This document shows, piece after piece, positions 1 through 64,000 of a stretch of 64,000 nucleotides of DNA (position 1 is the stretch's first letter; every line of letters starts with the position of its first letter). The translations under genes and the position numbers were made by a program. Source of the stretch: Glaucostegus cemiculus (lineage: Eukaryota). Location of the stretch: contig CDPCPM010000274.1 in NCBI GenBank assembly GCA_976551045.1, forward strand, positions 248,001-312,000, in the 5' to 3' direction. A model generated the notes under the pieces. That model saw only the letters and a list, made by a program, of their open reading frames with translations. It was not told the DNA's origin and made no database searches.

Positions 1-375
1 TGTTCTGAATAGTGACTGGAAAGCAGACTGTGCTACTAGCCCTCTAATTTCTTGGAGAGAGAATAGAGGCATGTGACATGTCAGTTCATAAAAATATTCT
101 GCTTTTTTCGGGGATTTTTTCAGTTTCTTAAGAACTCTTGCACGTTTAAACAATCATTAGAGGCAATAAATCTCGATGAATAGGAAGTTCTGATGATGTT
201 CCAAAACGCTGCCAGAAAATTCTTCCAATGCCACTTATACATTGTTAATTAATGTGTGTCAACTTTCTTCACCACAGTAAGGAATGAAGTCTTAGGGGAA
301 ATTGAACATTTTTATGACAACAGCATTTAAGGGCATCAGTGATAAATATTTCACCTTCATTTGTTAAAACCTTAC

Positions 376-402
376 CAAGCTGGATTCGTAGGAAAGTATT
401 TT
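376..402 (-). CDS. Microexon 40 (27 nt): ENTFLRIQL (module exon A)
   Basis: cacttgcttgtttcag|AAAATACTTTCCTACGAATCCAGCTTG|gtaagg. Confidence 0.85.
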
Positions 403-497
403 CTGAAACAAGCAAGTGGAATATGAATATTCAATATTGATAAAAGAAAAAATAGATGAAATCCCGTTATACCGAGTGCATTTCTACTAACGACTGC

Positions 498-589
498 AAA
501 TCATGACTCTCTTTTCCAATCGTTGACTGTAATATTCATTATTACAGTTGAATATTACAGTCAACGATTGGAAAACCGAGTCATGATTT
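498..589. repeat. Inverted repeat/hairpin, 41-bp arms (2 mismatches), 10-nt loop
   Basis: 498-538 is the reverse complement of 549-589 except for a 2-nt internal mismatch. Confidence 0.95.
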
Positions 590-701
590 TCTACTCACTG
601 TGATGGAACCATGGCAGTTTCATCAAAAACTTATAAGAATATCTCCAGTTCGAAGTAACATCAATAGAATTAAGCTGACTCATACGCATTATCAACATTA
701 C

Positions 702-719
702 CTCTTGCAGCTGAAGATT
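702..719 (-). CDS. Microexon 39 (18 nt): xSSAAR (linker)
   Basis: T8 tract+cag|AATCTTCAGCTGCAAGAG|gtaatg; ~300 nt before an A exon, the same layout as 20574/20290. Confidence 0.78.
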
Positions 720-1919
720 CTGAAAAAAAAGTTCAAGGAGATTGTGTTAAAACTCAAGATTGACGCCGGGGAATAAAATACAGGAAAAGTCATTAATAAA
801 AAAAAAACGCAATGTAGTTGAACTTTCCGACAGTGCAAGCAGAATATTTAAGCGAAACTGAATTTAAATAGCGCAAATAACTTTTTAAATTAGTGGAATC
901 GTTACTAGATCGGAATGCAGCAGAAGTTGAAAGCGATCAGGATAAACATATGATTATTGCTGGGAATCGGAAGATGTACGTTGTATGTGCAGTTGGCGCT
1001 ACGTATAGCTTCGACTGAAAATCTTGTAGATATGCCTAAGTTTTATTTTAACGCAATGGTGAAAATAGAAGGAAATAATATCATTAGTTCGTTCCTCACA
1101 ATTGTTTGCTTTTATTTTCCGCATTTTCCAGTTTGCCAGCCCAAAGTTTCAGGAGTAATGCACAATCTATGTTTCGAGTGGATATGCCACAGATAGAATG
1201 CAGAATTTGTTGCATCATAATTGAAAATATATGAAGAGCGGAATTTGAAGTACTGAAGTACGTTTAGAATTTGATTATTCCATTCAGAGAAGCCCGAATA
1301 CCTCAGTCACTATTTCACTAGAATATAGTATAACTGAGATAATAGCAGTCGACAAAACTTGACAAGGGCACGACATCATCATCAATGAGCCCATGTAATG
1401 TAAATCATAAAGACCAATTTTCCTCAAGGGAGGAAAAAAGGGGAAAAGATTTGAAGTAATTAGCTCCAAGGGATGTATTGGAGTAGGGACTTTTTTATTC
1501 GCCCATTGGAGACAGTGGCCTACAATTTGGTTGAGGCCTGGTCACATTTTACAAAGTACATGAATTTAGCTCTGTTTCGAATGTACGGAAATGACCAGTC
1601 GATTGACTTCTTTTTTCGTCAGAAATATTGGCTGATTCAATGAAAATTAAATATTACAGATATCTACTTTGGTCTTTCTAGAAGTTATATCGAACTGCAG
1701 ATACCTATGATCGTTAGCTAATCGAGCCGGAAACTATTTAGGCACAGGGTGTGATCGAAGAGAAACTTCTGGCAGTTTCCATCGAACAAATATCTGCAGA
1801 GGAATTGTCGTTTCCTGAGTTTAGTGAGCGTTGAAGAACTATCATGTACATTTATAACAAGTCCAGTCACCAATAATTCAGCACGGTGAAGCGGGTACAT
1901 TAACCCCCCAAGATATTGA

Positions 1920-3110
1920 TCGTAGACAGTGATAGTAATGCTATTGAATGTCAGCGGGTGATAGCTGCATCTCCGCTTGTTGCATGTAGTCATTTCCTGG
2001 CACTTGCGAGGCGCCAACGTTATTTGCTACCTACCATCCCAGGTCTGGATATTGTCCAAGTCTTGCTGCATTTTGTCGTGGACTTGTTCATCTTTAGAGG
2101 TGTCGTTAGTGGTTCTGGTCATCATGCAATCATCAGCAAACATCCTTACTCCTGACACTATAATGTAAGGAATACCTGAGGCTGAGATGATTGACCTTCA
2201 TCAACCACAACCGCCTTCGATTGTGCTAAGTATGATTCCATCCAGAGGATCGGTTCTCTCTGATTCCCAAGAAAACCAGTTTAGCCAGGGCTTCCTGATG
2301 CCATACTCGATCAAATCTCTTGATATCAAGAGCAGTTATTCTCACTTCACCTCTGGGGTTCAGTTTGATTGTCCATGTTTGGACCAAAGCTGTGCTGAAG
2401 TCAGGAGCTGAGCGGCTTTGGTGGAACCTATACAGAGCTTTTGTGAGCAAGTTGTTGCTACGCAAGTGCAGCTTGAAAACACTATTTATCCCTTCCATTA
2501 CTTTGCCAATAATCTATAGTAGATTAATGAGACAGTAATTGGCCGGGTTGGATTTGTCCTGCTTCTTATAGACAGGATATAGATAGCCAACTTTCCACAC
2601 TGTATGGTAGCTGCCAGTGTTATAGATTACGCGAATAGCTTGGCAAAGGAAGAGTCAAGTTCTCGGGCACAAAGTGGAATACTATTGCCGAAGTTTTTTC
2701 AGGGCCCATTGTTGTATCGAATGTCTTTCGTGTTTTCTTGATATCGTCTGTAGTGACTGGCATTTATCATGCTGGGGACCACTGGAGGAGGCCGAGATGG
2801 ATCAGCCAATCGGCACTTCTGCCTGAAGATTCTTGAAAATGCTTCAGCGTTTTCATTTTCACTGATGCGCCGGGCACCCCATCATTGAGAATAGAGATAG
2901 CTGTAGAACATCCTCCTGCAGTGGATGTTTTTACACCACCACCATTCACGATTGGATGTTGCAGAACTGCAGAGCATGGCCCTGATAGGTTGGTCGTACG
3001 ATCGATTAGCTTTGTCTATTGCATGCTGGTTATGTTGTGTGGCGTTCAAGTAGTCCTGTCATGTAGCTTCACGAGGTTGATTCCTCATTCTGAGGCACTC
3101 CGGCTGCTGG
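1920..3110 (-). mobile_element. Degenerate non-LTR retrotransposon (CR1/L2 superclade) RT fragment
   Basis: ORF 2226-2498 contains RT motif VRITALDIKRFDRVWHQEALAKL; frameshifts and stops; boundaries approximate. Confidence 0.85.
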
Positions 3111-3519
3111 AACACATGCGCTTTATAAGAAAATACAATGACCAATTGCACACTTTTTTTTCCAACCTGACAAGCGTACACTGAGACAGAAGAATTAACA
3201 AGCAGATTAACAATTATCTACCAACAATGGGAATGGTAAATAGAGGCAAGACGAGGATCTATTTCAGATATTCAGATCGATGAAATGAAATACCAAAGCA
3301 AGAATAATATCGTGTATTGATATGTTTGTTCGTGGGCACGAGAGAGGCAAAGGTACGGGAAAAATAGAAGAGACAGTGAAAGAGAATTACACCATTGTGA
3401 CCAAATGAAGTCGGAATGGAATCATCTCTTCCTGTCCAATCGTTTCATAAAGTAAAAGCAAATCTACCTGCAAATGACATAAATTTTTCACTTCCTTGGA
3501 GCTTTAATTCTATACTCAC

Positions 3520-3531
3520 GAGATGAACTGC
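3520..3531 (-). CDS. Microexon 38 (12 nt): GSSS (linker)
   Basis: gacttttatttattttag|GCAGTTCATCTC|gtgagt. Confidence 0.6.
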
Positions 3532-4691
3532 CTAAAATAAATAAAAGTCTCTATTATTTTCAAAGGCGTTGTTAGATTAACTTCGAATGAAACTTGCATT
3601 GAAATGCCAATCTGGAATATATTATAACTACCGATTTTGAAATAATTCAAGTTGCATAAATGTATTCGACGTCACTCTTTCAGTTACCACATACATTTTA
3701 AATAAACCAACAAATTTGGATGAAATTGTTTGATCAATACTTTCATATTCGTTGGTTTTCAGCAGGTGAAATTACAATTAAAGGCTTCTTATTACAGAGA
3801 AGAGGAGGAGAAAAGCTAGCATTTTAAGCCACAACATACGGAAGAGTAACACGAATTTTCTGAGGAGTACATAATTCAGTACGTGTTCGCCCTCACGCCT
3901 TTCCAGTGTGCTAAGGCACAGTAAGGAGGAAACATTGACGAAACCGCAAAGGACAAGGGTGCCCCGATTGCTTCAAAACATAAAAACTAAAACAATGTTC
4001 CCCACACTCCTCCGCTGGAATCGCGTAAAATTATTTGGCCTGAACTCTAATTCGCTGGAATCGACCACACAGAAAGTTAATTACAAAATAGAAAAGTCTC
4101 ATTATATTGCTGAGCAATTTGGAGAATAACCTGAAGGCAAGTACATCATTCATCATGGTTGGAAATCAGGTACACGCAAGTTACATCATGACCTCAGCAA
4201 AACGCGGAAAACTTGTTTTAGGCCTCTCTTAATGATGGAATATCACTCCTTCACAATCGAGACAACATACACCTCGCCCCTTTAATGTGTTTCAAATGCC
4301 AGTGCACTGAAATCACAAAACACAGGATCGTAGCTATTTCCAAATCACTTCCCATGGCAGCTTTCCACCATTCTTCCAAGGTGTGAGATTAATCCTGGGA
4401 GTTTCTTGGAGGAAGAAATTTAACATTTCATACCATGTAAACAGTGATGGCCGAAATTCTGTTTATAAGGTTTGCCAGTTTAAACCTCGCTTGGGAAAAC
4501 TTATGCTCACCTCTGTGGATAAATTTAAATAAATTATAGGTATTTTTTTCTTTACTTATTTACAGTGGGCCCGTCTTAACCATTTGCTGTAAGTCTTTGA
4601 ATTCTCAACAGAGAAACGGAAATAAGTTTGGCAGTGTATTAAAACAAGTCGGCATGTATTGAAATTCATACGAAACCGTACACAATTGTAC

Positions 4692-4733
4692 CTGTATCTT
4701 TTGGTGATCCTGTTCTGTTAGCTAATTGGCTTT
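4692..4733 (-). CDS. Microexon 37 (42 nt): ESQLANRTGSPKDT (extended module exon D)
   Basis: aacttgtttcag|AAAGCCAATTAGCTAACAGAACAGGATCACCAAAAGATACAG|gtacaa; ExQL start matches the D exons and follows a C exon as expected. Confidence 0.6.
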
Positions 4734-4819
4734 CTGAAACAAGTTTTTTTGAAAAAGAATTAGACAAACACATAACTAAACAGGAGATCAATAAGAGATA
4801 TTCCAGGCAGTTTATCTCA

Positions 4820-5190
4820 TGAATCAGAATCAGAGTCAGAATCAGAATCAGAATCAGAATCATTTTTATTGTCACAACCATACATAAGCACACAGTATGC
4901 ACAGGAGCGAGATACCGTCCTCAACAGGTGCACGTCACATTCAATTACAAGTAAAAACGACACACTGACACACACAAAAAAAACCCATAAACACCACGAA
5001 AATTAAATTAAATTCAGCAGGTTAAATAAATAGATTTAAAGTGAACGAACTGGTGGCGGGCATTTAAAGTGCTGGTGCATTTCTGAGCGCCTAGCACCCT
5101 TTAGTGTTAACAGGGTAGATGGAGGAATGAGAGAGTTCACAGATCTGGCGGCTTGCGGGAAGAAGCGATTGCACAGTCTCGTCATGAGTG
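4820..5190 (-). mobile_element. LINE 3' end with (GAATCA)n tail
   Basis: (gaatca)n followed by tttttattgtcac, and downstream gcttgcgggaagaagcg typical of fish LINE 3' ends; approximate. Confidence 0.55.
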
Positions 5191-5294
5191 TAACATGAAT
5201 AAAGAAGTAAATAAAGACGCGGAGAAATAAATAAATAAATAGCTAGATGAACAGGCAGACAAACAATTAATTAATAAGAAGCAAATAAAAATAA

Positions 5295-5348
5295 ATAGAT
5301 AGATATAGCTATGTAGATATGCAGATAGATAGATAGATAGATAGATAG
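5295..5348. repeat. (GATA)n microsatellite
   Basis: Directly visible. Confidence 0.85.
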
Positions 5349-5561
5349 GACCTTAAAATATACTTCACCGTTTGGAATTTATACGAAATTCCAAGAAAAT
5401 TACCTTCCATTTACAAGTTTTCTCATGGCAAACAATCACTCATAGAATTCGGCTTTGAATCTCGAGCCCTTTTTTTAAAATTTGGTGCATGTCAGCGTAG
5501 GATGCTCACTAGTTTAGCAATAGAACTGTTAAGAAAACCATTCAAAACCACATAAACGTAC

Positions 5562-5588
5562 CTAACATGCCAACTTTATGCTTCAAGT
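5562..5588 (-). CDS. Microexon 36 (27 nt): DLKHKVGML (module exon C)
   Basis: ctgtatgtttttag|ACTTGAAGCATAAAGTTGGCATGTTAG|gtacgt. Confidence 0.83.
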
Positions 5589-8080
5589 CTAAAAACATAC
5601 AGTACAAATTAATAAAGATATACACAGTACATTGTAAAATTGTAAAATTTGTGCATACTTTCTGTTTAATTTCTGTTTTTCTTGTGGATGTTATGTATCT
5701 GATGCTATGTGCCTGTGAGGCCAGTGAAAAATAAGTTTTTCACGGCATCTGTGTATGCATGTACTGCACATATGACAATAAACTCGACTTTGACGTTGAG
5801 ACGGCTGGAGTGTTTCACGTGAGATAATGACAATGGAACAGCAATGAGGACGTTTACAACGTTGTGAGGAATTCTTGGGAAAAGGTACGGATTTCATAGA
5901 TATTGGAGAACATGGCATATGGAACATTGTGGACACAGGCAAAAAAGGGAAAACTTTAATGCAATGGAGCCGAGAGTTGTCAAATTATCGTGCCATCTCA
6001 CTTTAAAAAACATTCAAATATAAAATGCTAAGAAAGCAATAAATAAAAGCAGCGACATTCCAAAAAATTCAATCGGGTGGAATGCAAACAATAACTAAAT
6101 TTCCAAAGGCACGTTTTCCGGAAAGAAACTAAGCGCTGCCGTGGTGTTTGGAGCATCGAGCTGCTTGCAAAGACGAATTAATCAATGACTTATTTCAATA
6201 TTAATACTGGAGGAAATTCTGGGGATATGTCTTCTGCTTAATCGTGGAAATCATGTAATCATATTTAAGTTAGCCTTCTATAAGTTTTAAATAACATAGA
6301 CGAAAGCAAAGAGTGTACAAACAGTGATCCATACAAACTGTGTTGGTAGACTTTCAACAGTGCAAGAGGTGACATGGCGGTGACATCGTCAACTAATATT
6401 AGAAAAAATAATGGTACACGAATGACACATAACTAGCGTATGACCTACTTTTAATGAGTATTTGAAAAGAAGTGCGGACAATTTTTAATGAATGAGCTTT
6501 ACATGTGACAGAAACGACGTTAAGATTTTGACTGTTACTTTTAAGAGAAAGGCAGTGCGTGGAGATTGTCACAATGACCTTGGCCATTCTACAGTGGTGT
6601 GCTGGGGCCAATTTACTTGGAATGTACCTTAACAATGTAGAAGTAAGAATAAAATATTTGTAAGTTACACGTTTTATGGCATGGGGAGAAGTGCAGGGGT
6701 TGCGATGGAGTGGCGCTGTATGAGCTCTAAGATGTTTCTTTTGTGAAAGATTGGGAAAATAATACAACGTCATTGGCTGATGGTTTTCAGCAAATTTGTG
6801 AGATTAAAAAAAGGTTGGAAATACTTGAAAAATAATCTCATATCGGTACAGGAAGGAAACACTCAGATCCGAGTACCCCAGACTAAGAAGACTGACGTAT
6901 GTCTCAACTGTTATAACAGACATTCATAATGTTATAACAGATGGTTTTGAAACATTTTTTAAAATGTGAAGAGGTATTTATTCTCCGCAATTTACGTAAC
7001 AGCATTATTTCAAACTTGCTGATCTCAGTCAGGGAGGAGCTTCATTCACATGTAAAGAAAACAAATTGACACTTCAAACAAATAGTATTTCTGTTTGCGC
7101 GATGTCGATGTTGCAGGGTCATTTTCCGATTTAAGCCACTTGCTCATGTGTTAGCTGATATCAAGATGAAATGTTACCAACGGAGGAAAACAACCCTTGA
7201 AGTTTCTATGACTTTCTTTTGAATATGAGGAGATTGTAATCGGAATGTTCGCAGCTTTTTGTGCATAAAAGTAGCACAGAATGTTAAATATTAGTTCTGC
7301 AAATGTTTCGCATTATGTGCTGAAGAGAATTCGCGGTTCAGTGATGTAAAACTGAATAATATTAAAATAACTGGTTATGCTCACTGCAAGAGAGGGAATT
7401 AATAAAATAAAATGTAAAAAAATAATCCAAGGATGTAAGAATAGAAACAGGTAGTGGGGAATATTAACTTTGACATGTGATTTGTCGGGCTGTACGACCT
7501 GGTTCGAAAGTACACGCTTCACAGTCGAATATTACTTACGTATTCCGGAAATCCAATCTCACGTTTGTTTTAGTATGTTTAATCAGATTCTAAATTCTAA
7601 AAATGTTTATTTTAGAAGACATCTTAACTTAAGGAAATACAAGATTTAGTCCACAATAAAAAGTCAGGTTGGGGGCGTTGCTTTTGGACAGTTTATTGTC
7701 AGTCTTAGAAAGTAGGACGTTCATGCTCAGAAGACAACGGATACAAAGAAGTCATGTGTGGCAAGAATAAAGCCATAGCGTTGGTAGCACACTCCAAGTA
7801 GCTGAGATGACTGCGTAACTTAAACGGACTACTCAAAGTTTTTTTTTTATTATTAACAGCTGAAAATCATCTATTTTCTTCAAAACCAGGGTGGTGTAAT
7901 TATACTATAGTTTTATGATGGTGACGCAAATATGATCTAAGTCATTCGATGATTTGTTACTGATATCAGAAGGACGGAATAATTTGCTTAGTTTTTCTTT
8001 TGGAGTGAAGAAAACAGAAGGCAATGCAAAGTATGAAGATCAGTATATTAAAATATGTGAAGCAACGTTAAGTAAATTAC

Positions 8081-8104
8081 CCCGTATTTCCTTCAATCTG
8101 TCAA
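8081..8104 (-). CDS. Microexon 35 (24 nt): VDRLKEIR (module exon B)
   Basis: tttttggtttatcag|TTGACAGATTGAAGGAAATACGGG|gtaatt. Confidence 0.8.
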
Positions 8105-8477
8105 CTGATAAACCAAAAAGTAAATAGTTTAGACTGCGAGTTTTCACAATTAGGACATGGTACGGCTATTTTATATTTGCTACGGGTAATTTTAATTTTG
8201 ATCGACGTTCTAAAACCAGCAACATACAGCAACATCCCGCTTAATGATTTATGGTATTATTTCGAAGGAAATGTGTTCCATTGCGATGCTCAAGGATGGT
8301 AGATCACCTATTGTCAATTCAACAAGAGATAATCAATCACTTGTGAAAGGAATAAGAAATCACAGTGGTGACACAGATTGACGCATGCTCGTCAGCAGGA
8401 AATATCTTCATATTAAAGTGATTGACAAAAATATTTTCTCCAGTGAATCAAATGACTTGTTCAATTGACTTATTTAC

Positions 8478-8504
8478 CCAGTTCAATCCGGAGGCGGTCT
8501 TCTT
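8478..8504 (-). CDS. Microexon 34 (27 nt): EEDRLRIEL (module exon A)
   Basis: ctatttatattttag|AAGAAGACCGCCTCCGGATTGAACTGG|gtaaat. Confidence 0.85.
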
Positions 8505-9832
8505 CTAAAATATAAATAGTAAAGAAAATTATTTTGATAATTTTCAACTTCAAGCAGAAGATACACTAATAAACACGAAATTTAGCACATTTCAGAACAT
8601 CTGACGCTTCAAATATTCGCCACAGAAATCATATTTACAGCTATTTTAGTGGTGTATGCTTAGAAAAACGGTAATATTCTCCGCTAAAATAAACTTTATG
8701 CAAGAAAGCGAAGTATATTTTAATAGAGAGTGAGGTGCAACGTGAAATAAAATAATTTACAGCAGAAGTCGCATTGTAATGTGACAGTGAGGGATGGATA
8801 GTGAGGGATGAATTACGTTGCTTCAAAAGCCAGAGATCGAATATTGAAATTGGAAGCATTGGCAAGGATTTATGACGTATACAGCGAGTTATTAAAACAA
8901 AAATGCTATCTTCTCCAATGCTCTGATCGATGTGGACAAATTATTTCAGAATGGAAATACATAAAAAGTTTGAGTATGACTCCCGCTCCAGTGGAATTGG
9001 AGAATACAGAGCACTTACAGCTGGGGTTAGTTAGGTTTTCACTTAACCAATGCTCCAAATGTGTTATGGAAAAACATAGTCAATTTTTACTCATCGGAGG
9101 ATCATTCGGAGGAAAACCGAACAATGTTTTGAAAACTGAGCGCTATTATTTGAATACAGCGAGACAATGAGTTTCCTTGTAATACAAAGGGTATGGAATG
9201 GCATTGTAATAGAATATTTCCCATACTCCTGAACGCATAGATCGTCGTACTTCTACAGAACAAGCCTTTCGCCGTGCCACACTTAACTGTGCAGTAAAGC
9301 GAATTTGAAGACTCCTGTGATCAACAAATAAGTGAATGACGACTATCTAAATTCCACAAATATGCCTCCATCCAGAGCACGTAATAATGCAAATCTAGTG
9401 ACTTGCCGAATTGCTTACATCCCTGACATCTAAAGGTATGAAAAAGGGATTTGAAAGGTAAGCATGAGAGAGCAATAATGAGTTACTTTCTCAGTACCTA
9501 AATAAATCATGTGATATTTCTAGATTGCGATTGAGTTCAATAATATAGATTGAATCCCTTGTTGAACTTAACACCAGATTCTCAAATTTCTGTCAATTTT
9601 GTTGGAATTTAAAGAGAATAAAAAAAAGCAGAAGTGCCATTTTGAAAGTAAGATCAGAGCACGCCTTTAGTAAGATTGTTATCTTCCACTTCTCTGCACA
9701 GTATCATGACAGTCTTCAGCATATCCTGTTCAAATTAACAGGTGCAATAATTTGCTGTTTATTGAGGCCAGTTCTATACCTCTTTCCGATAATGCTGTAC
9801 TAACACGTAATATAACTTGAATAAAGTCTCAC

Positions 9833-9868
9833 CGTTGCCCACGTCTTGTCTTTTAACCTTAGTGCTCA
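9833..9868 (-). CDS. Microexon 33 (36 nt): VSTKVKRQDVGN (linker)
   Basis: ttcttttgttttatgttag|TGAGCACTAAGGTTAAAAGACAAGACGTGGGCAACG|gtgaga. Confidence 0.75.
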
Positions 9869-10094
9869 CTAACATAAAACAAAAGAAATTCATTCCATGA
9901 AATTCACTTGAAAAATGCAAATTAAGATCATGAGGAAGGCTGGTAAATTTCTATTACTGAATTACAGGAAAGTCACAACACTGAATGAGGCCATTCAGTC
10001 CATTGAGTTAATGCCGGTGCTTTCACATACAATTGAAGAAGGCCCACACTGGAGACCTCGAACCACATCCCTGATGCTTCTCCTTTCATGCAGG

Positions 10095-10281
10095 NNNNNN
10101 NNNNNNNNNNNNNNNNNNNNNNNNNNNNNNNNNNNNNNNNNNNNNNNNNNNNNNNNNNNNNNNNNNNNNNNNNNNNNNNNNNNNNNNNNNNNNNNNNNNN
10201 NNNNNNNNNNNNNNNNNNNNNNNNNNNNNNNNNNNNNNNNNNNNNNNNNNNNNNNNNNNNNNNNNNNNNNNNNNNNNNNNN
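10095..10281. other. Assembly gap
   Basis: Run of N. Confidence 1.
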
Positions 10282-11457
10282 TATTCCTGCCTTAACCATT
10301 TGCTCCATAGGAAAAATAGTGTCGTTTTTAGCCAATCGACGTTCTTCGACCCTTGACTGATATCTATTTCTCACTATCTCCTCTGCTTGTCCGAATCCAG
10401 CAACTGAATTTCATTTTTCCATTTTCGATTTATCTGCTTGTTCAATGCTTTCTGTAACCGTCCAAAAATGATCTCGATGTTCCTATACCAGATTATAATG
10501 ACGCGGCTTAGTTTGTATTGCCTCTCCAGCATCCTTCTACCAAAGTTTTGTAGGTCAAGGTGGATACGAGAAGTGGGACAGAATATCTACGCATATGAAA
10601 CAGCAATGAGAAAAATACAGTTGCATAAATCAAGCTCCTAACACGCTGGAATAAACATTTCCAAAAAGGGAGTAATATTAAACATTCTATATATCCAGAC
10701 ATATTTAAAATACGAAAATACACAGTGAAGGAAAACTAGGGATATTTTAAACAATTTGAACATAACTTCGAAATCATTTATCAGTTAAGCAAACTATTTG
10801 GCTCAAGAAAACATAAATCATTAATTGGTTCTGCCTCGCATAGGCATCCATTCCGATTGAAACAAATAGCATCTATTTGGTGTGAAGACCATCACTATCA
10901 AAAATATATCATAAAAGGGATGAAGGCGGTCGTTCTTGACCTTGTCGATCATGCAGTACCGCCAAGCCTGTTAGCACATACGCAGAAATTCTTTATACTA
11001 TGCATGTGATAAACGAGGAGATCAGACGTTAAACTCATCTATGAAGTGAAATAAATTTGAATAAATGAACATTCAGATTTCCATGAAACTTTTTGTGGTA
11101 AAACTTGATGGCCTGAGTGCAAGCAGTACTCGAATATCAGCCAAGATAAGAAAAGCTGACTGGTGAGAGAACTGGATAGATCCTCTATCAATTTAATACA
11201 TCAGCAGATAATCGAGGAGTCCCAGTTGTCGACCAAAAAATTGCTTACTTCTTTACCCTTACAGATATCTGTGATTTCTTTCATGGCAAAGGAGGAATAA
11301 CCCAAGAACGAGTATGATTTAAGATTGCTGTTTACATTACCTAAATCTTATAGACCGAACAGTTCAGTGCAAATTTATGTGATGATTTTTATTGTGACGT
11401 GAAGGTGGCATTAAGAAGCCTTGACACCCTTGTATTTAAAATAGTTATGACTGGTAT

Positions 11458-11864
11458 TGTCACAATGTTGACTGAAGAGCAAGCTCACAGAGAACCTAAG
11501 TGCAGCACACTGGTACAAGACTGGAGTCAGGATACTTCTTCAGGACCAGACACAGGCAACACTGGAAGGAATCTTGTCTCGGAGATCTGAGTAGTAATCC
11601 CAACACGAACTGAATCTTCAAGCAGGACTAGAGAACGCAGGACTGCTCTACAGTAGACCACTCTAAGCAGCTAGGAGCCAAAGTATACCTAAAGGTTGAC
11701 CAATCCACTGGCAACTAGTGCTAGAGAAACCCAAGTACTTATGCTAGGCCTCTTATGCGGCTCAGGTGTGTGTCATTATACAATCAGTCCAGCATGGAAT
11801 CCTTGTGCTGTACAACGAGGCATCCAAGGAGCCAAATCAAGGGCCAGTACTCAGAATCATGACA
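11458..11864. mobile_element. Solo LTR (407 bp), family 1, 5-bp TSD GGTAT
   Basis: TGTCA...TGACA termini; GGTAT at 11453-11457 and 11865-11869; homologous to 43007-43547. Confidence 0.92.
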
Positions 11865-11899
11865 GGTATTCTCACCTGACCTTTGAGAACGATTCTTAC

Positions 11900-11932
11900 C
11901 TGATCTTTGAGAACGCTTCAGTTTATCCAGCT
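11900..11932 (-). CDS. Microexon 32 (33 nt): ELDKLKRSQRS; alternative in-frame donor would extend the exon to 11876
   Basis: acatctgatttcag|AGCTGGATAAACTGAAGCGTTCTCAAAGATCAG|gtaaga. Confidence 0.85.
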
Positions 11933-12159
11933 CTGAAATCAGATGTAATCCATTAACTTACATGCCAATTTTACAAAATCTTCTTCACCTCACACCTGCA
12001 TGAAAAATATGCTGTTATGAGGGCAGTGTTGCTTTTACTTCTCATAAAACATTGATGGTGACAATTCCATGATCCTTCACGTGCACTCTTTTGATTGAAC
12101 GCTGTTTAGAAATGGTTGAGTAAGAAGCCTTGGTGAGTTAGCACTGTACAGTTTATAGG

Positions 12160-12372
12160 GGAGGCGCGGTAGCACAAGTGTTAGACCTGCTGCCTCTCAG
12201 TCTCAGTCACTGTAATTTAATACTGACAGTCGGTGCTGTCTGTATGGAGTTTGCAGCTCCTCCCTTTGAACGATTTGTTTACCCTGCTTTCTCCGATTCC
12301 ACCCCCCCTCACACACATCCCAAAGACGTGCGCGTTTGTAGCTTAATTAACCACTGTAAATTGCCCCTAGCC
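12160..12372 (+). mobile_element. Degenerate V-SINE
   Basis: ggcgcggtagcaca...gctgtctgtatggagtttgca...catcccaaagacgtgc...taaattgccccta. Confidence 0.75.
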
Positions 12373-12479
12373 TGCAGAAGTTGTGGAGCGGGAATCACCA
12401 TATTAGCCAAGCGGCCGAACAAAAACAGCACAGTCATGATGTGATTCATTTTCTGTCAGATGGTTCTCGGTGTTTGGTT

Positions 12480-12675
12480 GTCTCTTCCTCAAAGGGAAAC
12501 GGGGAAGAGTTTTTGAATATTCTAAGGCAGGGTCAGAGAGATACCCGATAAGCAGAAATGTAAACGATTACTACGGGCAGACAGAATGTAGATTTGAGGT
12601 TACAAGTATATGAGTCATGTTCTTATTGAAAGGCCGAGTAGATAGGCCCAGTGTCCTGATCCTCCTCTAATATTA
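12480..12675 (+). mobile_element. CR1-like LINE 3' remnant
   Basis: tttttgaatattctaaggcag...gaggttacaag...cttattgaa...cctcctctaat pattern, also seen at 42350-42500. Confidence 0.55.
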
Positions 12676-13165
12676 CTACTTTCTTCATCCCCTTGCACGT
12701 GGTTTACACGTGAAGTATATTCTTGCAATATTCTCAAACTTAGTCGTCGCTCATCAGTTTGAGAGATCTGTTAAACCCTTTTAACAGATGAAAGGGAGAC
12801 CGTAGGACCGTGGAATTCTAAAAGTCTGTTCTGAAGACGTAGCGGCGGCAGTCGCCGTGTTTTACGGATGGAGAAGTAACACTGTTGTCTGCCAAGCTGT
12901 GTGAGTAGATCCGGATTGCGCTGGGTGGCTACACATCATAAGGAAATGAAGTACTGGTTATTTACAAGATACTGAAGGGCAGAGCAAGGAGCAGGAAAAA
13001 TGCGGAGTCGGATAATTTTATGCTAAACAAGCCAGGATGCCCCTTCCCCCGAGCGTGTTAAATTCAACGAAAAATACCGATCGTAGAAAATAAATAAAAA
13101 TAGTAACTTGGTTTAAGTAAAACAAAACATCAATTATTGTGTAATATATTTTGAATAATATGTAC

Positions 13166-13192
13166 CAGCTTCTTTCTCATTAAGTTGGGGTT
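13166..13192 (-). CDS. Microexon 31 (27 nt): EPQLNEKEA
   Basis: tttatgttttatttacag|AACCCCAACTTAATGAGAAAGAAGCTG|gtacat. Confidence 0.82.
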
Positions 13193-13789
13193 CTGTAAAT
13201 AAAACATAAATTCAAAATGGTATTCTTTTTTGAATCGACCTCAAAGTAATCGAAGCCAAGCTACATGGAGAACAGGAATGGAATACGTTCGATCTTTTGA
13301 CTTAATATTAGTTGAAATGATATTTAGTAATTTAGGCTACATACCATTGCTAAGACCAGAATACATTATTTTTCATAAATAAGAGCAAACAGTGCTATTG
13401 CTTTCCCCATACCTGTCGTTGTTGCATTACGTTGGAAAAGTAATGGCTCAGTGACAGGCAGAAGATCAGATCTGTTATAATGTATTCCGTCAGCCGACCA
13501 TAAGCATTTAGGAACTGGTATCTAAATTGAATGAATTACTCACAGATTGGTCAGGTAACACAAGGATATTGTCGTGCTCATACCCAACAAACAATGTTCC
13601 ATTCTCCCCTGTCAAATCTCAAATGTCTTCTCCAATGGTAGGGCAGGCCCAACAATTTGGCCGCATTGCAGTATACGGTAAGAGGCAGGGTAGCCCTTGG
13701 GACCTGGGCATGACTTTACAACCTTGGCTCATGCTGCTATGAAAGACATTGGAAAGGAAACTCAACCTGGTAAGCAGCTGGCAAAGACT

Positions 13790-13930
13790 CTGGATGTATT
13801 AAAATCGATAATAACATTCTAGTTGATCTTAAAGTCGGTATGTCACCAACACCGGATGGAATGCGTCCTGGGATTCTGCGAGAAGTATTAAGATGTCAGA
13901 GACTCTGACCATTATCTTTCAGTGCGAAAG
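13790..13930 (+). mobile_element. CR1 ORF2 remnant
   Basis: Reads LKVGMSPTPDGMRPGILRE, a decayed KSPGPDGxHPRILRE motif. Confidence 0.6.
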
Positions 13931-14497
13931 GCTGCTGACAGAAAATTTAACATTGCTAGGTGGATTGATTTTAATAAAGCATTTATCTAGGACAAGACGG
14001 GTCTTTGCATCATCTTGTCAACCTCCATTTCTTGAAGAGAAATTTAGGGACTTTGAGGGATCCAAATGCATTTTTTAAAATAACGCCAAGGTTTTAAAAG
14101 GTAGTAAGAACTGGCTTTTAGTCTGTAGTTCATCTTTGACGAATGGTTGCAGTTTTTAAGTGGCCAAACAAACCATTTGGTTGCTCCGCTACCACTTTAG
14201 AGCAGGGACTACAACTGGGCGGACCACTTAGCATTGACAAATATGATGTTTACTATTGACTACTTTTGTCACATATACTGATACTTCGAATAAACAAATC
14301 ATGTTTTTCAACAATTATACATTTGACTGTACATTTTGTTGTGTGTGACATAATAAGGCCGCCACGTTTGCAATCAATTTCACACGAGTACTAAATGTAC
14401 CGTCATCCAGTTAATATACGATAGTATTTGCTTTCTTACATCTCACTTTTTATTTAAAAAGAACAATTTACCATGGAATATATTTTCAAAAACCTAC

Positions 14498-14524
14498 CGC
14501 TGTCTTTATCTTTCAGTATTTTAT
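14498..14524 (-). CDS. Microexon 30 (27 nt): DKILKDKDS
   Basis: catttcaattcatcag|ATAAAATACTGAAAGATAAAGACAGCG|gtaggt. Confidence 0.83.
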
Positions 14525-14653
14525 CTGATGAATTGAAATGTGAAACTTTCAGAATCTTTTCTTGTTGCATTGCAACAATCCTGCAACAGCCGGACATTAG
14601 TGACTGGGAGAGAAGGCTTGTGAGTTCACACACTATGAGTAATCTATACTCAC

Positions 14654-14689
14654 CCATATCTTCAAAACTTCGTTTAGTATTCTCCAGTT
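14654..14689 (-). CDS. Microexon 29 (36 nt): ELENTKRSFEDM
   Basis: atgtttcattcatcag|AACTGGAGAATACTAAACGAAGTTTTGAAGATATGG|gtgagt. Confidence 0.87.
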
Positions 14690-15300
14690 CTGATGAATGA
14701 AACATATTTTTAATGATATGATTTTTAAAACTCGAATTCATGTTGCATTAAATTTTATCATTTTCTGTCTATATTCCGGAACAATAATCCATATAATCCG
14801 TCGTATTGTACGTAAAACGTGTGCGTCTTCGGAGAGAAATTTCCGCCATTTACCCAGATAATTCAATAGCAGCTTGCACACCTTTCTCTACCTACCCTAC
14901 ACCTTAAAAGTGCAACGGATGTGTTGCAAATCCTGTTGTCTATGGATAAGAAACCCCGTCATTGCACACCAGTGACGGCATTGCACACAGGTGACTACCA
15001 CTTTTCACACACTGACTGATCTTCAATTTAGTTGAGACAATAGAAATTATAAACACTTTTCTCGGAATAGTTATCAAAATCAATCAATTTGTGAGATACT
15101 TCCGTTATTCATGATGCACCCACCCCCTTTGCAACCTCATAGAAATGCAGTGTCCACCAAATAATGAAAAAGAAGTATTTGCAGCGTGTGTGCCCATAGC
15201 AATTAATAAGCTTAAATGTGTGACTCAACTCAGTGTCGGTGTGCTGACTAAAGTAATTAGAAAATAGGAAATGAGCGTCATATAAGACAGAATTCCTCAC

Positions 15301-15327
15301 CCTGTCCTTTTTGTCTGAGCTGAGCTT
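15301..15327 (-). CDS. Microexon 28 (27 nt): EAQLRQKGQ (module exon D)
   Basis: ttatttatttcccgcag|AAGCTCAGCTCAGACAAAAAGGACAGG|gtgagg. Confidence 0.85.
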
Positions 15328-15383
15328 CTGCGGGAAATAAATAATGTGAACTCACATTTATTAATTTGGAAAGAGAGCTCCCA

Positions 15384-15679
15384 GGCACGGTAGTGTAGCG
15401 GTTAGTGTAAAGTTTTACAGCGCCAGCAACCCGGGTTCAATTCCGGCCGCTGTCTGTAAGGAGTTTGTATGTTCTCCCCGTGTCTGCGTGGGTTTCCTCC
15501 GGGTGCTCCGGTTTTCTCCCACATTCCAAAGACGTACGGGTTAGGAAGTTGTGGGCGTGCTATGTTGGCGCCGGAAGCATGGCAACACTTGCGGGCTGCC
15601 CCCAGAACACTCCAAGCAAAATATCTATTTCACTGTGTGTTTCGATGTATATGTGACTAATAAAGAAATCTTATCTTAC
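15384..15679 (+). mobile_element. tRNA-derived V-SINE (HE1-like), near full length
   Basis: tRNA-like head with A/B boxes (gtagtgtagcggttag...gggttcaattcc), V-domain (gtttgtatgttctccccgtgtctgcgtgggtttcctccgg), AATAAA and tctta tail. Confidence 0.9.
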
Positions 15680-16529
15680 AAATGTTAATTAATATTTGAA
15701 GAAATACAACTGTTCAGGGGAGTGAAATGCATCACCAGAGTATTATTTTTTATATAATTGTTTTATTTCTTGTGGTAACATCTTACCACATGGAAGGCGA
15801 AATGAAGCAAATGAAATGAACGTCTAATTGTCTTAAAAATTTAACATATTGTTTGTCAGCACAAGCTTATCGTTTTGCATGCAAACAATAGTCTGCTATA
15901 ATTTTCTTTTAAATCGTTTCTTTGCCAGAAAAGGCAGCCCATAGCTGAGTATATGATGAATGACGATTAAATCTATAGATGTCGCACTGTTTAAAGACAG
16001 TTTGTTTTCTCGCTGTTACAGAAATGGGTGTATTCTGAGCAGTCCAGGGAAGAATATGTAAAATTATCAGATTATTTACCACCATCTGATTCTCTGTGCT
16101 TTCCAGAGAATTCAGTGCATTACGTTGAAAATCCATCGCATCGCTCAACAATTCACTGAACCCTCAGCTCTGCATCCTTGCCATCAACAATAATATCGAA
16201 AACGATCGTGAACAGGTTGTCTCATGCAATTCCCGTCACTCCACAAACGGTAAGAACTGCCTTGATGTGAACTGAGCCGTCACTCGGCAATTTCGCTATC
16301 CTGAACTACCACGTTAAAATTGAATCAATTCAAAAAACAGCATCCACACAACTTCCGGGGATCCGTATTTTGCTGCAGGTCATGGCACAATCTGTAATTC
16401 ACATATGCTCCTCGTTGACAAAGTGGCAGGACTTCATAACTGTCAAGGACCACTTCTAGGCCATATTGAAATGTTAATTGGATTTCACAATCGTGTTTGA
16501 TAAAATACTGATGTTCTTCGTTGAAAATG

Positions 16530-16615
16530 TAACGGACACAAGAGATTAGAGACCCCCAGTAGATGCGGTGCATTTAGGTTTTCAGGAACCCTTTGATAAA
16601 TTGCACATAAAATGT
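16530..16615 (+). mobile_element. CR1 RT remnant
   Basis: Reads PVDAVHLGFQEPFDKL, a decayed VDVVYLDFQKAFDK motif. Confidence 0.6.
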
Positions 16616-16649
16616 CAGTGTGAAATTTACAGAAACACATCAAACTCAC

Positions 16650-16676
16650 CTAAATCATTAAGGCTTCTTTTGTGGT
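16650..16676 (-). CDS. Microexon 27 (27 nt): DHKRSLNDL (module exon C)
   Basis: atctttattttcag|ACCACAAAAGAAGCCTTAATGATTTAG|gtgagt. Confidence 0.87.
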   Translation of the reverse strand, partial: TTKEALMI

Positions 16677-17047
16677 CTGAAAATAAAGATATTAAAATCG
16701 GTTGTAAGGGACATTTTACCCGAATCAGTGAAGTGTTTCTACTAATCTGATGATTCAAAGGAGTGCTTAAAATAACGTATACGCACTAAAAAGATTTTTT
16801 AATAAAACAGGAGATTGTGTCTACAATAGATGGATGTATGTTGATTGGTCAAAATATGCCTGTTGTTATCTGCTAAAGACTTGAACAAAATGACGTAACA
16901 TTTCTATTCTGTATTGCGCGGCGCGGCACATTGAATCCGTTAATTTTGATCTCACCTGCAGTTTACATGAAACCAGTCTTCCTGTAACTAGACTCAGCGC
17001 AGTGCAGGGCCTGAACAACTATAAGCAGCGAGTTTATCCAAGGATAC

Positions 17048-17867
17048 TGTTACGAAGTAGCTTACTTAGGCAAATATCCCTTTAAGATGGGACGTTGTGT
17101 GTGTGTGTGCAACGTGTTGCGTCAGCAGAAGATGGGACTAACGTGATGAGGTCACTGCAAGAAAGAAAAAGATAAGAGAGAGAGACAGACAGACAGATGG
17201 AAAGAGAGAAGAAGGAGAGACGGCAGCCTGTTTTGTTTCTGTCGTTGGATGAAGGACAGTAATTGTGTTTGTCACTAAAATCCGTGGATGGATTTCTGGA
17301 GTAGTCCAGTGGAGTTCACTTTGTCGGTAACCTGTAGAAGGACACAGGTGTTTGCGTGAACAACCACATTTTGGATGCTGCTCAGAGTGACAGATACTGT
17401 GGAACAAAGTGACGGAATTCACTTTGCTGCTAACCTGTAGAAGAACGCAGGTATTTGCATGGACAGTCAACATACAAGGAGTTTTCAGGGTGAGAAAGTC
17501 ACTACTGAGTAAGCCCTAAAGTGTCGTTTGAGTTCCGAGTGGAACATTTGGATTTCGTGATTCCTCTCTAATCTCTCTCTATCTATGTTTTGTCTTCGGT
17601 GGACAGTGCTTGTGAAGAAGTCTTTACTCGTGTCATTTTACGGCTTATTGAACTGAACTTTAAGAACTAATTCCTGGACTTTGAGTTTAGGAATTCGACA
17701 CACACACACGACGAGCAGTTTTGGGGTTATAGTTTAAGATTCTAACATTTTGTTTTGTACTAATATACTAACTTTTTCTTCTTATTTTACGTATGATCAG
17801 ATGTAGTTATTAATAAAGTAGTTTTAACACTTCACAAGTGTGCTTCTTTGTTGCTGGTTTCGTAACA
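17048..17867 (+). mobile_element. Solo LTR (820 bp), family 2, probably Gypsy-type, 4-bp TSD ATAC
   Basis: TGTTACGAA...TTCGTAACA 9-bp terminal inverted repeats; ATAC at 17044-17047 and 17868-17871; AATAAA near 17812. Confidence 0.9.
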
Positions 17868-19092
17868 ATACATTTGATAAATGCTTATCTACTGCTAAAC
17901 TGCCGACGAGCGTAAAGCTTTGTGAATGTCTGTTGTGTTTGCAAATACTGAAAATGTCGCAGTAACACGGGAAAAAGAAGTCACTGTATTATTCGGCCAT
18001 CTTAAACGCGAAAGAAATGATAAAAAACGAAAAACATGTAAACATGAAACATAACACAGAATATAGAAGGTCAGAGCACAGGAACAAACCGTTCGGCCCA
18101 CGACATCTGTGCTGACTTTGATGCCAATTTAAACTGCACATCTGTCTGCATTTGGTGCATATCTCTCCGGTCCCTGTCTGTTCACTTGAACACAGGGGAT
18201 AGAAGAATATTGAACGCATTAGAATGCACATTAAACCTTGCAAGAACTAAGTAGACTTACCTTTACTCGATTAAATGAAAAATGCAATGTACACTACCCT
18301 CACCTTTCGCCTTGGATGTGTTAGAGCTAGGAAATGCCTGGCAAGTTACTCTGCCTCCGTTGGACTGCACGACATCATCAGCGCTGAGGTGTTGATGTCT
18401 TGTCGCGGAAGACCAACTGTGTAGAAGTTAGCGACTTCTGCTTCCAGATACGTAAGGTGATTAACGTTTAAGATGGTTTTAACGAAGCAGGTTCACGCCT
18501 GTGCATTATGAGATTATCGGCTTCGTTACATTTGGGTAACGGATAATGCAAGAGGGCGGATGAATTGCTCAGCAATTCGGGTTTGTTTCTCTAAATTTTG
18601 AGCCTGGGAATCTGCGTCAACACAGTTTGCTGCTCCACCAGATTGTCCTGAAAAATCCACAAAATCTATTGAAGTGAAACAAATAGAAAAAAAATATTTT
18701 GCACAAATCGTAATATCATCATTTTACTATGTTTTATGTTTTTGAACATTGTCATCTAAAAGTTTTCTACACGCCCTCTGGAGCGAACTAATTCGTAAGA
18801 TAGTATTGGATTTATTTTCGCAGGCCAATAGACTTTAGAAAATAAAGTGGATATTTGTCCGCCATAATATTGGATGTTATCAAGAACTAAATGACAGTGA
18901 TTTCTTTTACAAGCAGCAAAAAATCGATACATATTGAATTATATTTACTTCCGTCCCGGAGGTATCAGAAGTCTGTTTTCACTTTACATATTATCAAGAG
19001 TATGTACTATGCATCAGTTACTCTCAAATCTTCTTGTTATTTTCACAAGGAAGTTGAGAAGCTCGATCTTTCCTCGATCACAAGGCAATTAC

Positions 19093-19116
19093 CTTTGGCT
19101 TCTTTAATCTTTGAGA
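19093..19116 (-). CDS. Microexon 26 (24 nt): VSKIKEAK (module exon B)
   Basis: ctgcatgtttccttag|TCTCAAAGATTAAAGAAGCCAAAG|gtaatt. Confidence 0.83.
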
Positions 19117-20289
19117 CTAAGGAAACATGCAGAAGTAACATGTAATGTCCGTCATTTTCATTTGAAGTCATTGATAATCAAATGGTTATCTGCATGCTTG
19201 CATGCATTAATATCCTTCTTCATGTTTTATGCAACACGTATATATATATTTTTTTACCGAATCGTTTACAAATTTGATATGTCACAACACAGCAGAATCT
19301 CAAAAAAAAAAAAAATCCCACATTGATCATTAGAATGGGAGATCAACTGTTGCAAAGGAATGTTTTATTTCACGATTGTGGAAATTGACAATAATGGGAC
19401 GGCCGGTTATGCTCCATCAACATCAAATTACGTGAATTGCAGTCCGGGCAGTTCTGGCGACTCTGCTAAACGTTGCATTACTAGCGATCTAGTGCAATAC
19501 TGATTGTAAATGTTCTGAATAAGTGACTCATGCACACCACATAGTCTAATGCCCATTTGGAATTATCAGGAGAGAACGCGTTTTGTTATTCTGGACTCAT
19601 CATGGTTAACATGGCTTTTATTTAATATTTGCATTGTTGATATAAATGTTTCTAATGTTTGAGAGTTGCCAGTATTTAGGTTGTAGAATTTCCAAATAAA
19701 ATGACACGATTTGCTTTTCACTCAAACTGACATTTCATATGTTCCATTCATGAACATGAATGCCCACCAATACGCAACTCATCGATATTTATTGGCTTTG
19801 TATCTCTACTATCTGAAAACGTTAATTATTCCTCTCGCTTATATCAATACTATTAACTGTGAATTACTAGCAACACATGGCCTTTCATACATATCATCTG
19901 GAGCAAAATGTAAGCTCCGGATAAAATGTAAAGTCTTTAAAGTCTATTTGCCACTTCGCCTCCCTCTAGATAATATACCCTCTTTAACTACTAGACATGT
20001 TCAACTCACAATTATTTTCTGAGCAATTACAAAATTTGATGTGTTACTTGAGCCTTGCGGGCAGAAAACCAAAATGCATTTTACCTACCGAAAATTACGA
20101 ATTGGCTAGGTTTAAATTATGGCGTCTACTGCACGAATCAAGTGACGTTTAATTCGTGTCAAACAGCACCGAATATTTCACACCATGTAAAGCCCTATAG
20201 CAAGCATCAATGCTCAGTTTCCACTAGTCCAGTCTAATATTGGTAAAAGCTGAACATTGTTGAACAGTACAAGCAATTTGATACTCTAC

Positions 20290-20316
20290 CAAGTTGCAAG
20301 CGAAGAGTTTCAATTC
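20290..20316 (-). CDS. Microexon 25 (27 nt): GIETLRLQL (module exon A)
   Basis: ttctttactcttcattag|GAATTGAAACTCTTCGCTTGCAACTTG|gtagag. Confidence 0.82.
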
Positions 20317-20573
20317 CTAATGAAGAGTAAAGAATCAAGTAAAAATACTGGCAAACAAACTAATTGATCTTTCAGAGTACAACCGGCGTGTTCATGCCAC
20401 CAAGAATAAAGTAACTATATTAACTATTTAATCTTTACTAGATGTTTGCAATGTTCTTCAAATGCCCGCGTAATTCATCATTAGTAAATCAACAGGCAAA
20501 ATACAATAAAGGAGAGCGGGACATAATTTATCATAGTTGTTTTCGTTTTCCCGATAAAATCGAAAAACCTCAC

Positions 20574-20591
20574 CTGCAGTATTTCGCTTAA
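20574..20591 (-). CDS. Microexon 24 (18 nt): VKRNTA (linker)
   Basis: ttgtgattattttcag|TTAAGCGAAATACTGCAG|gtgagg. Confidence 0.78.
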
Positions 20592-23500
20592 CTGAAAATA
20601 ATCACAAAGTGTAAAATTAATGTACTTTTCATTGGATGCAAATTTCCAGAGCTATTCTACCTCACTAACATTGCTGCATCAAAGTACAGTTTGCAGCGCG
20701 TCATGCAGATAGATAAAAAAATCCACTCGTAGTTTTGGAAATATTAAACAAATCTATTGACACCATTAATTAGTTAAACTGTCAAGCTGTTTAACTAGCA
20801 ATCAAAAGTAATTTACGAACATTGCATATTCACGTTCGTAAACATGCCTATTTAGGTTCCTCGTAACAAAACGAATTAGTAAAATAAATACATAATGTTT
20901 AATGTTGTGAAATTTTTTCACACTTTTGTTGCTACGTTGTAACTAACTAAAGAAGGGATATTTATTGGCTTAATAGATACAAGATCATAAGATCATAAAA
21001 TCGTGCCATATAATATATATTTTTCGGAGGGATGCATGATGTGATTATTTTTGCCAGTTCCAAACCGCGGCGGGGGTGTTTACCCGCAAGGGACAAAGTA
21101 TGCTTATTCGCTATTCAGACACACTACCCACCAACAGTTCTTACACTTGGAACGCCAAATGAACTGGTCCTGGCTAATTAGGTGTCTTCAAGCCTCATCT
21201 CCTGTCGGACGCTTGACAGGAGACGTGGCTTTTTGTCCTTATGATACAGTGATATCTGAAAATTCTTGAGCTGTAAATAATTCAAAACTATATTAATCAT
21301 TAACATAATTAAGCAATGTAGGAATATAGAGGGCCTCATAATGAGTTAACGCAAAATAATTTAAGCACATGAGCTAAAATACTTATCATGCTCCACCTTA
21401 TGCATAATCTAGCAATCCCCATTCAGACAGCTTCTCAGATATTGTACTTGATCTAAATGGTATGAGTCCAGGGAAGCGTATTCCGATGAGTAATGTCGGG
21501 GATGATCAGCAAAGCAAAGTTGCCAGATTGTATTCGAGGTGAAATTTTAGCGTTTCTCTAATGTGCTGAATTGTACAAACACGTTTCCAATGTACATTCC
21601 TAAAATCAAACTTCAGCCTAACAGAATAGGTTTTATCCAGAATTCTGAAAAAGCCCCAGAACTACTTTTGTCAATCCGTAAATATAGCAGAATTATTGAC
21701 ATCTTCTGATAAAAACGCCTCCAAGTTGCGAATTTTTAAATCAAACTAGGTTCCTCCTTTAAATGATAGAAGATTTCATTTAATTTGCTTGATTTTCTGC
21801 TGGTCATTTGCACAAGTTCCCACGAATACATTTATTCCCCTTCTACACCTGTTCAATAATCCATATTACAGTTAAAACGGATTAGTCCATACTACTGTTA
21901 GTGTTTTCTTCTTTTTTTGCAGTTGAGAGATTTGCCTGCATATTTGATTATCCGGTGATTTTTGCTTGGGGGGGGGGGTGGTGGTGCGTGGGAGGGGGAA
22001 TTACTATTGCAAGTTCTATCTTATATCCTTTCCTCTCTTGTTTGAGAACCCTGTTGCATGCAACAATGACCCCGCAGTTCTTTAAAACGTCTTTCAGTAG
22101 CATTGAATGTTAATGCATAACCCTATCCGTTCAAGTACTTTATTTCCGAGCCCCTTTCACTAATTTATATACAATTAAACACCACCAAACTCTTCTTATA
22201 TTTGTCTTCCAACTGAAGCTTGTGCTCGGAGATTCGATATTGTTAATTTGTCATTCGGATGTTAATATGCTCCTACCTTCTGAGGCAACTTTGTTTCGTC
22301 TCCAAGGGAGAAAATTTACTTTATTTTAAGGGCGCTGAATGTTATACAATAGAGATGCAACCAGCCTTGCTCTGTATCCCAAGAATGTATCTATGTACTG
22401 TAAGAACTGACCTTCGGGCTGCACCTCAGCTTCCACCATGCACTCATCTACACCCCCGTTCTTGCACCCTATTACTTCTGTACCACTTTGGTTTATGAAA
22501 CTGATAGAATCTCAGAAATCACTGACTTCGGCATCATCCCATGTCCTTTCAATCTACGTACAACATTAGGTGCATTTGACATGTGTAATTTTGAACTTAT
22601 AGATGCACAAAAGTAAGATATGAATTTTCCAAATTTTGAGCATGCACTGGAGGGACTATTAACATTGAAATCGATGAAGAAAGGTCTGAAAGTAACTGTT
22701 TCAGTCGGCCACCGATTTGTCACGTCTGTTTTATCGTTTCACTGAAGGGAAACTTACAGATCAATAACAGACAGAAAAAAAAACCATGGAGCATTCGATA
22801 GCAATCAATTAAGACTCCAAACAGAGGGCTCGTTTCCGAAATAATGTTACTTATATATTAATATGTTTGAATAAAAAATCCATTTGCCTACTTCCAAAAT
22901 TTGAACGCTAATTTAATACCTCTGATCTCTTCTAATCTAATATAAATATAGAATTTAAAAACACATATTCAAATGAATAAATATATTCCTTTTAAAAAGG
23001 ATACGTCAGGTTTATAATGACAGCATTTCCAGCCAATTCTTTTTATATTGCCTTTGTTATAGGCAATAAGCCAGGCTCCGTTTATTGTATTTGACAATGA
23101 GAAATGCAGAACAGAAATGCAAAACAGAAAATACTATATCCATAGTCTTGACCTATGATCTTAATCTGTATCTTACCACTACCTGAATAATCGTCCGAAG
23201 ACCCTATGATGAAAGTATACATTTGTTTTATATGCAGTAGAAGATCAGTTTTGATATAAATATTAAGAATACACTGAATTCTTATATTTGAGTGCTTTAG
23301 GTATGTCTGCCTTTCTAGTTTTAAATGTGATATGATTAATTTATCATAACTGGAGAATATTCAAATACTCGAAGAGGAAGCATGTAGTCAATGTCATGTT
23401 CTTTGTCGTTAGTGCATGGCGAAATGCGCAGAAAACACTCCGACTTTCTTCTCCGCTCAAAGTGTCATTTATCTGAGAGTATGCTTGATGACTTGTTCCT

Positions 23501-24929
23501 CACTATTTCACATTCGCTGTGCGGCACAGACATTGGCTCTGACATTAAGTAAAATAACACAAATATCAGATTAATTTGACATCCTCAGTTAAACGTAGAA
23601 AGCCGGCAGGTGCTAAAAAATACTTTTTTGATGGGTGGAATATTTGTTTTGTAATTGCACTATTTTTTGAGATCTCAATTTTAACCTAATTATTCATCTT
23701 TGGTAATTTGGGACAATTATTTTTTATCATCACTAGTACTTTAGATAGTGGTGCGGGCTTTGTTGAATCGCTTCATCTTTCTTTCAGGGTACTTTTACTG
23801 AGTGGGTGGTTCCAGTATTCCAGTTTTGGGGAACAAACAATCTGCTGTAGGAATTTAACTGGTCGAGTAGCATCTGTTGGGGGAACGGAATTGTTAAGGC
23901 TTCGGGTCGAGCAGCTGCATAAGGACAGACGTCGACAATTCATTGTCTTCAGAGATGCTGCTGGAACCACTAAGCCCATCCATCAGATTACCGTTTTATG
24001 CTACATCCCAGTGTTTGCAGTCTTTTACTCTTCGGATATATTTTGCATCCTGCGGTCGAAGAACTCTTGTGGAAATGCTGTTGTGTATTTTGTACATGGT
24101 GCATACAACAGCCAGGATCTGGAGGTGATGGAGTGAATACTCAGCGTGATGAATGAAAAGTGCGTTTTAAACAGGCTGCTCTGTTGTAGGAGGTTTCAAG
24201 ACTATTGACATTTTAAGTAGCATTCATATTGGTAAGTCTATTCAAACACATATCTTACTGGCGTGAAGATGGTTGAAAACTCTGCAAAGGTCGAAATGCA
24301 TGTCTCGCCGCATGATAAGAAGGATTCTGAGCTAAACTTGCAAACTGGCTGGTGAAGTTAATGTTCTCGTAAATGCTCACCTCACCAAATAAATGGATCA
24401 ATTTCAAGTTAATTTATTATCATATGCATACATGCTCAGGGTATAATGCTATGAAAGTCAAATTTTTGCTGCAGCAGCCCAGTATCACAGTACATTACAA
24501 ACAAAATGCGACAATGATAATGTCACTGGATGTCGATAGGATGCGGTTAATCTATATTTTTATGAAATGTTCATCGCCTGACCCTGCTGTGGTGCGAGTA
24601 TTATAAGAAATATGTCACATCATATCTAAATATTGTCCATTGTTTGTTTCGTGGAGCAAATTCTACTTCAGTTGTCACAGTAGTTCTGAAATGACCGTTT
24701 AAAGTCCATTGTCAGCTGAGCCCATTTCTTAACGGGTGATGAAGTGAAGCTGATGGATGAAGCATCTTCAATTGTTTGGGCCCAATGACTTGCCCAGAAG
24801 AGCTCCTCACGTAATATGCTGCGGCTGGATTATTTTCTTTCCAATAACAATAATCATCACCCATCGTGCGAGTCATGGAAGTCAATAAACAATTTCCTCT
24901 TGGATCTCAAGTATGAACAAGGATGTGAC

Positions 24930-25110
24930 AGTGGAGCAGGTATATAGAAGATAAACCAGAACTTCGCCTGGGAGGGAACGTTTCAATTTAGAAGGGAGAA
25001 TCTAGAGTCTTGGTCTGTTTACCCCGAAGTGGAGGAGGTTAAGTGGGGACATGATTGAGGTATACACAGGTATGAGGGGCACAGATAGGGTGAACTGCAG
25101 AAAAACTTCA
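24930..25110 (+). mobile_element. CR1 ORF2 3' remnant
   Basis: Reads LGLFTPKWRRLSGDMIEVYTGMRGTDRV, a decayed LGLFSLERRRLRGDLIEVYKIMRGIDRV motif. Confidence 0.7.
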
Positions 25111-26117
25111 TTTTGGGGCTGCCTAAGTCTATGGCTTGAAAATAAGTGAGATTGATAGACGTGAAATCACATGTGCACAACGACTACTCCTACTCATTCT
25201 TCAGTACATTAGTTAAGAAATAGATTGGAGTCAGTCAGATCTCGACAGAAATGTCATGGTGCTTCGCTTGTTCGACCATTTCGTCATAATGGTACGGGTG
25301 CAACTGGGGGTGGATTCACGACATTGCGCATGTCAGTCAGTTCCAGATTTAAGAACACGCGAAAGCAAGTATCAAAACCATGAACGTCAGATTGTGCCTA
25401 ATTGTCCAATTTCGGTGCACTGATGCCACTTTGTTTTCTCGGAATGAAGGCAAAATCGAAGCTGAAAGAATATCGGATATTCCGAGCAACAAGCTTGAAT
25501 GCAACTGCTGGCGTCCAATGAAATTTGGCGCAAGGTATATGACAGGTGCAGTACGGCCGGACGCAGTACGTTAAACCTGTAGCGATATTTAATTTGGATA
25601 ACCGATAAAATAATAGGTCCACCAGTGTCTATTTGGATTAAGCAAGAATTTATGTTTGGTATGTCGTGTGGTATAGAACAATGAATCAAAACTGCAGTTT
25701 GGCTGTCCAGTGAACCTCTAGATCAGAAGAATCGGATTAAAATAAAACATGGGCTGAAGACCAAAGGGAATACTGTATGAAATATACTGATTTTATTCTG
25801 GGTCAATAAGAAAAAGATATTCGGATTTTCTAATCTAAAACACCATCGACTGAAGTTTCATTTAGATTACTGTCTATAGATTTTCAGTGTAGCTGCGGAA
25901 GAAATGCAGCGTTTCAGTGGATGGTTCAAGAAATTGCTAAGGTAAGGAATCTGGAAGAAATTGCTAATGTAAGGAATCTGGACAAGCCTTAATCCACTTA
26001 CCTTCAGGAGAAAGTTGGATTTTTAAATATACGTGACGTGGAAGGATGGTGACTAATTTTGATTTGCTTCGGGAGTCCATAGTGAGGTAATGAAGTGTAC
26101 GAAAAGTTGACTGGTTA

Positions 26118-26356
26118 TTTTTTTAAATTTTATTTACAGCGCGGTAACAGGCCCTTTCGGCCCAACGAGTCCGCGCCGCCCATTTTAAATCCACAAATTA
26201 ACCTACCCTTACGTATTTTACAATGTGGGAGGAAACCGGAGCACCCGGAGGAAACCCACGCAGACACGGGAGAACGTACAAACTCCTTACAGTCAGCGAC
26301 GGGAATCGAACCCCGATCGCTGGCGCTGTAACAGCGTCGCGCTAACCGCTACGCTA
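26118..26356 (-). mobile_element. tRNA-derived V-SINE
   Basis: Reverse complement of tRNA head and V-domain (ggaaacccacgcagacacgggagaacgtacaaactcc), A-rich tail. Confidence 0.9.
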
Positions 26357-26966
26357 TCGATGACTGAAATGAGAGAAAACTTCTTAATACAACGAGTGTA
26401 TACCTACATCACACTTTGGATGCTTAAGGGGGAAAGGGATGCTTGGACTGAGGTGTAGTTCTCTCAGTTACACGGTAGCCGACTCGAGGGTGTAGATTGG
26501 GAGAAGGATTCACTGTCCGCTTCCAAATCACGTGAAATATGGCAGATCAGGATCAAGGTTTTTGAAAGAGAACTGTTCGTCCTATTTACCACTTGCTTAA
26601 AAGTGCTGCGTTGCCAATGAACGACTTACATTACGATGTTCCTTACTGTGAGCTCCTCCGTGGTTCATGTTATTTATAATTACTCAGCACACCACTGTGC
26701 CAGATTCAGAAAATATGATGTGACGCCCATATCTAGCTCCCACTTGACGCCAGTTCCTTGTTTTAAGTTCCCGCTCTTTCAGTCTTTATTGGCTCCATTT
26801 GTCAATCTGTTTATACCAAAAATAAGGTACAGATCCGCATTCCCAAAGTAATTTAAGCCCCCTTCATAATTTCTATTTTTGCAAATTCATTTTATTTTCG
26901 AAGGAAATAAACACGGGTACACGCGTGTACCAATCCAACTTGTAAAACAACAGATATTTTTCGTAC

Positions 26967-26993
26967 CGCTACTTCGTTGGCATTCTTCGAGTT
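26967..26993 (-). CDS. Microexon 23 (27 nt): ELEECQRSS
   Basis: tttttcttttattttag|AACTCGAAGAATGCCAACGAAGTAGCG|gtacga. Confidence 0.82.
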
Positions 26994-27377
26994 CTAAAAT
27001 AAAAGAAAAACTACTTGAGAAATTTAAATTTATGCATAGTTAACAGTTTCCAATTCACGGTTTCCAATTCCGACAGATGTGAAGGTTTTGGTGAGTGCAA
27101 GAAATATATTTTATACATTTTTTAATGCACAAATGTAATTTGTACGCGTCTTTGTACATTTCCAACAGATATTTCTTGGTTTCCTTTGCATCACGCTGCA
27201 AGATTCTTCCCATCTTTAATGTTCTGTTGTGTGGGAGAGAAGTTAATACAAATACATCATTCCATTTTTTAATTTTCAAGCTTTTCTCTTTGCCTTTTCT
27301 CATTGAAGTATATCTAATATATGTAAAGTTTAAAATTCAATATCTTGCATATTAAAACTGGATCCCCCGACTCTTAC

Positions 27378-27404
27378 CTTTAACTTTTTTTTTCAACTTT
27401 CCTT
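27378..27404 (-). CDS. Microexon 22 (27 nt): EGKLKKKVK
   Basis: catcatgtaactacag|AAGGAAAGTTGAAAAAAAAAGTTAAAG|gtaaga. Confidence 0.78.
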
Positions 27405-27932
27405 CTGTAGTTACATGATGCAGATGATAATGTGAACAAAACAATTAGTATTCTGAAAAAAGAACTATAAGATCATTTGGAGGCGGCTCGAAATTCAGAT
27501 GAAAAATAATCTTAAAAACAATTTTTCATTTCCAGCAAATCTTCCTTGTTCTGTTTTCGATATCTACCATCAGCATTACTTTGGATACACGTTGCGGTTA
27601 CAACTTGTCACCTTTGATTAAAATCAGTCGGAATTCGTTCTGCTTAAGTCAGTCAACATAGATGTGTACGGCTGATTTCTTTAAAAATACAATGAGAAAA
27701 TACAAGTGCGAATTTTCACGTCGTTTTTCATACTTCAGCTCCGATTGCCAGAAGGTCATGGAATCATAGAATCGTAAGACACAGAAGCAGGTATTCTGGC
27801 CCCAGCATGCTACCACTTAGAATTTTTTAGCTATAACTTATTCTACTCTTCACAATTTAACGACATTTCAAAAATTGAAATAATAATAATTTAAGATGGG
27901 TCGATAGTGAATATTTTAAAAATGTTTCTCAC

Positions 27933-27968
27933 CGGTACTTTGTAGATTGTCTTTCAATTTTTCTAGTT
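27933..27968 (-). CDS. Microexon 21 (36 nt): ELEKLKDNLQST
   Basis: atacgcttatttccag|AACTAGAAAAATTGAAAGACAATCTACAAAGTACCG|gtgaga. Confidence 0.87.
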
Positions 27969-28660
27969 CTGGAAATAAGCGTATTAAATATTTAATGGTT
28001 ATTTCTTAAAATTTGTTAAATATTGTACAGATTTTCAGGCAAGTACTAATTTTACATTAATGCACTATTATATTTTTGATAGATTGTTATGTAGATAGCT
28101 CCTTATTATGTCCTTTTTGAGACTATCCTGAAAATGATTAGGAAATATTCACTGTTGAAATGGTAAGGTAGATTTCATCGCAAGGCGACGAGGCTTTTGA
28201 CATCAGAACGTGAAAACAAGTACGTCTTAAGTGTTGCTTTCCTGGGTGCATATTTTACATTTTACTAAATTCTTTACTGACAAGGTTGGAAATATCTATG
28301 GTTCTAGCAATTTTGTTCTGGTGTACTTTTCTGTGCAGAGTGTAATGTTGGGTATTTTTACTGACAATGCTCGTTTTAAATAAGCAATGATTTAACAAAA
28401 TAATCTATTACATATATGTGCATTACATTGCCCTCTGTTGCTAAACTTAGACTGACAAAGTTTTCCGTAGATCGAAGGGCTCTAATATGCAGACACATAC
28501 TCTCCACATATTTCCATTTCTTCATTGCTGCTGGATGAATATTCTGTAATTTTCTTCCCAACAATATCGAAAACACACAGATTGCCATTACATTTTGAAA
28601 GAGAATTCAGGATGAAAAACAACTTTCCGCCATGCATAAAGAGACCAGATCCACCGCCCC

Positions 28661-28830
28661 NNNNNNNNNNNNNNNNNNNNNNNNNNNNNNNNNNNNNNNN
28701 NNNNNNNNNNNNNNNNNNNNNNNNNNNNNNNNNNNNNNNNNNNNNNNNNNNNNNNNNNNNNNNNNNNNNNNNNNNNNNNNNNNNNNNNNNNNNNNNNNNN
28801 NNNNNNNNNNNNNNNNNNNNNNNNNNNNNN
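28661..28830. other. Assembly gap
   Basis: Run of N. Confidence 1.
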
Positions 28831-29366
28831 AATGTTGACAAAAATGCTGAAAGCAATTGAGGAAGTTCTAGTATGTTCCCAGAGGACATGACATGAAAAT
28901 GATAAAGATGTATTATTATTAGCGTTATTATTTGCGCATTAAAAGTAAATATTATTAGCGTACCTGCAGTCTTCATTGAAAGTGTGTTTTCTTCCCAACC
29001 AAAAATAAGCGGAACAATTAAAAAAAAGTAGTTAGGATATCACGTACTTCCATCTCTAACCCAATCCCATAAACGTGTTCACAGTTATTGGATAAAGACG
29101 ATGCTATGAAATTTTTACTGCATTCTGTCTAAAAATTTAAAAATATTAAGTAACTGAATGCAATCAGTTAAACGCTTCTCCAGCAAACTGAATATATCTG
29201 ATATAGTTACTTAAAGAGCCTTTGACACGTGCATGTTGATTTTTCACCATACGTTCGTATTTAAAATTAAACATGCCAGCAGTAGCTGCGCCTGACAAAA
29301 GTCAGACAAAATAAACTGCCGGACGATAATTCGTTCCAGTGGTGACTTTGCTAGATTTATGGATAC

Positions 29367-29399
29367 CCTTCTGGTGGCTCAGGTTGTCTCTCACCGCTC
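29367..29399 (-). CDS. Tentative microexon (33 nt): GAVRDNLSHQK
   Basis: gtagtttctttcacag|GAGCGGTGAGAGACAACCTGAGCCACCAGAAGG|gtatcc; strong acceptor, weak donor. Confidence 0.3.
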
Positions 29400-30056
29400 C
29401 TGTGAAAGAAACTACAAATGTCACAGGTAGGTTCAATAGCAGATCTCTGTGCATCTGCCTCTCGCTGTGCCACTGAGTTCACTGTTAAGTGGAAAGAAGG
29501 AAGGAAAATACGCGAAACTTTGCGATAGGTTGCTGTGTTACATCTGGCTTCTCTGCTTTATGACAGCTATGGCACGTGTAACTATTGTGACCATTCACGT
29601 GAATGAACCATCCCCAGTGATGAAGTAGGTAAATGCAAGTACGTAGACTGTTTTCTTCGTATCTGCTTCTGTTCATGCTTTAGTTATTTTCTATCAACTG
29701 AATATATTCTGAAGTAAAATCATTATTTCATACTTGTATTTTTTTTATCTTTTAAATATTATGGAAATCATTTATTTATACTGGGATAATTTCAATTGTT
29801 TCAGATTCTCCAGAAAAATAAATCAGTTTCTGTTTTTTACCTAATGATCTGTTAATGCGCCATTCGGTTGGCATATATGAGCACTTCATAATAAACCATC
29901 ATAGAATCCGGAAAGTCGCAGCATCCAATTTGCCTGGCTATTGTTTCCCTTCCTCCACAAATAGCAAGGCGCCTGAAAGGCCGTCACTTAGAACACGATT
30001 TAACCTAATGGCAAATTTGAATGGGATATAAATCAACGTTCAATGAAGGCATGTAC

Positions 30057-30092
30057 CTTTTTCTTGTTGATTTAGGTGCAGCCTATCCAATT
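30057..30092 (-). CDS. Microexon 20 (36 nt): ELDRLHLNQQEK
   Basis: cattgtcttaattttag|AATTGGATAGGCTGCACCTAAATCAACAAGAAAAAG|gtacat. Confidence 0.82.
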
Positions 30093-30644
30093 CTAAAATT
30101 AAGACAATGTTTCTGGTCAGTCCGTTATAAGTCCGTTTCCAATGCAACCTTTCACATTGCATACGAATACAATGAATCGTGATATCGTGCAACTGCAAAT
30201 TCTAATAGACAAACTGGTTAATAAGTACTACAGTCTAAATTTCTTAACTTAGAAATGTCGCCCTCAATATTATGGAATGATAGACTGTTGTGTTTTCCGA
30301 AAACAACCTTCCTTATTTACACTTCATTATATAACTGCCAAAATGCAAATGGAATCAATTCAAAGAGGTAATCTGACAACTGAAGCAAATTATCTCTGGG
30401 GTTTCTATGAAAGTACTTCAAATGAACTAGAGACAAACAAACACGCAAGAAATATTAAATAAAAGAAAAAAAACCCAACAAAACCAACGCCGGAATGTCT
30501 GAGCAGACTAAACCGGCACCCGTGGAAATATAAATTGTTTTGGCGATTCAGGTCGAAACCGCTTCGTTATAACTTGGGAAGAGAGAAAACAAGTTAGTCT
30601 TTCGGTGAAGCCACCAAGGGAAAACGTTCATGAGGGAAGCCTGT

Positions 30645-30767
30645 GTATGGTTGTGTGTATGTATGCGTGCGTGCGTATGTATGCGTGCGTGCGCATGTGT
30701 GTGTATGTGCGAGCGCGTGAATGTGAGACAGAGAGCGAGAAACAAAGAGGAGAGCAAAAGATAGATA

Positions 30768-30799
<32 letters not shown>

Positions 30800-30820
30800 G
30801 AGAGAGAAAGCGATAGAGAG
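30645..30820. repeat. Compound (GT/GTGC/GTAT)n-(GA)n microsatellite
   Basis: Directly visible. Confidence 0.9.
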
Positions 30821-31000
30821 GAACCGTTTTTCTCTTTCTAAATTCTTATGAAACGTCATCACATTTTCTCCTTCAATTATTACCGCCTGATGTGTCGAGT
30901 TTTCAAGGTTTTTCTATTTTCTTTCTGATTTTCAGCATCTTTATTTTTCTGAAGTAAATTATAAATGCAAATTGAATGTCCAAAATGTTCAAACAAGTAC

Positions 31001-31027
31001 CATTATCTTTGGCGAGCAGTTCTTGTC
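31001..31027 (-). CDS. Microexon 19 (27 nt): xQELLAKDN
   Basis: gggtttttttcag|GACAAGAACTGCTCGCCAAAGATAATG|gtactt. Confidence 0.8.
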
Positions 31028-31799
31028 CTGAAAAAAACCCAACCGTAAACACATCTTAGAACTGCATTTTACACAGAACACGCTTAGGCTACTGGGGAAA
31101 TACTTAAGGATGTTAGAAAATAAAAGAAATGCTTTGTTTCTAATTCAAACCAAATATCATGATGCAACCTGTTGAGGATATTATTCGTTCACTTTTAAAA
31201 TTCAATTTATTCGCTATAAAGTTAATTATGGAACTGCAGGTTCTTGTGAAGATTGGAATCCTCCCGCCCTTACATTCAGAAATGCAGCTGTTGAAAGCTG
31301 TCCAGAAGGGATGTTAGTTAATGAATATGGACTGCTAAATGAGAATGGTGTCCGTTTCAAATATAAATACATTTGATAATAGCTGTTTATGCATAATTGT
31401 ATCCCATGACCTTCTGAAACACCCACTTTATGAACTTATTTATCGTCATCAAGCAACATTACAGACTTACATATCTAACGGCTGATAATATTCCGATTTC
31501 ACATTCATGGGGCTTCCAGTCACCACTTAGGAGATGTAATTTCCTAATTTATTAAGCTAATCAGTTTCTTACTTCTCAGTTATGGTGTTCAAAGATCGTA
31601 CATGTTCCACTTTTGTTGGTTTCTTGATCTAGCATTTTCTACCCACAGCTTCCTTAAAGTGACAATGAGATCAGCTGCAAATTTCAAAATTCTGGAAAGC
31701 TTAGTCCATTTCGCTCAATGTTTCCTCATTGGAGGACCTCGCCATTCTGGGAGCCAAGCTAGCGAACATTCGACGCAGCACATTATTCGCTAGTAAGAA

Positions 31800-32030
31800 C
31801 TTTTACAAGTTAGAGAATAGAGTTGTACAGTATGTTCCAGATGCTTTTCACCAAAGCTTTATAAGAAGTTGAAAGCCGCTTCTAATTCGGAATGTTCTTG
31901 CATTGAGGGTTAACATACCATTCGTCTTCCTCATTGCTTGCTGTACCTTCGCATTAACCTGCAGTGATTCGTGTGCAAAGGTACTTAGATCCCCCTCAAC
32001 ATCAAATCTGCTGAAATCAGTCTCTCGACA
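31800..32030 (-). mobile_element. CR1 ORF2 remnant
   Basis: HESLQVNAKVQQAMRKTNGMLTLNAR in ORF 31848-32147. Confidence 0.7.
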
Positions 32031-32390
32031 GTTTGACCATGAGGCCCATAGCCTTTCAAGATAACACATTAACCTCAGCATTTTCTCAGGGATAGCAACG
32101 GACAGACAATAAATTGCTTGCCTGCATTCGAAACTAACTTTGAACAACTCTGCAACTACTCAGAACTTGATTTCTAGCATCCTCATCTGGGTTCTCAATG
32201 TAAGGAACTTGCAATAAAATATGCATTATCAGACGTGCTCAATGCGTGGTCATTATATTTTCATTAGTAACAATATATCGCATATAAGCCGCAGTGGCTT
32301 GATTCCCTGTCTGCAGAGCACTAGAAAATCCCTAACATCAATGTTCATGTTATGCGTCCTGAGATGAGGGAATGAGAATTGAATACTAAC

Positions 32391-32417
32391 TCGTAGATTC
32401 ACGAAGAGCATGCAGTT
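32391..32417 (-). CDS. Microexon 18 (27 nt): ELHALREST
   Basis: tactctttttcttcag|AACTGCATGCTCTTCGTGAATCTACGA|gttagt. Confidence 0.75.
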
Positions 32418-32536
32418 CTGAAGAAAAAGAGTATAATTATTTGTCATTTCAGAAAAGCCAAACATGAAATACTCTATGACTTTGAAAAGTTGTCAGCGAT
32501 ATTATCATATCAAACCAACTTAACCGATCAACATAC

Positions 32537-32563
32537 CCGCCCTGAGTGCATCTAATCGCTCAT
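32537..32563 (-). CDS. Microexon 17 (27 nt): DERLDALRA
   Basis: gtgttgtattttacag|ATGAGCGATTAGATGCACTCAGGGCGG|gtatgt. Confidence 0.82.
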
Positions 32564-33293
32564 CTGTAAAATACAACACGTTCTTGAATGTAATCTTTGT
32601 CGCAACGACTAGGTTACATTGACATATAACTTAACTTTGTAGCATTGCTAAAAGTTAATAAAGGGGATAGTGTTCAAACCAGCTTCCTCCTGCTATTGCC
32701 TGATGAACCCGTTTGCTTGAGGTTACAAGACCTCTTTGCTAAGAGTATCACTCTATGCCCCATATACTTGAAGTAGGCAGAGAAAACGATTATGCTCCAG
32801 GCAACATATTGTTGACGCCGCGCCCCTAAGAAATATATATGACATCTGACGGCAACTTAAAGCTTTACATACTATCCAGAGACTGCTCAGCATTTTTAGG
32901 ATTCTGTTTTTGGTTTATTTAACGATTCTGATCTGCCTTTCACGGATTCAACATGTTTCCTTTCTACGCGTTTTCTCCCTCCCTCTAATATAGTAACTAA
33001 GCAGTTCTGCAAACATCGGTATTGCCTTGAAAACACGAGGCTCACCCCATCGGAGATATTGAATTTATCCTTCCAGGTCTTAACACCAACACCAACGTAA
33101 AACTATCTTTTTTTTCTGTATCACTTCTACTTCCTAGGAAGGATTTTCAACCCAAAATGGTAACTACGTTTCTATTTCCACAACGAACGTCTGACCTGCG
33201 GAGTGTTTCCCGACGTTGTGGTTTTAGTTCAATTACCATTGTCTGCTGTATTTCATTTTTAACTATATCACCGTCAATTTTTGTACGACTCAC

Positions 33294-33317
33294 CACTGCC
33301 CATCAAATTGTCCTGGT
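33294..33317 (-). CDS. Microexon 16 (24 nt): DQDNLMGS
   Basis: gttctttttaactacgcag|ACCAGGACAATTTGATGGGCAGTG|gtgagt. Confidence 0.78.
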
Positions 33318-33480
33318 CTGCGTAGTTAAAAAGAACATGCAAATAAAGTAACAGCAAAAAAAAACCTATCATCATCATTAACATCATCACCAAATCATCA
33401 AAGTGATCTTTCCTAGCATTCTATTAAGTGCTTGCTAATGCTATAATAAGAAAGCAAACCGTCATACTTGCTGTGTTTAC

Positions 33481-33507
33481 CTGCTTCCAGAATGATAACC
33501 CTTTGTT
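33481..33507 (-). CDS. Microexon 15 (27 nt): EQRVIILEA
   Basis: cctaattttactcaacag|AACAAAGGGTTATCATTCTGGAAGCAG|gtaaac. Confidence 0.78.
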
Positions 33508-34235
33508 CTGTTGAGTAAAATTAGGAAAGAATTTATTAAGCGGAAATGTTAAGTTTTGAAAAATCAGACTTCCGGATTTCCATTCTATCAAAGGTACAAC
33601 CTTTGGACATAAACTAGTTGAAACTGCATGTTTTATGAAAGTTAGACAACAGCAAACAGCAGCAAAGTTTGCAAAGAGCAGTGTTTTGAAGGGAGGAAAC
33701 TTATTTAAATATTAGGGACGTGGAGGAAGTAGTCGTAGAATTCTATTGGTATTTTTGCATTCATATTCAGGGGACTAGAACACACGGTGGGTATCACATA
33801 TTACAGTGTTAAACAGCCGCGGATAGTCTACCAAACAGGGGATTATGAACAGATTTACGTTCAAAACAAACATTTATGAGTCTGTCTTGGGCATTTGAGA
33901 TCGGGGATAGTGGAGGTTGCCGAAATGGAGCAGAGATTACTAACTAAAGCGTGCGATTGTTAGATTTCTTCTCAGCCTGAGGCCTTCGGTAACATGGAGG
34001 AAAGAACAGCCTATGGAGGTAGATCATTTGTCAGACACGATTTTATATTTCCCTGTTTCTGACATGGATTTATAATTAAATGGAGTTCCGTCGGTCGAAT
34101 TTTGCCGCGGGCGATATGCCAGAACAGCGAGGTTTCAGAACACACGCTGTAATATTCCTAGCAGATAAATAATTGAAATCACTGCAGCATGTCACACAAG
34201 ATGGCTGACAGCCAGAGCCATTATCTTACACGCAC

Positions 34236-34271
34236 CTGAAATTTGAAGCATTCTGTTCAGTTCGGCTTTTT
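34236..34271 (-). CDS. Microexon 14 (36 nt): EKAELNRMLQIS
   Basis: T-tract+ccag|AAAAAGCCGAACTGAACAGAATGCTTCAAATTTCAG|gtgcgt. Confidence 0.83.
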
Positions 34272-34767
34272 CTGGAAAAAAAAGTCAACATTTTCACTGA
34301 AAGCTCAGGTGTTCTTGTCAATTATAGACATGTTTCAGACCAGTGGACGCGTGCTCTCGATTTTAAAGTGGAAGTTCCAGAACCCAGTCAAAGCATACGC
34401 TTTCTGCGTTGAGAAAACAGAGTAATTCGTTCCACAGAGAGAGTGTTTTCCTGCTTGGGTTGTTTTGTTTCTCGCTATTTCCCGTGGATGCCGAAAGTTT
34501 CTGAATCTGTGCAATTGAAACGATACCGACACCTGATCCAATTTCCTGCTGCAAGGCGGAATAAAATTAGTTTTGAACATTGGTTAATGTCAAACGTACT
34601 TAAGCAGCCTTGTGATAATTTAGTGAAATACAATTTAAAAAAAGTATTTTGTTCAATGAAACATTAGTTATAACGGCACAATCTTTTCAACGAAGTTTCG
34701 TGTGAATGTGCACTGAAACAATTACAGATTGAGTATTGGAGATGGCGGCGACGAATGAGTAAACTCT

Positions 34768-35435
34768 GAATCATAGAATCATAGGACCATGGGATTATAC
34801 ATCACAGGATTGGAGCCTTTCAGCACTTCTCGTCCATGCCGACCGTGATAAAGATTTGCCTGAATTAGGCCCATATCCTGCTACGGCTTACTTATCTTAG
34901 TAGCTGTCCAACTCTCTTCTAACTTTGTAATTGTAACTACATCTACCATATCCTCTGGAAGCTCGTTCCAGACAACTATCAGCTTCCGTATAAAAACCTT
35001 ACGCCTTACATTTTCTTCACACTTGTCTACTCCCTCTTTAAACGGTTCCCTCTTGTTCTAGATTTCCCCCGCCCTGGGAAAAAACTTTGACCTTCTACCC
35101 GATATAGGCTCCTCACAATTTTACAAACCTCGATAAATTTACCCCTCAGATTTCTACCTCCTAGCGCGAAAAAACACAGCCTATCAAATCTCTCCTTATA
35201 ACTGCAGTCCTCCATTTCAGACAATAGTCTGGTTAATCTGTTGTGTACTCATTGCTCCAACATCCTTGCTGTTGTGTAGAGGCCTGAAATGTGCGGTTCA
35301 ACGAGTATTTTGTGGAAATGAAACACGATGACTCACCTCATAAATAACGCCGCGACCCACGAAGCCATGTATAACAAATGCCTCCTTCACCACCAGATCC
35401 ACTTGTGTCACTACTTGCAGCCAGCTATGGACATG
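34768..35435 (-). mobile_element. CR1 LINE 3' portion with (CATAGAAT)n tail
   Basis: ORF 35027-35224 SYKERFDRLCFFALGGRNLRGKFIEVCKIVRSLYRV; gaatcatagaatcatag tail. Confidence 0.8.
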
Positions 35436-36287
35436 TTTAAACAGTGTGATTTTATGATGGAAAATGCGAAGTTTTCCAATTGACCACCGTTTGCTGAGAC
35501 TTCAGCATACATTTAAAGTTCTCAATATGATTTAATAGCACATGGAGTACAAAATAAGTACTTCGTGCAATTTGCTATTCGTAAACTTTGCACTCGAAAA
35601 TTATTGCAAACTGGCAGGTGAAATGGGAAAGGTTGATGTTCGGAAATTTGGCAACGATTAAGTGTGTACCTGACACGTTTAATATAAAAATGTTTATTAA
35701 GAATTCTTCGTAAAACACCACGATAAGAGATCAATAAACAGCCAAAGAGGAAAGAGTTGTCTTTTCTATATTCCACCCTTCAAAATAATAATGTCATTGC
35801 ATTTTTAATTTTAATGCTTGTAAGCTGACGAATGTGTCACTACAATCACCACAAAATTCCATAAAGTACATCCTTTCTTTTATTTATTATATTACCATTG
35901 GACATGACTAGTGTGTTGCTGGTGAATGTATCGTGCAGGTTGTGTTCCTCTCAGTCGGTTTAGTGTAACGCAGAATTAGATGCCAGACGACTAAGCAACC
36001 AAGGATTTTCAGGGCTTTTTACCTGAGGGACGTAGCTTAATTGTGTAATCCAGTTAAACATCCTCGAATGTATGCGAGGAAAGTAAATTGCGATTATTTG
36101 TATATGGTTAATTAAAGTAACATGCATTCTTAGGTAAGATTAAGCGATCGTAGCTTGTACTGCTGTACTCGGTTGACTGCGTAAACAACATGCAAGTAAA
36201 ACTAAATCAGCTGATTTTCAGATCTTCAGATTATTTTGCAGTGGGGATTTAAAGTAAAATTAAACCTTGTTCAGAACAGTGTTGACA

Positions 36288-36381
36288 ATTTCCCATTAAT
36301 TGGGATACATAGTAAGTTTGTTTTGTTAATGATTAAAATGAAACAAAACAAACTTACTATGTATCCCAATTAATGGGAAAT
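36288..36381. repeat. Perfect inverted repeat/hairpin, 40-bp arms, 14-nt loop
   Basis: atttcccattaattgggatacatagtaagtttgttttgtt (36288-36327) is the exact reverse complement of 36342-36381. Confidence 0.97.
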
Positions 36382-36768
36382 CCCACCAGCGACGTAAGGA
36401 GGTTGCTTGTGCATGAAAGGAAAGTTTCAAGCACAGACGAAAATCTCCGAGGTGTCGTTACCATGAAGTTCACGGAATTTACAGAAGACAACTCTTGATT
36501 ATGTATTATTTTACATGAATCGATTTCGGACGTCTCTTCGATACAGCAGCAGATAATAGAATTACGTTTTGTTCATTCTGTACAAACTCTAATAAAACTC
36601 ATTACAGTAAAATAAGAAGAAAAGATTTAAATATTTTGTACTTTCACTGAAGGGGGAGGTGCGGTGGGTGGAAGAGGGCATAACACTCGCCGATGGAACA
36701 TTATCCAACCCATTGAAACGTTTGCACAGCGAAGACATTGGAGAATCAATCTACCCGGGGAATATTAC

Positions 36769-36795
36769 CTCTATCTTTTAACTCTTTCTCTTTTT
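36769..36795 (-). CDS. Microexon 13 (27 nt): EKEKELKDR
   Basis: cctttgattctttgcag|AAAAAGAGAAAGAGTTAAAAGATAGAG|gtaata. Confidence 0.83.
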
Positions 36796-36956
36796 CTGCA
36801 AAGAATCAAAGGAAAACGTTATGAAAGAGAACGCGCCTTCCATGGACAACTCCTTCTCAAAGTAGTTAATTAATTACTTCATGTTATATTTCTAATTCTG
36901 ATCCAAGTAATATGTTCGATTTGTCGCCGCTGTACTAATTGTTTCTATCAATGTAC

Positions 36957-36977
36957 TTGATCGTCTTGTGTTGATTG
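36957..36977 (-). CDS. Tentative microexon (21 nt): AINTRRS
   Basis: aattcttatttccag|CAATCAACACAAGACGATCAA|gtacat; good acceptor, weak donor. Confidence 0.3.
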
Positions 36978-38899
36978 CTGGAAATAAGAATTTGGAAAAG
37001 AAGGTGATCCTCTCGTGGCATTTATGTTTCCGCGTGTCTGCGACAAGGAGCTTATGCGAGGACCAGCTGCTCATTGAAAAATATATAGAAATGCTCTTCA
37101 TCGTCACAGGACAGAGCTGTGGAGAAATGTGTTGCTGCTGGCAGTTTTCAATGATTTCATTTCTTCATCAGAAGACATGATTGCTGAGCCACATTATATT
37201 GAAACCCATGATAGCTAGTTATTGGGATAGCAAATAAATAATACTTTACAAGGATGTCATTCAGGACTAACGATCAGATCAGGCAAACTTCTAAATTTAG
37301 AAGCGTTTAGAAAGTTCACTGAACTTTATACTCTTACATTTTATCTTATTATGATATGAATACTTGTGTATCAACCGCAACCGATATTAACACCTAACTT
37401 ATTCCTCGCAATAGTCAAGTGCCACAGTATATCCGCAGGAAAGCCACGTTAATGACGTCAAGGGCATATTTGCCGTCTTATTTTTGAATTGTGCTCATTG
37501 TCCTTTACTGTTAGGATATCACCAAACCCCTGGATAACAGGAAACAGGTCTAGATGTTGCTTATTTAATTGCTTAGTCGACATTGCAGGAAATAAAATTA
37601 TTGAAAATTATAGCAGGTTTGCCGTTATCTTCATGGGGCAATGCACTTTGATGTTAATGGATCTATGATCTACAGATTTGCAAGAGGAAGTTGTAGCTAA
37701 GTGAGATGTATTATTGGCGCAGTGAACGATTTTTTCATATGGTCATCATATCTGCACAATCCAGATTTATGTTACTGAACATTACAGGAATGCATGCACG
37801 TAAAATGCAGACTTATCTCACCTCTTGCTTATGGAATGGCGATCTTAAAAATCTGAGTAGTTTAACACAATTGGTTTCTTGCCCCCGATTTCATGATTGC
37901 CACAACCGGCCAATGAAGATTAGCTACATTCAATGGACTTGTTTGTTCAAATTAATACTCCGACTATTTATTTTAAATACCACATTCCCAAGTAATTTTC
38001 ATGTCGAATGAAGTTTATCATGTATGTCATTTCGTTTATTTTCACTGTTCTCTGATTTTCTTACTTACATATCTTTTACCCTCTGATATTCCCCATCAGA
38101 TATATCGCCAGGCGGTTGAGGAGACAAAAGCCTTCAGAAGGCCGTCAAAATATCTCTGGCATATGGTGGTTTCAGTTTGAAGTACGCGAGGCCGATTCTC
38201 CGCTTGTACCCCACCCTGTCTTGTTCAAAAGCCGTGGCACCCGGCTTTCTTGCTCACAGGCAGCCACCATGTTGCAAAGTTAATGCGAATTTGTCAATTA
38301 CGGAGAATTAGAACAAAAATTTGTGCTTGGTAAATAAAGGACAAACCGATGTCGTAGGGATCATCCTTAAAGATACAGCTGAATCTTAGCTCCATCTCAT
38401 TAGTAATGATGCTAACAATAGCAATATAATTGATAACGAATTCCCCTTAAGCCTGGAAGGAAATCCTCGCTTGCTTCAGTAAAATCACGCGATCACTATA
38501 CATTCACCAATCTCAAAGTAAAGACAAGAACTGGTAAGCATTATCGTCTCGTTACCCACAGTTGCCATTATAAAGGTAAGTGTTAACATCAAGTTCGTTC
38601 GGCTTTTGGTCACTGTCCATATTACATCGGACTTCGTCATTGTAAATATGACACATTCCCCACACGAGAGAGCCGGATAAAATTGATGTCTTCCAAGAAG
38701 GAAGGAATTTATTTCAACACCCTAGTGCTTTGATATTGAAATTACATTTAATAAATTAAATATTAACTTCTAAATTTGAGAACCCAAGACTGGTCACTTA
38801 TCACACTCCTGGTGCCCTGATGTACTCAAAGGACGTCCATAATTTTGCAGTTTAAGTAAAAATGCATTTGGCTGATGGAAACATGAAACACTTCAAGTT

Positions 38900-39230
38900 T
38901 AAGAGTAAAATGAATGGCAGCAAGAGCAGTCCAGCCTCATGGACCGATTCAAAACCATGGTTGATCTTGAATCACAACCAATTTCCTGATTGATCCCCAA
39001 ATCCAGTTCTCTAACATCCAGATATTTATCTACCTCACATTTGCATGCAACCAAGGATCTGCACATCCTTCCACGGCAGAGAATTGTAAAGATCCATCAG
39101 GCTTGGTGTGAAGACATTTCTCATCATTTCAGTACTATATAGCATACCCAATGTACTGTGACTTTGGCTCTTATTTCTGGTTCCTCAGTAAAGAGAAAGA
39201 CCATCCCCATGTTTACTTGCAGAGACACAA
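38900..39230 (-). mobile_element. CR1-like 3' remnant
   Basis: ccatggttgatc...tttatctacctc...ggcagagaattgtaaagat...gtgaagacatttctcatc pattern; approximate. Confidence 0.5.
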
Positions 39231-39658
39231 GTTAATTGAGTATTTTACTCAGAAAATGCACGGAAAAAGCACAATAGCGTTGCCTATGAACTAGTTAAAA
39301 CACACCAAATGACACTTTTGATTTTGTTGTTCATGAATGATGAAGCCTTGGAATAAATATTCTCTAATAAGTTTCTAAGCGTGCGATAGGACACTTTAAG
39401 AAGAATCTGTTAAATGGTCATCTGTTTCAAACAATATGAACAGAATAGTAGCCATGCTTCCAATTTGCTTTGCTATTTTATTTGTTGCAGCTTTAACCTA
39501 ATAATTTTAGATGAAGCAAGCAAATGGTTGTGTGAGGGTGTAGGATATACACAGTTTCTCAATTATTACCATTATATTTTCTTTCATTTCTGTTCCATAA
39601 ACAAATATGGGACCCCCGTAGAGTTCTGACAGAAGTATTGAGCGGTGTTATTACGAAC

Positions 39659-39685
39659 CTGAAGTTTTAATAAGATTTTCCAGCT
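39659..39685 (-). CDS. Microexon 12 (27 nt): ELENLIKTS
   Basis: tcattacttcacttaacag|AGCTGGAAAATCTTATTAAAACTTCAG|gttcgt. Confidence 0.78.
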
Positions 39686-40300
39686 CTGTTAAGTGAAGTA
39701 ATGATAACAACAATGAAAAAACAAACAAACACGTTATGCACCACTTTGTAGACGTGACCACCTGATAAAAGTATGCTGTGTTTATTCCGTGGTAAATGAT
39801 TGGCAATGTATCATACCAGTTGAGTGATAATGAACAGCAGATCAAGGAGCAGAAAAGAAATCTCATGGAATTGTTTCGCACAAACCCATTCGGTTCATTT
39901 TAATATTAAAACAAGTTTAGCTTTATTACAGTTTCGCAGAGAACTCTGGCTTGCTTAATTGCACAGTCATCTTATTCCTGGTTTCCACACCTGCAACATC
40001 AAAGTAAAAAAAAAAAAATACAGGAGATCAGATGTCAGCGTATCCGACAACAGCATCCACTGGTGAACTTAATGCTGATTCCTACAGCACTTCACATCTG
40101 GGCAGAACGGAGCTTTCGGGAGCAATTCGTATTTACCCCATTAGCGTGGCACCAGGGACGGAGTAATCTTGAATAGAAGCGTACCTTCAGGTAACGGTCT
40201 TTGTTTTTATTTTAAAAAATGATTTGATTGATTTGATGAACAAAGTTGCTTTTAAACGAACGCATCTAATAACCTATTTATTTATTTATCCATTTATATA

Positions 40301-40852
40301 NNNNNNNNNNNNNNNNNNNNNNNNNNNNNNNNNNNNNNNNNNNNNNNNNNNNNNNNNNNNNNNNNNNNNNNNNNNNNNNNNNNNNNNNNNNNNNNNNNNN
40401 NNNNNNNNNNNNNNNNNNNNNNNNNNNNNNNNNNNNNNNNNNNNNNNNNNNNNNNNNNNNNNNNNNNNNNNNNNNNNNNNNNNNNNNNNNNNNNNNNNNN
40501 NNNNNNNNNNNNNNNNNNNNNNNNNNNNNNNNNNNNNNNNNNNNNNNNNNNNNNNNNNNNNNNNNNNNNNNNNNNNNNNNNNNNNNNNNNNNNNNNNNNN
40601 NNNNNNNNNNNNNNNNNNNNNNNNNNNNNNNNNNNNNNNNNNNNNNNNNNNNNNNNNNNNNNNNNNNNNNNNNNNNNNNNNNNNNNNNNNNNNNNNNNNN
40701 NNNNNNNNNNNNNNNNNNNNNNNNNNNNNNNNNNNNNNNNNNNNNNNNNNNNNNNNNNNNNNNNNNNNNNNNNNNNNNNNNNNNNNNNNNNNNNNNNNNN
40801 NNNNNNNNNNNNNNNNNNNNNNNNNNNNNNNNNNNNNNNNNNNNNNNNNNNN
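40301..40852. other. Assembly gap
   Basis: Run of N. Confidence 1.
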
Positions 40853-41369
40853 CTGTTCAACTGTATTTAAGTTTCTGATAATGACCTATTCTGTTAGCGA
40901 TCCTTTGAAATTTGTTCCCTGTTTGTCTCCAACGTCACACCATCACCAGCATCATCATCTGTTTACTGGAACGCCTACAGTGAGTACAGGCCTCAATCTG
41001 TCTCAACTTTGATTAAGTTTGCAAAATTATTGGGGGAGAGATTATTTAGACTGCGAATCTCTGAACACGGTCGATTAATCTGTTCAGTTCAATCCGAATA
41101 TAATACATCTTCTGAACACAGTTTCAGATGACTGACATTATAGATAGTTGTTCACGACTAGCACCAGGACAAGAACCATGCCATTAATTTCTCCGAATTC
41201 CATAGAATGCTTCCAGTTTTTTATGTAATAATTTTCTGATAAATGTGGACATATCCAAAGGGAACCTTCAAAGGACATTTCTTTTAAATTTTGCCTTGAA
41301 GATCAATGCCATCTGGACAAAATTCTAGTTCATATCAATATGTTTCCTGTATTATCGTGTCTACTAAGA

Positions 41370-42505
41370 ATTGTAACAGAGATGTTTCCAAGCCTTTTCT
41401 GTTTCACTTTTGATAAAGTAGGAATAGTGGATACACAAAACGGACATTTCCTGGAGCCGTTTATAATGTGCTGGTTAAAAGGTTAGCACGGAAAGAATGT
41501 TCATGATGTTGGCGGTAACGTATTAAACTGGATAGAAGGGAAGCTGTCTTAGAGACCATATGCAGTGGAATTAAAGTGTCTTTCTCTAGTTGGCAAGATG
41601 TCACATGTAATATTCCACAGATATCAGGTCTGGAGCCTCAGGACTATATAAATCGTCTGGATGATTAGACCAAAGACAGGGTCAAAATTTCCAATGACAT
41701 AAAAGTAGTTTAGAAAGTAAACTATGATGACATAAGGTCATATGTAAACTTGTTCAGTTCGTTGACCACTGTAATGTATGCAAATGTAAAATGGTCTTGT
41801 TTGATAGGAATTATAAAAAAAAATGTTTTTTAACGGGTGATTTGTTGCAGAACTCTGAGGTGCACATGGATCTAGGTACCAATAACATGATTCAATAAAG
41901 AATGAACAATAAATACTTATGAGAGATAAGAGATTATCATTGCTTGTTGTGAGCATTATTGAACTAAATGGAATGCGATGTCTCATTTAGTCCATTGGTA
42001 AGACCAGATATTCTGTATTACTCTAACAGCGACGAGTGATTTTCTTGGAAGAAGTTTACTCTTTTACCAGACTGATGCCTGGAGTGGGCTTGTTATCCTG
42101 GGGTTGTTCGCAAAGGTTATATTTTATTGATTGCAGTTTGGAAGGGATGACTTAATTATCTAAGTGTCTGATGGGTCTTGGCAGGTTGTATTGAAGAAAA
42201 TCCGTACTTTCATAGGAGAATTTTAATCTCTGGTAACTACGTTAGAAATAAAGTGTTGTCAATTTAAGATTGTAACGAAGCGATATTCTTTTCTCTTTTT
42301 TTACAGACACTCAAATGTTTGAAATGATCCTCATCTAATTGCAATAGAATCGTGTTTTTACAGATGATTCTTGATCAGCAATTGAATGAAAAGTAACGAC
42401 GGATATGAGGATATGTAGAATTGAATTTGCACTCATATCAGTTATAACCTTTTACATGAGGGAATTTCATCGAGTGGCAGTCGGCTCCTCTTGCTCATAT
42501 GGTAT
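41370..42505 (+). mobile_element. Highly degenerate CR1 LINE (RT to 3' end)
   Basis: ttccaag...tttgataaagta, gtcttctctagttggcaagatgtcac, ccattggtaagacc and CR1 3' UTR motifs in colinear order. Confidence 0.7.
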
Positions 42506-42591
42506 AACAATGGACATGCCTTTTATCACATTAACATGTAATCGTTGTGATTCTTTGTTGGTACCCCAATAACATACTTGGTTCGCATTAC

Positions 42592-42618
42592 CTCTCTGCT
42601 TTTCAAACATCTGATTTT
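42592..42618 (-). CDS. Microexon 11 (27 nt): ENQMFEKQR
   Basis: gttttctttgcttacag|AAAATCAGATGTTTGAAAAGCAGAGAG|gtaatg. Confidence 0.85.
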
Positions 42619-43006
42619 CTGTAAGCAAAGAAAACAATTATTTGATCAATGAAATCAAAGAATGAAAAAAAAAAGAAATCGATTGCTAAAACATGTGGTA
42701 CTTATTGTTTTCCTGAATACATACACGAAAAAACTGCAGTGGAAGAATGCATGGGACACTGAGAATCCAAAGAATGAAGCAGAACACCGAAAGACAGGCC
42801 GCAGGTCTGCTTTACGCATATTCTCACGAGATTATAAATATGGCAGGATCATAAAAAGTCGTGGTGGTCCAGAAAGTTTTGGGATACTCAGAGATAAATA
42901 GCAAATTAATACAAGGCTTATAACCCATATTTAGATTGCAATACATCACGGCTTACTAGGGTGAGTGGATATATAAATTTTACAGATATGTACCACAGTC
43001 TCAAAC

Positions 43007-43547
43007 TGTCACCTTGTTGATTGAAGATCAAGATCACAGAGAACCCAAATGCGGCACACTGGTTCAAGACTGGAGTCAGGATACATCCTCAGGACCGGAC
43101 ACAGGCAACATTGGAAGGAAATCTTGCCTCGGAGATCTGAGTGGTAATCCTAACACAAACTAAATCTTCAAGCAAGACTAGAGAACACACACTGGTACAA
43201 GACTGGAGTCAGGATCCTTCCTCAGGACCGGACACAGGCAACACTGGAAAGAAATCTTGCCTCGGTGATCTGAGTAGTAATCCCAACACAAACTGAATCT
43301 TCAAGCAGGACTAGAGAACGCAGGACTGCTCTAGAGTAGACCACTCTAAGCAGCTAGGAGCCAAAGTATACCCGAAGGTTGACCAATCCTCTGGAAACTG
43401 GTGCTGGAGAATCCTAGGTACTTATGCTAGGCCCCTGATGGGGCTCAGGTGTGTGTCATTATGCAATCAGTCCAGCACGAAATCCATGTGCTGGACAACG
43501 AGGCATCTAAGGAACCAAATCAAGGGCCAGTACTCAGAATCATGACA
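43007..43547. mobile_element. Solo LTR (541 bp), family 1, 5-bp TSD CAAAC, with internal ~130-bp tandem duplication
   Basis: TGTCA...TGACA termini; CAAAC at 43002-43006 and 43548-43552; block cacactgg..gactagagaac present twice. Confidence 0.92.
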
Positions 43548-44869
43548 CAAACTCGTTTACGGACTGGAAATAATATATTTCATTATGCAGAATAAAACAA
43601 GACCAGCTGAAACTCGTTGACAATTTTGTGCACATTGAATTTCGTGGCCTGGGAGGCATTGCTTAGAAGCTTGCTTAGTAAGTTACGAACTATATAAACA
43701 GTGCCTTTCGACATTTATATCTGTAATAGAATTACTGGAATAAAGTGGCAACTCTATCCAGGAAACAACGTGCAATTGATGAGATCTATGTCCTCATATG
43801 CTTTATTGCATTGGACTGTAATATTAGTGCCATTTCGAAAGTGCATCGTATCACGCTTTAGCAAAGCTTATTTTTATGCTGATATCAATGATCTAATTTT
43901 TGATTTTTGTCAAAACTATATTATCGTTTGGCCGCCTGCAGTCACAACGCAATATTGTTGCACATAATGACAAGTAGAATCGAACGGATTCGAAGTAATT
44001 CAGTAAACTGGACACTGCTGTGAAAACAGAGAACGAATTAATTCTAGATAAGTTCTTGCAAGATGCACAACTAAATGTGAACCGGTATAAAAGGAGCAAA
44101 CGAGTTAATATTGCCTCGTGTCTTGCTGTTTCCAAATTTAACTTATTGACCGTAATATACTATTTTCATTGTGCTTGATTATTTCAGTCTGTTATTATCT
44201 ATCGCCATGCACAAAACTATTTTGATTGATAGAAACATTACAATACAAAAGTCTAACTGTTCATTATTATATACGGATGAGAGTAATACTAAATGTCTGG
44301 TAGAAGAACGCATTTAGCTTGAACTGCCGAATCGAAAATGTATCTTCGTTTTTTATTCTTGAGATTTCCATTGTGACATAATCCGCTCTCCCAGCATTTC
44401 CATTGATTTCAAGTGCATCAACAAACGGTTGGCATCACTGGGTACAGCAAAGATGACAGGACCAGAAGAAAAAATCAATTTTATTACTGAATACACTTTC
44501 ACTACACAACGTCTGCAAAGCTGTGGGAAAACTGTGACAAAACTGAAAGGGACCCAAATTGGAAATTGCACGAATTAGTTCAATTCACAAAAATGAAAAA
44601 GCTAATTAGTCCTGTTACCGTTCATTTAGTCCACTGTCGTTTATTATAAAAAAATGATGGACTCTTATCCTTAAGAAAGAAACCACTTTGTCATCAATCA
44701 CAAACTCAGATGTGTGCTGTTTGGGAATATCAGGACCAGATCTTTGACATTCTTGGTTCTAAATTTTATTTCAGAGCTGAATTCCAGGGGTGACTATTCT
44801 TCACATGAAAACAGGACTTTGCTGAGTATCACAGCAAAGCTCCCGGGTAAGATGAAAACAATGAGCACG

Positions 44870-45800
44870 AAATGGGAAAGAAAAATACGTTGATTGGAGG
44901 TTAACCATCGCATAAGGAAATGGTTGTGGTTATTGGTGTTCGATTATCCGAGCCAAATCGAATCACTGTAAGAGTTTTTCAGAGTATCGCCCCTCGTCTA
45001 ATCCATCTTTAACTGCTTCATTCGTCACTTGCTTTTCATCTTGTCGCAAGTGATTGTCCAACGTTCAATTCCATTTGCTCTTCCTAAGTGAATGCCGCCA
45101 CACACGCTGACAGGCAGCAGGACTGCATAACAGCCCTGCACAGGTATATTAGTGATAAGTAATATTTACAACAATGTCAGGCAATAACCAACAAGAAAAA
45201 ACATAATAATTGAACTTAAACATCGAATGTCCATCCAGATTAATATCCAGAGCAGCAATATTGAATACGAGTACAACTAATACATTCACATCAATGCCAC
45301 TGCTACCACAACAGGCCACAGATTTGATATCCTGTGGCGAATGACTCCTTTACTGATGCTCCAACATATTTCTGTCCTAAACAATTCACAGGTCAGGAGA
45401 GAAGTAAAATGTTTCCCATCCTCATCCTCAGGTTAGCATAGCTCCGAAAATTCTTAAGAGACTCGGCAGTAGATAGGACAAGGAAGCTGGCTTGATGCCG
45501 TCTAATAATAAGCCTGAACATTAATTCCTCCAACTCCAGCAAACAATGTTGGCAACGAGTGACATCTGCAAAAGGACTTACAGATCCTCACTCAGACTAC
45601 TCCGTCAGCAAATTACAAACACGTGATCTGTACCAACAAGAATGGCTCTGTCTGCATATCTGTAGGAAGACGACTACTTGCATATTCTGCGTCAAGTTAC
45701 ACACCATTCGGATTTTTGGAAAAAAATACATTGCCTGCCCTCCATCGTTGCCGCATCTAAATCCTGGAGCATTGCACTGAATAGCCACATGGGTGTATCT
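44870..45800 (+). mobile_element. Degenerate LINE RT/3' fragment related to 1920-3110
   Basis: tggagg..aaggaaatggttgtggttattggtg...ccatctttaactgcttcatt resembles the reverse complement of the 2150-2260 region. Confidence 0.55.
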
Positions 45801-45930
45801 GTATTGCTGCAAGAAATACAGCTGCTCAAGGGCTAGGCACACCATGAAAAAAGATGATAAACTACATTCTCAAAAATGAGGACAATTATTTGGCACTGCG
45901 GACACCAGAAAGACATAACGATCTATTTAC

Positions 45931-45954
45931 CTCTTTCTTGATATTTGTTCAGTT
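45931..45954 (-). CDS. Microexon 10 (24 nt): ELNKYQER
   Basis: tcaatttatctttccag|AACTGAACAAATATCAAGAAAGAG|gtaaat. Confidence 0.83.
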
Positions 45955-48162
45955 CTGGAAAGATAAATTGAGTATCGTTAATGCGAGTGTTACATTTTAT
46001 TTAATTATTATTCAACAAATTTGAAGCAATTAAGTGGTTTTTTTGAAGTTAGAAGCATTAATGCAGAGAGAATCGACGCATTCTATTGGATCAGCCCAAT
46101 CACAGCTGCAGCTCAGATCCGCCCCATTGTCTCCACAATGGCATGATTCACACTCGTGGCCAATAAAGCTGAATAGGTCAGCAAGCAATCTGCTGGAGGA
46201 ACTTTGCAGTTCGAGCAGCATTTGCGAGAGAAGCGGAATTGCTTTTCAGATCGAAACCCAAAATCAGAACGTCCTGTTTTCATATTTCGGTTTTGTTCAA
46301 GGTTTTTGATTTTTTGTTGTGTAGTCTTATGACCAGAAATACTTTGAAAATGAGACCCTTCGTCCAACAATTTAATGAAACACACTGAAATATAATAGAA
46401 ACCCACTTGATTGATTAAGCAAAGTAAAGATAAATATAACTAAGAAAAAGTCAAAATGTAAACTTGCACTAAGGAAGAGTGGTTCATTTAATTTGGTTGG
46501 TTTCATGATAAACAGAATGTCTGTAGATTTCACAAAACTAGGGGGTCCACTGCAAGTTCCACCAGCATATCCCAATGTATCATCAAGTAAAGTGACTGAC
46601 GAAGCAGGAGATCAGATGCCCCAGCATTCGATCTCCACACAGATTCTGACTTCCTTGTTGCCACGGACATGCCTTCTGAAAATTCGCCTGAAATAGCAGG
46701 ATTCGGCCTATTAGCGATATACATATTCAATGAGCTACAAAAGAAAGCATGGGTTGTAAACGTTTTGAGCTGCTGAGATAAAACGTGCAGCTCTCTTCCA
46801 AAACATTTTTATCCAGTAAGGAGATCAATCAAAATCAATAGCTGATGTACTGCATGGAAGAGAAAGCATAATGTGCTTGTGAAACGGAGAACATTTCTAG
46901 AAGTAAGTGGAATTATTGCTAAAAGGTGTGCAACACTCTCACTTCCCCATTCCAGGCAACTGAAGCAAAGAAAAGTTATTCGCAGGGCATTGATGGAAAA
47001 TACACAATTAGATATTGCTAATTTTGTGGAATACAGTGAAATATTATTGCACGACTAACATTTTAGGGCAGAATTTTCGAAGCTGCGTCGGGACATATAA
47101 GATCATGAACTCACATAAATGAAACAATATCTACTCATATGCTGCCGAGGTAAAAGTAATGCATGGTCCAATTCGACATCCATTGTTGAAATGGAAGAAA
47201 ACATTATAGAACTTAACAACTCTACGTGTATCTCGAAGAAGTTATCAGTATTTATATGAATAGTGACAAAATTTTAATTTTGTTAAGTATGTGGTCCTTC
47301 CGCAGTGCTTTGCATTGCTCGCCAGAATTTCCACATTATCTATTTGAAGAACATGAATTAAAAAGAAAGAAATTGACAATTAAAAAAAAATCAGACTGGA
47401 AGTTAAATTCTTCAAAATACCCTATGTAAATTTATCATTGGAAAACGGAGATTTAAAAAGGAATCACAGCAGACTATTTATTTAATTGCAATTCATCCGT
47501 CTATCAATTCATCCATTGGTGCGTCCCACCTTGAACGCTTGCACCCGTCAATCTAGCCAAACACGCACCCATCCTTCTGTGCGTCTCCTCACTCTCTATC
47601 TCTGTATATCTATCTGTCTATCTCTCTGTCTGTCTATCTGTCTGATATGTATCTGTCAATGGTTCAACCCTGTCTGTCTGTATATCAACACAAAGCATAA
47701 CTGAAGTACAGTTAACATTTATTTCAGATTTAGATTTTGATAAATGAATTACCAGATTTTATGCACCAAGCATTATATATTAATCACTACCCCAGATGAA
47801 TCACAATGTACGGAAGTGCATCGCATATCAGTTTTCCAAGATTTCTGTTTAGTGCGCCAAGACCAACTGAATATCAAGGCAGGCACATCAGCAGATACTG
47901 TAATATAACTTGTTTTACACCGCAAGTGGACATAAATAGGATTACTTCCTGCATTGAGGTTTAATGTCTGGGTTGGAAGTAACAACTTATTCTCACAGTT
48001 CTACCAATCCCCCCAAATATTACTGCATTTAAAGTTTTTAAAGGTAATAGCATTGCCTTCCTACTCAGCGTAGCTTTAGAATTTGTAGCACACGCTGATT
48101 TGATCACAACAATGTAGAAAAAGAAGGTCCAAGGGATGCATGCAGTTGTCACCGACTCTTAC

Positions 48163-48189
48163 CATTCATTTTCTCTTTCAACTGGTCTT
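48163..48189 (-). CDS. Microexon 9 (27 nt): EDQLKEKMN (module exon D)
   Basis: ttctctttgtttacgcag|AAGACCAGTTGAAAGAGAAAATGAATG|gtaaga. Confidence 0.87.
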
Positions 48190-48599
48190 CTGCGTAAACA
48201 AAGAGAAGGAGAATGATATTTAAAGAGACAATCCCCAGATTGTATCAAGGCAGGTTAGAATTTAATTTTCGGCTGCGTCAAAGTGGACAGAATTGCACAG
48301 CCGGCCGAACTCTGCTGAGCACCATTTTTGCTTTCTGCCTAATTTCCCGGTTTTATAGCTATTGGAGAAGTAGGTAGCTCAGTGTGAGGGAAGTTTAAAC
48401 TTTAGATTTAGAATTAAGTTTTCGCGCTGATAAAATCGATGGAACTGAAAATGAGATGATGTATAATTTGGAAGATGTATAAAACTATCAAATTTATTGT
48501 GAGTAATATCATACAACGTGAACATAAATTTTGAAATGCCATTGTCACTCCACTTTAGTCTCAGTCTGGCACTTGTATGGTCAATAGAAATGCTACACT

Positions 48600-49510
48600 T
48601 TTGCAAGCCTTCTATAAATCTTCGTCGTTGGTTTGGGATTAGGACTTCGTTGGCAAAGCCAAATTAATTGTCCGTCCCTACTTGGGTTTAGGTACGTGGT
48701 ATTGTGTTCCCTTCTTAAAGGACTGTAGTAATAATGGTGGATGTACTCTCTAAATACAGTTGACGAGGAAGTTTCACAATTTGCATTCAGCGAACTCGAT
48801 GGAATGTTGATGTACGCCCAAGTCAGGATGGCCAGAAAGAGGTTATGTAGGTAATAGTGTCTGGTGTACATGATGAGATTGATTTCATTCACGGCGGAGG
48901 CCGAGAGTTAGGGAGGTATTGTCTAAACAGTCTAGGTGAATGTTACACATTTCTATCGTTATGCACTGACTCTCTATGAAAAATATTGTTTAGGACGCAT
49001 AACCGTATAACAACGAAATGGTTTGATTTGTCTTAGCTGGTTGATCTTCTTGAGGGTTGTTGCAACAGTACTCATTCAACTCAATGGCGGTTATCCCATC
49101 ATATTCATGGCGTGTTCCTTGTGGTAGAAAAGTTCTCGGTGCCAGGAGGATAGCTACTTACCACGAGATACCGAACCTATGATTTTTTTTTGGCCATTGT
49201 GTTGATGCGGTTGGTCCCGTTGTCCTTCAGGTCAATGGCAATCCACAGGATTTAGAAGTGAGTTCCTCAGCGATGGCCTGTTCTATTGAATGCCAAAGGT
49301 TGCTGTATAAGCTCTATCATGTTGGACGACCTCCTGACACCTTTATGGTGCAAATTCCATTTGCCATTTATCAGTCAGGTTTCTGTGGTTTCTGGACGTT
49401 GCTGCATTTGGACATGGACTGTTTCGTTTGCTGAAGATTTACGAGTGGAATTGAACGTGATTGAAATATCGTCATCTCTGAACCTTAAGAGGGAAGGACG
49501 GTCATTTCTT
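48600..49510 (-). mobile_element. Degenerate LINE, same family as 1920-3110
   Basis: tctggacgttgctgcatttggacatggactgtttcgtttgctgaag parallels 2040-2100. Confidence 0.6.
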
Positions 49511-49632
49511 ATGCAGAATAAGACACAACACCCGCAGTTATGTAATGCTGTTCTGGTGATAAACCTCCGGCAAACGCAACTACATTTCTTGGTTCAATTC
49601 ATCAGGTTCTAAAGAATGTTAACACTTAATGT

Positions 49633-49975
49633 TATTGGTATTGGTATTGGTTTATTATTGTCACTTGTGCCCAGGTACAATGAAAAGCCTGTCTTACAAA
49701 CCGATCATGCAGGTCAATTCATTACACAGAGCAGTTGCATTGTTAGTAGAAAGTGCATTGACCTAGTACAGTAAAAACAGTAATAGTACAGAATAAAATG
49801 ACACAGCTACAGAGAAAGTGAAGGCAATAAGGTACAAGGTCACACAAGGTAGAAAGGAATGTCATAGACATCTCATTCTATGAGGGAACCGTTCAATAGC
49901 CTTATCACAGTGGGGAAGAAGCTGTCCTTAAGTCTGGTGGTACGTGCCGTCAGGCATCTGTATCTTCTATCCGAT
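49633..49975 (-). mobile_element. LINE 3' end with (TATTGG)n tail, truncated by SINE
   Basis: tattggtattggtattggtttattattgtcac...cacagtggggaagaagctgtcc. Confidence 0.6.
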
Positions 49976-49979
49976 TGAA

Positions 49980-50254
49980 GAGTGTTGCGGTTCGAGTAAT
50001 GTTATTACAGCGCCAGCCATCCGGGTTCAGTTCCGGCCGCTGTGCATAAGGAGTTTGTACGTTCTCCCCGTGTCTGCGTGTGTTTCCTCCGGGTATTCCG
50101 GTTTGCTCCCACGTTCCAAAGAGGCACGGGTTAGGAAGTTGTGGGCATGCTATGTTGGCGCCGGAAGCGTAGCGACACTTGTGGGCCGCTCCCAGAACAA
50201 TCTACGCAACATATACATTTCTCTGTGTTTTTCGATGCACATGTGACTAATAAC

Positions 50255-50256
<2 letters not shown>
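49980..50256 (+). mobile_element. tRNA-derived V-SINE, same subfamily as 15384
   Basis: Colinear similarity to 15384-15679, ending at a (CT)n microsatellite. Confidence 0.88.
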
Positions 50257-50309
<53 letters not shown>

Positions 50310-50348
50310 ATCTATCTATCTACCTACCTACCTACCTACCTACCTATC
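50257..50348. repeat. Compound (CT)n-(CTAT)n-(CTAC)n microsatellite
   Basis: Directly visible at the SINE tail. Confidence 0.92.
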
Positions 50349-51387
50349 CATCACTTTCTTGTCCACATGAAATAACATAACCCTGTATGCATGTTCAAAG
50401 CTGTTAATAAGATCTAAGCCGCATATCATTCTGCTGGTTTGGTGTTCACCTCAATTTAAAGCGGTGGGCATAATTAGAACTTTGCGTGAGGATGGAAACT
50501 TGCAAAGTAAATAGAGGGAATGAGTTGGACAGAGGTTATAATGATAACAAGTCCATACAATCGACAGCCAAAAAAATCATGTTATGCTGTTTATAAAACT
50601 ATTTTACATTGGAGGTTACCAAGATATGAGCAATTTCGTTGCTCGCCTCAGTAGTTAAATGTAGTCCAAGTACTCCATTATGTGCTAATTCATCTCAAAT
50701 CTTTATCTTCTATGTCGTTAATTGAATTACTTTCTTTAAAATTTCAGTCTCCATAGAATCACTGTCTCCGGCACGGAAGCAAAATTGGAGCTAATTTACA
50801 ATGGATAAGGAGATCATTGAATTTGTTTGGCGTTGTAAGAAAACCGGAAATCATTTCAAAATTAATTACCAAATATTGTTTGTATATTACTAATTTGACG
50901 GCAGTCATGTTTATTCAAGTGTATTTTCAAAGATGATTTTAAATTAGTTAAATTATCTCAATAATCAATTGTAGGTTAAGTCACTGAAAGGAACTAATAG
51001 AGTTAGAATCCAAAATAGATTCCACGAAGCAAATTAGCAATTACTATGGGACTGTCAAAAGGAACATTCACCTCAGTTACCGAAGAATTCCAGGGCTTTA
51101 AATTGGTAGTTTCCTTGCAGTGATCTGTTTTCAGGTAACACGTCCTTTGACATTTTGCCCTGACAGTGAATGTTCAGGTGGAAGATCCTAGCTATTCTTT
51201 ATAGAGTTAACTTTGAGGGAAGACATTTGTATTCATCCTGAGCATTACATTGTTATTCTATTGTCGTTCTTAATTAGGCTCACGTCTTCCATTGCGATCT
51301 TATAGTGATATTATCCTGCCGTTCAAGACCATAATCAAACTGTGGTAGTGGACACGACACAAGGCTATTAAAGTAATTTGCGCCTAC

Positions 51388-51414
51388 CTAAATTTTCACG
51401 TACTCTCTCGAGAT
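51388..51414 (-). CDS. Microexon 8 (27 nt): DLERVRENL (module exon C)
   Basis: cctgtgctttcttttag|ATCTCGAGAGAGTACGTGAAAATTTAG|gtaggc. Confidence 0.83.
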   Translation of the reverse strand: MSREYVKI

Positions 51415-53060
51415 CTAAAAGAAAGCACAGGGAAAATCGTCTTAATCTCAGAACAAATTTATACCTTAAGTTAATAAGAACAATGCAGTAGACAATATTT
51501 CTTTTCAAATTATAGCTTTATTGATACCGACCCTCAAATATCATGTTATTATCTCTGCCGAATGTAATGTGTTTTCTCTGTAAAACGCGGTCTTCGAGAC
51601 GTATGAAGGAAATATATATGTTACTGTAAAGTCAAAGAGCAGGATATGTGTCAATGGGAGCATCTAAATAATGGCCTGTTGTTACTCTTTTCTTGGGAGT
51701 GGCTTTAACCTGAAGATCCTAATTCCTGCCTCCCACTCCGTGGCTGGATCATTTACCTTGGCAGGAACACCGAGTACCGAACAACCCAATCTTATGTTGA
51801 CCCAGCGCTAAGAGACTGCAGCTTCGTCAATATCCATGTGTAATATAGACGTGTTATTTTATTTCCTCCTTGCGCATTCCTTTGCAGAATGTTTTGCTAC
51901 CCTTAATGTGAAAAATAATGGATTTATGTTCAGCTCGTTTTCTTACTTCGCGATCCAAGGGACGGAACTGGTACTCTAAACTCTGCACAACATAACCCCA
52001 ATCACATCTTCGCCAAATTTCCACTGCACTGACGGACAGCTTCCGTCTATTTGATTATCCTTTCTTTTGAATAACTCTTGTGAATAACCATAATGAGGCT
52101 GATACTCAGAACCAGCCATCTCTTCACATTCAATCAACAAATTCCATTTTGTTCTTTACAACTGATCTGACCAACCTTAAGGTGTTTCGAGCTGTCATAA
52201 TCATTATAATTCCATCAGCTGAATGGATCAAGCCAGCATTTTAAGGCTTTGGTGCAAATCCCCTCGGCACTAGTAAGCAATTACCTAGAGGCAGTTTAAG
52301 TCAGACGTTGATGATTGAATCCACGCCTGTCTTCTTAAACTGAAAGTGGTAGTAGTAATCGGTTTTTCAATTTATTTCAGACAGCAGAGGGAGATCGCAG
52401 ACAGAATTTAGGCTCTGACATGAACGACTTCTTCACAATGATGAAGCAAATCATCTGCCCAGGATTGCAAGGATCAGTTTGGTTAGATTGCTAAATTGAA
52501 GTCAATACCTGCTGTTAGTAAGTTCACTATTTCGAGTGAAACTGGAAGGACATAGGTGCAGCATCACTGGAAATGACCGTGTGATTAGAAGTTGCAGATC
52601 ATGAAAATATTCATCATTGACGTACTCTTTTCCGCTCACCATTGATCTGCAGGTCTGTGCTTCATACTGGGATAGCTAATATATGGCAGATTTCGAAATG
52701 ACAGCTGAGAACGCAAGTAAACAAAGACAAATTCACCTCTTCAGCCAATCAAACGCTCTTAGTGTCCGTTTTCAGAACTAGCAATTCCATCATAGAGGAC
52801 CAATTAGATACAGAACCAGCAATTGACCTAGTCACGTTAGATAGAGAGGGAACATAGATTATGTTTTCCCCATTCATTCAAATATTAAGGATAGTTTTTA
52901 TTTTAAATTACATGAGATAAACACATGAAAATACATATGCCAAGGTGTCATTTCCGAAGATCCTGAAATAAATGTTCACTCTATGCTGGAACTCTTGTTA
53001 TTCAGGCAATTTACTTTAAGTTGAATCTATACTGTTCGAAGAAAATTATCAAGATATTAC

Positions 53061-53084
53061 CTTTTACTTGAGCAACTTTGTTAA
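53061..53084 (-). CDS. Microexon 7 (24 nt): INKVAQVK (module exon B)
   Basis: gtatttgtttattttag|TTAACAAAGTTGCTCAAGTAAAAG|gtaata. Confidence 0.82.
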
Positions 53085-55096
53085 CTAAAATAAACAAATA
53101 CAATGAATTTAGTTGCATCCAACGATCTATTTTTCGTGATGTTAAATACTTATTTACACAGTAACACTATACAGAATACCCAATAAGTAGTTAGAGCCTG
53201 TTCCGTTTAGGTGAATCATTTTTGTGTTCGGAAATCCCGTAAACGTTTGGTGGCTAAAAAGTAACGTCGGAGGGGGCGGGGTGGGGGGAACCATAAAGCT
53301 CATTAATTCCAGCAGAGTTTTTCCGATTTATACTGACAAGTTTGATGATACTGGTGGAGTTGCACCTCGCAAAATCTGCTCTCTGGGGATATATTTGTAA
53401 TATTATACCGAATATTAAACGATATATCTTCTGTCTTGTGTAATTGCATGGAGACAATAATACATCTTTCTTCCCTTTCCAGTGACGTAGTTTTGGAGAG
53501 ACATGGACACTGTCGACTTTAAACTAGGTTCGGAGAAAGTACGAGGACAAAGTTATCCATGTGACTCCGAAAATATCAACATTTGTCAACCAAGGAAGAC
53601 AGCTAGATTCGACCACATTTTGCCGTGGGAAATTATTCAACAATGTATTGTAGTCACAATTTAGGCGAGGAAAATATGCATTTTTGTTGTTGGTGAACAA
53701 GGTGTATTATCAACGCGTCATGCATAATGGAATGGATGTGTGAATTTGTTCTGAGAGAACAGTTAAATGGGAACAAATACACCATTTCTTATTATTGGAA
53801 CAGTCAGTTAAATATAGATTAATTATCAAACGATAAGAACAACAAATTTAATAACGGATATTCTGTTTGGTAACAGGTACTGGCTGTTTGCTACTTCATA
53901 AGTTTCATTCATGTAGTTTGAATGAGAACGTCAAAGCAGAAATCGAGACATAACAAAAATAATCAGGCGTCTTCTGCATAGTCCTATGCATGTTATTCGA
54001 TCAGATGATTGCATCTTTGTCAAAGTACCTTGCGATAGAATGTCCAAGGAAATCGCGGTAAAATTTCCGTGTTGGGAGAATGCGAAGGAAACTTGACAGT
54101 GGTCATCTAAATTTGCAGGGATTTAGTTTTGCAACTTTGAATTCACTCTGGTTAGAAATAAACTAAATCAAACATTGTCATTGATAATGGACAAAGTGGA
54201 ATAAGTAATTGTCTACGGCAAAACCAAAGTGGGTTGTGTGTTTCATCAAACAGTAAGCAATGATATAGTTCTGAAGATTTTACTGAGAACAGAATGAAAG
54301 TCTGGAAATGTCGTCTCAATGTTATTGTGATTTTCCAATGAGAAGCCGCCGAAACGCGTATTAATATTGTTTAAATAGAAAAGGCAACAGGGAAACGTGT
54401 CGTGTTTGAGTATCTTTAACGCAACAGTGTAAGTCCAACGGGGCTTCAAGAAAATAAGAAAAAAATGAGGTTCTTTATATGATAGAGAAAACCATGCAAG
54501 TCCTTAAAAGGCCAGACTTTCTGGAAGCATTGTGTTGTTTTATTTGCATTCTTTGGGGAAAATATCCAGGATTGTTGAAGGGGAAGGGGTGTGTCGAAAG
54601 AGGTGTACTTTCCCTTTAATTATTTGGAAGCCTGCGCCAGTGCATGGAGGCCCGAAATCCTGGAGAGGTGCGTTCAAGGTGATGGGGAAAATGCTCGGGG
54701 TGGAAAAAGGCCTTTTCTGCTCTAAAACAATGAAAGAAACAGATAAACAAACTAAATCATAACGTGTCAAAAGGTCTTTGATAATAGTTTGCGATTTGTT
54801 TTGTCATTAATCTACCACAGAGTTGACTGAGATATAATAAACAGAAGGACCTCCATGGGTGTGCCTGCTATTAATTAACGCATTGAAATTCGCAATGGAT
54901 GGTGACAAAAACGGGTAGCATCTTACCCAGCACACTTTATGAGCAGATTTAAAAATAAACTGGTAGACACTTGAATGAAGTGAATATTGGGTAATTTTTC
55001 TGATAGATTTATAAAAATATATATTTGCATGCTTTGCTTATTCCACACAGCTTAATTTAAGATAAAAGAATTTCAGAACAACAACTGATACTTTAC

Positions 55097-55123
55097 TGAA
55101 TTGTATGCGGAGGACATCATTCC
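55097..55123 (-). CDS. Microexon 6 (27 nt): xNDVLRIQF (module exon A)
   Basis: tttgttttattgcag|GGAATGATGTCCTCCGCATACAATTCA|gtaaag; similar to exons at 20290, 8478, 376. Confidence 0.8.
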
Positions 55124-56699
55124 CTGCAATAAAACAAATGTAAACAGTCATCTGGTACATTTAAATAAGGAACATATACAGATATTGAATGCCGCACATA
55201 AAAAATGGAGGAAAAAGCAGATTTTCTTTTCACTTGTTGTAAAGAGCATTCTGTCTTCACTGTCGCTGCAATTTCCATTGCAGCTGTTGAGGAACTGAAA
55301 GGCAGTCAGCTCCCGAAGTCGCTATCCTCAGTGCTCCACTCCCCGCAGCAATCTGCTCTGACCGAGAGATTCGCTCTGCCTGCATTGCCAGAACTTGAAC
55401 TTCACGCTATCATTCCCATTCCCAAGTAGACTTCACGAAGTGCAGTGGGCCACGAGTGCCGATCAGCCTCTCCTATGTGCAAAGGACGGAATAATTCTGC
55501 CAAAGTCCTTATACATCATTTGAACTGCCTGTGGCGACCAGCTTCAATTGAGAAGCAGCTCAAAATGGCTTCAATAATTCTGAATATATATGCTGTCTAT
55601 TATATTATCTGGTATCAGCAATCGATTACATGTTTACTGAACGAAAATTATGAAGTAAAAAACACATCACTTGCCTCCAAATATGCATCCATTCATGGAC
55701 CAGTTCCAATTAAATTAAAGGGGATTGCATCAGTTACGCCAGCCATGGCAGTTGCACTGCAGCTGGCGTAAAACTGGCACATTCAAAGGAAATCTGTCTA
55801 AGCTACTCTGCATATCGGTGCGACTTACACAACTGAATTACGTTGACCTTTCACCTCCAGTCTGATGCTAACTCTTCGTGTTTCAATGCGGAATCATGGA
55901 ATTGGAAGTTAACCTGATCAGCGAGGTGGCGATAGCGACCCATCACCATCGAGCTGCTTGTCAGAGAACAACACTGCTTAACCCAATGTATCTGGATGCC
56001 AAATCTGGACAAGAATCAGAATATAGTTTGGCGTCATCGGAAATCCAGCTCTTTCACTGGTATCTCCGAGTTTTGCTCATTTTTTGTGGAAACCGTAATT
56101 GTTGCCTTTGATGCTTGTGGCTCTGCAACAGCAGTCCATCCCTTTTCGGCACCTGTAGATCTTCTGCTATGCATGTATATCCATTTAGGCAGTTTGTCAA
56201 ACTCATGTCGCGAGTAGTTCACATTGCCCCAAGCTATTATGTATGATCTGGAACATTGCAAACATATCAGCCAACCACTTCATTTAACTATATCAGAATG
56301 AACTAGGTTCGATGAATGGAATTGTATCCATAATTAGGCAATGCAAATCAATCCGTTAATTAGAGATAGCAAAGGATAGAAGACAGAAGAATATATATGA
56401 CTTAATAAGTATCTGCTGCCACCATATTACATTCATTGTGCTTGTAAGTTATTGCTTCTCACCTTAGTTTCAGCAACTTTTCATTTGTGAAAATCTAATT
56501 TGGACGGAGTTTTAGAGAGCAAAATTCCATCGATGTACACAATTGAGCACCATGTACAGCATATGTTGAGCCGTGTTAGGAGTACAAAGGGAAGAATAAG
56601 ACTTCCACAAGAATTTTAAAGTCTTTAACCAAGAGAAAGACGACTATTTAGACAGCGTGTCTTGAGCTGCGCTCTGGTAGCTTAAAATCCGGTGGCATG

Positions 56700-57130
56700 A
56701 ACACTGAATTTTCTAGTTTCCGGCAACCCACACCGGGTGTTCTCCTTCCACATACGTTCACCTGTTCACGTAGTTTTCTTCCCTTTGTTTATCTCTTTCA
56801 TTCGTTCCTACACCTGGTTCCCTCTGTCCATCATCCCTTCACCATCAGTCTTCACCTATCGACCACCAGCGTCTCTTCAACAACTCTCCACCTGGTTCCA
56901 TCTGCCCATCGATTCCGTCACATTTGGTTCCAACTACCAGCTCCCTTCCCGTCTCCTTCTTATCGCCATATACCAGCGATCGTTTCTGTTACCTCTCAGT
57001 TCTGATGTGTTGTCTCGATCCGAAACGACCACTTACACCTTTTCCCTCCACAGATGCTGCCTGACTACTGAGTTCTTCAAGTGTTCTATATTTATTCTAG
57101 ATTCCAGCAACTGCAGTCTATTGTATCTGC
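56700..57130 (+). mobile_element. Chondrichthyan repeat terminus (Penelope-like family), pyrimidine-rich
   Basis: ccgaaacgacc...cacagatgctgcctgactactgagttcttcaag...gattccagcaactgcag; opposite-orientation copy at 60410-60860. Confidence 0.55.
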
Positions 57131-57368
57131 AGTTTATTTTCAATGTAATTCCTGCAACCATCTCATAATTAGCGTTATTTGAAAAGTTAATTCATTTAAC
57201 ATAAACGTGTTTTAATCAATATATTTCAGGAATATTTAATGAATACTGATGACGTTATTGTAGATTTAAATATAATCCAATTCTTAGGAACATTATTTCA
57301 TCGATGAACTTCCAAGGCATTGAAGGGCGCAAGCCCGTAAAGGAATATAACTATCGTTCGCGACAAAC

Positions 57369-57380
57369 GCGTGTTCCGAG
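57369..57380 (-). CDS. Tentative microexon (12 nt): ARNT
   Basis: ggattctgctttaccag|CTCGGAACACGC|gtttgt; occupies the linker position before an LRIQ-type exon, as the 12/18-nt exons do elsewhere; weak donor. Confidence 0.35.
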
Positions 57381-57484
57381 CTGGTAAAGCAGAATCCAAT
57401 TCAATACATTTCGCTGCAATTTGGCATGACTGGGCAATAACTGTAGCCCATGTTTCTGCATTTTATTATTGCTGAGCGTATTAC

Positions 57485-57520
57485 CGGGTGTGGAAAGACT
57501 TCTTCGCGTCCTTAAAACAT
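57485..57520 (-). CDS. Microexon 5 (36 nt): DVLRTRRSLSTP
   Basis: tacgttattaacag|ATGTTTTAAGGACGCGAAGAAGTCTTTCCACACCCG|gtaata. Confidence 0.72.
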
Positions 57521-58055
57521 CTGTTAATAACGTATTAAAATACAAAGTTAGTGATACGAATTCTCTTCAACTGTTAAGCATATTTTGTACTTTTCCCTTT
57601 TCGAATGAGCAACTTATAGTTTTAGTATCTTTTGATTCCAAGACGAAGGGTCTAAATTTAGGTGATAGGAAATACAACGTAATCATTTATTTTTTTATTG
57701 GGTGACAGAAGTGGTTTTGAACAGTAAGTTCAGAGACGAAAAGAAAGATCAAACCCTATATTCATCCTTTGTCCTTCATTGCAATTGTGTAATAAGTAAT
57801 AGTCTAAAATTGCCAGAAAAATCGTAGGTAAGGTAAGTTTAAAGCCCTTTGTAGGCTACACATTCAGAAAGGAAATATTTCTTCTTGCTTTAGATTTGTC
57901 TTCAGCGTATTTACAAATATTTCATGTGATATTGATGAACTTTTATTGAAAGAAATGAATTATTTTAGCTACCCTAACTCTTTAATGAGGAAATAAATGG
58001 TGGCCAAGTTTCCAAACCGTACTTTGCAACAACGAACAATTTCTAAATTTTTCTA

Positions 58056-58150
58056 AAAGACGTACGGGTAGGTTAATTTGGGGGCTTAAAATGGGCGGCG
58101 CGTACTCGTTGGGCCGAAAGGGCCTGTTACCACGCTGTAAATAAAATTAA
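58056..58150 (+). mobile_element. 3' fragment of SINE (same subfamily as 26118)
   Basis: aaagacgtacgggtaggttaatttgggg...gggcctgttaccacgctgtaaataaaatt matches the reverse complement of the 26118-element tail. Confidence 0.75.
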
Positions 58151-58748
58151 AGAAAAATAACAGGTATAAGACAATGCTGAAGATTGCCACTGGGAAGATT
58201 AAACTCATTTAGTATATCAAGTATGATAAGCTGATATAAAAATGCTTTCCATAATATTGTTCACGACAGTACATATGCTTTATTCATAATATATATTTTT
58301 GCTGATAATAATTATCTCAAATTCGATCCTCAGCAAAGGGGCTCGCGGCATATGAAGCTAGTATTTGGCTTTGGATCAGTCATCCCTGCATTTGGAAGTT
58401 TCTGTCAAAGTCATGGATTCTTTCCCAACGGTTGTTATTTGTTGACCATGGGAACGTAAATAACACATGGAATCATGGTAATGGGGAATGTACCAACTCA
58501 GATCAGTGTGATAATACAATGAAATACATCGGTGAAGAAATATATTCTGGAATAAGGCGAATGACGTTCACTATGGACAATACCCACACAAGAGAATCAC
58601 AAGGGAAAGAAGAGGTATGATCCTGATGACAATCAACACATCAGCTTCATGAACATAACTGAAATTATATATTTTGACACTGTATACATTTAGGAATATT
58701 TTGTTTTTTTATTATAAAGTTATCACTTTTTGAAGAGTTTGTTTTTAC

Positions 58749-58775
58749 CTTTATCTCTTTGCTTTAGGCTTTCCT
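58749..58775 (-). CDS. Microexon 4 (27 nt): QESLKQRDK
   Basis: gccttattgaacaacag|AGGAAAGCCTAAAGCAAAGAGATAAAG|gtaaaa. Confidence 0.8.
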
Positions 58776-59140
58776 CTGTTGTTCAATAAGGCAAATTAAA
58801 TGAACTGTCTAAAATTCACTGGTTATTGTGAACAAATGCGTGTATACATATGGGTTGAAGCATATGAATAAGAGCACCTTGAAGAGATCTATATCGTTGA
58901 TTAATTGATAAGTGCATATCTTTCCGTTTTCTCAAAATTTGTAGAAATGTCCGAATGAGGGCAGGATTTGAATGTCGTTTAAGAATATTCAAGTAAAATA
59001 AGAAAAGATACTCAGGTACACTACTTGCTCCAACTTTACAAAACGATACTGTGGGGAACCAGGGGACATTTGTTTGTGAAAAAACATCTATGGCAACATT
59101 TTACTTCGCTTGATTTAGTTTCTGCAAAGTTATTACTCAC

Positions 59141-59176
59141 GGGTCATTTGCAAAGTTTGCTTCAAAGACGTCAATT
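59141..59176 (-). CDS. Microexon 3 (36 nt): ELTSLKQTLQMT
   Basis: aatttatttttcag|AATTGACGTCTTTGAAGCAAACTTTGCAAATGACCC|gtgagt. Confidence 0.85.
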
Positions 59177-60409
59177 CTGAAAAATAAATTTTAAACATTC
59201 TTAACTTAATTTTCTGTCCAGGCTTGACTATTCTGATTCAACTAATCTATAATACTGAATCCTGAAGAACATTTACGCTGGCATCATTGGAAAAGTACTT
59301 ACCAAAATTCTCTTGGCACATGAAATATCTTCAAGTAAAAGTAAAATAATCTTGCAGCGCGAAACCTGCTCTCGTCTTTTTTTTTTAACGTAATAGCTGT
59401 TGTTTACTTAAAGCTACCATTATTTAGATTCCCAAGTAGTCTCAGCCGTTACCCCGTCCAATGACACGGGAAATCTAGCCAAATATTTCACCCTTATGAT
59501 TTTCAGTTGATGATGAGAGCACCTCAATATTGGGTGTAGTTTTCAAAACACAATGGTCGTATCAGCAATGGTACGAATATATGTGGGACAGGGATTTTTA
59601 ACTGACAACATGAAGGTTGCTTTTCCAGCATGAACCAGCCAAATGCAGAAAGGGTAAACAATCAGATTTTGAATCATACCACCATAGAGTTGTAAATTGT
59701 GGCTAAAACCCAGAAGGTAAGACACAACAAACGTATTTAAAACAACATAACCAAAATAATTTAGTTAACACGTACAGATAAAGTATGATCAGAAAGAGGG
59801 AAACACGCATCTTAGGTTTCTCTATTTTTTAATAAAGGTCGGTGACCCCGTTTAAAGCAATGATTGACTTGCGATTTACAACTGGGGCCCCATCAGAATT
59901 ATCTTGTCACCAAAGTTCGGGAATTTGCTTCCGCTCTGCATTCAAATTCTGAGCGTGAGTCAAGATAAGATGCATTTGACCCCACGCTTGATAATGTCTT
60001 GAATAACCCAGCATAATTTTCTGAGATACCTGTGGATGTGGTACATTAAACTAACAAAAAACATTATGAAACTATTTTAGATATCGATAGATTATTTCTT
60101 TCAGTACGCGCACACAAACAGGTTCCATGCTGTCGAGCACGCTTTCTGTAACACAATATACGCAGAGTGGATCACAATTTAAAATTCTTAGGTAGCGCAC
60201 AAAATGTCTCGCATACGTCTACCAGGAAACCTATTGCATTACATTACGCTCTGCTTTGTATCTTCTCTGCGGATATGCGGCTTTCGTGAAACTGTGTGAC
60301 TTTCCACGAATAATTAGTCTTAACCTGTCTGAGGCTCATACTGATATAAAGAATATACCACTGTTAATTACATTCAACAATGATATCATATAAAACATGA
60401 AAAACACTA

Positions 60410-60860
60410 TGATGCTGGAGGACCTCAGCAGGTCATGCAGCATGTGTGGAGAAAAGCAGGCGGTCAACGTTTCGGATTAGGACCCTTCTTCACGACTGAA
60501 TATAGCAAAAAGGGGAGCCCAATATATAGTCGGGAAAAGAAGAACAGTGATAGGTGGACAAAAGAGGGGAGGCGATGTGGGCACAAGGTGGTGATAGGTA
60601 GATGTAGGTAACAGATGGGTGTGGGGGAGCGGCAGAAAACAGAACCACTGGGCAATGAGCGATGAGTATGCAGGTGCGGGGGAGGTGCAGAGAGCAGATC
60701 CACTGCGCGATGGGTCAAAGGTAAGGAGAGAAAGGAATTAAAAAAAGGGAGAAACAAGAGAAAAAGGCTAGGAAAGGGGAGAAAAGAAGCATGGTGGGGT
60801 TGGTATGTGGGGAAGTGTGTGGAGATTACTTAGAGTGGGAGGATTAAATGTTCATGCAAG
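60410..60860 (-). mobile_element. Chondrichthyan repeat terminus (Penelope-like family)
   Basis: gatgctggaggacctcagcaggtcatgcagcat...aacgtttcggattaggacccttcttca then purine-rich tract; smaller relics near 23830, 30490, 33150. Confidence 0.6.
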
Positions 60861-61070
60861 ATCTCCGGTATGTTCACTCTATCCACGCTATCTCCAGTAC
60901 GTTCACTGCATCCATCAAATCTCTGATATCAGATAAAAGATTCAATCGAATGTATGGATACATTAACGATTATTTGGAAGGTTCCAATATTAGCTGTGTA
61001 AAGATAGTTCATCAGAATAGAATGTTGCTCTTTAATAAAAAAGTAAGTATTTTTTCCTCGATGTACATAC

Positions 61071-61097
61071 CCCTTTCTTTCTCATTGCAGGTGTCTT
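61071..61097 (-). CDS. Microexon 2 (27 nt): EDTCNEKER
   Basis: gctatttcccgctttag|AAGACACCTGCAATGAGAAAGAAAGGG|gtatgt. Confidence 0.82.
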
Positions 61098-61418
61098 CTA
61101 AAGCGGGAAATAGCATTCATATTAATAGTTATTTTCTAGCATCATGGAATTGAGTAATTCAGTTTTAAATACCTGGTGATATTCCATTCAAAGGCATATG
61201 AGAAATGATTGCACGCAGAAAGCAGCACATTTTGTGGAAGGAAGAATTTGCCTATCTGTCTTGCAGTATCAGAAATAATGAGAGAAATCATTCTCACAAT
61301 TTACATCAGTTGTATTTATCAGTATATCATTTTTTTATAACTTCCCCGATATGTGACAGTTTACTTAACTACTTATTCCAAAATCCTAAGTGAGTAATTT
61401 TTTCCCCTAGTTTTCTGT

Positions 61419-62072
61419 GTGTCCTCACACATAAGCCACTGGCAGTAAATATGCAGCCATGGCAAACGAGTGGGAACGAAACGATTTCAAGCGCTTATTG
61501 CAGGAAATTTAATGCGATGGTTTTTGTTTTGTTACCAAGCGATAGCTTTTGAGTGTTATAGCTATTATTCTCGAAAATTCTGCAGATCCTTGAGCGGTTG
61601 CCAGAGACGGGAAGGAAAGAAATATAATGATAAGTGTCGAGAAAAATGAATTAACAAAGTACAGACAGCCTCAGCTCATTCCGCTTGAAAAATTTTCATC
61701 GGTAAGGAATTTGTAACTTAGCACTTAGTAAATAACAGCGGATTGGTCAAATCAACATGTAAAGAAAAGCTGGAAGTCAGGACTGGGAAACCCATTAGAA
61801 TTGACAAAGCTTAACTGGAGAATTTGCTGCCCCTTGACTTTCAGCGTGCCTCGATTGAATGTGAAATTATATAAAGTTATCCAACGATAGGAAACCTGAA
61901 AGTAGGCATTTTTAAGCAATCAATTGAAAAGTTTTTGTTTTCAGTAGGGCCCGGGTGTCCTCACACATAAGTTACTGACTGTAAATATGCAGCAAATGAG
62001 TGGGAATGAAACGATTTCAAGCGCTTATTGCAGGAGTTTTAATGTGATGGTTTTTGTTTTGTCACCAAGCGA
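61419..62072 (+). repeat. Local direct duplication: 61419-61542 and 61955-62072
   Basis: gtgtcctcacacataag...aaacgatttcaagcgcttattgcagga...accaagcga present twice; second copy has a 6-nt deletion. Confidence 0.92.
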
Positions 62073-62175
62073 CATATGTTAACTTCCGTAACATAGAAGG
62101 TGAAAATCCGAAAATGACCTTTGAAAATTATCATAAAAACACAGTACTAAAATGAAAACAAAAATTCTTTCTTAC

Positions 62176-62211
62176 CCGAATGCTTCAGCCTTTTCTTCAG
62201 TTGTTCTATTT
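62176..62211 (-). CDS. Microexon 1 (36 nt, phase 1-1) of coiled-coil microexon gene: xIEQLKKRLKHS
   Basis: cattgcctttccag|AAATAGAACAACTGAAGAAAAGGCTGAAGCATTCGG|gtaaga. Confidence 0.85.
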
Positions 62212-64000
62212 CTGGAAAGGCAATGCCAAAATTCTGTAGGAATTATGCTTCAATGTAGTACTTACAAAACTTGACTTTCAATGTATTCTCAGTGGATCGA
62301 AACTTCTTGGTGGTTTTTAAGAGAACAGTTGTATTCGCTGTATGACCCTTCCGATTTGTGCATGGCATGAATCCAATAATTGAAATTTGTTTTAGGTAGT
62401 TTTGTTATCAATTTTCTTCATTTCCATCAATAATTTAATTAGTTTCATAGAATAAAATATGCTTAAAGTAATATATTCCCTTTATATTTATGTAAATGCT
62501 TAACTACTTTGATTCTTTACATTTATTTCATAATTTCTTTTCCACATGCCTCTGGTTATCAGAAAGGCGTTTGACAGCATGAGCTCTCAAAATGTCAACA
62601 GAGCTCGTTGAAAATGCTGCCTTGGGGTTCACTGCCTGCGACACGATCGCAACTCGTGGATCTCTTTACTTTGGTGGCTGGCGGAGGATCTAAGCCCGAA
62701 AATCAACGTAGCTACGGGGATTCTATGTATCTTGAACTCAGTTGACGTGGATGATGCGACTCATTGGTTTTGTCTTCTATTGCTCTTAAATCCTAATGGC
62801 GAGTTAAGGACTAAGAATTTGCAGTGGGAATCAAGGTGCTTTTGATGGTTACGGAGATATTCATAATTTGGATGTTTATCTTCAACAATTCGCAGGTAGA
62901 CCGTGGTTTTGATCAATTGCTCAGAGTTGTGCGCAGCGTTTCAAAAATCAATTGCCAAGTAATGAACTGTTTCGAAGTACATTCTTGTTCATACAATGGA
63001 TCCATTGCACCTCCACGTCTGCTTCCCTACCATCTCTGTGGGAACACGCGATTCTGCCCTGGCGCAACTGCTATCGTGATTTCCCTAAGTCAGCGGGGTG
63101 TGAGTAACGGATAAGACTGCAGTGATTGCTTTTCTGGGAGCCGGTATTGACCAGATGGTCCGAATGTTCTCGGACTGCATTGTAATAACAAACACTGGCA
63201 TCCACCGATTAAATGTGAGTTATTTTAAGCAAATTAATTTTTGGTCAAACTATTAATTATTTGTGGAAAATTAGGTATAATTATACAGTGAACGTGGTAA
63301 ATTGAGGAAAGTGAAGAATTTCTCCAAAGTGGGCATATGAAGAAACGAAAGCCAACCGGAAAAAGTGCTGTAACTCAGTGTACAATGCCCAGTTTTACAG
63401 CTCATGGGATGTGCGAATATTTATTTGGATAACCAATAACAAGTAATCTCACAGTATATTTTTATTGCTGTTATAATCGACGTGAATGACTTTTACGTTT
63501 TCCCACTGCAATACGGATGTCAGAAATAGGTGTAGGAACGAACAGTGTATCTGATCTACAACGACAGCATTGGACTTTAGCAATGATATTCGAGCCAGAC
63601 ATTCTTGTTTGCAATATTCATGAATGAATGAGCAAATGCAGCGCCATATAGTTGAGTGATCGCCGACCTCGATTGTAAGTATTACCGAAGGTGGGAGGTT
63701 TAATTTTGATATACTGGACGATTAAAATGTGCTTTAAATATGTTTCATGTATATGTTAAATAATTCAATTATTTGATTACACTTTAACTGTTTTAAAATA
63801 ACTTTGCATATCAGAAATATTTCCAGCAAATGTTCGAGTCTTATAGGAACAGCGAACTCCTAAAAATCCAACAGGGCAGCCTAGGGACAAGTGCTCAGTA
63901 CCTGTTGTCTAAGGCTAAATCTCTGTGAAGCTCGATTACAAGAACTATTGTACCCGGGGTGGGGGGGGGGGGGGGGGTAAAATCCAAGTGTAGTGACAGG

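Follow-up and report, generated by a model that had tools for sequence, protein, structure and literature searches.

Microexons of the Window and Their Reading Frame

Can several dozen exon-like segments, none longer than 42 nt and scattered over more than 60 kb of DNA, be parts of one gene, and if so, how far does that gene extend and what would it encode? The question arises from a window of 64,000 nt of the Glaucostegus cemiculus genome (positions 248001–312000 of contig CDPCPM010000274.1, hereafter C274), in which an earlier note had listed 40 minus-strand segments between window positions 62211 and 376. We found all 40 to be present with AG/GT flanks; as claimed, all are multiples of three in length (12–42 nt), open in phase 1, and together amount to 1125 nt. 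A splice-scoring model, self-trained on the locus to which the window belongs, recovered 34 of them unaided, and a relaxed scan recovered three further segments ending in A or C. The last three (57520, 4733, and 3531) lie under the model threshold and were matched to the first list by eye. A GC-donor candidate at 39990–39955, absent from that list, extends the chain to 41 exons, 1161 nt, and 386 aa with no stop. At the junctions of the 40 listed exons the residues are E (20), D (7), G (4), V (4), Q (2), and I, K, and R (1 each). In transcript order and window coordinates, the exons are:

62176..62211, minus strand, microexon, 36 nt
61071..61097, minus strand, microexon, 27 nt
59141..59176, minus strand, microexon, 36 nt, C at end (relaxed scan)
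58749..58775, minus strand, microexon, 27 nt
57485..57520, minus strand, microexon, 36 nt (below model threshold, hand-added)
55097..55123, minus strand, microexon, 27 nt, A at end (relaxed scan)
53061..53084, minus strand, microexon, 24 nt
51388..51414, minus strand, microexon, 27 nt
48163..48189, minus strand, microexon, 27 nt
45931..45954, minus strand, microexon, 24 nt
42592..42618, minus strand, microexon, 27 nt
39955..39990, minus strand, candidate microexon, 36 nt, GC donor (extra to the first list)
39659..39685, minus strand, microexon, 27 nt
36769..36795, minus strand, microexon, 27 nt
34236..34271, minus strand, microexon, 36 nt
33481..33507, minus strand, microexon, 27 nt
33294..33317, minus strand, microexon, 24 nt
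32537..32563, minus strand, microexon, 27 nt
32391..32417, minus strand, microexon, 27 nt, A at end (relaxed scan)
31001..31027, minus strand, microexon, 27 nt
30057..30092, minus strand, microexon, 36 nt
27933..27968, minus strand, microexon, 36 nt
27378..27404, minus strand, microexon, 27 nt
26967..26993, minus strand, microexon, 27 nt
20574..20591, minus strand, microexon, 18 nt
20290..20316, minus strand, microexon, 27 nt
19093..19116, minus strand, microexon, 24 nt
16650..16676, minus strand, microexon, 27 nt
15301..15327, minus strand, microexon, 27 nt
14654..14689, minus strand, microexon, 36 nt
14498..14524, minus strand, microexon, 27 nt
13166..13192, minus strand, microexon, 27 nt
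11900..11932, minus strand, microexon, 33 nt
9833..9868, minus strand, microexon, 36 nt
8478..8504, minus strand, microexon, 27 nt
8081..8104, minus strand, microexon, 24 nt
5562..5588, minus strand, microexon, 27 nt
4692..4733, minus strand, microexon, 42 nt, weak acceptor (hand-added)
3520..3531, minus strand, microexon, 12 nt, C at end (hand-added)
702..719, minus strand, microexon, 18 nt
376..402, minus strand, microexon, 27 nt

The donor region of exon 11900..11932 lies inside a 24-nt tandem duplication, which gives a second possible donor at 57 nt.

Neither the plus strand nor shuffled DNA yielded a comparable chain. Of the 29 strict minus-strand candidates that a generic, untrained splice matrix gave in the window, 20 are multiples of three and open in phase 1, versus 3 of 12 on the plus strand, while 40 dinucleotide-resampled windows yield 1.6 such candidates on average and 3 at most. 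The window lies entirely inside a longer minus-strand chain at C274:100005-525030 (~420 kb; hereafter gene B), and a second locus of the same kind, C125, is found elsewhere in the genome. When segments of 24, 27, and 36 nt were picked on splice signals alone, without a translation filter, stops in phases 0/1/2 numbered 11/0/9 in the window (n = 17), 56/2/56 in gene B (n = 111), and 43/0/37 in C125 (n = 73), a locus absent from the training of the splice model; antisense picks gave 5/5/3 (n = 9). Paralogous exons have reached saturation at their synonymous sites, and just 2 of 245 self-matches have exons on both sides. Over the nine usable exon pairs, matched only by their neighbours, pS is 0.77 and pN 0.40; a dN/dS estimate from recent duplicates is ruled out because flanking introns no longer align. 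The near-absence of phase-1 stops despite saturated synonymous sites means that this frame has been maintained over a long period. The exons of the window are thus real and under purifying selection in a single reading frame, and gene B is almost certainly a functional coding gene.

Heptad Register Across Exon Junctions

Hydrophobic power at period 3.5 reaches 21.0 in the window (38 exons, the hand-added ones excluded) versus 10.7 ± 2.8 in exon-order shuffles, and since none of 1000 shuffles matches it, the heptad periodicity depends on the genomic order of the exons. The same holds for gene B (23.6 versus 11.0 ± 1.1; 0 of 300 shuffles) and C125 (23.3 versus 11.4 ± 1.5; 0 of 200). Successive 36-nt exons are spaced 0 or 4 modulo 7 in 43 of 69 cases, which none of 2000 shuffles equals. 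The heptad register passes across exon junctions, and exon lengths combine to hold it: 12 + 9 = 21, 8 + 9 + 9 + 9 = 35, and 12 + 6 + 12 + 9 = 39 residues. The 5′ 490 residues of gene B also display a charge period of 19.5 residues, stemming from a 39-residue module (z 11) and missing in the window part, in C125, and in gene A, the upstream neighbor described below; it may be a mere consequence of module duplication. A myosin-like charge period of 28 residues was looked for and is absent (z −1.4).

Extent and Ends of Gene B

The earlier note had described a gene of at least 40 exons; those listed are real, but the window covers only about one-sixth of a chain that continues for ~215 kb upstream and ~148 kb downstream. 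We count ~240 exon candidates in gene B, joined into ~2,280 aa. One stop falls at a junction of the joined model, which means that one or more of the 240 candidates must be false; roughly 10–20 may be, judging by plus-strand counts. Two stop-bearing, exon-like segments of 27 nt (contig 191644 and 189766) and gaps of 11–18 kb interrupting the chain could mark gene boundaries. Gene B grew through old duplications of multi-exon blocks: in an exon-level alignment the block at contig 390–336k is duplicated relative to 204–147k. In addition, 24-nt exons recur with a similar 27-nt exon just before them, like the start of gene A.

We sought the first and last exons of gene B, and neither could be fixed. 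Across 546k–519k of the contig, no segment is convincing as a first coding exon. The candidate last exon at contig 102370, which has no match among 1.84 billion protein representatives, was rejected as the end because a further microexon lies downstream at 100031. No transcript or protein record matching gene B was found in the records searched. Comparison of the gene A rod of the electric ray Narcine with longer proteins gave none among 2827 candidates, and an Atlas search with the rod returned no match at 0.9 or higher. As for the surroundings, one unbroken CpG-undepleted, low-GC domain spans genes A and B, nurim, a gene of the human MHC class I region, adjoins directly downstream, and a cluster of RING/B-box/B30.2 TRIM genes is located at contig 781–842k.

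Paralogues Ending in a B30.2 Domain

Gene A is a tandem paralogue upstream of gene B and outside the window (C274:546030-598025). It ends in a B30.2 exon (C274:546030-546547) and is separated from gene B by 21–27 kb without microexons. Its exon-level alignment to the 232–176k part of gene B scores 101, versus 31–44 in three shuffles. C125 spans 460 kb, with ~170 microexon candidates, ~1,670 residues, and a B30.2 domain at its end. The gene B–C125 alignment (58) is not above its shuffles (45–58), and the link between the two therefore rests on their design and on B30.2 through gene A. Gene B also has the exon classes, in a chain of 27/36-nt phase-1 exons, of the family to which gene A, C125, and the Narcine and catshark models are assigned. 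Judged by these sequence comparisons, gene B is a paralogue of gene A, and C125 has the same design.

RefSeq models of Narcine match gene A and C125 exon by exon. In XP_069775384, 20 of 35 gene A exons are colinear, with 120 of 169 residues identical and 189 of 206 N-terminal residues covered. Like gene A, the Narcine models start directly with the coiled coil. All five Narcine isoforms of gene A group with the model that ends in B30.2 and are of similar length; Narcine isoforms vary by 6, 9, 16, and 9 residues, of which the 9 and 16 correspond to whole exons found here. The Narcine paralogue models (280–378 aa) leave out many of the exons found here, and that of the C125 gene has 280–289 residues versus the ~1,670 of our chain. 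RefSeq labels such as "zinc-binding protein A33-like" and "TRIM39-like" are stand-in names.

The closest B30.2 matches of both paralogues are electric-ray proteins (74% and 82% identity), in line with the earlier proposal of a cartilaginous-fish microexon gene with a long coiled coil. In a tree without outgroup, gene A, C125, two Narcine proteins, and one catshark protein fall in one clade (100/100) among 25 other sampled rows, mostly TRIMs, with one Ig-bearing B30.2 row; as far as these sequences tell, the B30.2 domains of gene A and C125 constitute a shark–ray clade of their own. Among solved structures, the paralogue B30.2 matches butyrophilin 3A best (91 bits) and then TRIM21 (72 bits). 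Only two such loci were found in this genome, unlike the large TRIM arrays. The gene is not an orphan, having B30.2-ended paralogues in this genome, Narcine, and catshark. We found no description of microexon, coiled-coil, B30.2 genes of cartilaginous fish in the literature covered (mainly non-subscription texts), and gene B likely belongs to an undescribed shark-and-ray family whose other members end in B30.2.

Other domains were sought at the locus ends. No Ig F-strand motif occurs on the coding strand, none of 106 ORFs of at least 58 aa from the C274 end intervals belongs to the Ig family (two of 108, repeat tracts, were excluded), and two Ig-bearing queries gave no Ig match at the locus ends, a search that a very divergent Ig exon could escape. 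A weak test scored 150 of 1645 V-set candidates, and none of these 150 came from C274 or C125. When spliceable phase-1 exons of the three 5′ intervals were scanned for hydropathy, no transmembrane exon emerged for gene A or B, and one repeat-like match for C125. The RING/B-box query matched only an unrelated RING gene at contig 51k, and Pfam assigned P0005 to PRY and SPRY only. By tblastn, no B30.2 domain, even degenerate, was found inside or downstream of gene B, nor was one found inside the 460-kb C125 chain.

One Giant Gene or Several

We consider it probable that the window is the middle of a ~420-kb chain of ~240 symmetric phase-1 candidates, likely encoding one cytosolic coiled-coil rod of ~2,300 residues, proposed as a spacer or tether. 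The candidates would splice in order into one transcript, and on balance we favor a single transcription unit of 200 or more exons. The predicted rod would be ~340 nm long, and the tails of BG and butyrophilins suggest, by analogy, a coiled coil of two parallel chains. The Narcine paralogue isoforms suggest that its length may be tuned by skipping of whole exons, and the ligand-binding tip missing from gene B would come from the B30.2-bearing paralogues. A role as a structural spacer or tether on cytoskeleton or membranes, rather than a pathogen-chasing one, is proposed tentatively, as slightly short of an even call. A bolder joint reading is, as a whole, rather unlikely: a single 420-kb gene with over 200 microexons in a row, each constitutive or skippable, would probably rank with the vertebrate genes richest in microexons and would found an ancient family of giant rods inside the cells of cartilaginous fish, with exon lengths as a heptad-register code, splicing as a molecular ruler, 5′ 39-residue modules gripping actin like tropomyosin, and B30.2 paralogues capping rods.

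The chain might instead be a tandem cluster of shorter genes, two at the least, as in chicken BG. The block duplications, the recurring start-like pairs of 27- and 24-nt exons, the stop-bearing segments near 190k, and the shortness of the Narcine models all fit such a cluster; yet no internal B30.2 exon interrupts gene B or C125, and the start-like pair also occurs inside gene A, where the Narcine model reads through it, so that we find several genes unlikely. Less likely again is the opposite arrangement, in which genes A and B form a single transcription unit and B30.2 is an alternative last exon, giving a short tipped rod when used and a tipless one of ~2,600 residues when skipped. Strand and phase are shared, the last gene A microexon is frame-compatible with the first gene B candidates, and the missing first coding exon and the single base-composition domain agree with it, whereas the five B30.2-grouped Narcine isoforms of similar length, the microexon-free interval, and the alignment of gene A to an inner block of gene B, as expected of a duplicate, argue for separate genes. 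A decaying duplicate, or a chain due to chance or artefact, is a very improbable reading of gene B: the gene has no B30.2 end, no matching protein record, and two stop-bearing segments, but phase-1 stops occur in 2 of 111 splice-only picks versus 56 in each other phase, and the frame has outlasted synonymous saturation.

As regards function, we also doubt that the family acts in innate immunity as a RING-less TRIM- or butyrophilin-like scaffold, with exon skipping producing varied rods that present B30.2 sensors or modulate TRIMs. The butyrophilin 3A and TRIM21 matches, nurim, and the TRIM cluster are compatible with this, and BG tails are described as selected for variation (PMC5938342). There are, however, just two loci, their B30.2 is well conserved with Narcine and absent from gene B, and a single MHC marker is weak synteny. 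Moreover, the loss of one 9- or 12-residue exon by skipping leaves the frame intact yet displaces the heptad register, which fits modular length tuning better than free shuffling.

Two loci of about half a megabase, with ~240 and ~170 microexon candidates, are nearly invisible to annotation. If spliced as predicted, they would be a natural system in which to study how hundreds of successive exons of 18–36 nt are defined by the spliceosome, and how selection acts on exon length through protein geometry, namely the heptad register, and not through frame alone. They would also present the BG/butyrophilin tail design as a free giant predicted protein in sharks and rays, which bears on the origin of BG tails, enterophilin-type proteins, and orphan B30.2 domains.

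Comparison With Known Systems

The microexon design described in the earlier note is real, yet it has a small-scale counterpart in BG and butyrophilin tails. Chicken BG has a long coiled-coil tail built of many tiny exons, the first codon of each split one-plus-two at the junction, and its tail length varies by alternative splicing; a BG-derived zipper protein is described as regulating actin and myosin 1 in the manner of tropomyosin (PMC5938342; PMC8813856). Gene B shares the heptad region made of tiny split-codon phase-1 exons. BG exons, however, measure 21 nt, one heptad each, whereas gene B has exons of 27, 36, 24, and 18 nt, which hold the register only when combined. BG also carries a signal peptide, an IgV domain, and a transmembrane exon, none of which was found here, and it has no B30.2. 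The gene B rod is likely built like a BG/butyrophilin tail, roughly tenfold longer, without ectodomain and cytosolic. In butyrophilin (BTN/BTNL) genes, small phase-1 exons precede B30.2, and heptad repeats followed by B30.2 are also the order in gene A and C125. The butyrophilin heptad region is short, as opposed to hundreds to thousands of residues here, where no IgV, IgC, or transmembrane exon was found and gene B has no B30.2.

Enterophilins, mammalian proteins of guinea pig, are long leucine-zipper proteins of the cytosol that end in a C-terminal B30.2, and so resemble gene A and C125 in architecture. Enterophilin-1 binds SNX1 and changes surface EGFR (PMC13749957). TRIMs share a coiled coil plus PRY-SPRY with gene A and C125, but neither the locus ends nor the Narcine models have a RING or B-box, and the B30.2 domains of the family group apart from the other 25 rows sampled, which are mostly TRIMs. 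Schistosoma MEGs are encoded mostly by symmetric microexons and produce variants by skipping (PMC4015677); they are small secreted proteins with signal peptides, the predicted gene B product is far larger, and no homology is implied. Tropomyosin, with bands of 19–20 residues and pseudo-repeats of 39–40 (PMC4714992), resembles the 5′ 490 residues of gene B in period, its repeat running along the whole rod and that of gene B through the 5′ fifth only.

Microexons on the Minus Strand

A generic scan for splice sites, run without knowledge of the 40 minus-strand segments read by eye in the earlier note, identified 29 strict AG-GT segments of 9–45 nt on the minus strand of the window (G000:C274:248001-312000 of the 2.85-Gb genome), 21 of which are 3n in length, with 20 open in phase 1. 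On the plus strand there were 12 strict segments (3 of them 3n and 3 open in phase 1), and the mean over 40 dinucleotide-resampled windows was 1.6 such segments (maximum, 3). Thus, no chain comparable to that of the minus strand is present in the plus strand or in randomised DNA, where the earlier note had proposed to look for one. After retraining on the locus, a splice model recognised 34 of the 40 segments; the remaining six were found by relaxed scans, three of them below threshold and added by hand. Their summed length is indeed 1125 nt. With one extra GC-donor candidate, the 41 window exons encode a stop-free peptide of 386 residues, dominated by L, E, K, R and Q and containing only three prolines. 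The purine content of these exons is 64% (background, 49%) and their GAA density is three times that of the background.

Independently of the exon-calling rules, we counted stops in segments of 24, 27 or 36 nt chosen by splice signals alone. Stops in phases 0/1/2 numbered 11/0/9 in the window (n=17), 56/2/56 in the whole chain (n=111) and 43/0/37 on C125 (n=73), a second contig with a microexon chain, which lay outside the training; this phase bias is absent from splice-only segments of the antisense DNA. The heptad signal of the window (38 exons, without the hand-added ones) is 21.0 vs. 10.7±2.8 in shuffles of exon order, none of which (0/1000) reached it. As no exon was chosen by its neighbors, the register across junctions constitutes independent evidence for exons read in this order. 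Over the whole gene, 43 of 69 consecutive 36-nt exons are spaced 0 or 4 mod 7 residues (matched by 0/2000 shuffles), and in this exon class hydrophobic residues occupy positions 2, 5 and 9 in 84, 80 and 69% of exons, respectively. The window is a real and selected gene segment that is probably expressed; the gene itself is far larger than was reported in the earlier note.

Three lower-scoring minus-strand candidates, 3n and open in phase 1, lie outside both the earlier list and the model (window 29399-29367, 23203-23177 and 36977-36957); the one at 23203 is rich in Ser/Gly/Asp and could be a hinge. A 33-nt exon has its 3' end and donor repeated by a 24-nt tandem duplication (window 11868-11919), which offers an alternative in-frame exon form of 57 nt.

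Extent and Surroundings of the Gene

In positions 1-662k of contig C274, the first model called 193 minus-strand and 2 plus-strand exons, almost all of them within 100k-598k. A B30.2 (PRY-SPRY) exon splits this array into two tandem genes, A and B, situated as follows:

C274 51k: RING gene
C274 80k-84k, directly downstream of gene B: nurim (Atlas score 0.91)
C274 525/519k to about 100k, minus strand: gene B, with the window inside
C274 546547-546030, minus strand: B30.2 exon
C274 598-546k, minus strand: gene A (short Met-bearing exon, then ~35 microexons, then B30.2)
C274 610k-653k, directly upstream of gene A: two divergently oriented RBM4-like genes
C274 781-842k, in the interval 781k-873k, upstream: TRIM cluster (RING/B-box/B30.2)

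Gene B comprises 240 candidate exons (122 of 27 nt, 70 of 36, 20 of 24, 15 of 18 and 13 others) with a median intron of 1.3 kb, encoding 2,282 residues at a coding share of 1.6%. Judging by one junction stop and the background on the plus strand, 10–20 of them may be false calls, and weak true exons are probably missed too. A search at the C274 locus found no B30.2 domain downstream of gene B, the first and last exons of which are candidates. Two 27-nt minus-strand segments (C274 191644 and 189766) combine strong splice signals and family-like starts with in-frame stops; they may be poison exons, decayed exons or a gene boundary.

One of the two genes at 610k-653k carries an RRM and a zinc knuckle by Pfam, a combination which we take to resemble RBM4. 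Nurim appears in a list of the human MHC class I region (PMC1309616); together with the TRIM cluster, this single marker makes a link of the locus to the MHC region possible. Both microexon regions (C274 100k-600k and C125 1154k-1714k) have sharp borders and a low GC content (about 0.36-0.43), with CpG observed/expected mostly 0.6-0.8 vs. 0.2-0.5 in the flanks. Such limited CpG depletion suggests long-term low germline methylation at both loci.

Paralogues and Relatives

The B30.2 of gene A has its closest paralogue on C125, where 168 plus-strand candidates, frequently in strict 36/27 alternation, extend over about 460 kb upstream of the domain, vs. 18 antisense. A short Met-bearing phase-1 exon at C125 1243862, like the first coding exon of gene A, is a candidate start. 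Upstream of the chain, single-exon ORFs of ~300 codons (C125 1107886 and 1232964, plus strand) have multi-pass sequences that look GPCR-like by eye. An exon-pattern search of the whole genome gave 10 matches on C274, 2 on C125 and 8 scattered, with 4 in the reversed control; hence, only two loci are seen.

Public proteins of the family are short models only, deposited under stand-in names. Those of the electric ray Narcine bancroftii correspond to gene A (XP_069775384-90; 20 of 35 gene A exons colinear, identities 120/169) and to the 3' part of the C125 chain (XP_069797409/11), and catshark XP_038668997 is an additional relative. The Narcine isoforms of both differ by whole microexons; all these proteins are computed RefSeq models, a type usually guided by RNA-seq. 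In a B30.2 tree without an outgroup, from which 9 of 36 database matches were omitted, the five family domains form one clade (support 100/100) apart from 25 other rows. Among solved structures, BTN3A scored highest, followed by TRIM21.

Gene A aligns exon by exon with gene B at C274 232-176k, and gene B contains an internal duplication of 32 exons, while the exon-level alignment of gene B with C125 scored within the shuffle range. Since synonymous sites of the gene B duplicates are saturated and their introns no longer alignable, these duplications are old.

Predicted Product

Every exon is a frame-neutral block, mostly of 9 or 12 residues. Neither is a heptad length, yet jointly the blocks hold register: 12+9 gives three heptads, 8+9+9+9 five, and 12+6+12+9 four plus an 11-residue unit. 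At the coiled-coil rise of 0.148 nm per residue, the predicted rod of gene B would measure about 340 nm. No Ig, transmembrane or RING exon was found at the microexon loci, from which we infer a cytosolic product. We favor a structural spacer or tether, its length tuned by module skipping. An immune sensor seems less plausible, because the family is confined to two loci, both conserved, instead of forming a diversifying array, and in gene B the sensor domain (B30.2) is missing.

The 5' 490 residues of gene B display a 19.5-residue charge period (z 11 vs. a 95% null maximum of 4), in which acidic and basic residues alternate along a 39-residue exon module (12-6-12-9) at C274 519k-432k. It resembles the bands of tropomyosin, the repeats of which are described in PMC4714992. 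Yet, neither the window part nor gene A or C125 shows this period, and an equal signal would arise if a 39-residue module were duplicated; actin binding by these 5' modules is thus a lead only.

Comparison With Known Systems

No paper on microexon coiled-coil/B30.2 genes of cartilaginous fishes was found in the literature searched. Likeness to the schistosome MEGs (PMC4015677) is limited to symmetric microexons. Butyrophilins are reported from cartilaginous fishes, and their heptad number varies in squamates (PMC12841164); BG/butyrophilin membership was rejected, since Ig and transmembrane exons were not found. TRIM membership was rejected as RING and B-box were not found. The layout of the gene A and C125 paralogues, a coiled coil plus B30.2, is that of enterophilins. 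Enterophilin-1 binds SNX1 (PMC13749957). The chicken BG tail works alike, with split-codon 21-nt exons and splice variation, and the BG zipper protein acts on actin and myosin 1 (PMC5938342, PMC8813856). The microexon coiled-coil/B30.2 genes are an undescribed elasmobranch family built on an already known design.

Follow-up and report, generated by a model that had tools for sequence, protein, structure and literature searches.

The window (the whole stretch of 64,000 nucleotides analysed here) probably holds, judging from its letters, an internal stretch of a single large protein-coding gene of a vertebrate, which would encode a long, soluble, segmented coiled-coil rod. On the minus strand, about 42 symmetric phase-1 micro-exons of 12-42 nt are distributed across 62 kb and encode 393 residues with no stops, and at least 36 of them are well supported. 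Within this array, a four-exon module (A-B-C-D) recurs (Table 1).

Micro-exons of the minus strand

With generic splice thresholds (3/3), 19 candidate micro-exons are found on the minus strand versus two on the plus strand, and the length of 18 of these 19 strong minus-strand candidates is a multiple of 3. Among the 18 frame-preserving candidates there are no stops in phase 1, compared with nine in phase 0 and eight in phase 2. A branch-point-like motif is observed upstream of 22 of 41 exons, versus 29% of random sites. Regarding their lengths, 24 of the 42 exons have 27 nt, eight have 36 nt, five have 24 nt and none has 21 nt. Long symmetric exon candidates are at background level (three on the minus and two on the plus strand), and the predicted rod contains no hydrophobic run of more than four residues. 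Presumably, the exons are joined in order by splicing.

The exon set was partly curated, as 30 seed exons were picked by eye. Six exons (59176, 57520, 28990, 23203, 4733 and 3531) were kept despite scoring below 5 bits in the locus-trained model, and the candidates at 52541, 51982, 46439, 43069, 39990, 39183, 35160, 19812 and 4306 were left out. A micro-exon gene of this design would escape ordinary annotation and homology search, because just 1.2 kb of the 62 kb of the locus are coding.

Table 1. Predicted exons and blocks, 5′ to 3′ along the minus strand
Feature	Positions	Strand	Remarks
End of preceding rod segment, 36-27-36-27-36 nt	62211-62176, 61097-61071, 59176-59141, 58775-58749, 57520-57485	-	59176 and 57520 below 5 bits in locus-trained model
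S/T/R/P-rich linker exon ahead of A1	57520-57485	-	Last exon of preceding segment
A1, 27 nt, opening exon of module 1	55123-55097	-	Held-out rank 1/284; weak donor
B1, 24 nt	53084-53061	-	Held-out rank 1/287
C1, 27 nt, X type	51414-51388	-	AG/GT ends; ends TTAG
D1, 27 nt, Y type (ExxL)	48189-48163	-	AG/GT ends
Second-type 35-aa block, 24-27-27-27 nt	45954..36769 (exon starts 45954, 42618, 39685, 36795)	-	
21-aa block, 36+27 nt	34271-34236, 33507-33481	-	
24-27-27-27 nt block, copy 2	33317..31001 (exon starts 33317, 32563, 32417, 31027)	-	
X exon, 36 nt	30092-30057	-	11.2 bits
Y exon, 27 nt, predicted by heptad arithmetic	28990-28964	-	Atypical AAG acceptor
36+27 nt block and final 27-nt X exon	27968..26967 (exon starts 27968, 27404, 26993)	-	
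Linker exon ahead of A2, 27 nt, G/S/D-rich	23203-23177	-	Weaker
Second linker exon ahead of A2, 18 nt	20591-20574	-	
Module 2	A2 20316-20290, B2 19116-19093, C2 16676-16650, D2 15327-15301	-	
Segment 2 rod exons (36, 27, 27 and 33 nt)	14689-14654, 14524-14498, 13192-13166, 11932-11900	-	Alternative donor of exon 11932 at 11876 gives 57 nt instead of 33
Linker exon ahead of A3, 36 nt	9868-9833	-	
Module 3	A3 8504-8478, B3 8104-8081, C3 5588-5562	-	
D3, 42 nt, fused to linker-like residues	4733-4692	-	Weak acceptor
Linker exon ahead of A4, 12 nt	3531-3520	-	Uncertain
Second linker exon ahead of A4, 18 nt	719-702	-	
A4, 27 nt	402-376	-	Held-out rank 1/284; remainder of module 4 presumed beyond window

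Domain searches and family

None of the 69 minus-strand open frames of at least 70 aa in the window matched an Ig V-set, transmembrane or B30.2 family of Pfam. Matches below the cutoff to PID_2 (47776-48000), Sterol-sensing and RWP-RK were taken as chance; the PID_2 open frame had no match in PDB. A profile of eight 33-36-nt exons found nothing at E<=10 among 1998 candidates (proteins of 71-2000 aa) and, with 1.84 billion representatives searched, nothing at E<=0.001, both being searches of low power, and gave a single unrelated match in PDB (E=7); the A-exon profile also gave one unrelated match (E=9.9). These blank protein searches carry little weight, because the window's own joined exons score just ~31 bits in a local test. 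A reverse-transcriptase relic used as a control query had no match among 41 candidates, and no matches were obtained in Rfam. The DNA pattern of the A exons was absent from metagenome contigs, its four matches in the window being circular and excluded from the counts. Such a gene is not described in the literature searched, a body with thin coverage of subscription papers.

By analogy of exon design, the gene may well belong to a type of giant micro-exon genes that end in B30.2 (butyrophilin/BG-like). There is a smaller chance, about which we are doubtful, that the same rod belongs to another family, being either the neck that a type II membrane protein (C-type lectin/scavenger-receptor type) carries outside the cell or the product of an unrelated micro-exon coiled-coil gene. 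Type II membrane proteins of this kind have 21-residue neck repeats on phase-1 exons, 21 residues being also the length of the CD23 stalk repeat, and such necks use one exon per repeat. The 36+27 nt block described here encodes 21 residues, as the CD23 stalk repeat does, and neither end of the gene is fixed by anything in the window. The C-terminal lectin domain and N-terminal signal anchor typical of a type II C-type lectin with a coiled-coil neck do not occur in the window. However, the splitting of the rod into exons of 8, 9 and 12 residues is nearer to the BG/butyrophilin pattern than to one exon per repeat. In its design the rod resembles the tails that chicken BG and butyrophilin genes encode in heptad exons. 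In a butyrophilin/BG-like protein ending in B30.2, it would form dimers that keep the B30.2 binding domains apart at a distance.

Heptad-closed blocks and repeated modules

Exons that do not correspond to heptads add up to blocks that do: 36+27 nt encode 21 aa, and two kinds of 105-nt block, A-B-C-D (27+24+27+27) and 24+27+27+27, encode 35 aa. The A-B-C-D module is one of these three heptad-closed block types, something that the earlier note overlooked. The last exon of every block is of the 27-nt ExxL type and starts at register position 5. A single register is maintained over 177 residues. When one heptad frame is followed from A1 across 15 exons, 20 of 38 hydrophobic residues fall at a/d (p=0.004), and over 19 exons, including the predicted exon 28990, 26 of 46 do so (p=0.0004); on 18 exons, with exon 28990 omitted, p=0.09. 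An ad hoc heptad path score was exceeded by none of 150 exon-order shuffles. In segment 2, two consecutive Y exons break the register, and no X exon that might be missing there turned up when the interval from 14498 to 13192 was searched. Exon 28990-28964 was located after heptad arithmetic had called for a missing exon; it is the best candidate of its interval and comes first when 264 unused AG-27-GT candidates from the two strands are ranked (score 8.0, runner-up 7.1). Heptad closure, which has already led to one hidden exon, offers a testable rule on exon duplication: frame symmetry would be insufficient, and a block would need to complete the heptad as well.

A non-helical linker rich in S/T/R/G had been proposed ahead of each A exon and, in agreement, the pre-A exons are low in E/L/K/Q (0.19 vs. 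0.49, p=0.0017). The register at the four linker-to-A joints (5, 3, 4 and 1) is not conserved. The single frame running from A1 and the reset at each linker support the predicted hinges, and with them the rod of joined coiled-coil segments suggested earlier. After every hinge rich in S/T/G/R, the conserved A-B exons would start the coiled coil anew, by nucleating or capping it. The loss of register across these joints would also be expected if the modules, each beginning at an A exon, served as alternative cassettes or were short tandem genes in their own right, and the linker exons are the weakest predictions. Nevertheless, we consider this quite improbable, as no candidate for a first, terminal or long coding exon is found between segments and every A exon has an acceptor, 257-2361 nt downstream of a phase-compatible exon.

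As to the module itself, the A, B, C and D exons that had been named are all present on the minus strand, in phase 1 and with AG/GT ends, except for D3 at its 27-nt donor, and the three C exons (C1, C2 and C3) end in TTAG. The 27-24-27-27 nt pattern, claimed to occur three times, is exact only in modules 1 and 2, because D3 has no GT at 27 nt; the exon reaches 42 nt with its earliest in-frame donor and has an acceptor score of -2.9. Donor scores are also weak in A1 (-3.5) and A2 (-2.0). Of the fourth module expected at the window edge, exon A4 is present but nothing more lies within the window, with no B-like exon in positions 1-375.

The likeness between modules goes beyond chance, with p values of 0.003-0.008. 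When every triple of four-exon runs in 41 exons is compared, the A-B-C-D runs come out on top, and none of 200 residue shuffles equals their match. The best four-exon triple was matched by one of 400 exon-order shuffles, with p=0.004 under free shuffling and p=0.008 when exon-type alternation was kept (1000 shuffles each). If the runs are shortened to two or three exons, a triple other than the A-B module scores best, and for three-exon runs this is still observed when five weak exons are removed. Held-out A exons ranked first among 284 unscored AG-27-GT candidates in four of four tests and held-out B exons first among 287 candidates in three of three, while the C exons ranked 3, 1 and 4 of 285. 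Only the linker, A and B are module-specific, which the earlier note likewise overlooked; C and D, whose nearest neighbours are often outside modules, are generic rod exons. It is highly improbable that the micro-exon gene is real and the module a selection artefact among similar coiled-coil exons: C and D do resemble many other exons, and of the 13 module exons three score weakly for splicing and were taken in from the motifs of the earlier note, but held-out A and B exons were top-ranked in seven of seven tests (unscored candidates, both strands), each B comes after an A, and the type-preserving shuffles gave the low p value mentioned above (0.008).

The exon classes also carry traces of their age. 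Within classes, codon identity at positions 1, 2 and 3 is 46, 60 and 33% (54, 70 and 39 of 117), versus 28, 33 and 30% in other exon pairs, and the same codon is used at 13 of 40 identical residues. These data, with saturated third positions, fit the ancient multi-exon duplication under protein-level selection that had been proposed. The two copies of the 24-27-27-27 block share 9 of 47 residues (including the exon after the first copy; p=0.013). Corresponding introns had been described as dissimilar; this holds for their flanks, which show no excess of identity (0.294 vs. 0.279, sd 0.042), but in modules 1 and 2 the introns between C and D have a common repeat of 276 nt, 87% identical and in the same orientation. 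The sequences around this repeat are unrelated and a portion of it is found again elsewhere, so that it looks like independent insertions. A duplication relic was rejected, as the flanks are unrelated and 87% identity cannot predate saturated third codon positions.

Whole blocks would have been duplicated in tandem long ago to lengthen the rod, since only such duplications preserve both the reading frame and the heptad register. A larger unit, consisting of the linker, A-B-C-D and the following blocks, would have been copied at least four times, and block gain or loss after copying would have produced segments of about 186, 88 and 50 residues. Skipping of whole blocks may likewise lead to rods of differing length.

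Comparison with BG and butyrophilin genes

Should the gene end in B30.2, the map of modules would show how the rod is divided into segments in an undescribed butyrophilin/BG-like lineage of early-branching jawed vertebrates. A more ambitious idea, which we put forward only tentatively as rather unlikely, is a giant gene, conserved among cartilaginous fishes but unannotated, with a two-level exon grammar: non-heptad micro-exons would be gained, lost or skipped solely as heptad-closed blocks, these would be nested in hinge-plus-restart modules, and block-wise splicing would tune a B30.2-tipped molecular ruler or tether. If true, block-wise alternative splicing would set the length and number of segments, and this splicing-programmed, variable-length rod would have no described counterpart.

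The coiled-coil tail of BG genes derives from split-codon exons of 21 nt, some of 18 or 24 nt (PMC5938342, PMC4046983), the number of which varies from 13 to 36 per gene (PMC4046983, PMC5938342). Likewise, butyrophilins carry short heptad exons ahead of B30.2 (PMC6790196), which form the coiled coil of BTN3A, BTN2A1 and relatives (PMC10665462), and butyrophilins have been reported in cartilaginous fishes (PMC12841164).

As in chicken BG, a long coiled coil would here be assembled from a large number of tiny symmetric exons whose first codon is split, as indicated by the phase-1 exons and their heptad periodicity. The coiled coil of chicken BG is cytoplasmic. In contrast to BG, where 21-nt exons encode one heptad each, none of the 42 exons has this length and the heptad is closed only by blocks of two or four exons; additionally, linkers interrupt the rod, modules repeat, and 42 exons extend over 62 kb in the window alone. 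BG and butyrophilin genes have an N-terminal IgV domain and a transmembrane exon, and butyrophilins and TRIM-type B30.2 proteins a C-terminal B30.2 (PRY-SPRY) exon; none of these is seen in the window, the 5′ end of the gene lying beyond position 64,000 and its 3′ end beyond position 1. Butyrophilins such as BTN3A and BTN2A1 also use short exons for their coiled coil, but they have few heptad exons, whereas the predicted rod comprises more than 390 residues and at least 36 well-supported exons.

Micro-exons on the minus strand

The exons named in the earlier note are all present on the minus strand and, as far as sequence alone tells, they are real. When candidates of 18-45 nt were collected with a generic splice matrix whose training was independent of the locus, thresholds of 3/3 returned 19 on the minus strand versus 2 on the plus strand; length was a multiple of three in 18 of the 19, and none of these 18 had a stop when read in phase 1, whereas the two other phases had stops in 9 and 8. 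Thresholds of 2/2 gave 36 versus 7 candidates, and stops occurred in 1 of the 28 symmetric candidates in phase 1 versus 15 and 16 in the other two phases. A model trained on the locus gave 2 plus-strand candidates above 5 bits.

The working set of 42 phase-1 exons (named by their 5′ start) encodes 393 residues without a stop, with 24 exons of 27 nt, 8 of 36, 5 of 24, 2 of 18 and one each of 12, 33 and 42, and the final base is G in 38. It was partly curated, with seed exons picked by eye: 59176, 57520, 28990, 23203, 4733 and 3531 were kept although the locus model gave them less than 5 bits, and 52541, 51982, 46439, 43069, 39990, 39183, 35160, 19812 and 4306 were left out. From 55123 to 30057, a 10-bit cut-off returns exactly the 15 exons used, 4 of them non-seeds. 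The DNA is AT-rich (GC about 0.36-0.41 outside gaps) and contains retroelement relics and dispersed repeats, the latter presumably resembling cartilaginous-fish SINEs; further micro-exons could be hidden in the three intronic assembly gaps.

Features of the window (window coordinates)
Feature	Position	Remarks
A exons, A1 to A4	55123-55097, 20316-20290, 8504-8478, 402-376	minus strand
Second 35-aa block, 24-27-27-27 nt, two copies	45954-36769, 33317-31001	minus strand
45-nt phase-1 candidate	19768-19812	between A2 and B2; A-like LRI motif at end; weak donor; excluded from model
Intron of 129 nt	14498-14689	between two rod exons, both included in the coordinates; in frame, stop-free; two acceptors similar in sequence; potential read-through, a behaviour described for BG tails
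Young 24-nt tandem duplication	11868-11919	covers the end of exon 11932-11900 (3′) together with its donor and creates another donor, in frame, at 11876; exon of 33 or 57 nt depending on the donor
SINE-like repeat, about 275 nt, two copies	15392-15666, 49981-50256	C-D introns of modules 2 and 1, same orientation
Pieces related to SINE-like repeat	26114-26359, 58051-58161	
133-nt tandem repeat and dispersed copy	43055-43547, 11458-11864	92% identical; probably a mobile-element fragment
Broken LINE reverse-transcriptase relic	1718-3184	minus strand, intronic; Pfam RVT_1 E=0.0074, below cutoff
Two short palindromic elements, MITE-like	498-589, 36288-36381	self-complementary 87% and 92%
Assembly gaps (N), three	10095-10281, 28661-28830, 40301-40852	inside introns

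The repeated module and its age

The best triple of non-overlapping four-exon runs is the very one that had been described as a module (A-B-C-D) repeated three times, and the module is beyond chance. Shuffling the exon order reached its score once in 400 trials, and shuffling residues never did so in 200; with 1000 shuffles, p was 0.004, or 0.008 with the alternation of exon types kept. As a check on circularity, held-out exons were ranked among all open AG-n-GT candidates of both strands, splice scoring omitted: all four A exons came first of 284, all three B exons came first of 287, and the C exons came 3rd, 1st and 4th of 285, and a profile from two A exons alone placed the remaining two at ranks 1 and 4. 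Counting against the module, shorter runs (two or three exons) have a top triple built from generic rod exons, and dropping five weak exons does not change this at a run length of three. The three modules have 10-13 of 35 residues in common. We hold with high confidence that the micro-exon gene is real, and we hold the same of the module.

The proposed exon lengths of 27-24-27-27 nt apply to modules 1 and 2; in module 3, no donor follows the first 27 nt of D, which reads 42 nt and is preceded by a poor acceptor. Additionally, C and D represent two exon types that alternate throughout the window, with 3 same-type neighbours (p=0.001): X has a hydrophobic residue at position 2, and Y has ExxL. 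The module-specific part is the non-helical linker ahead of A together with A and B. As for the fourth module suggested at the window edge, A4 was found and a B-like exon is absent from the last 375 nt beyond it; since A-B introns in other modules span 373-2012 nt, this absence leaves the fourth module unrefuted.

Ancient duplication under protein-level selection agrees with the codon pattern. Among the 117 comparisons made within classes, identity was seen in 54 at codon position 1, 70 at position 2 and 39 at position 3 (28, 33 and 30% in other exon pairs), 13 of 40 identical residues have the same codon, and similarity of intron flanks is at background level. The duplications are old, and it is at the protein level that the likeness is maintained. 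The reported dissimilarity of corresponding introns holds for these flanks and needs one correction: 1 of 12 self-alignment matches joins corresponding introns, through a 276-nt repeat, 87% identical, between exons C and D in modules 1 and 2. The flanks of the two copies are unrelated, and the 3′ half of the repeat is found again near 26.2 kb. The chance that one such pair would lie in corresponding introns, calculated by hand from intron lengths, is about 1 in 75, and the placement is a mild coincidence; the repeat is too young to be a relic of exon duplication.

Heptad-closed blocks and proposed hinges

The closure of exon blocks on whole heptads is a feature absent from the earlier note. 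No exon of the working set is one heptad long, yet blocks add up to whole heptads: 36+27 nt gives 21 aa, A-B-C-D gives 35 aa and 24-27-27-27 nt gives 35 aa, the two copies of the latter having, with the next exon, 9/47 identities (p=0.013). From A1, exon starts modulo 7 run 0,2,3,5 / 0,1,3,5 / 0,5 / 0,1,3,5 / 0, and a single frame over 15 exons puts 20/38 hydrophobic residues at a/d (p=0.004, exon-order shuffles). Because the pattern is broken at two adjacent 36-nt exons, a 27-nt Y exon was predicted to lie in the stretch from 30057 to 27968. The top candidate there, at 28990-28964, ranked 1 of 264 unused candidates of both strands (8.0; runner-up 7.1) and has an atypical acceptor. With it, the frame spans 19 exons and 177 residues, with 26/46 at a/d (p=0.0004; without it, p=0.09). 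In segment 2 (segments being rod stretches between linkers), the frame is held over six exons (p=0.019), followed by two successive Y exons between which an X exon was sought and not found. The first and third segments are short, and their register is not significant alone (p=0.10 and 0.17). Heptad paths were scored with an ad hoc scheme of our own. A segmented, register-locked coiled coil is the likely structure.

The hinged rod proposed previously is supported by the exons ahead of A, which are poor in E/L/K/Q (fraction 0.19 vs 0.49, p=0.0017), and by a register that is constant inside segments and free between them (A starts at 5, 3, 4 and 1 relative to the preceding segment), as would be expected for flexible joints. 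A exons are spaced about 186, 88 and 50 residues apart, and the A-B exons may restart or cap the coil after each joint.

Comparison with known designs

Ig, transmembrane, lectin and B30.2 families were found in none of the 69 minus-strand open frames of at least 70 aa; of four sub-cutoff matches, one was a reverse-transcriptase relic and three were judged to be chance. Homology searches with exon profiles, which are weak searches, found no homolog, and such a gene was not found described in the literature covered, subscription papers and supplements being outside its scope. A B30.2/butyrophilin-type identity is favoured by a narrow margin. Micro-exon heptad rods are a known design; the multi-exon block rule with hinge modules was not found described. 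The closest published designs are the chicken BG tail, built from 13-36 split-codon exons that measure 21 nt, or in some cases 18 or 24 nt (PMC5938342, PMC4046983), and the butyrophilins, with few heptad exons ahead of B30.2 (PMC6790196, PMC10665462, PMC12841164). The window gene would work like the BG tail but departs from its 21-nt exons, and it would be similar in working to the butyrophilins but lacks their small number of such exons.
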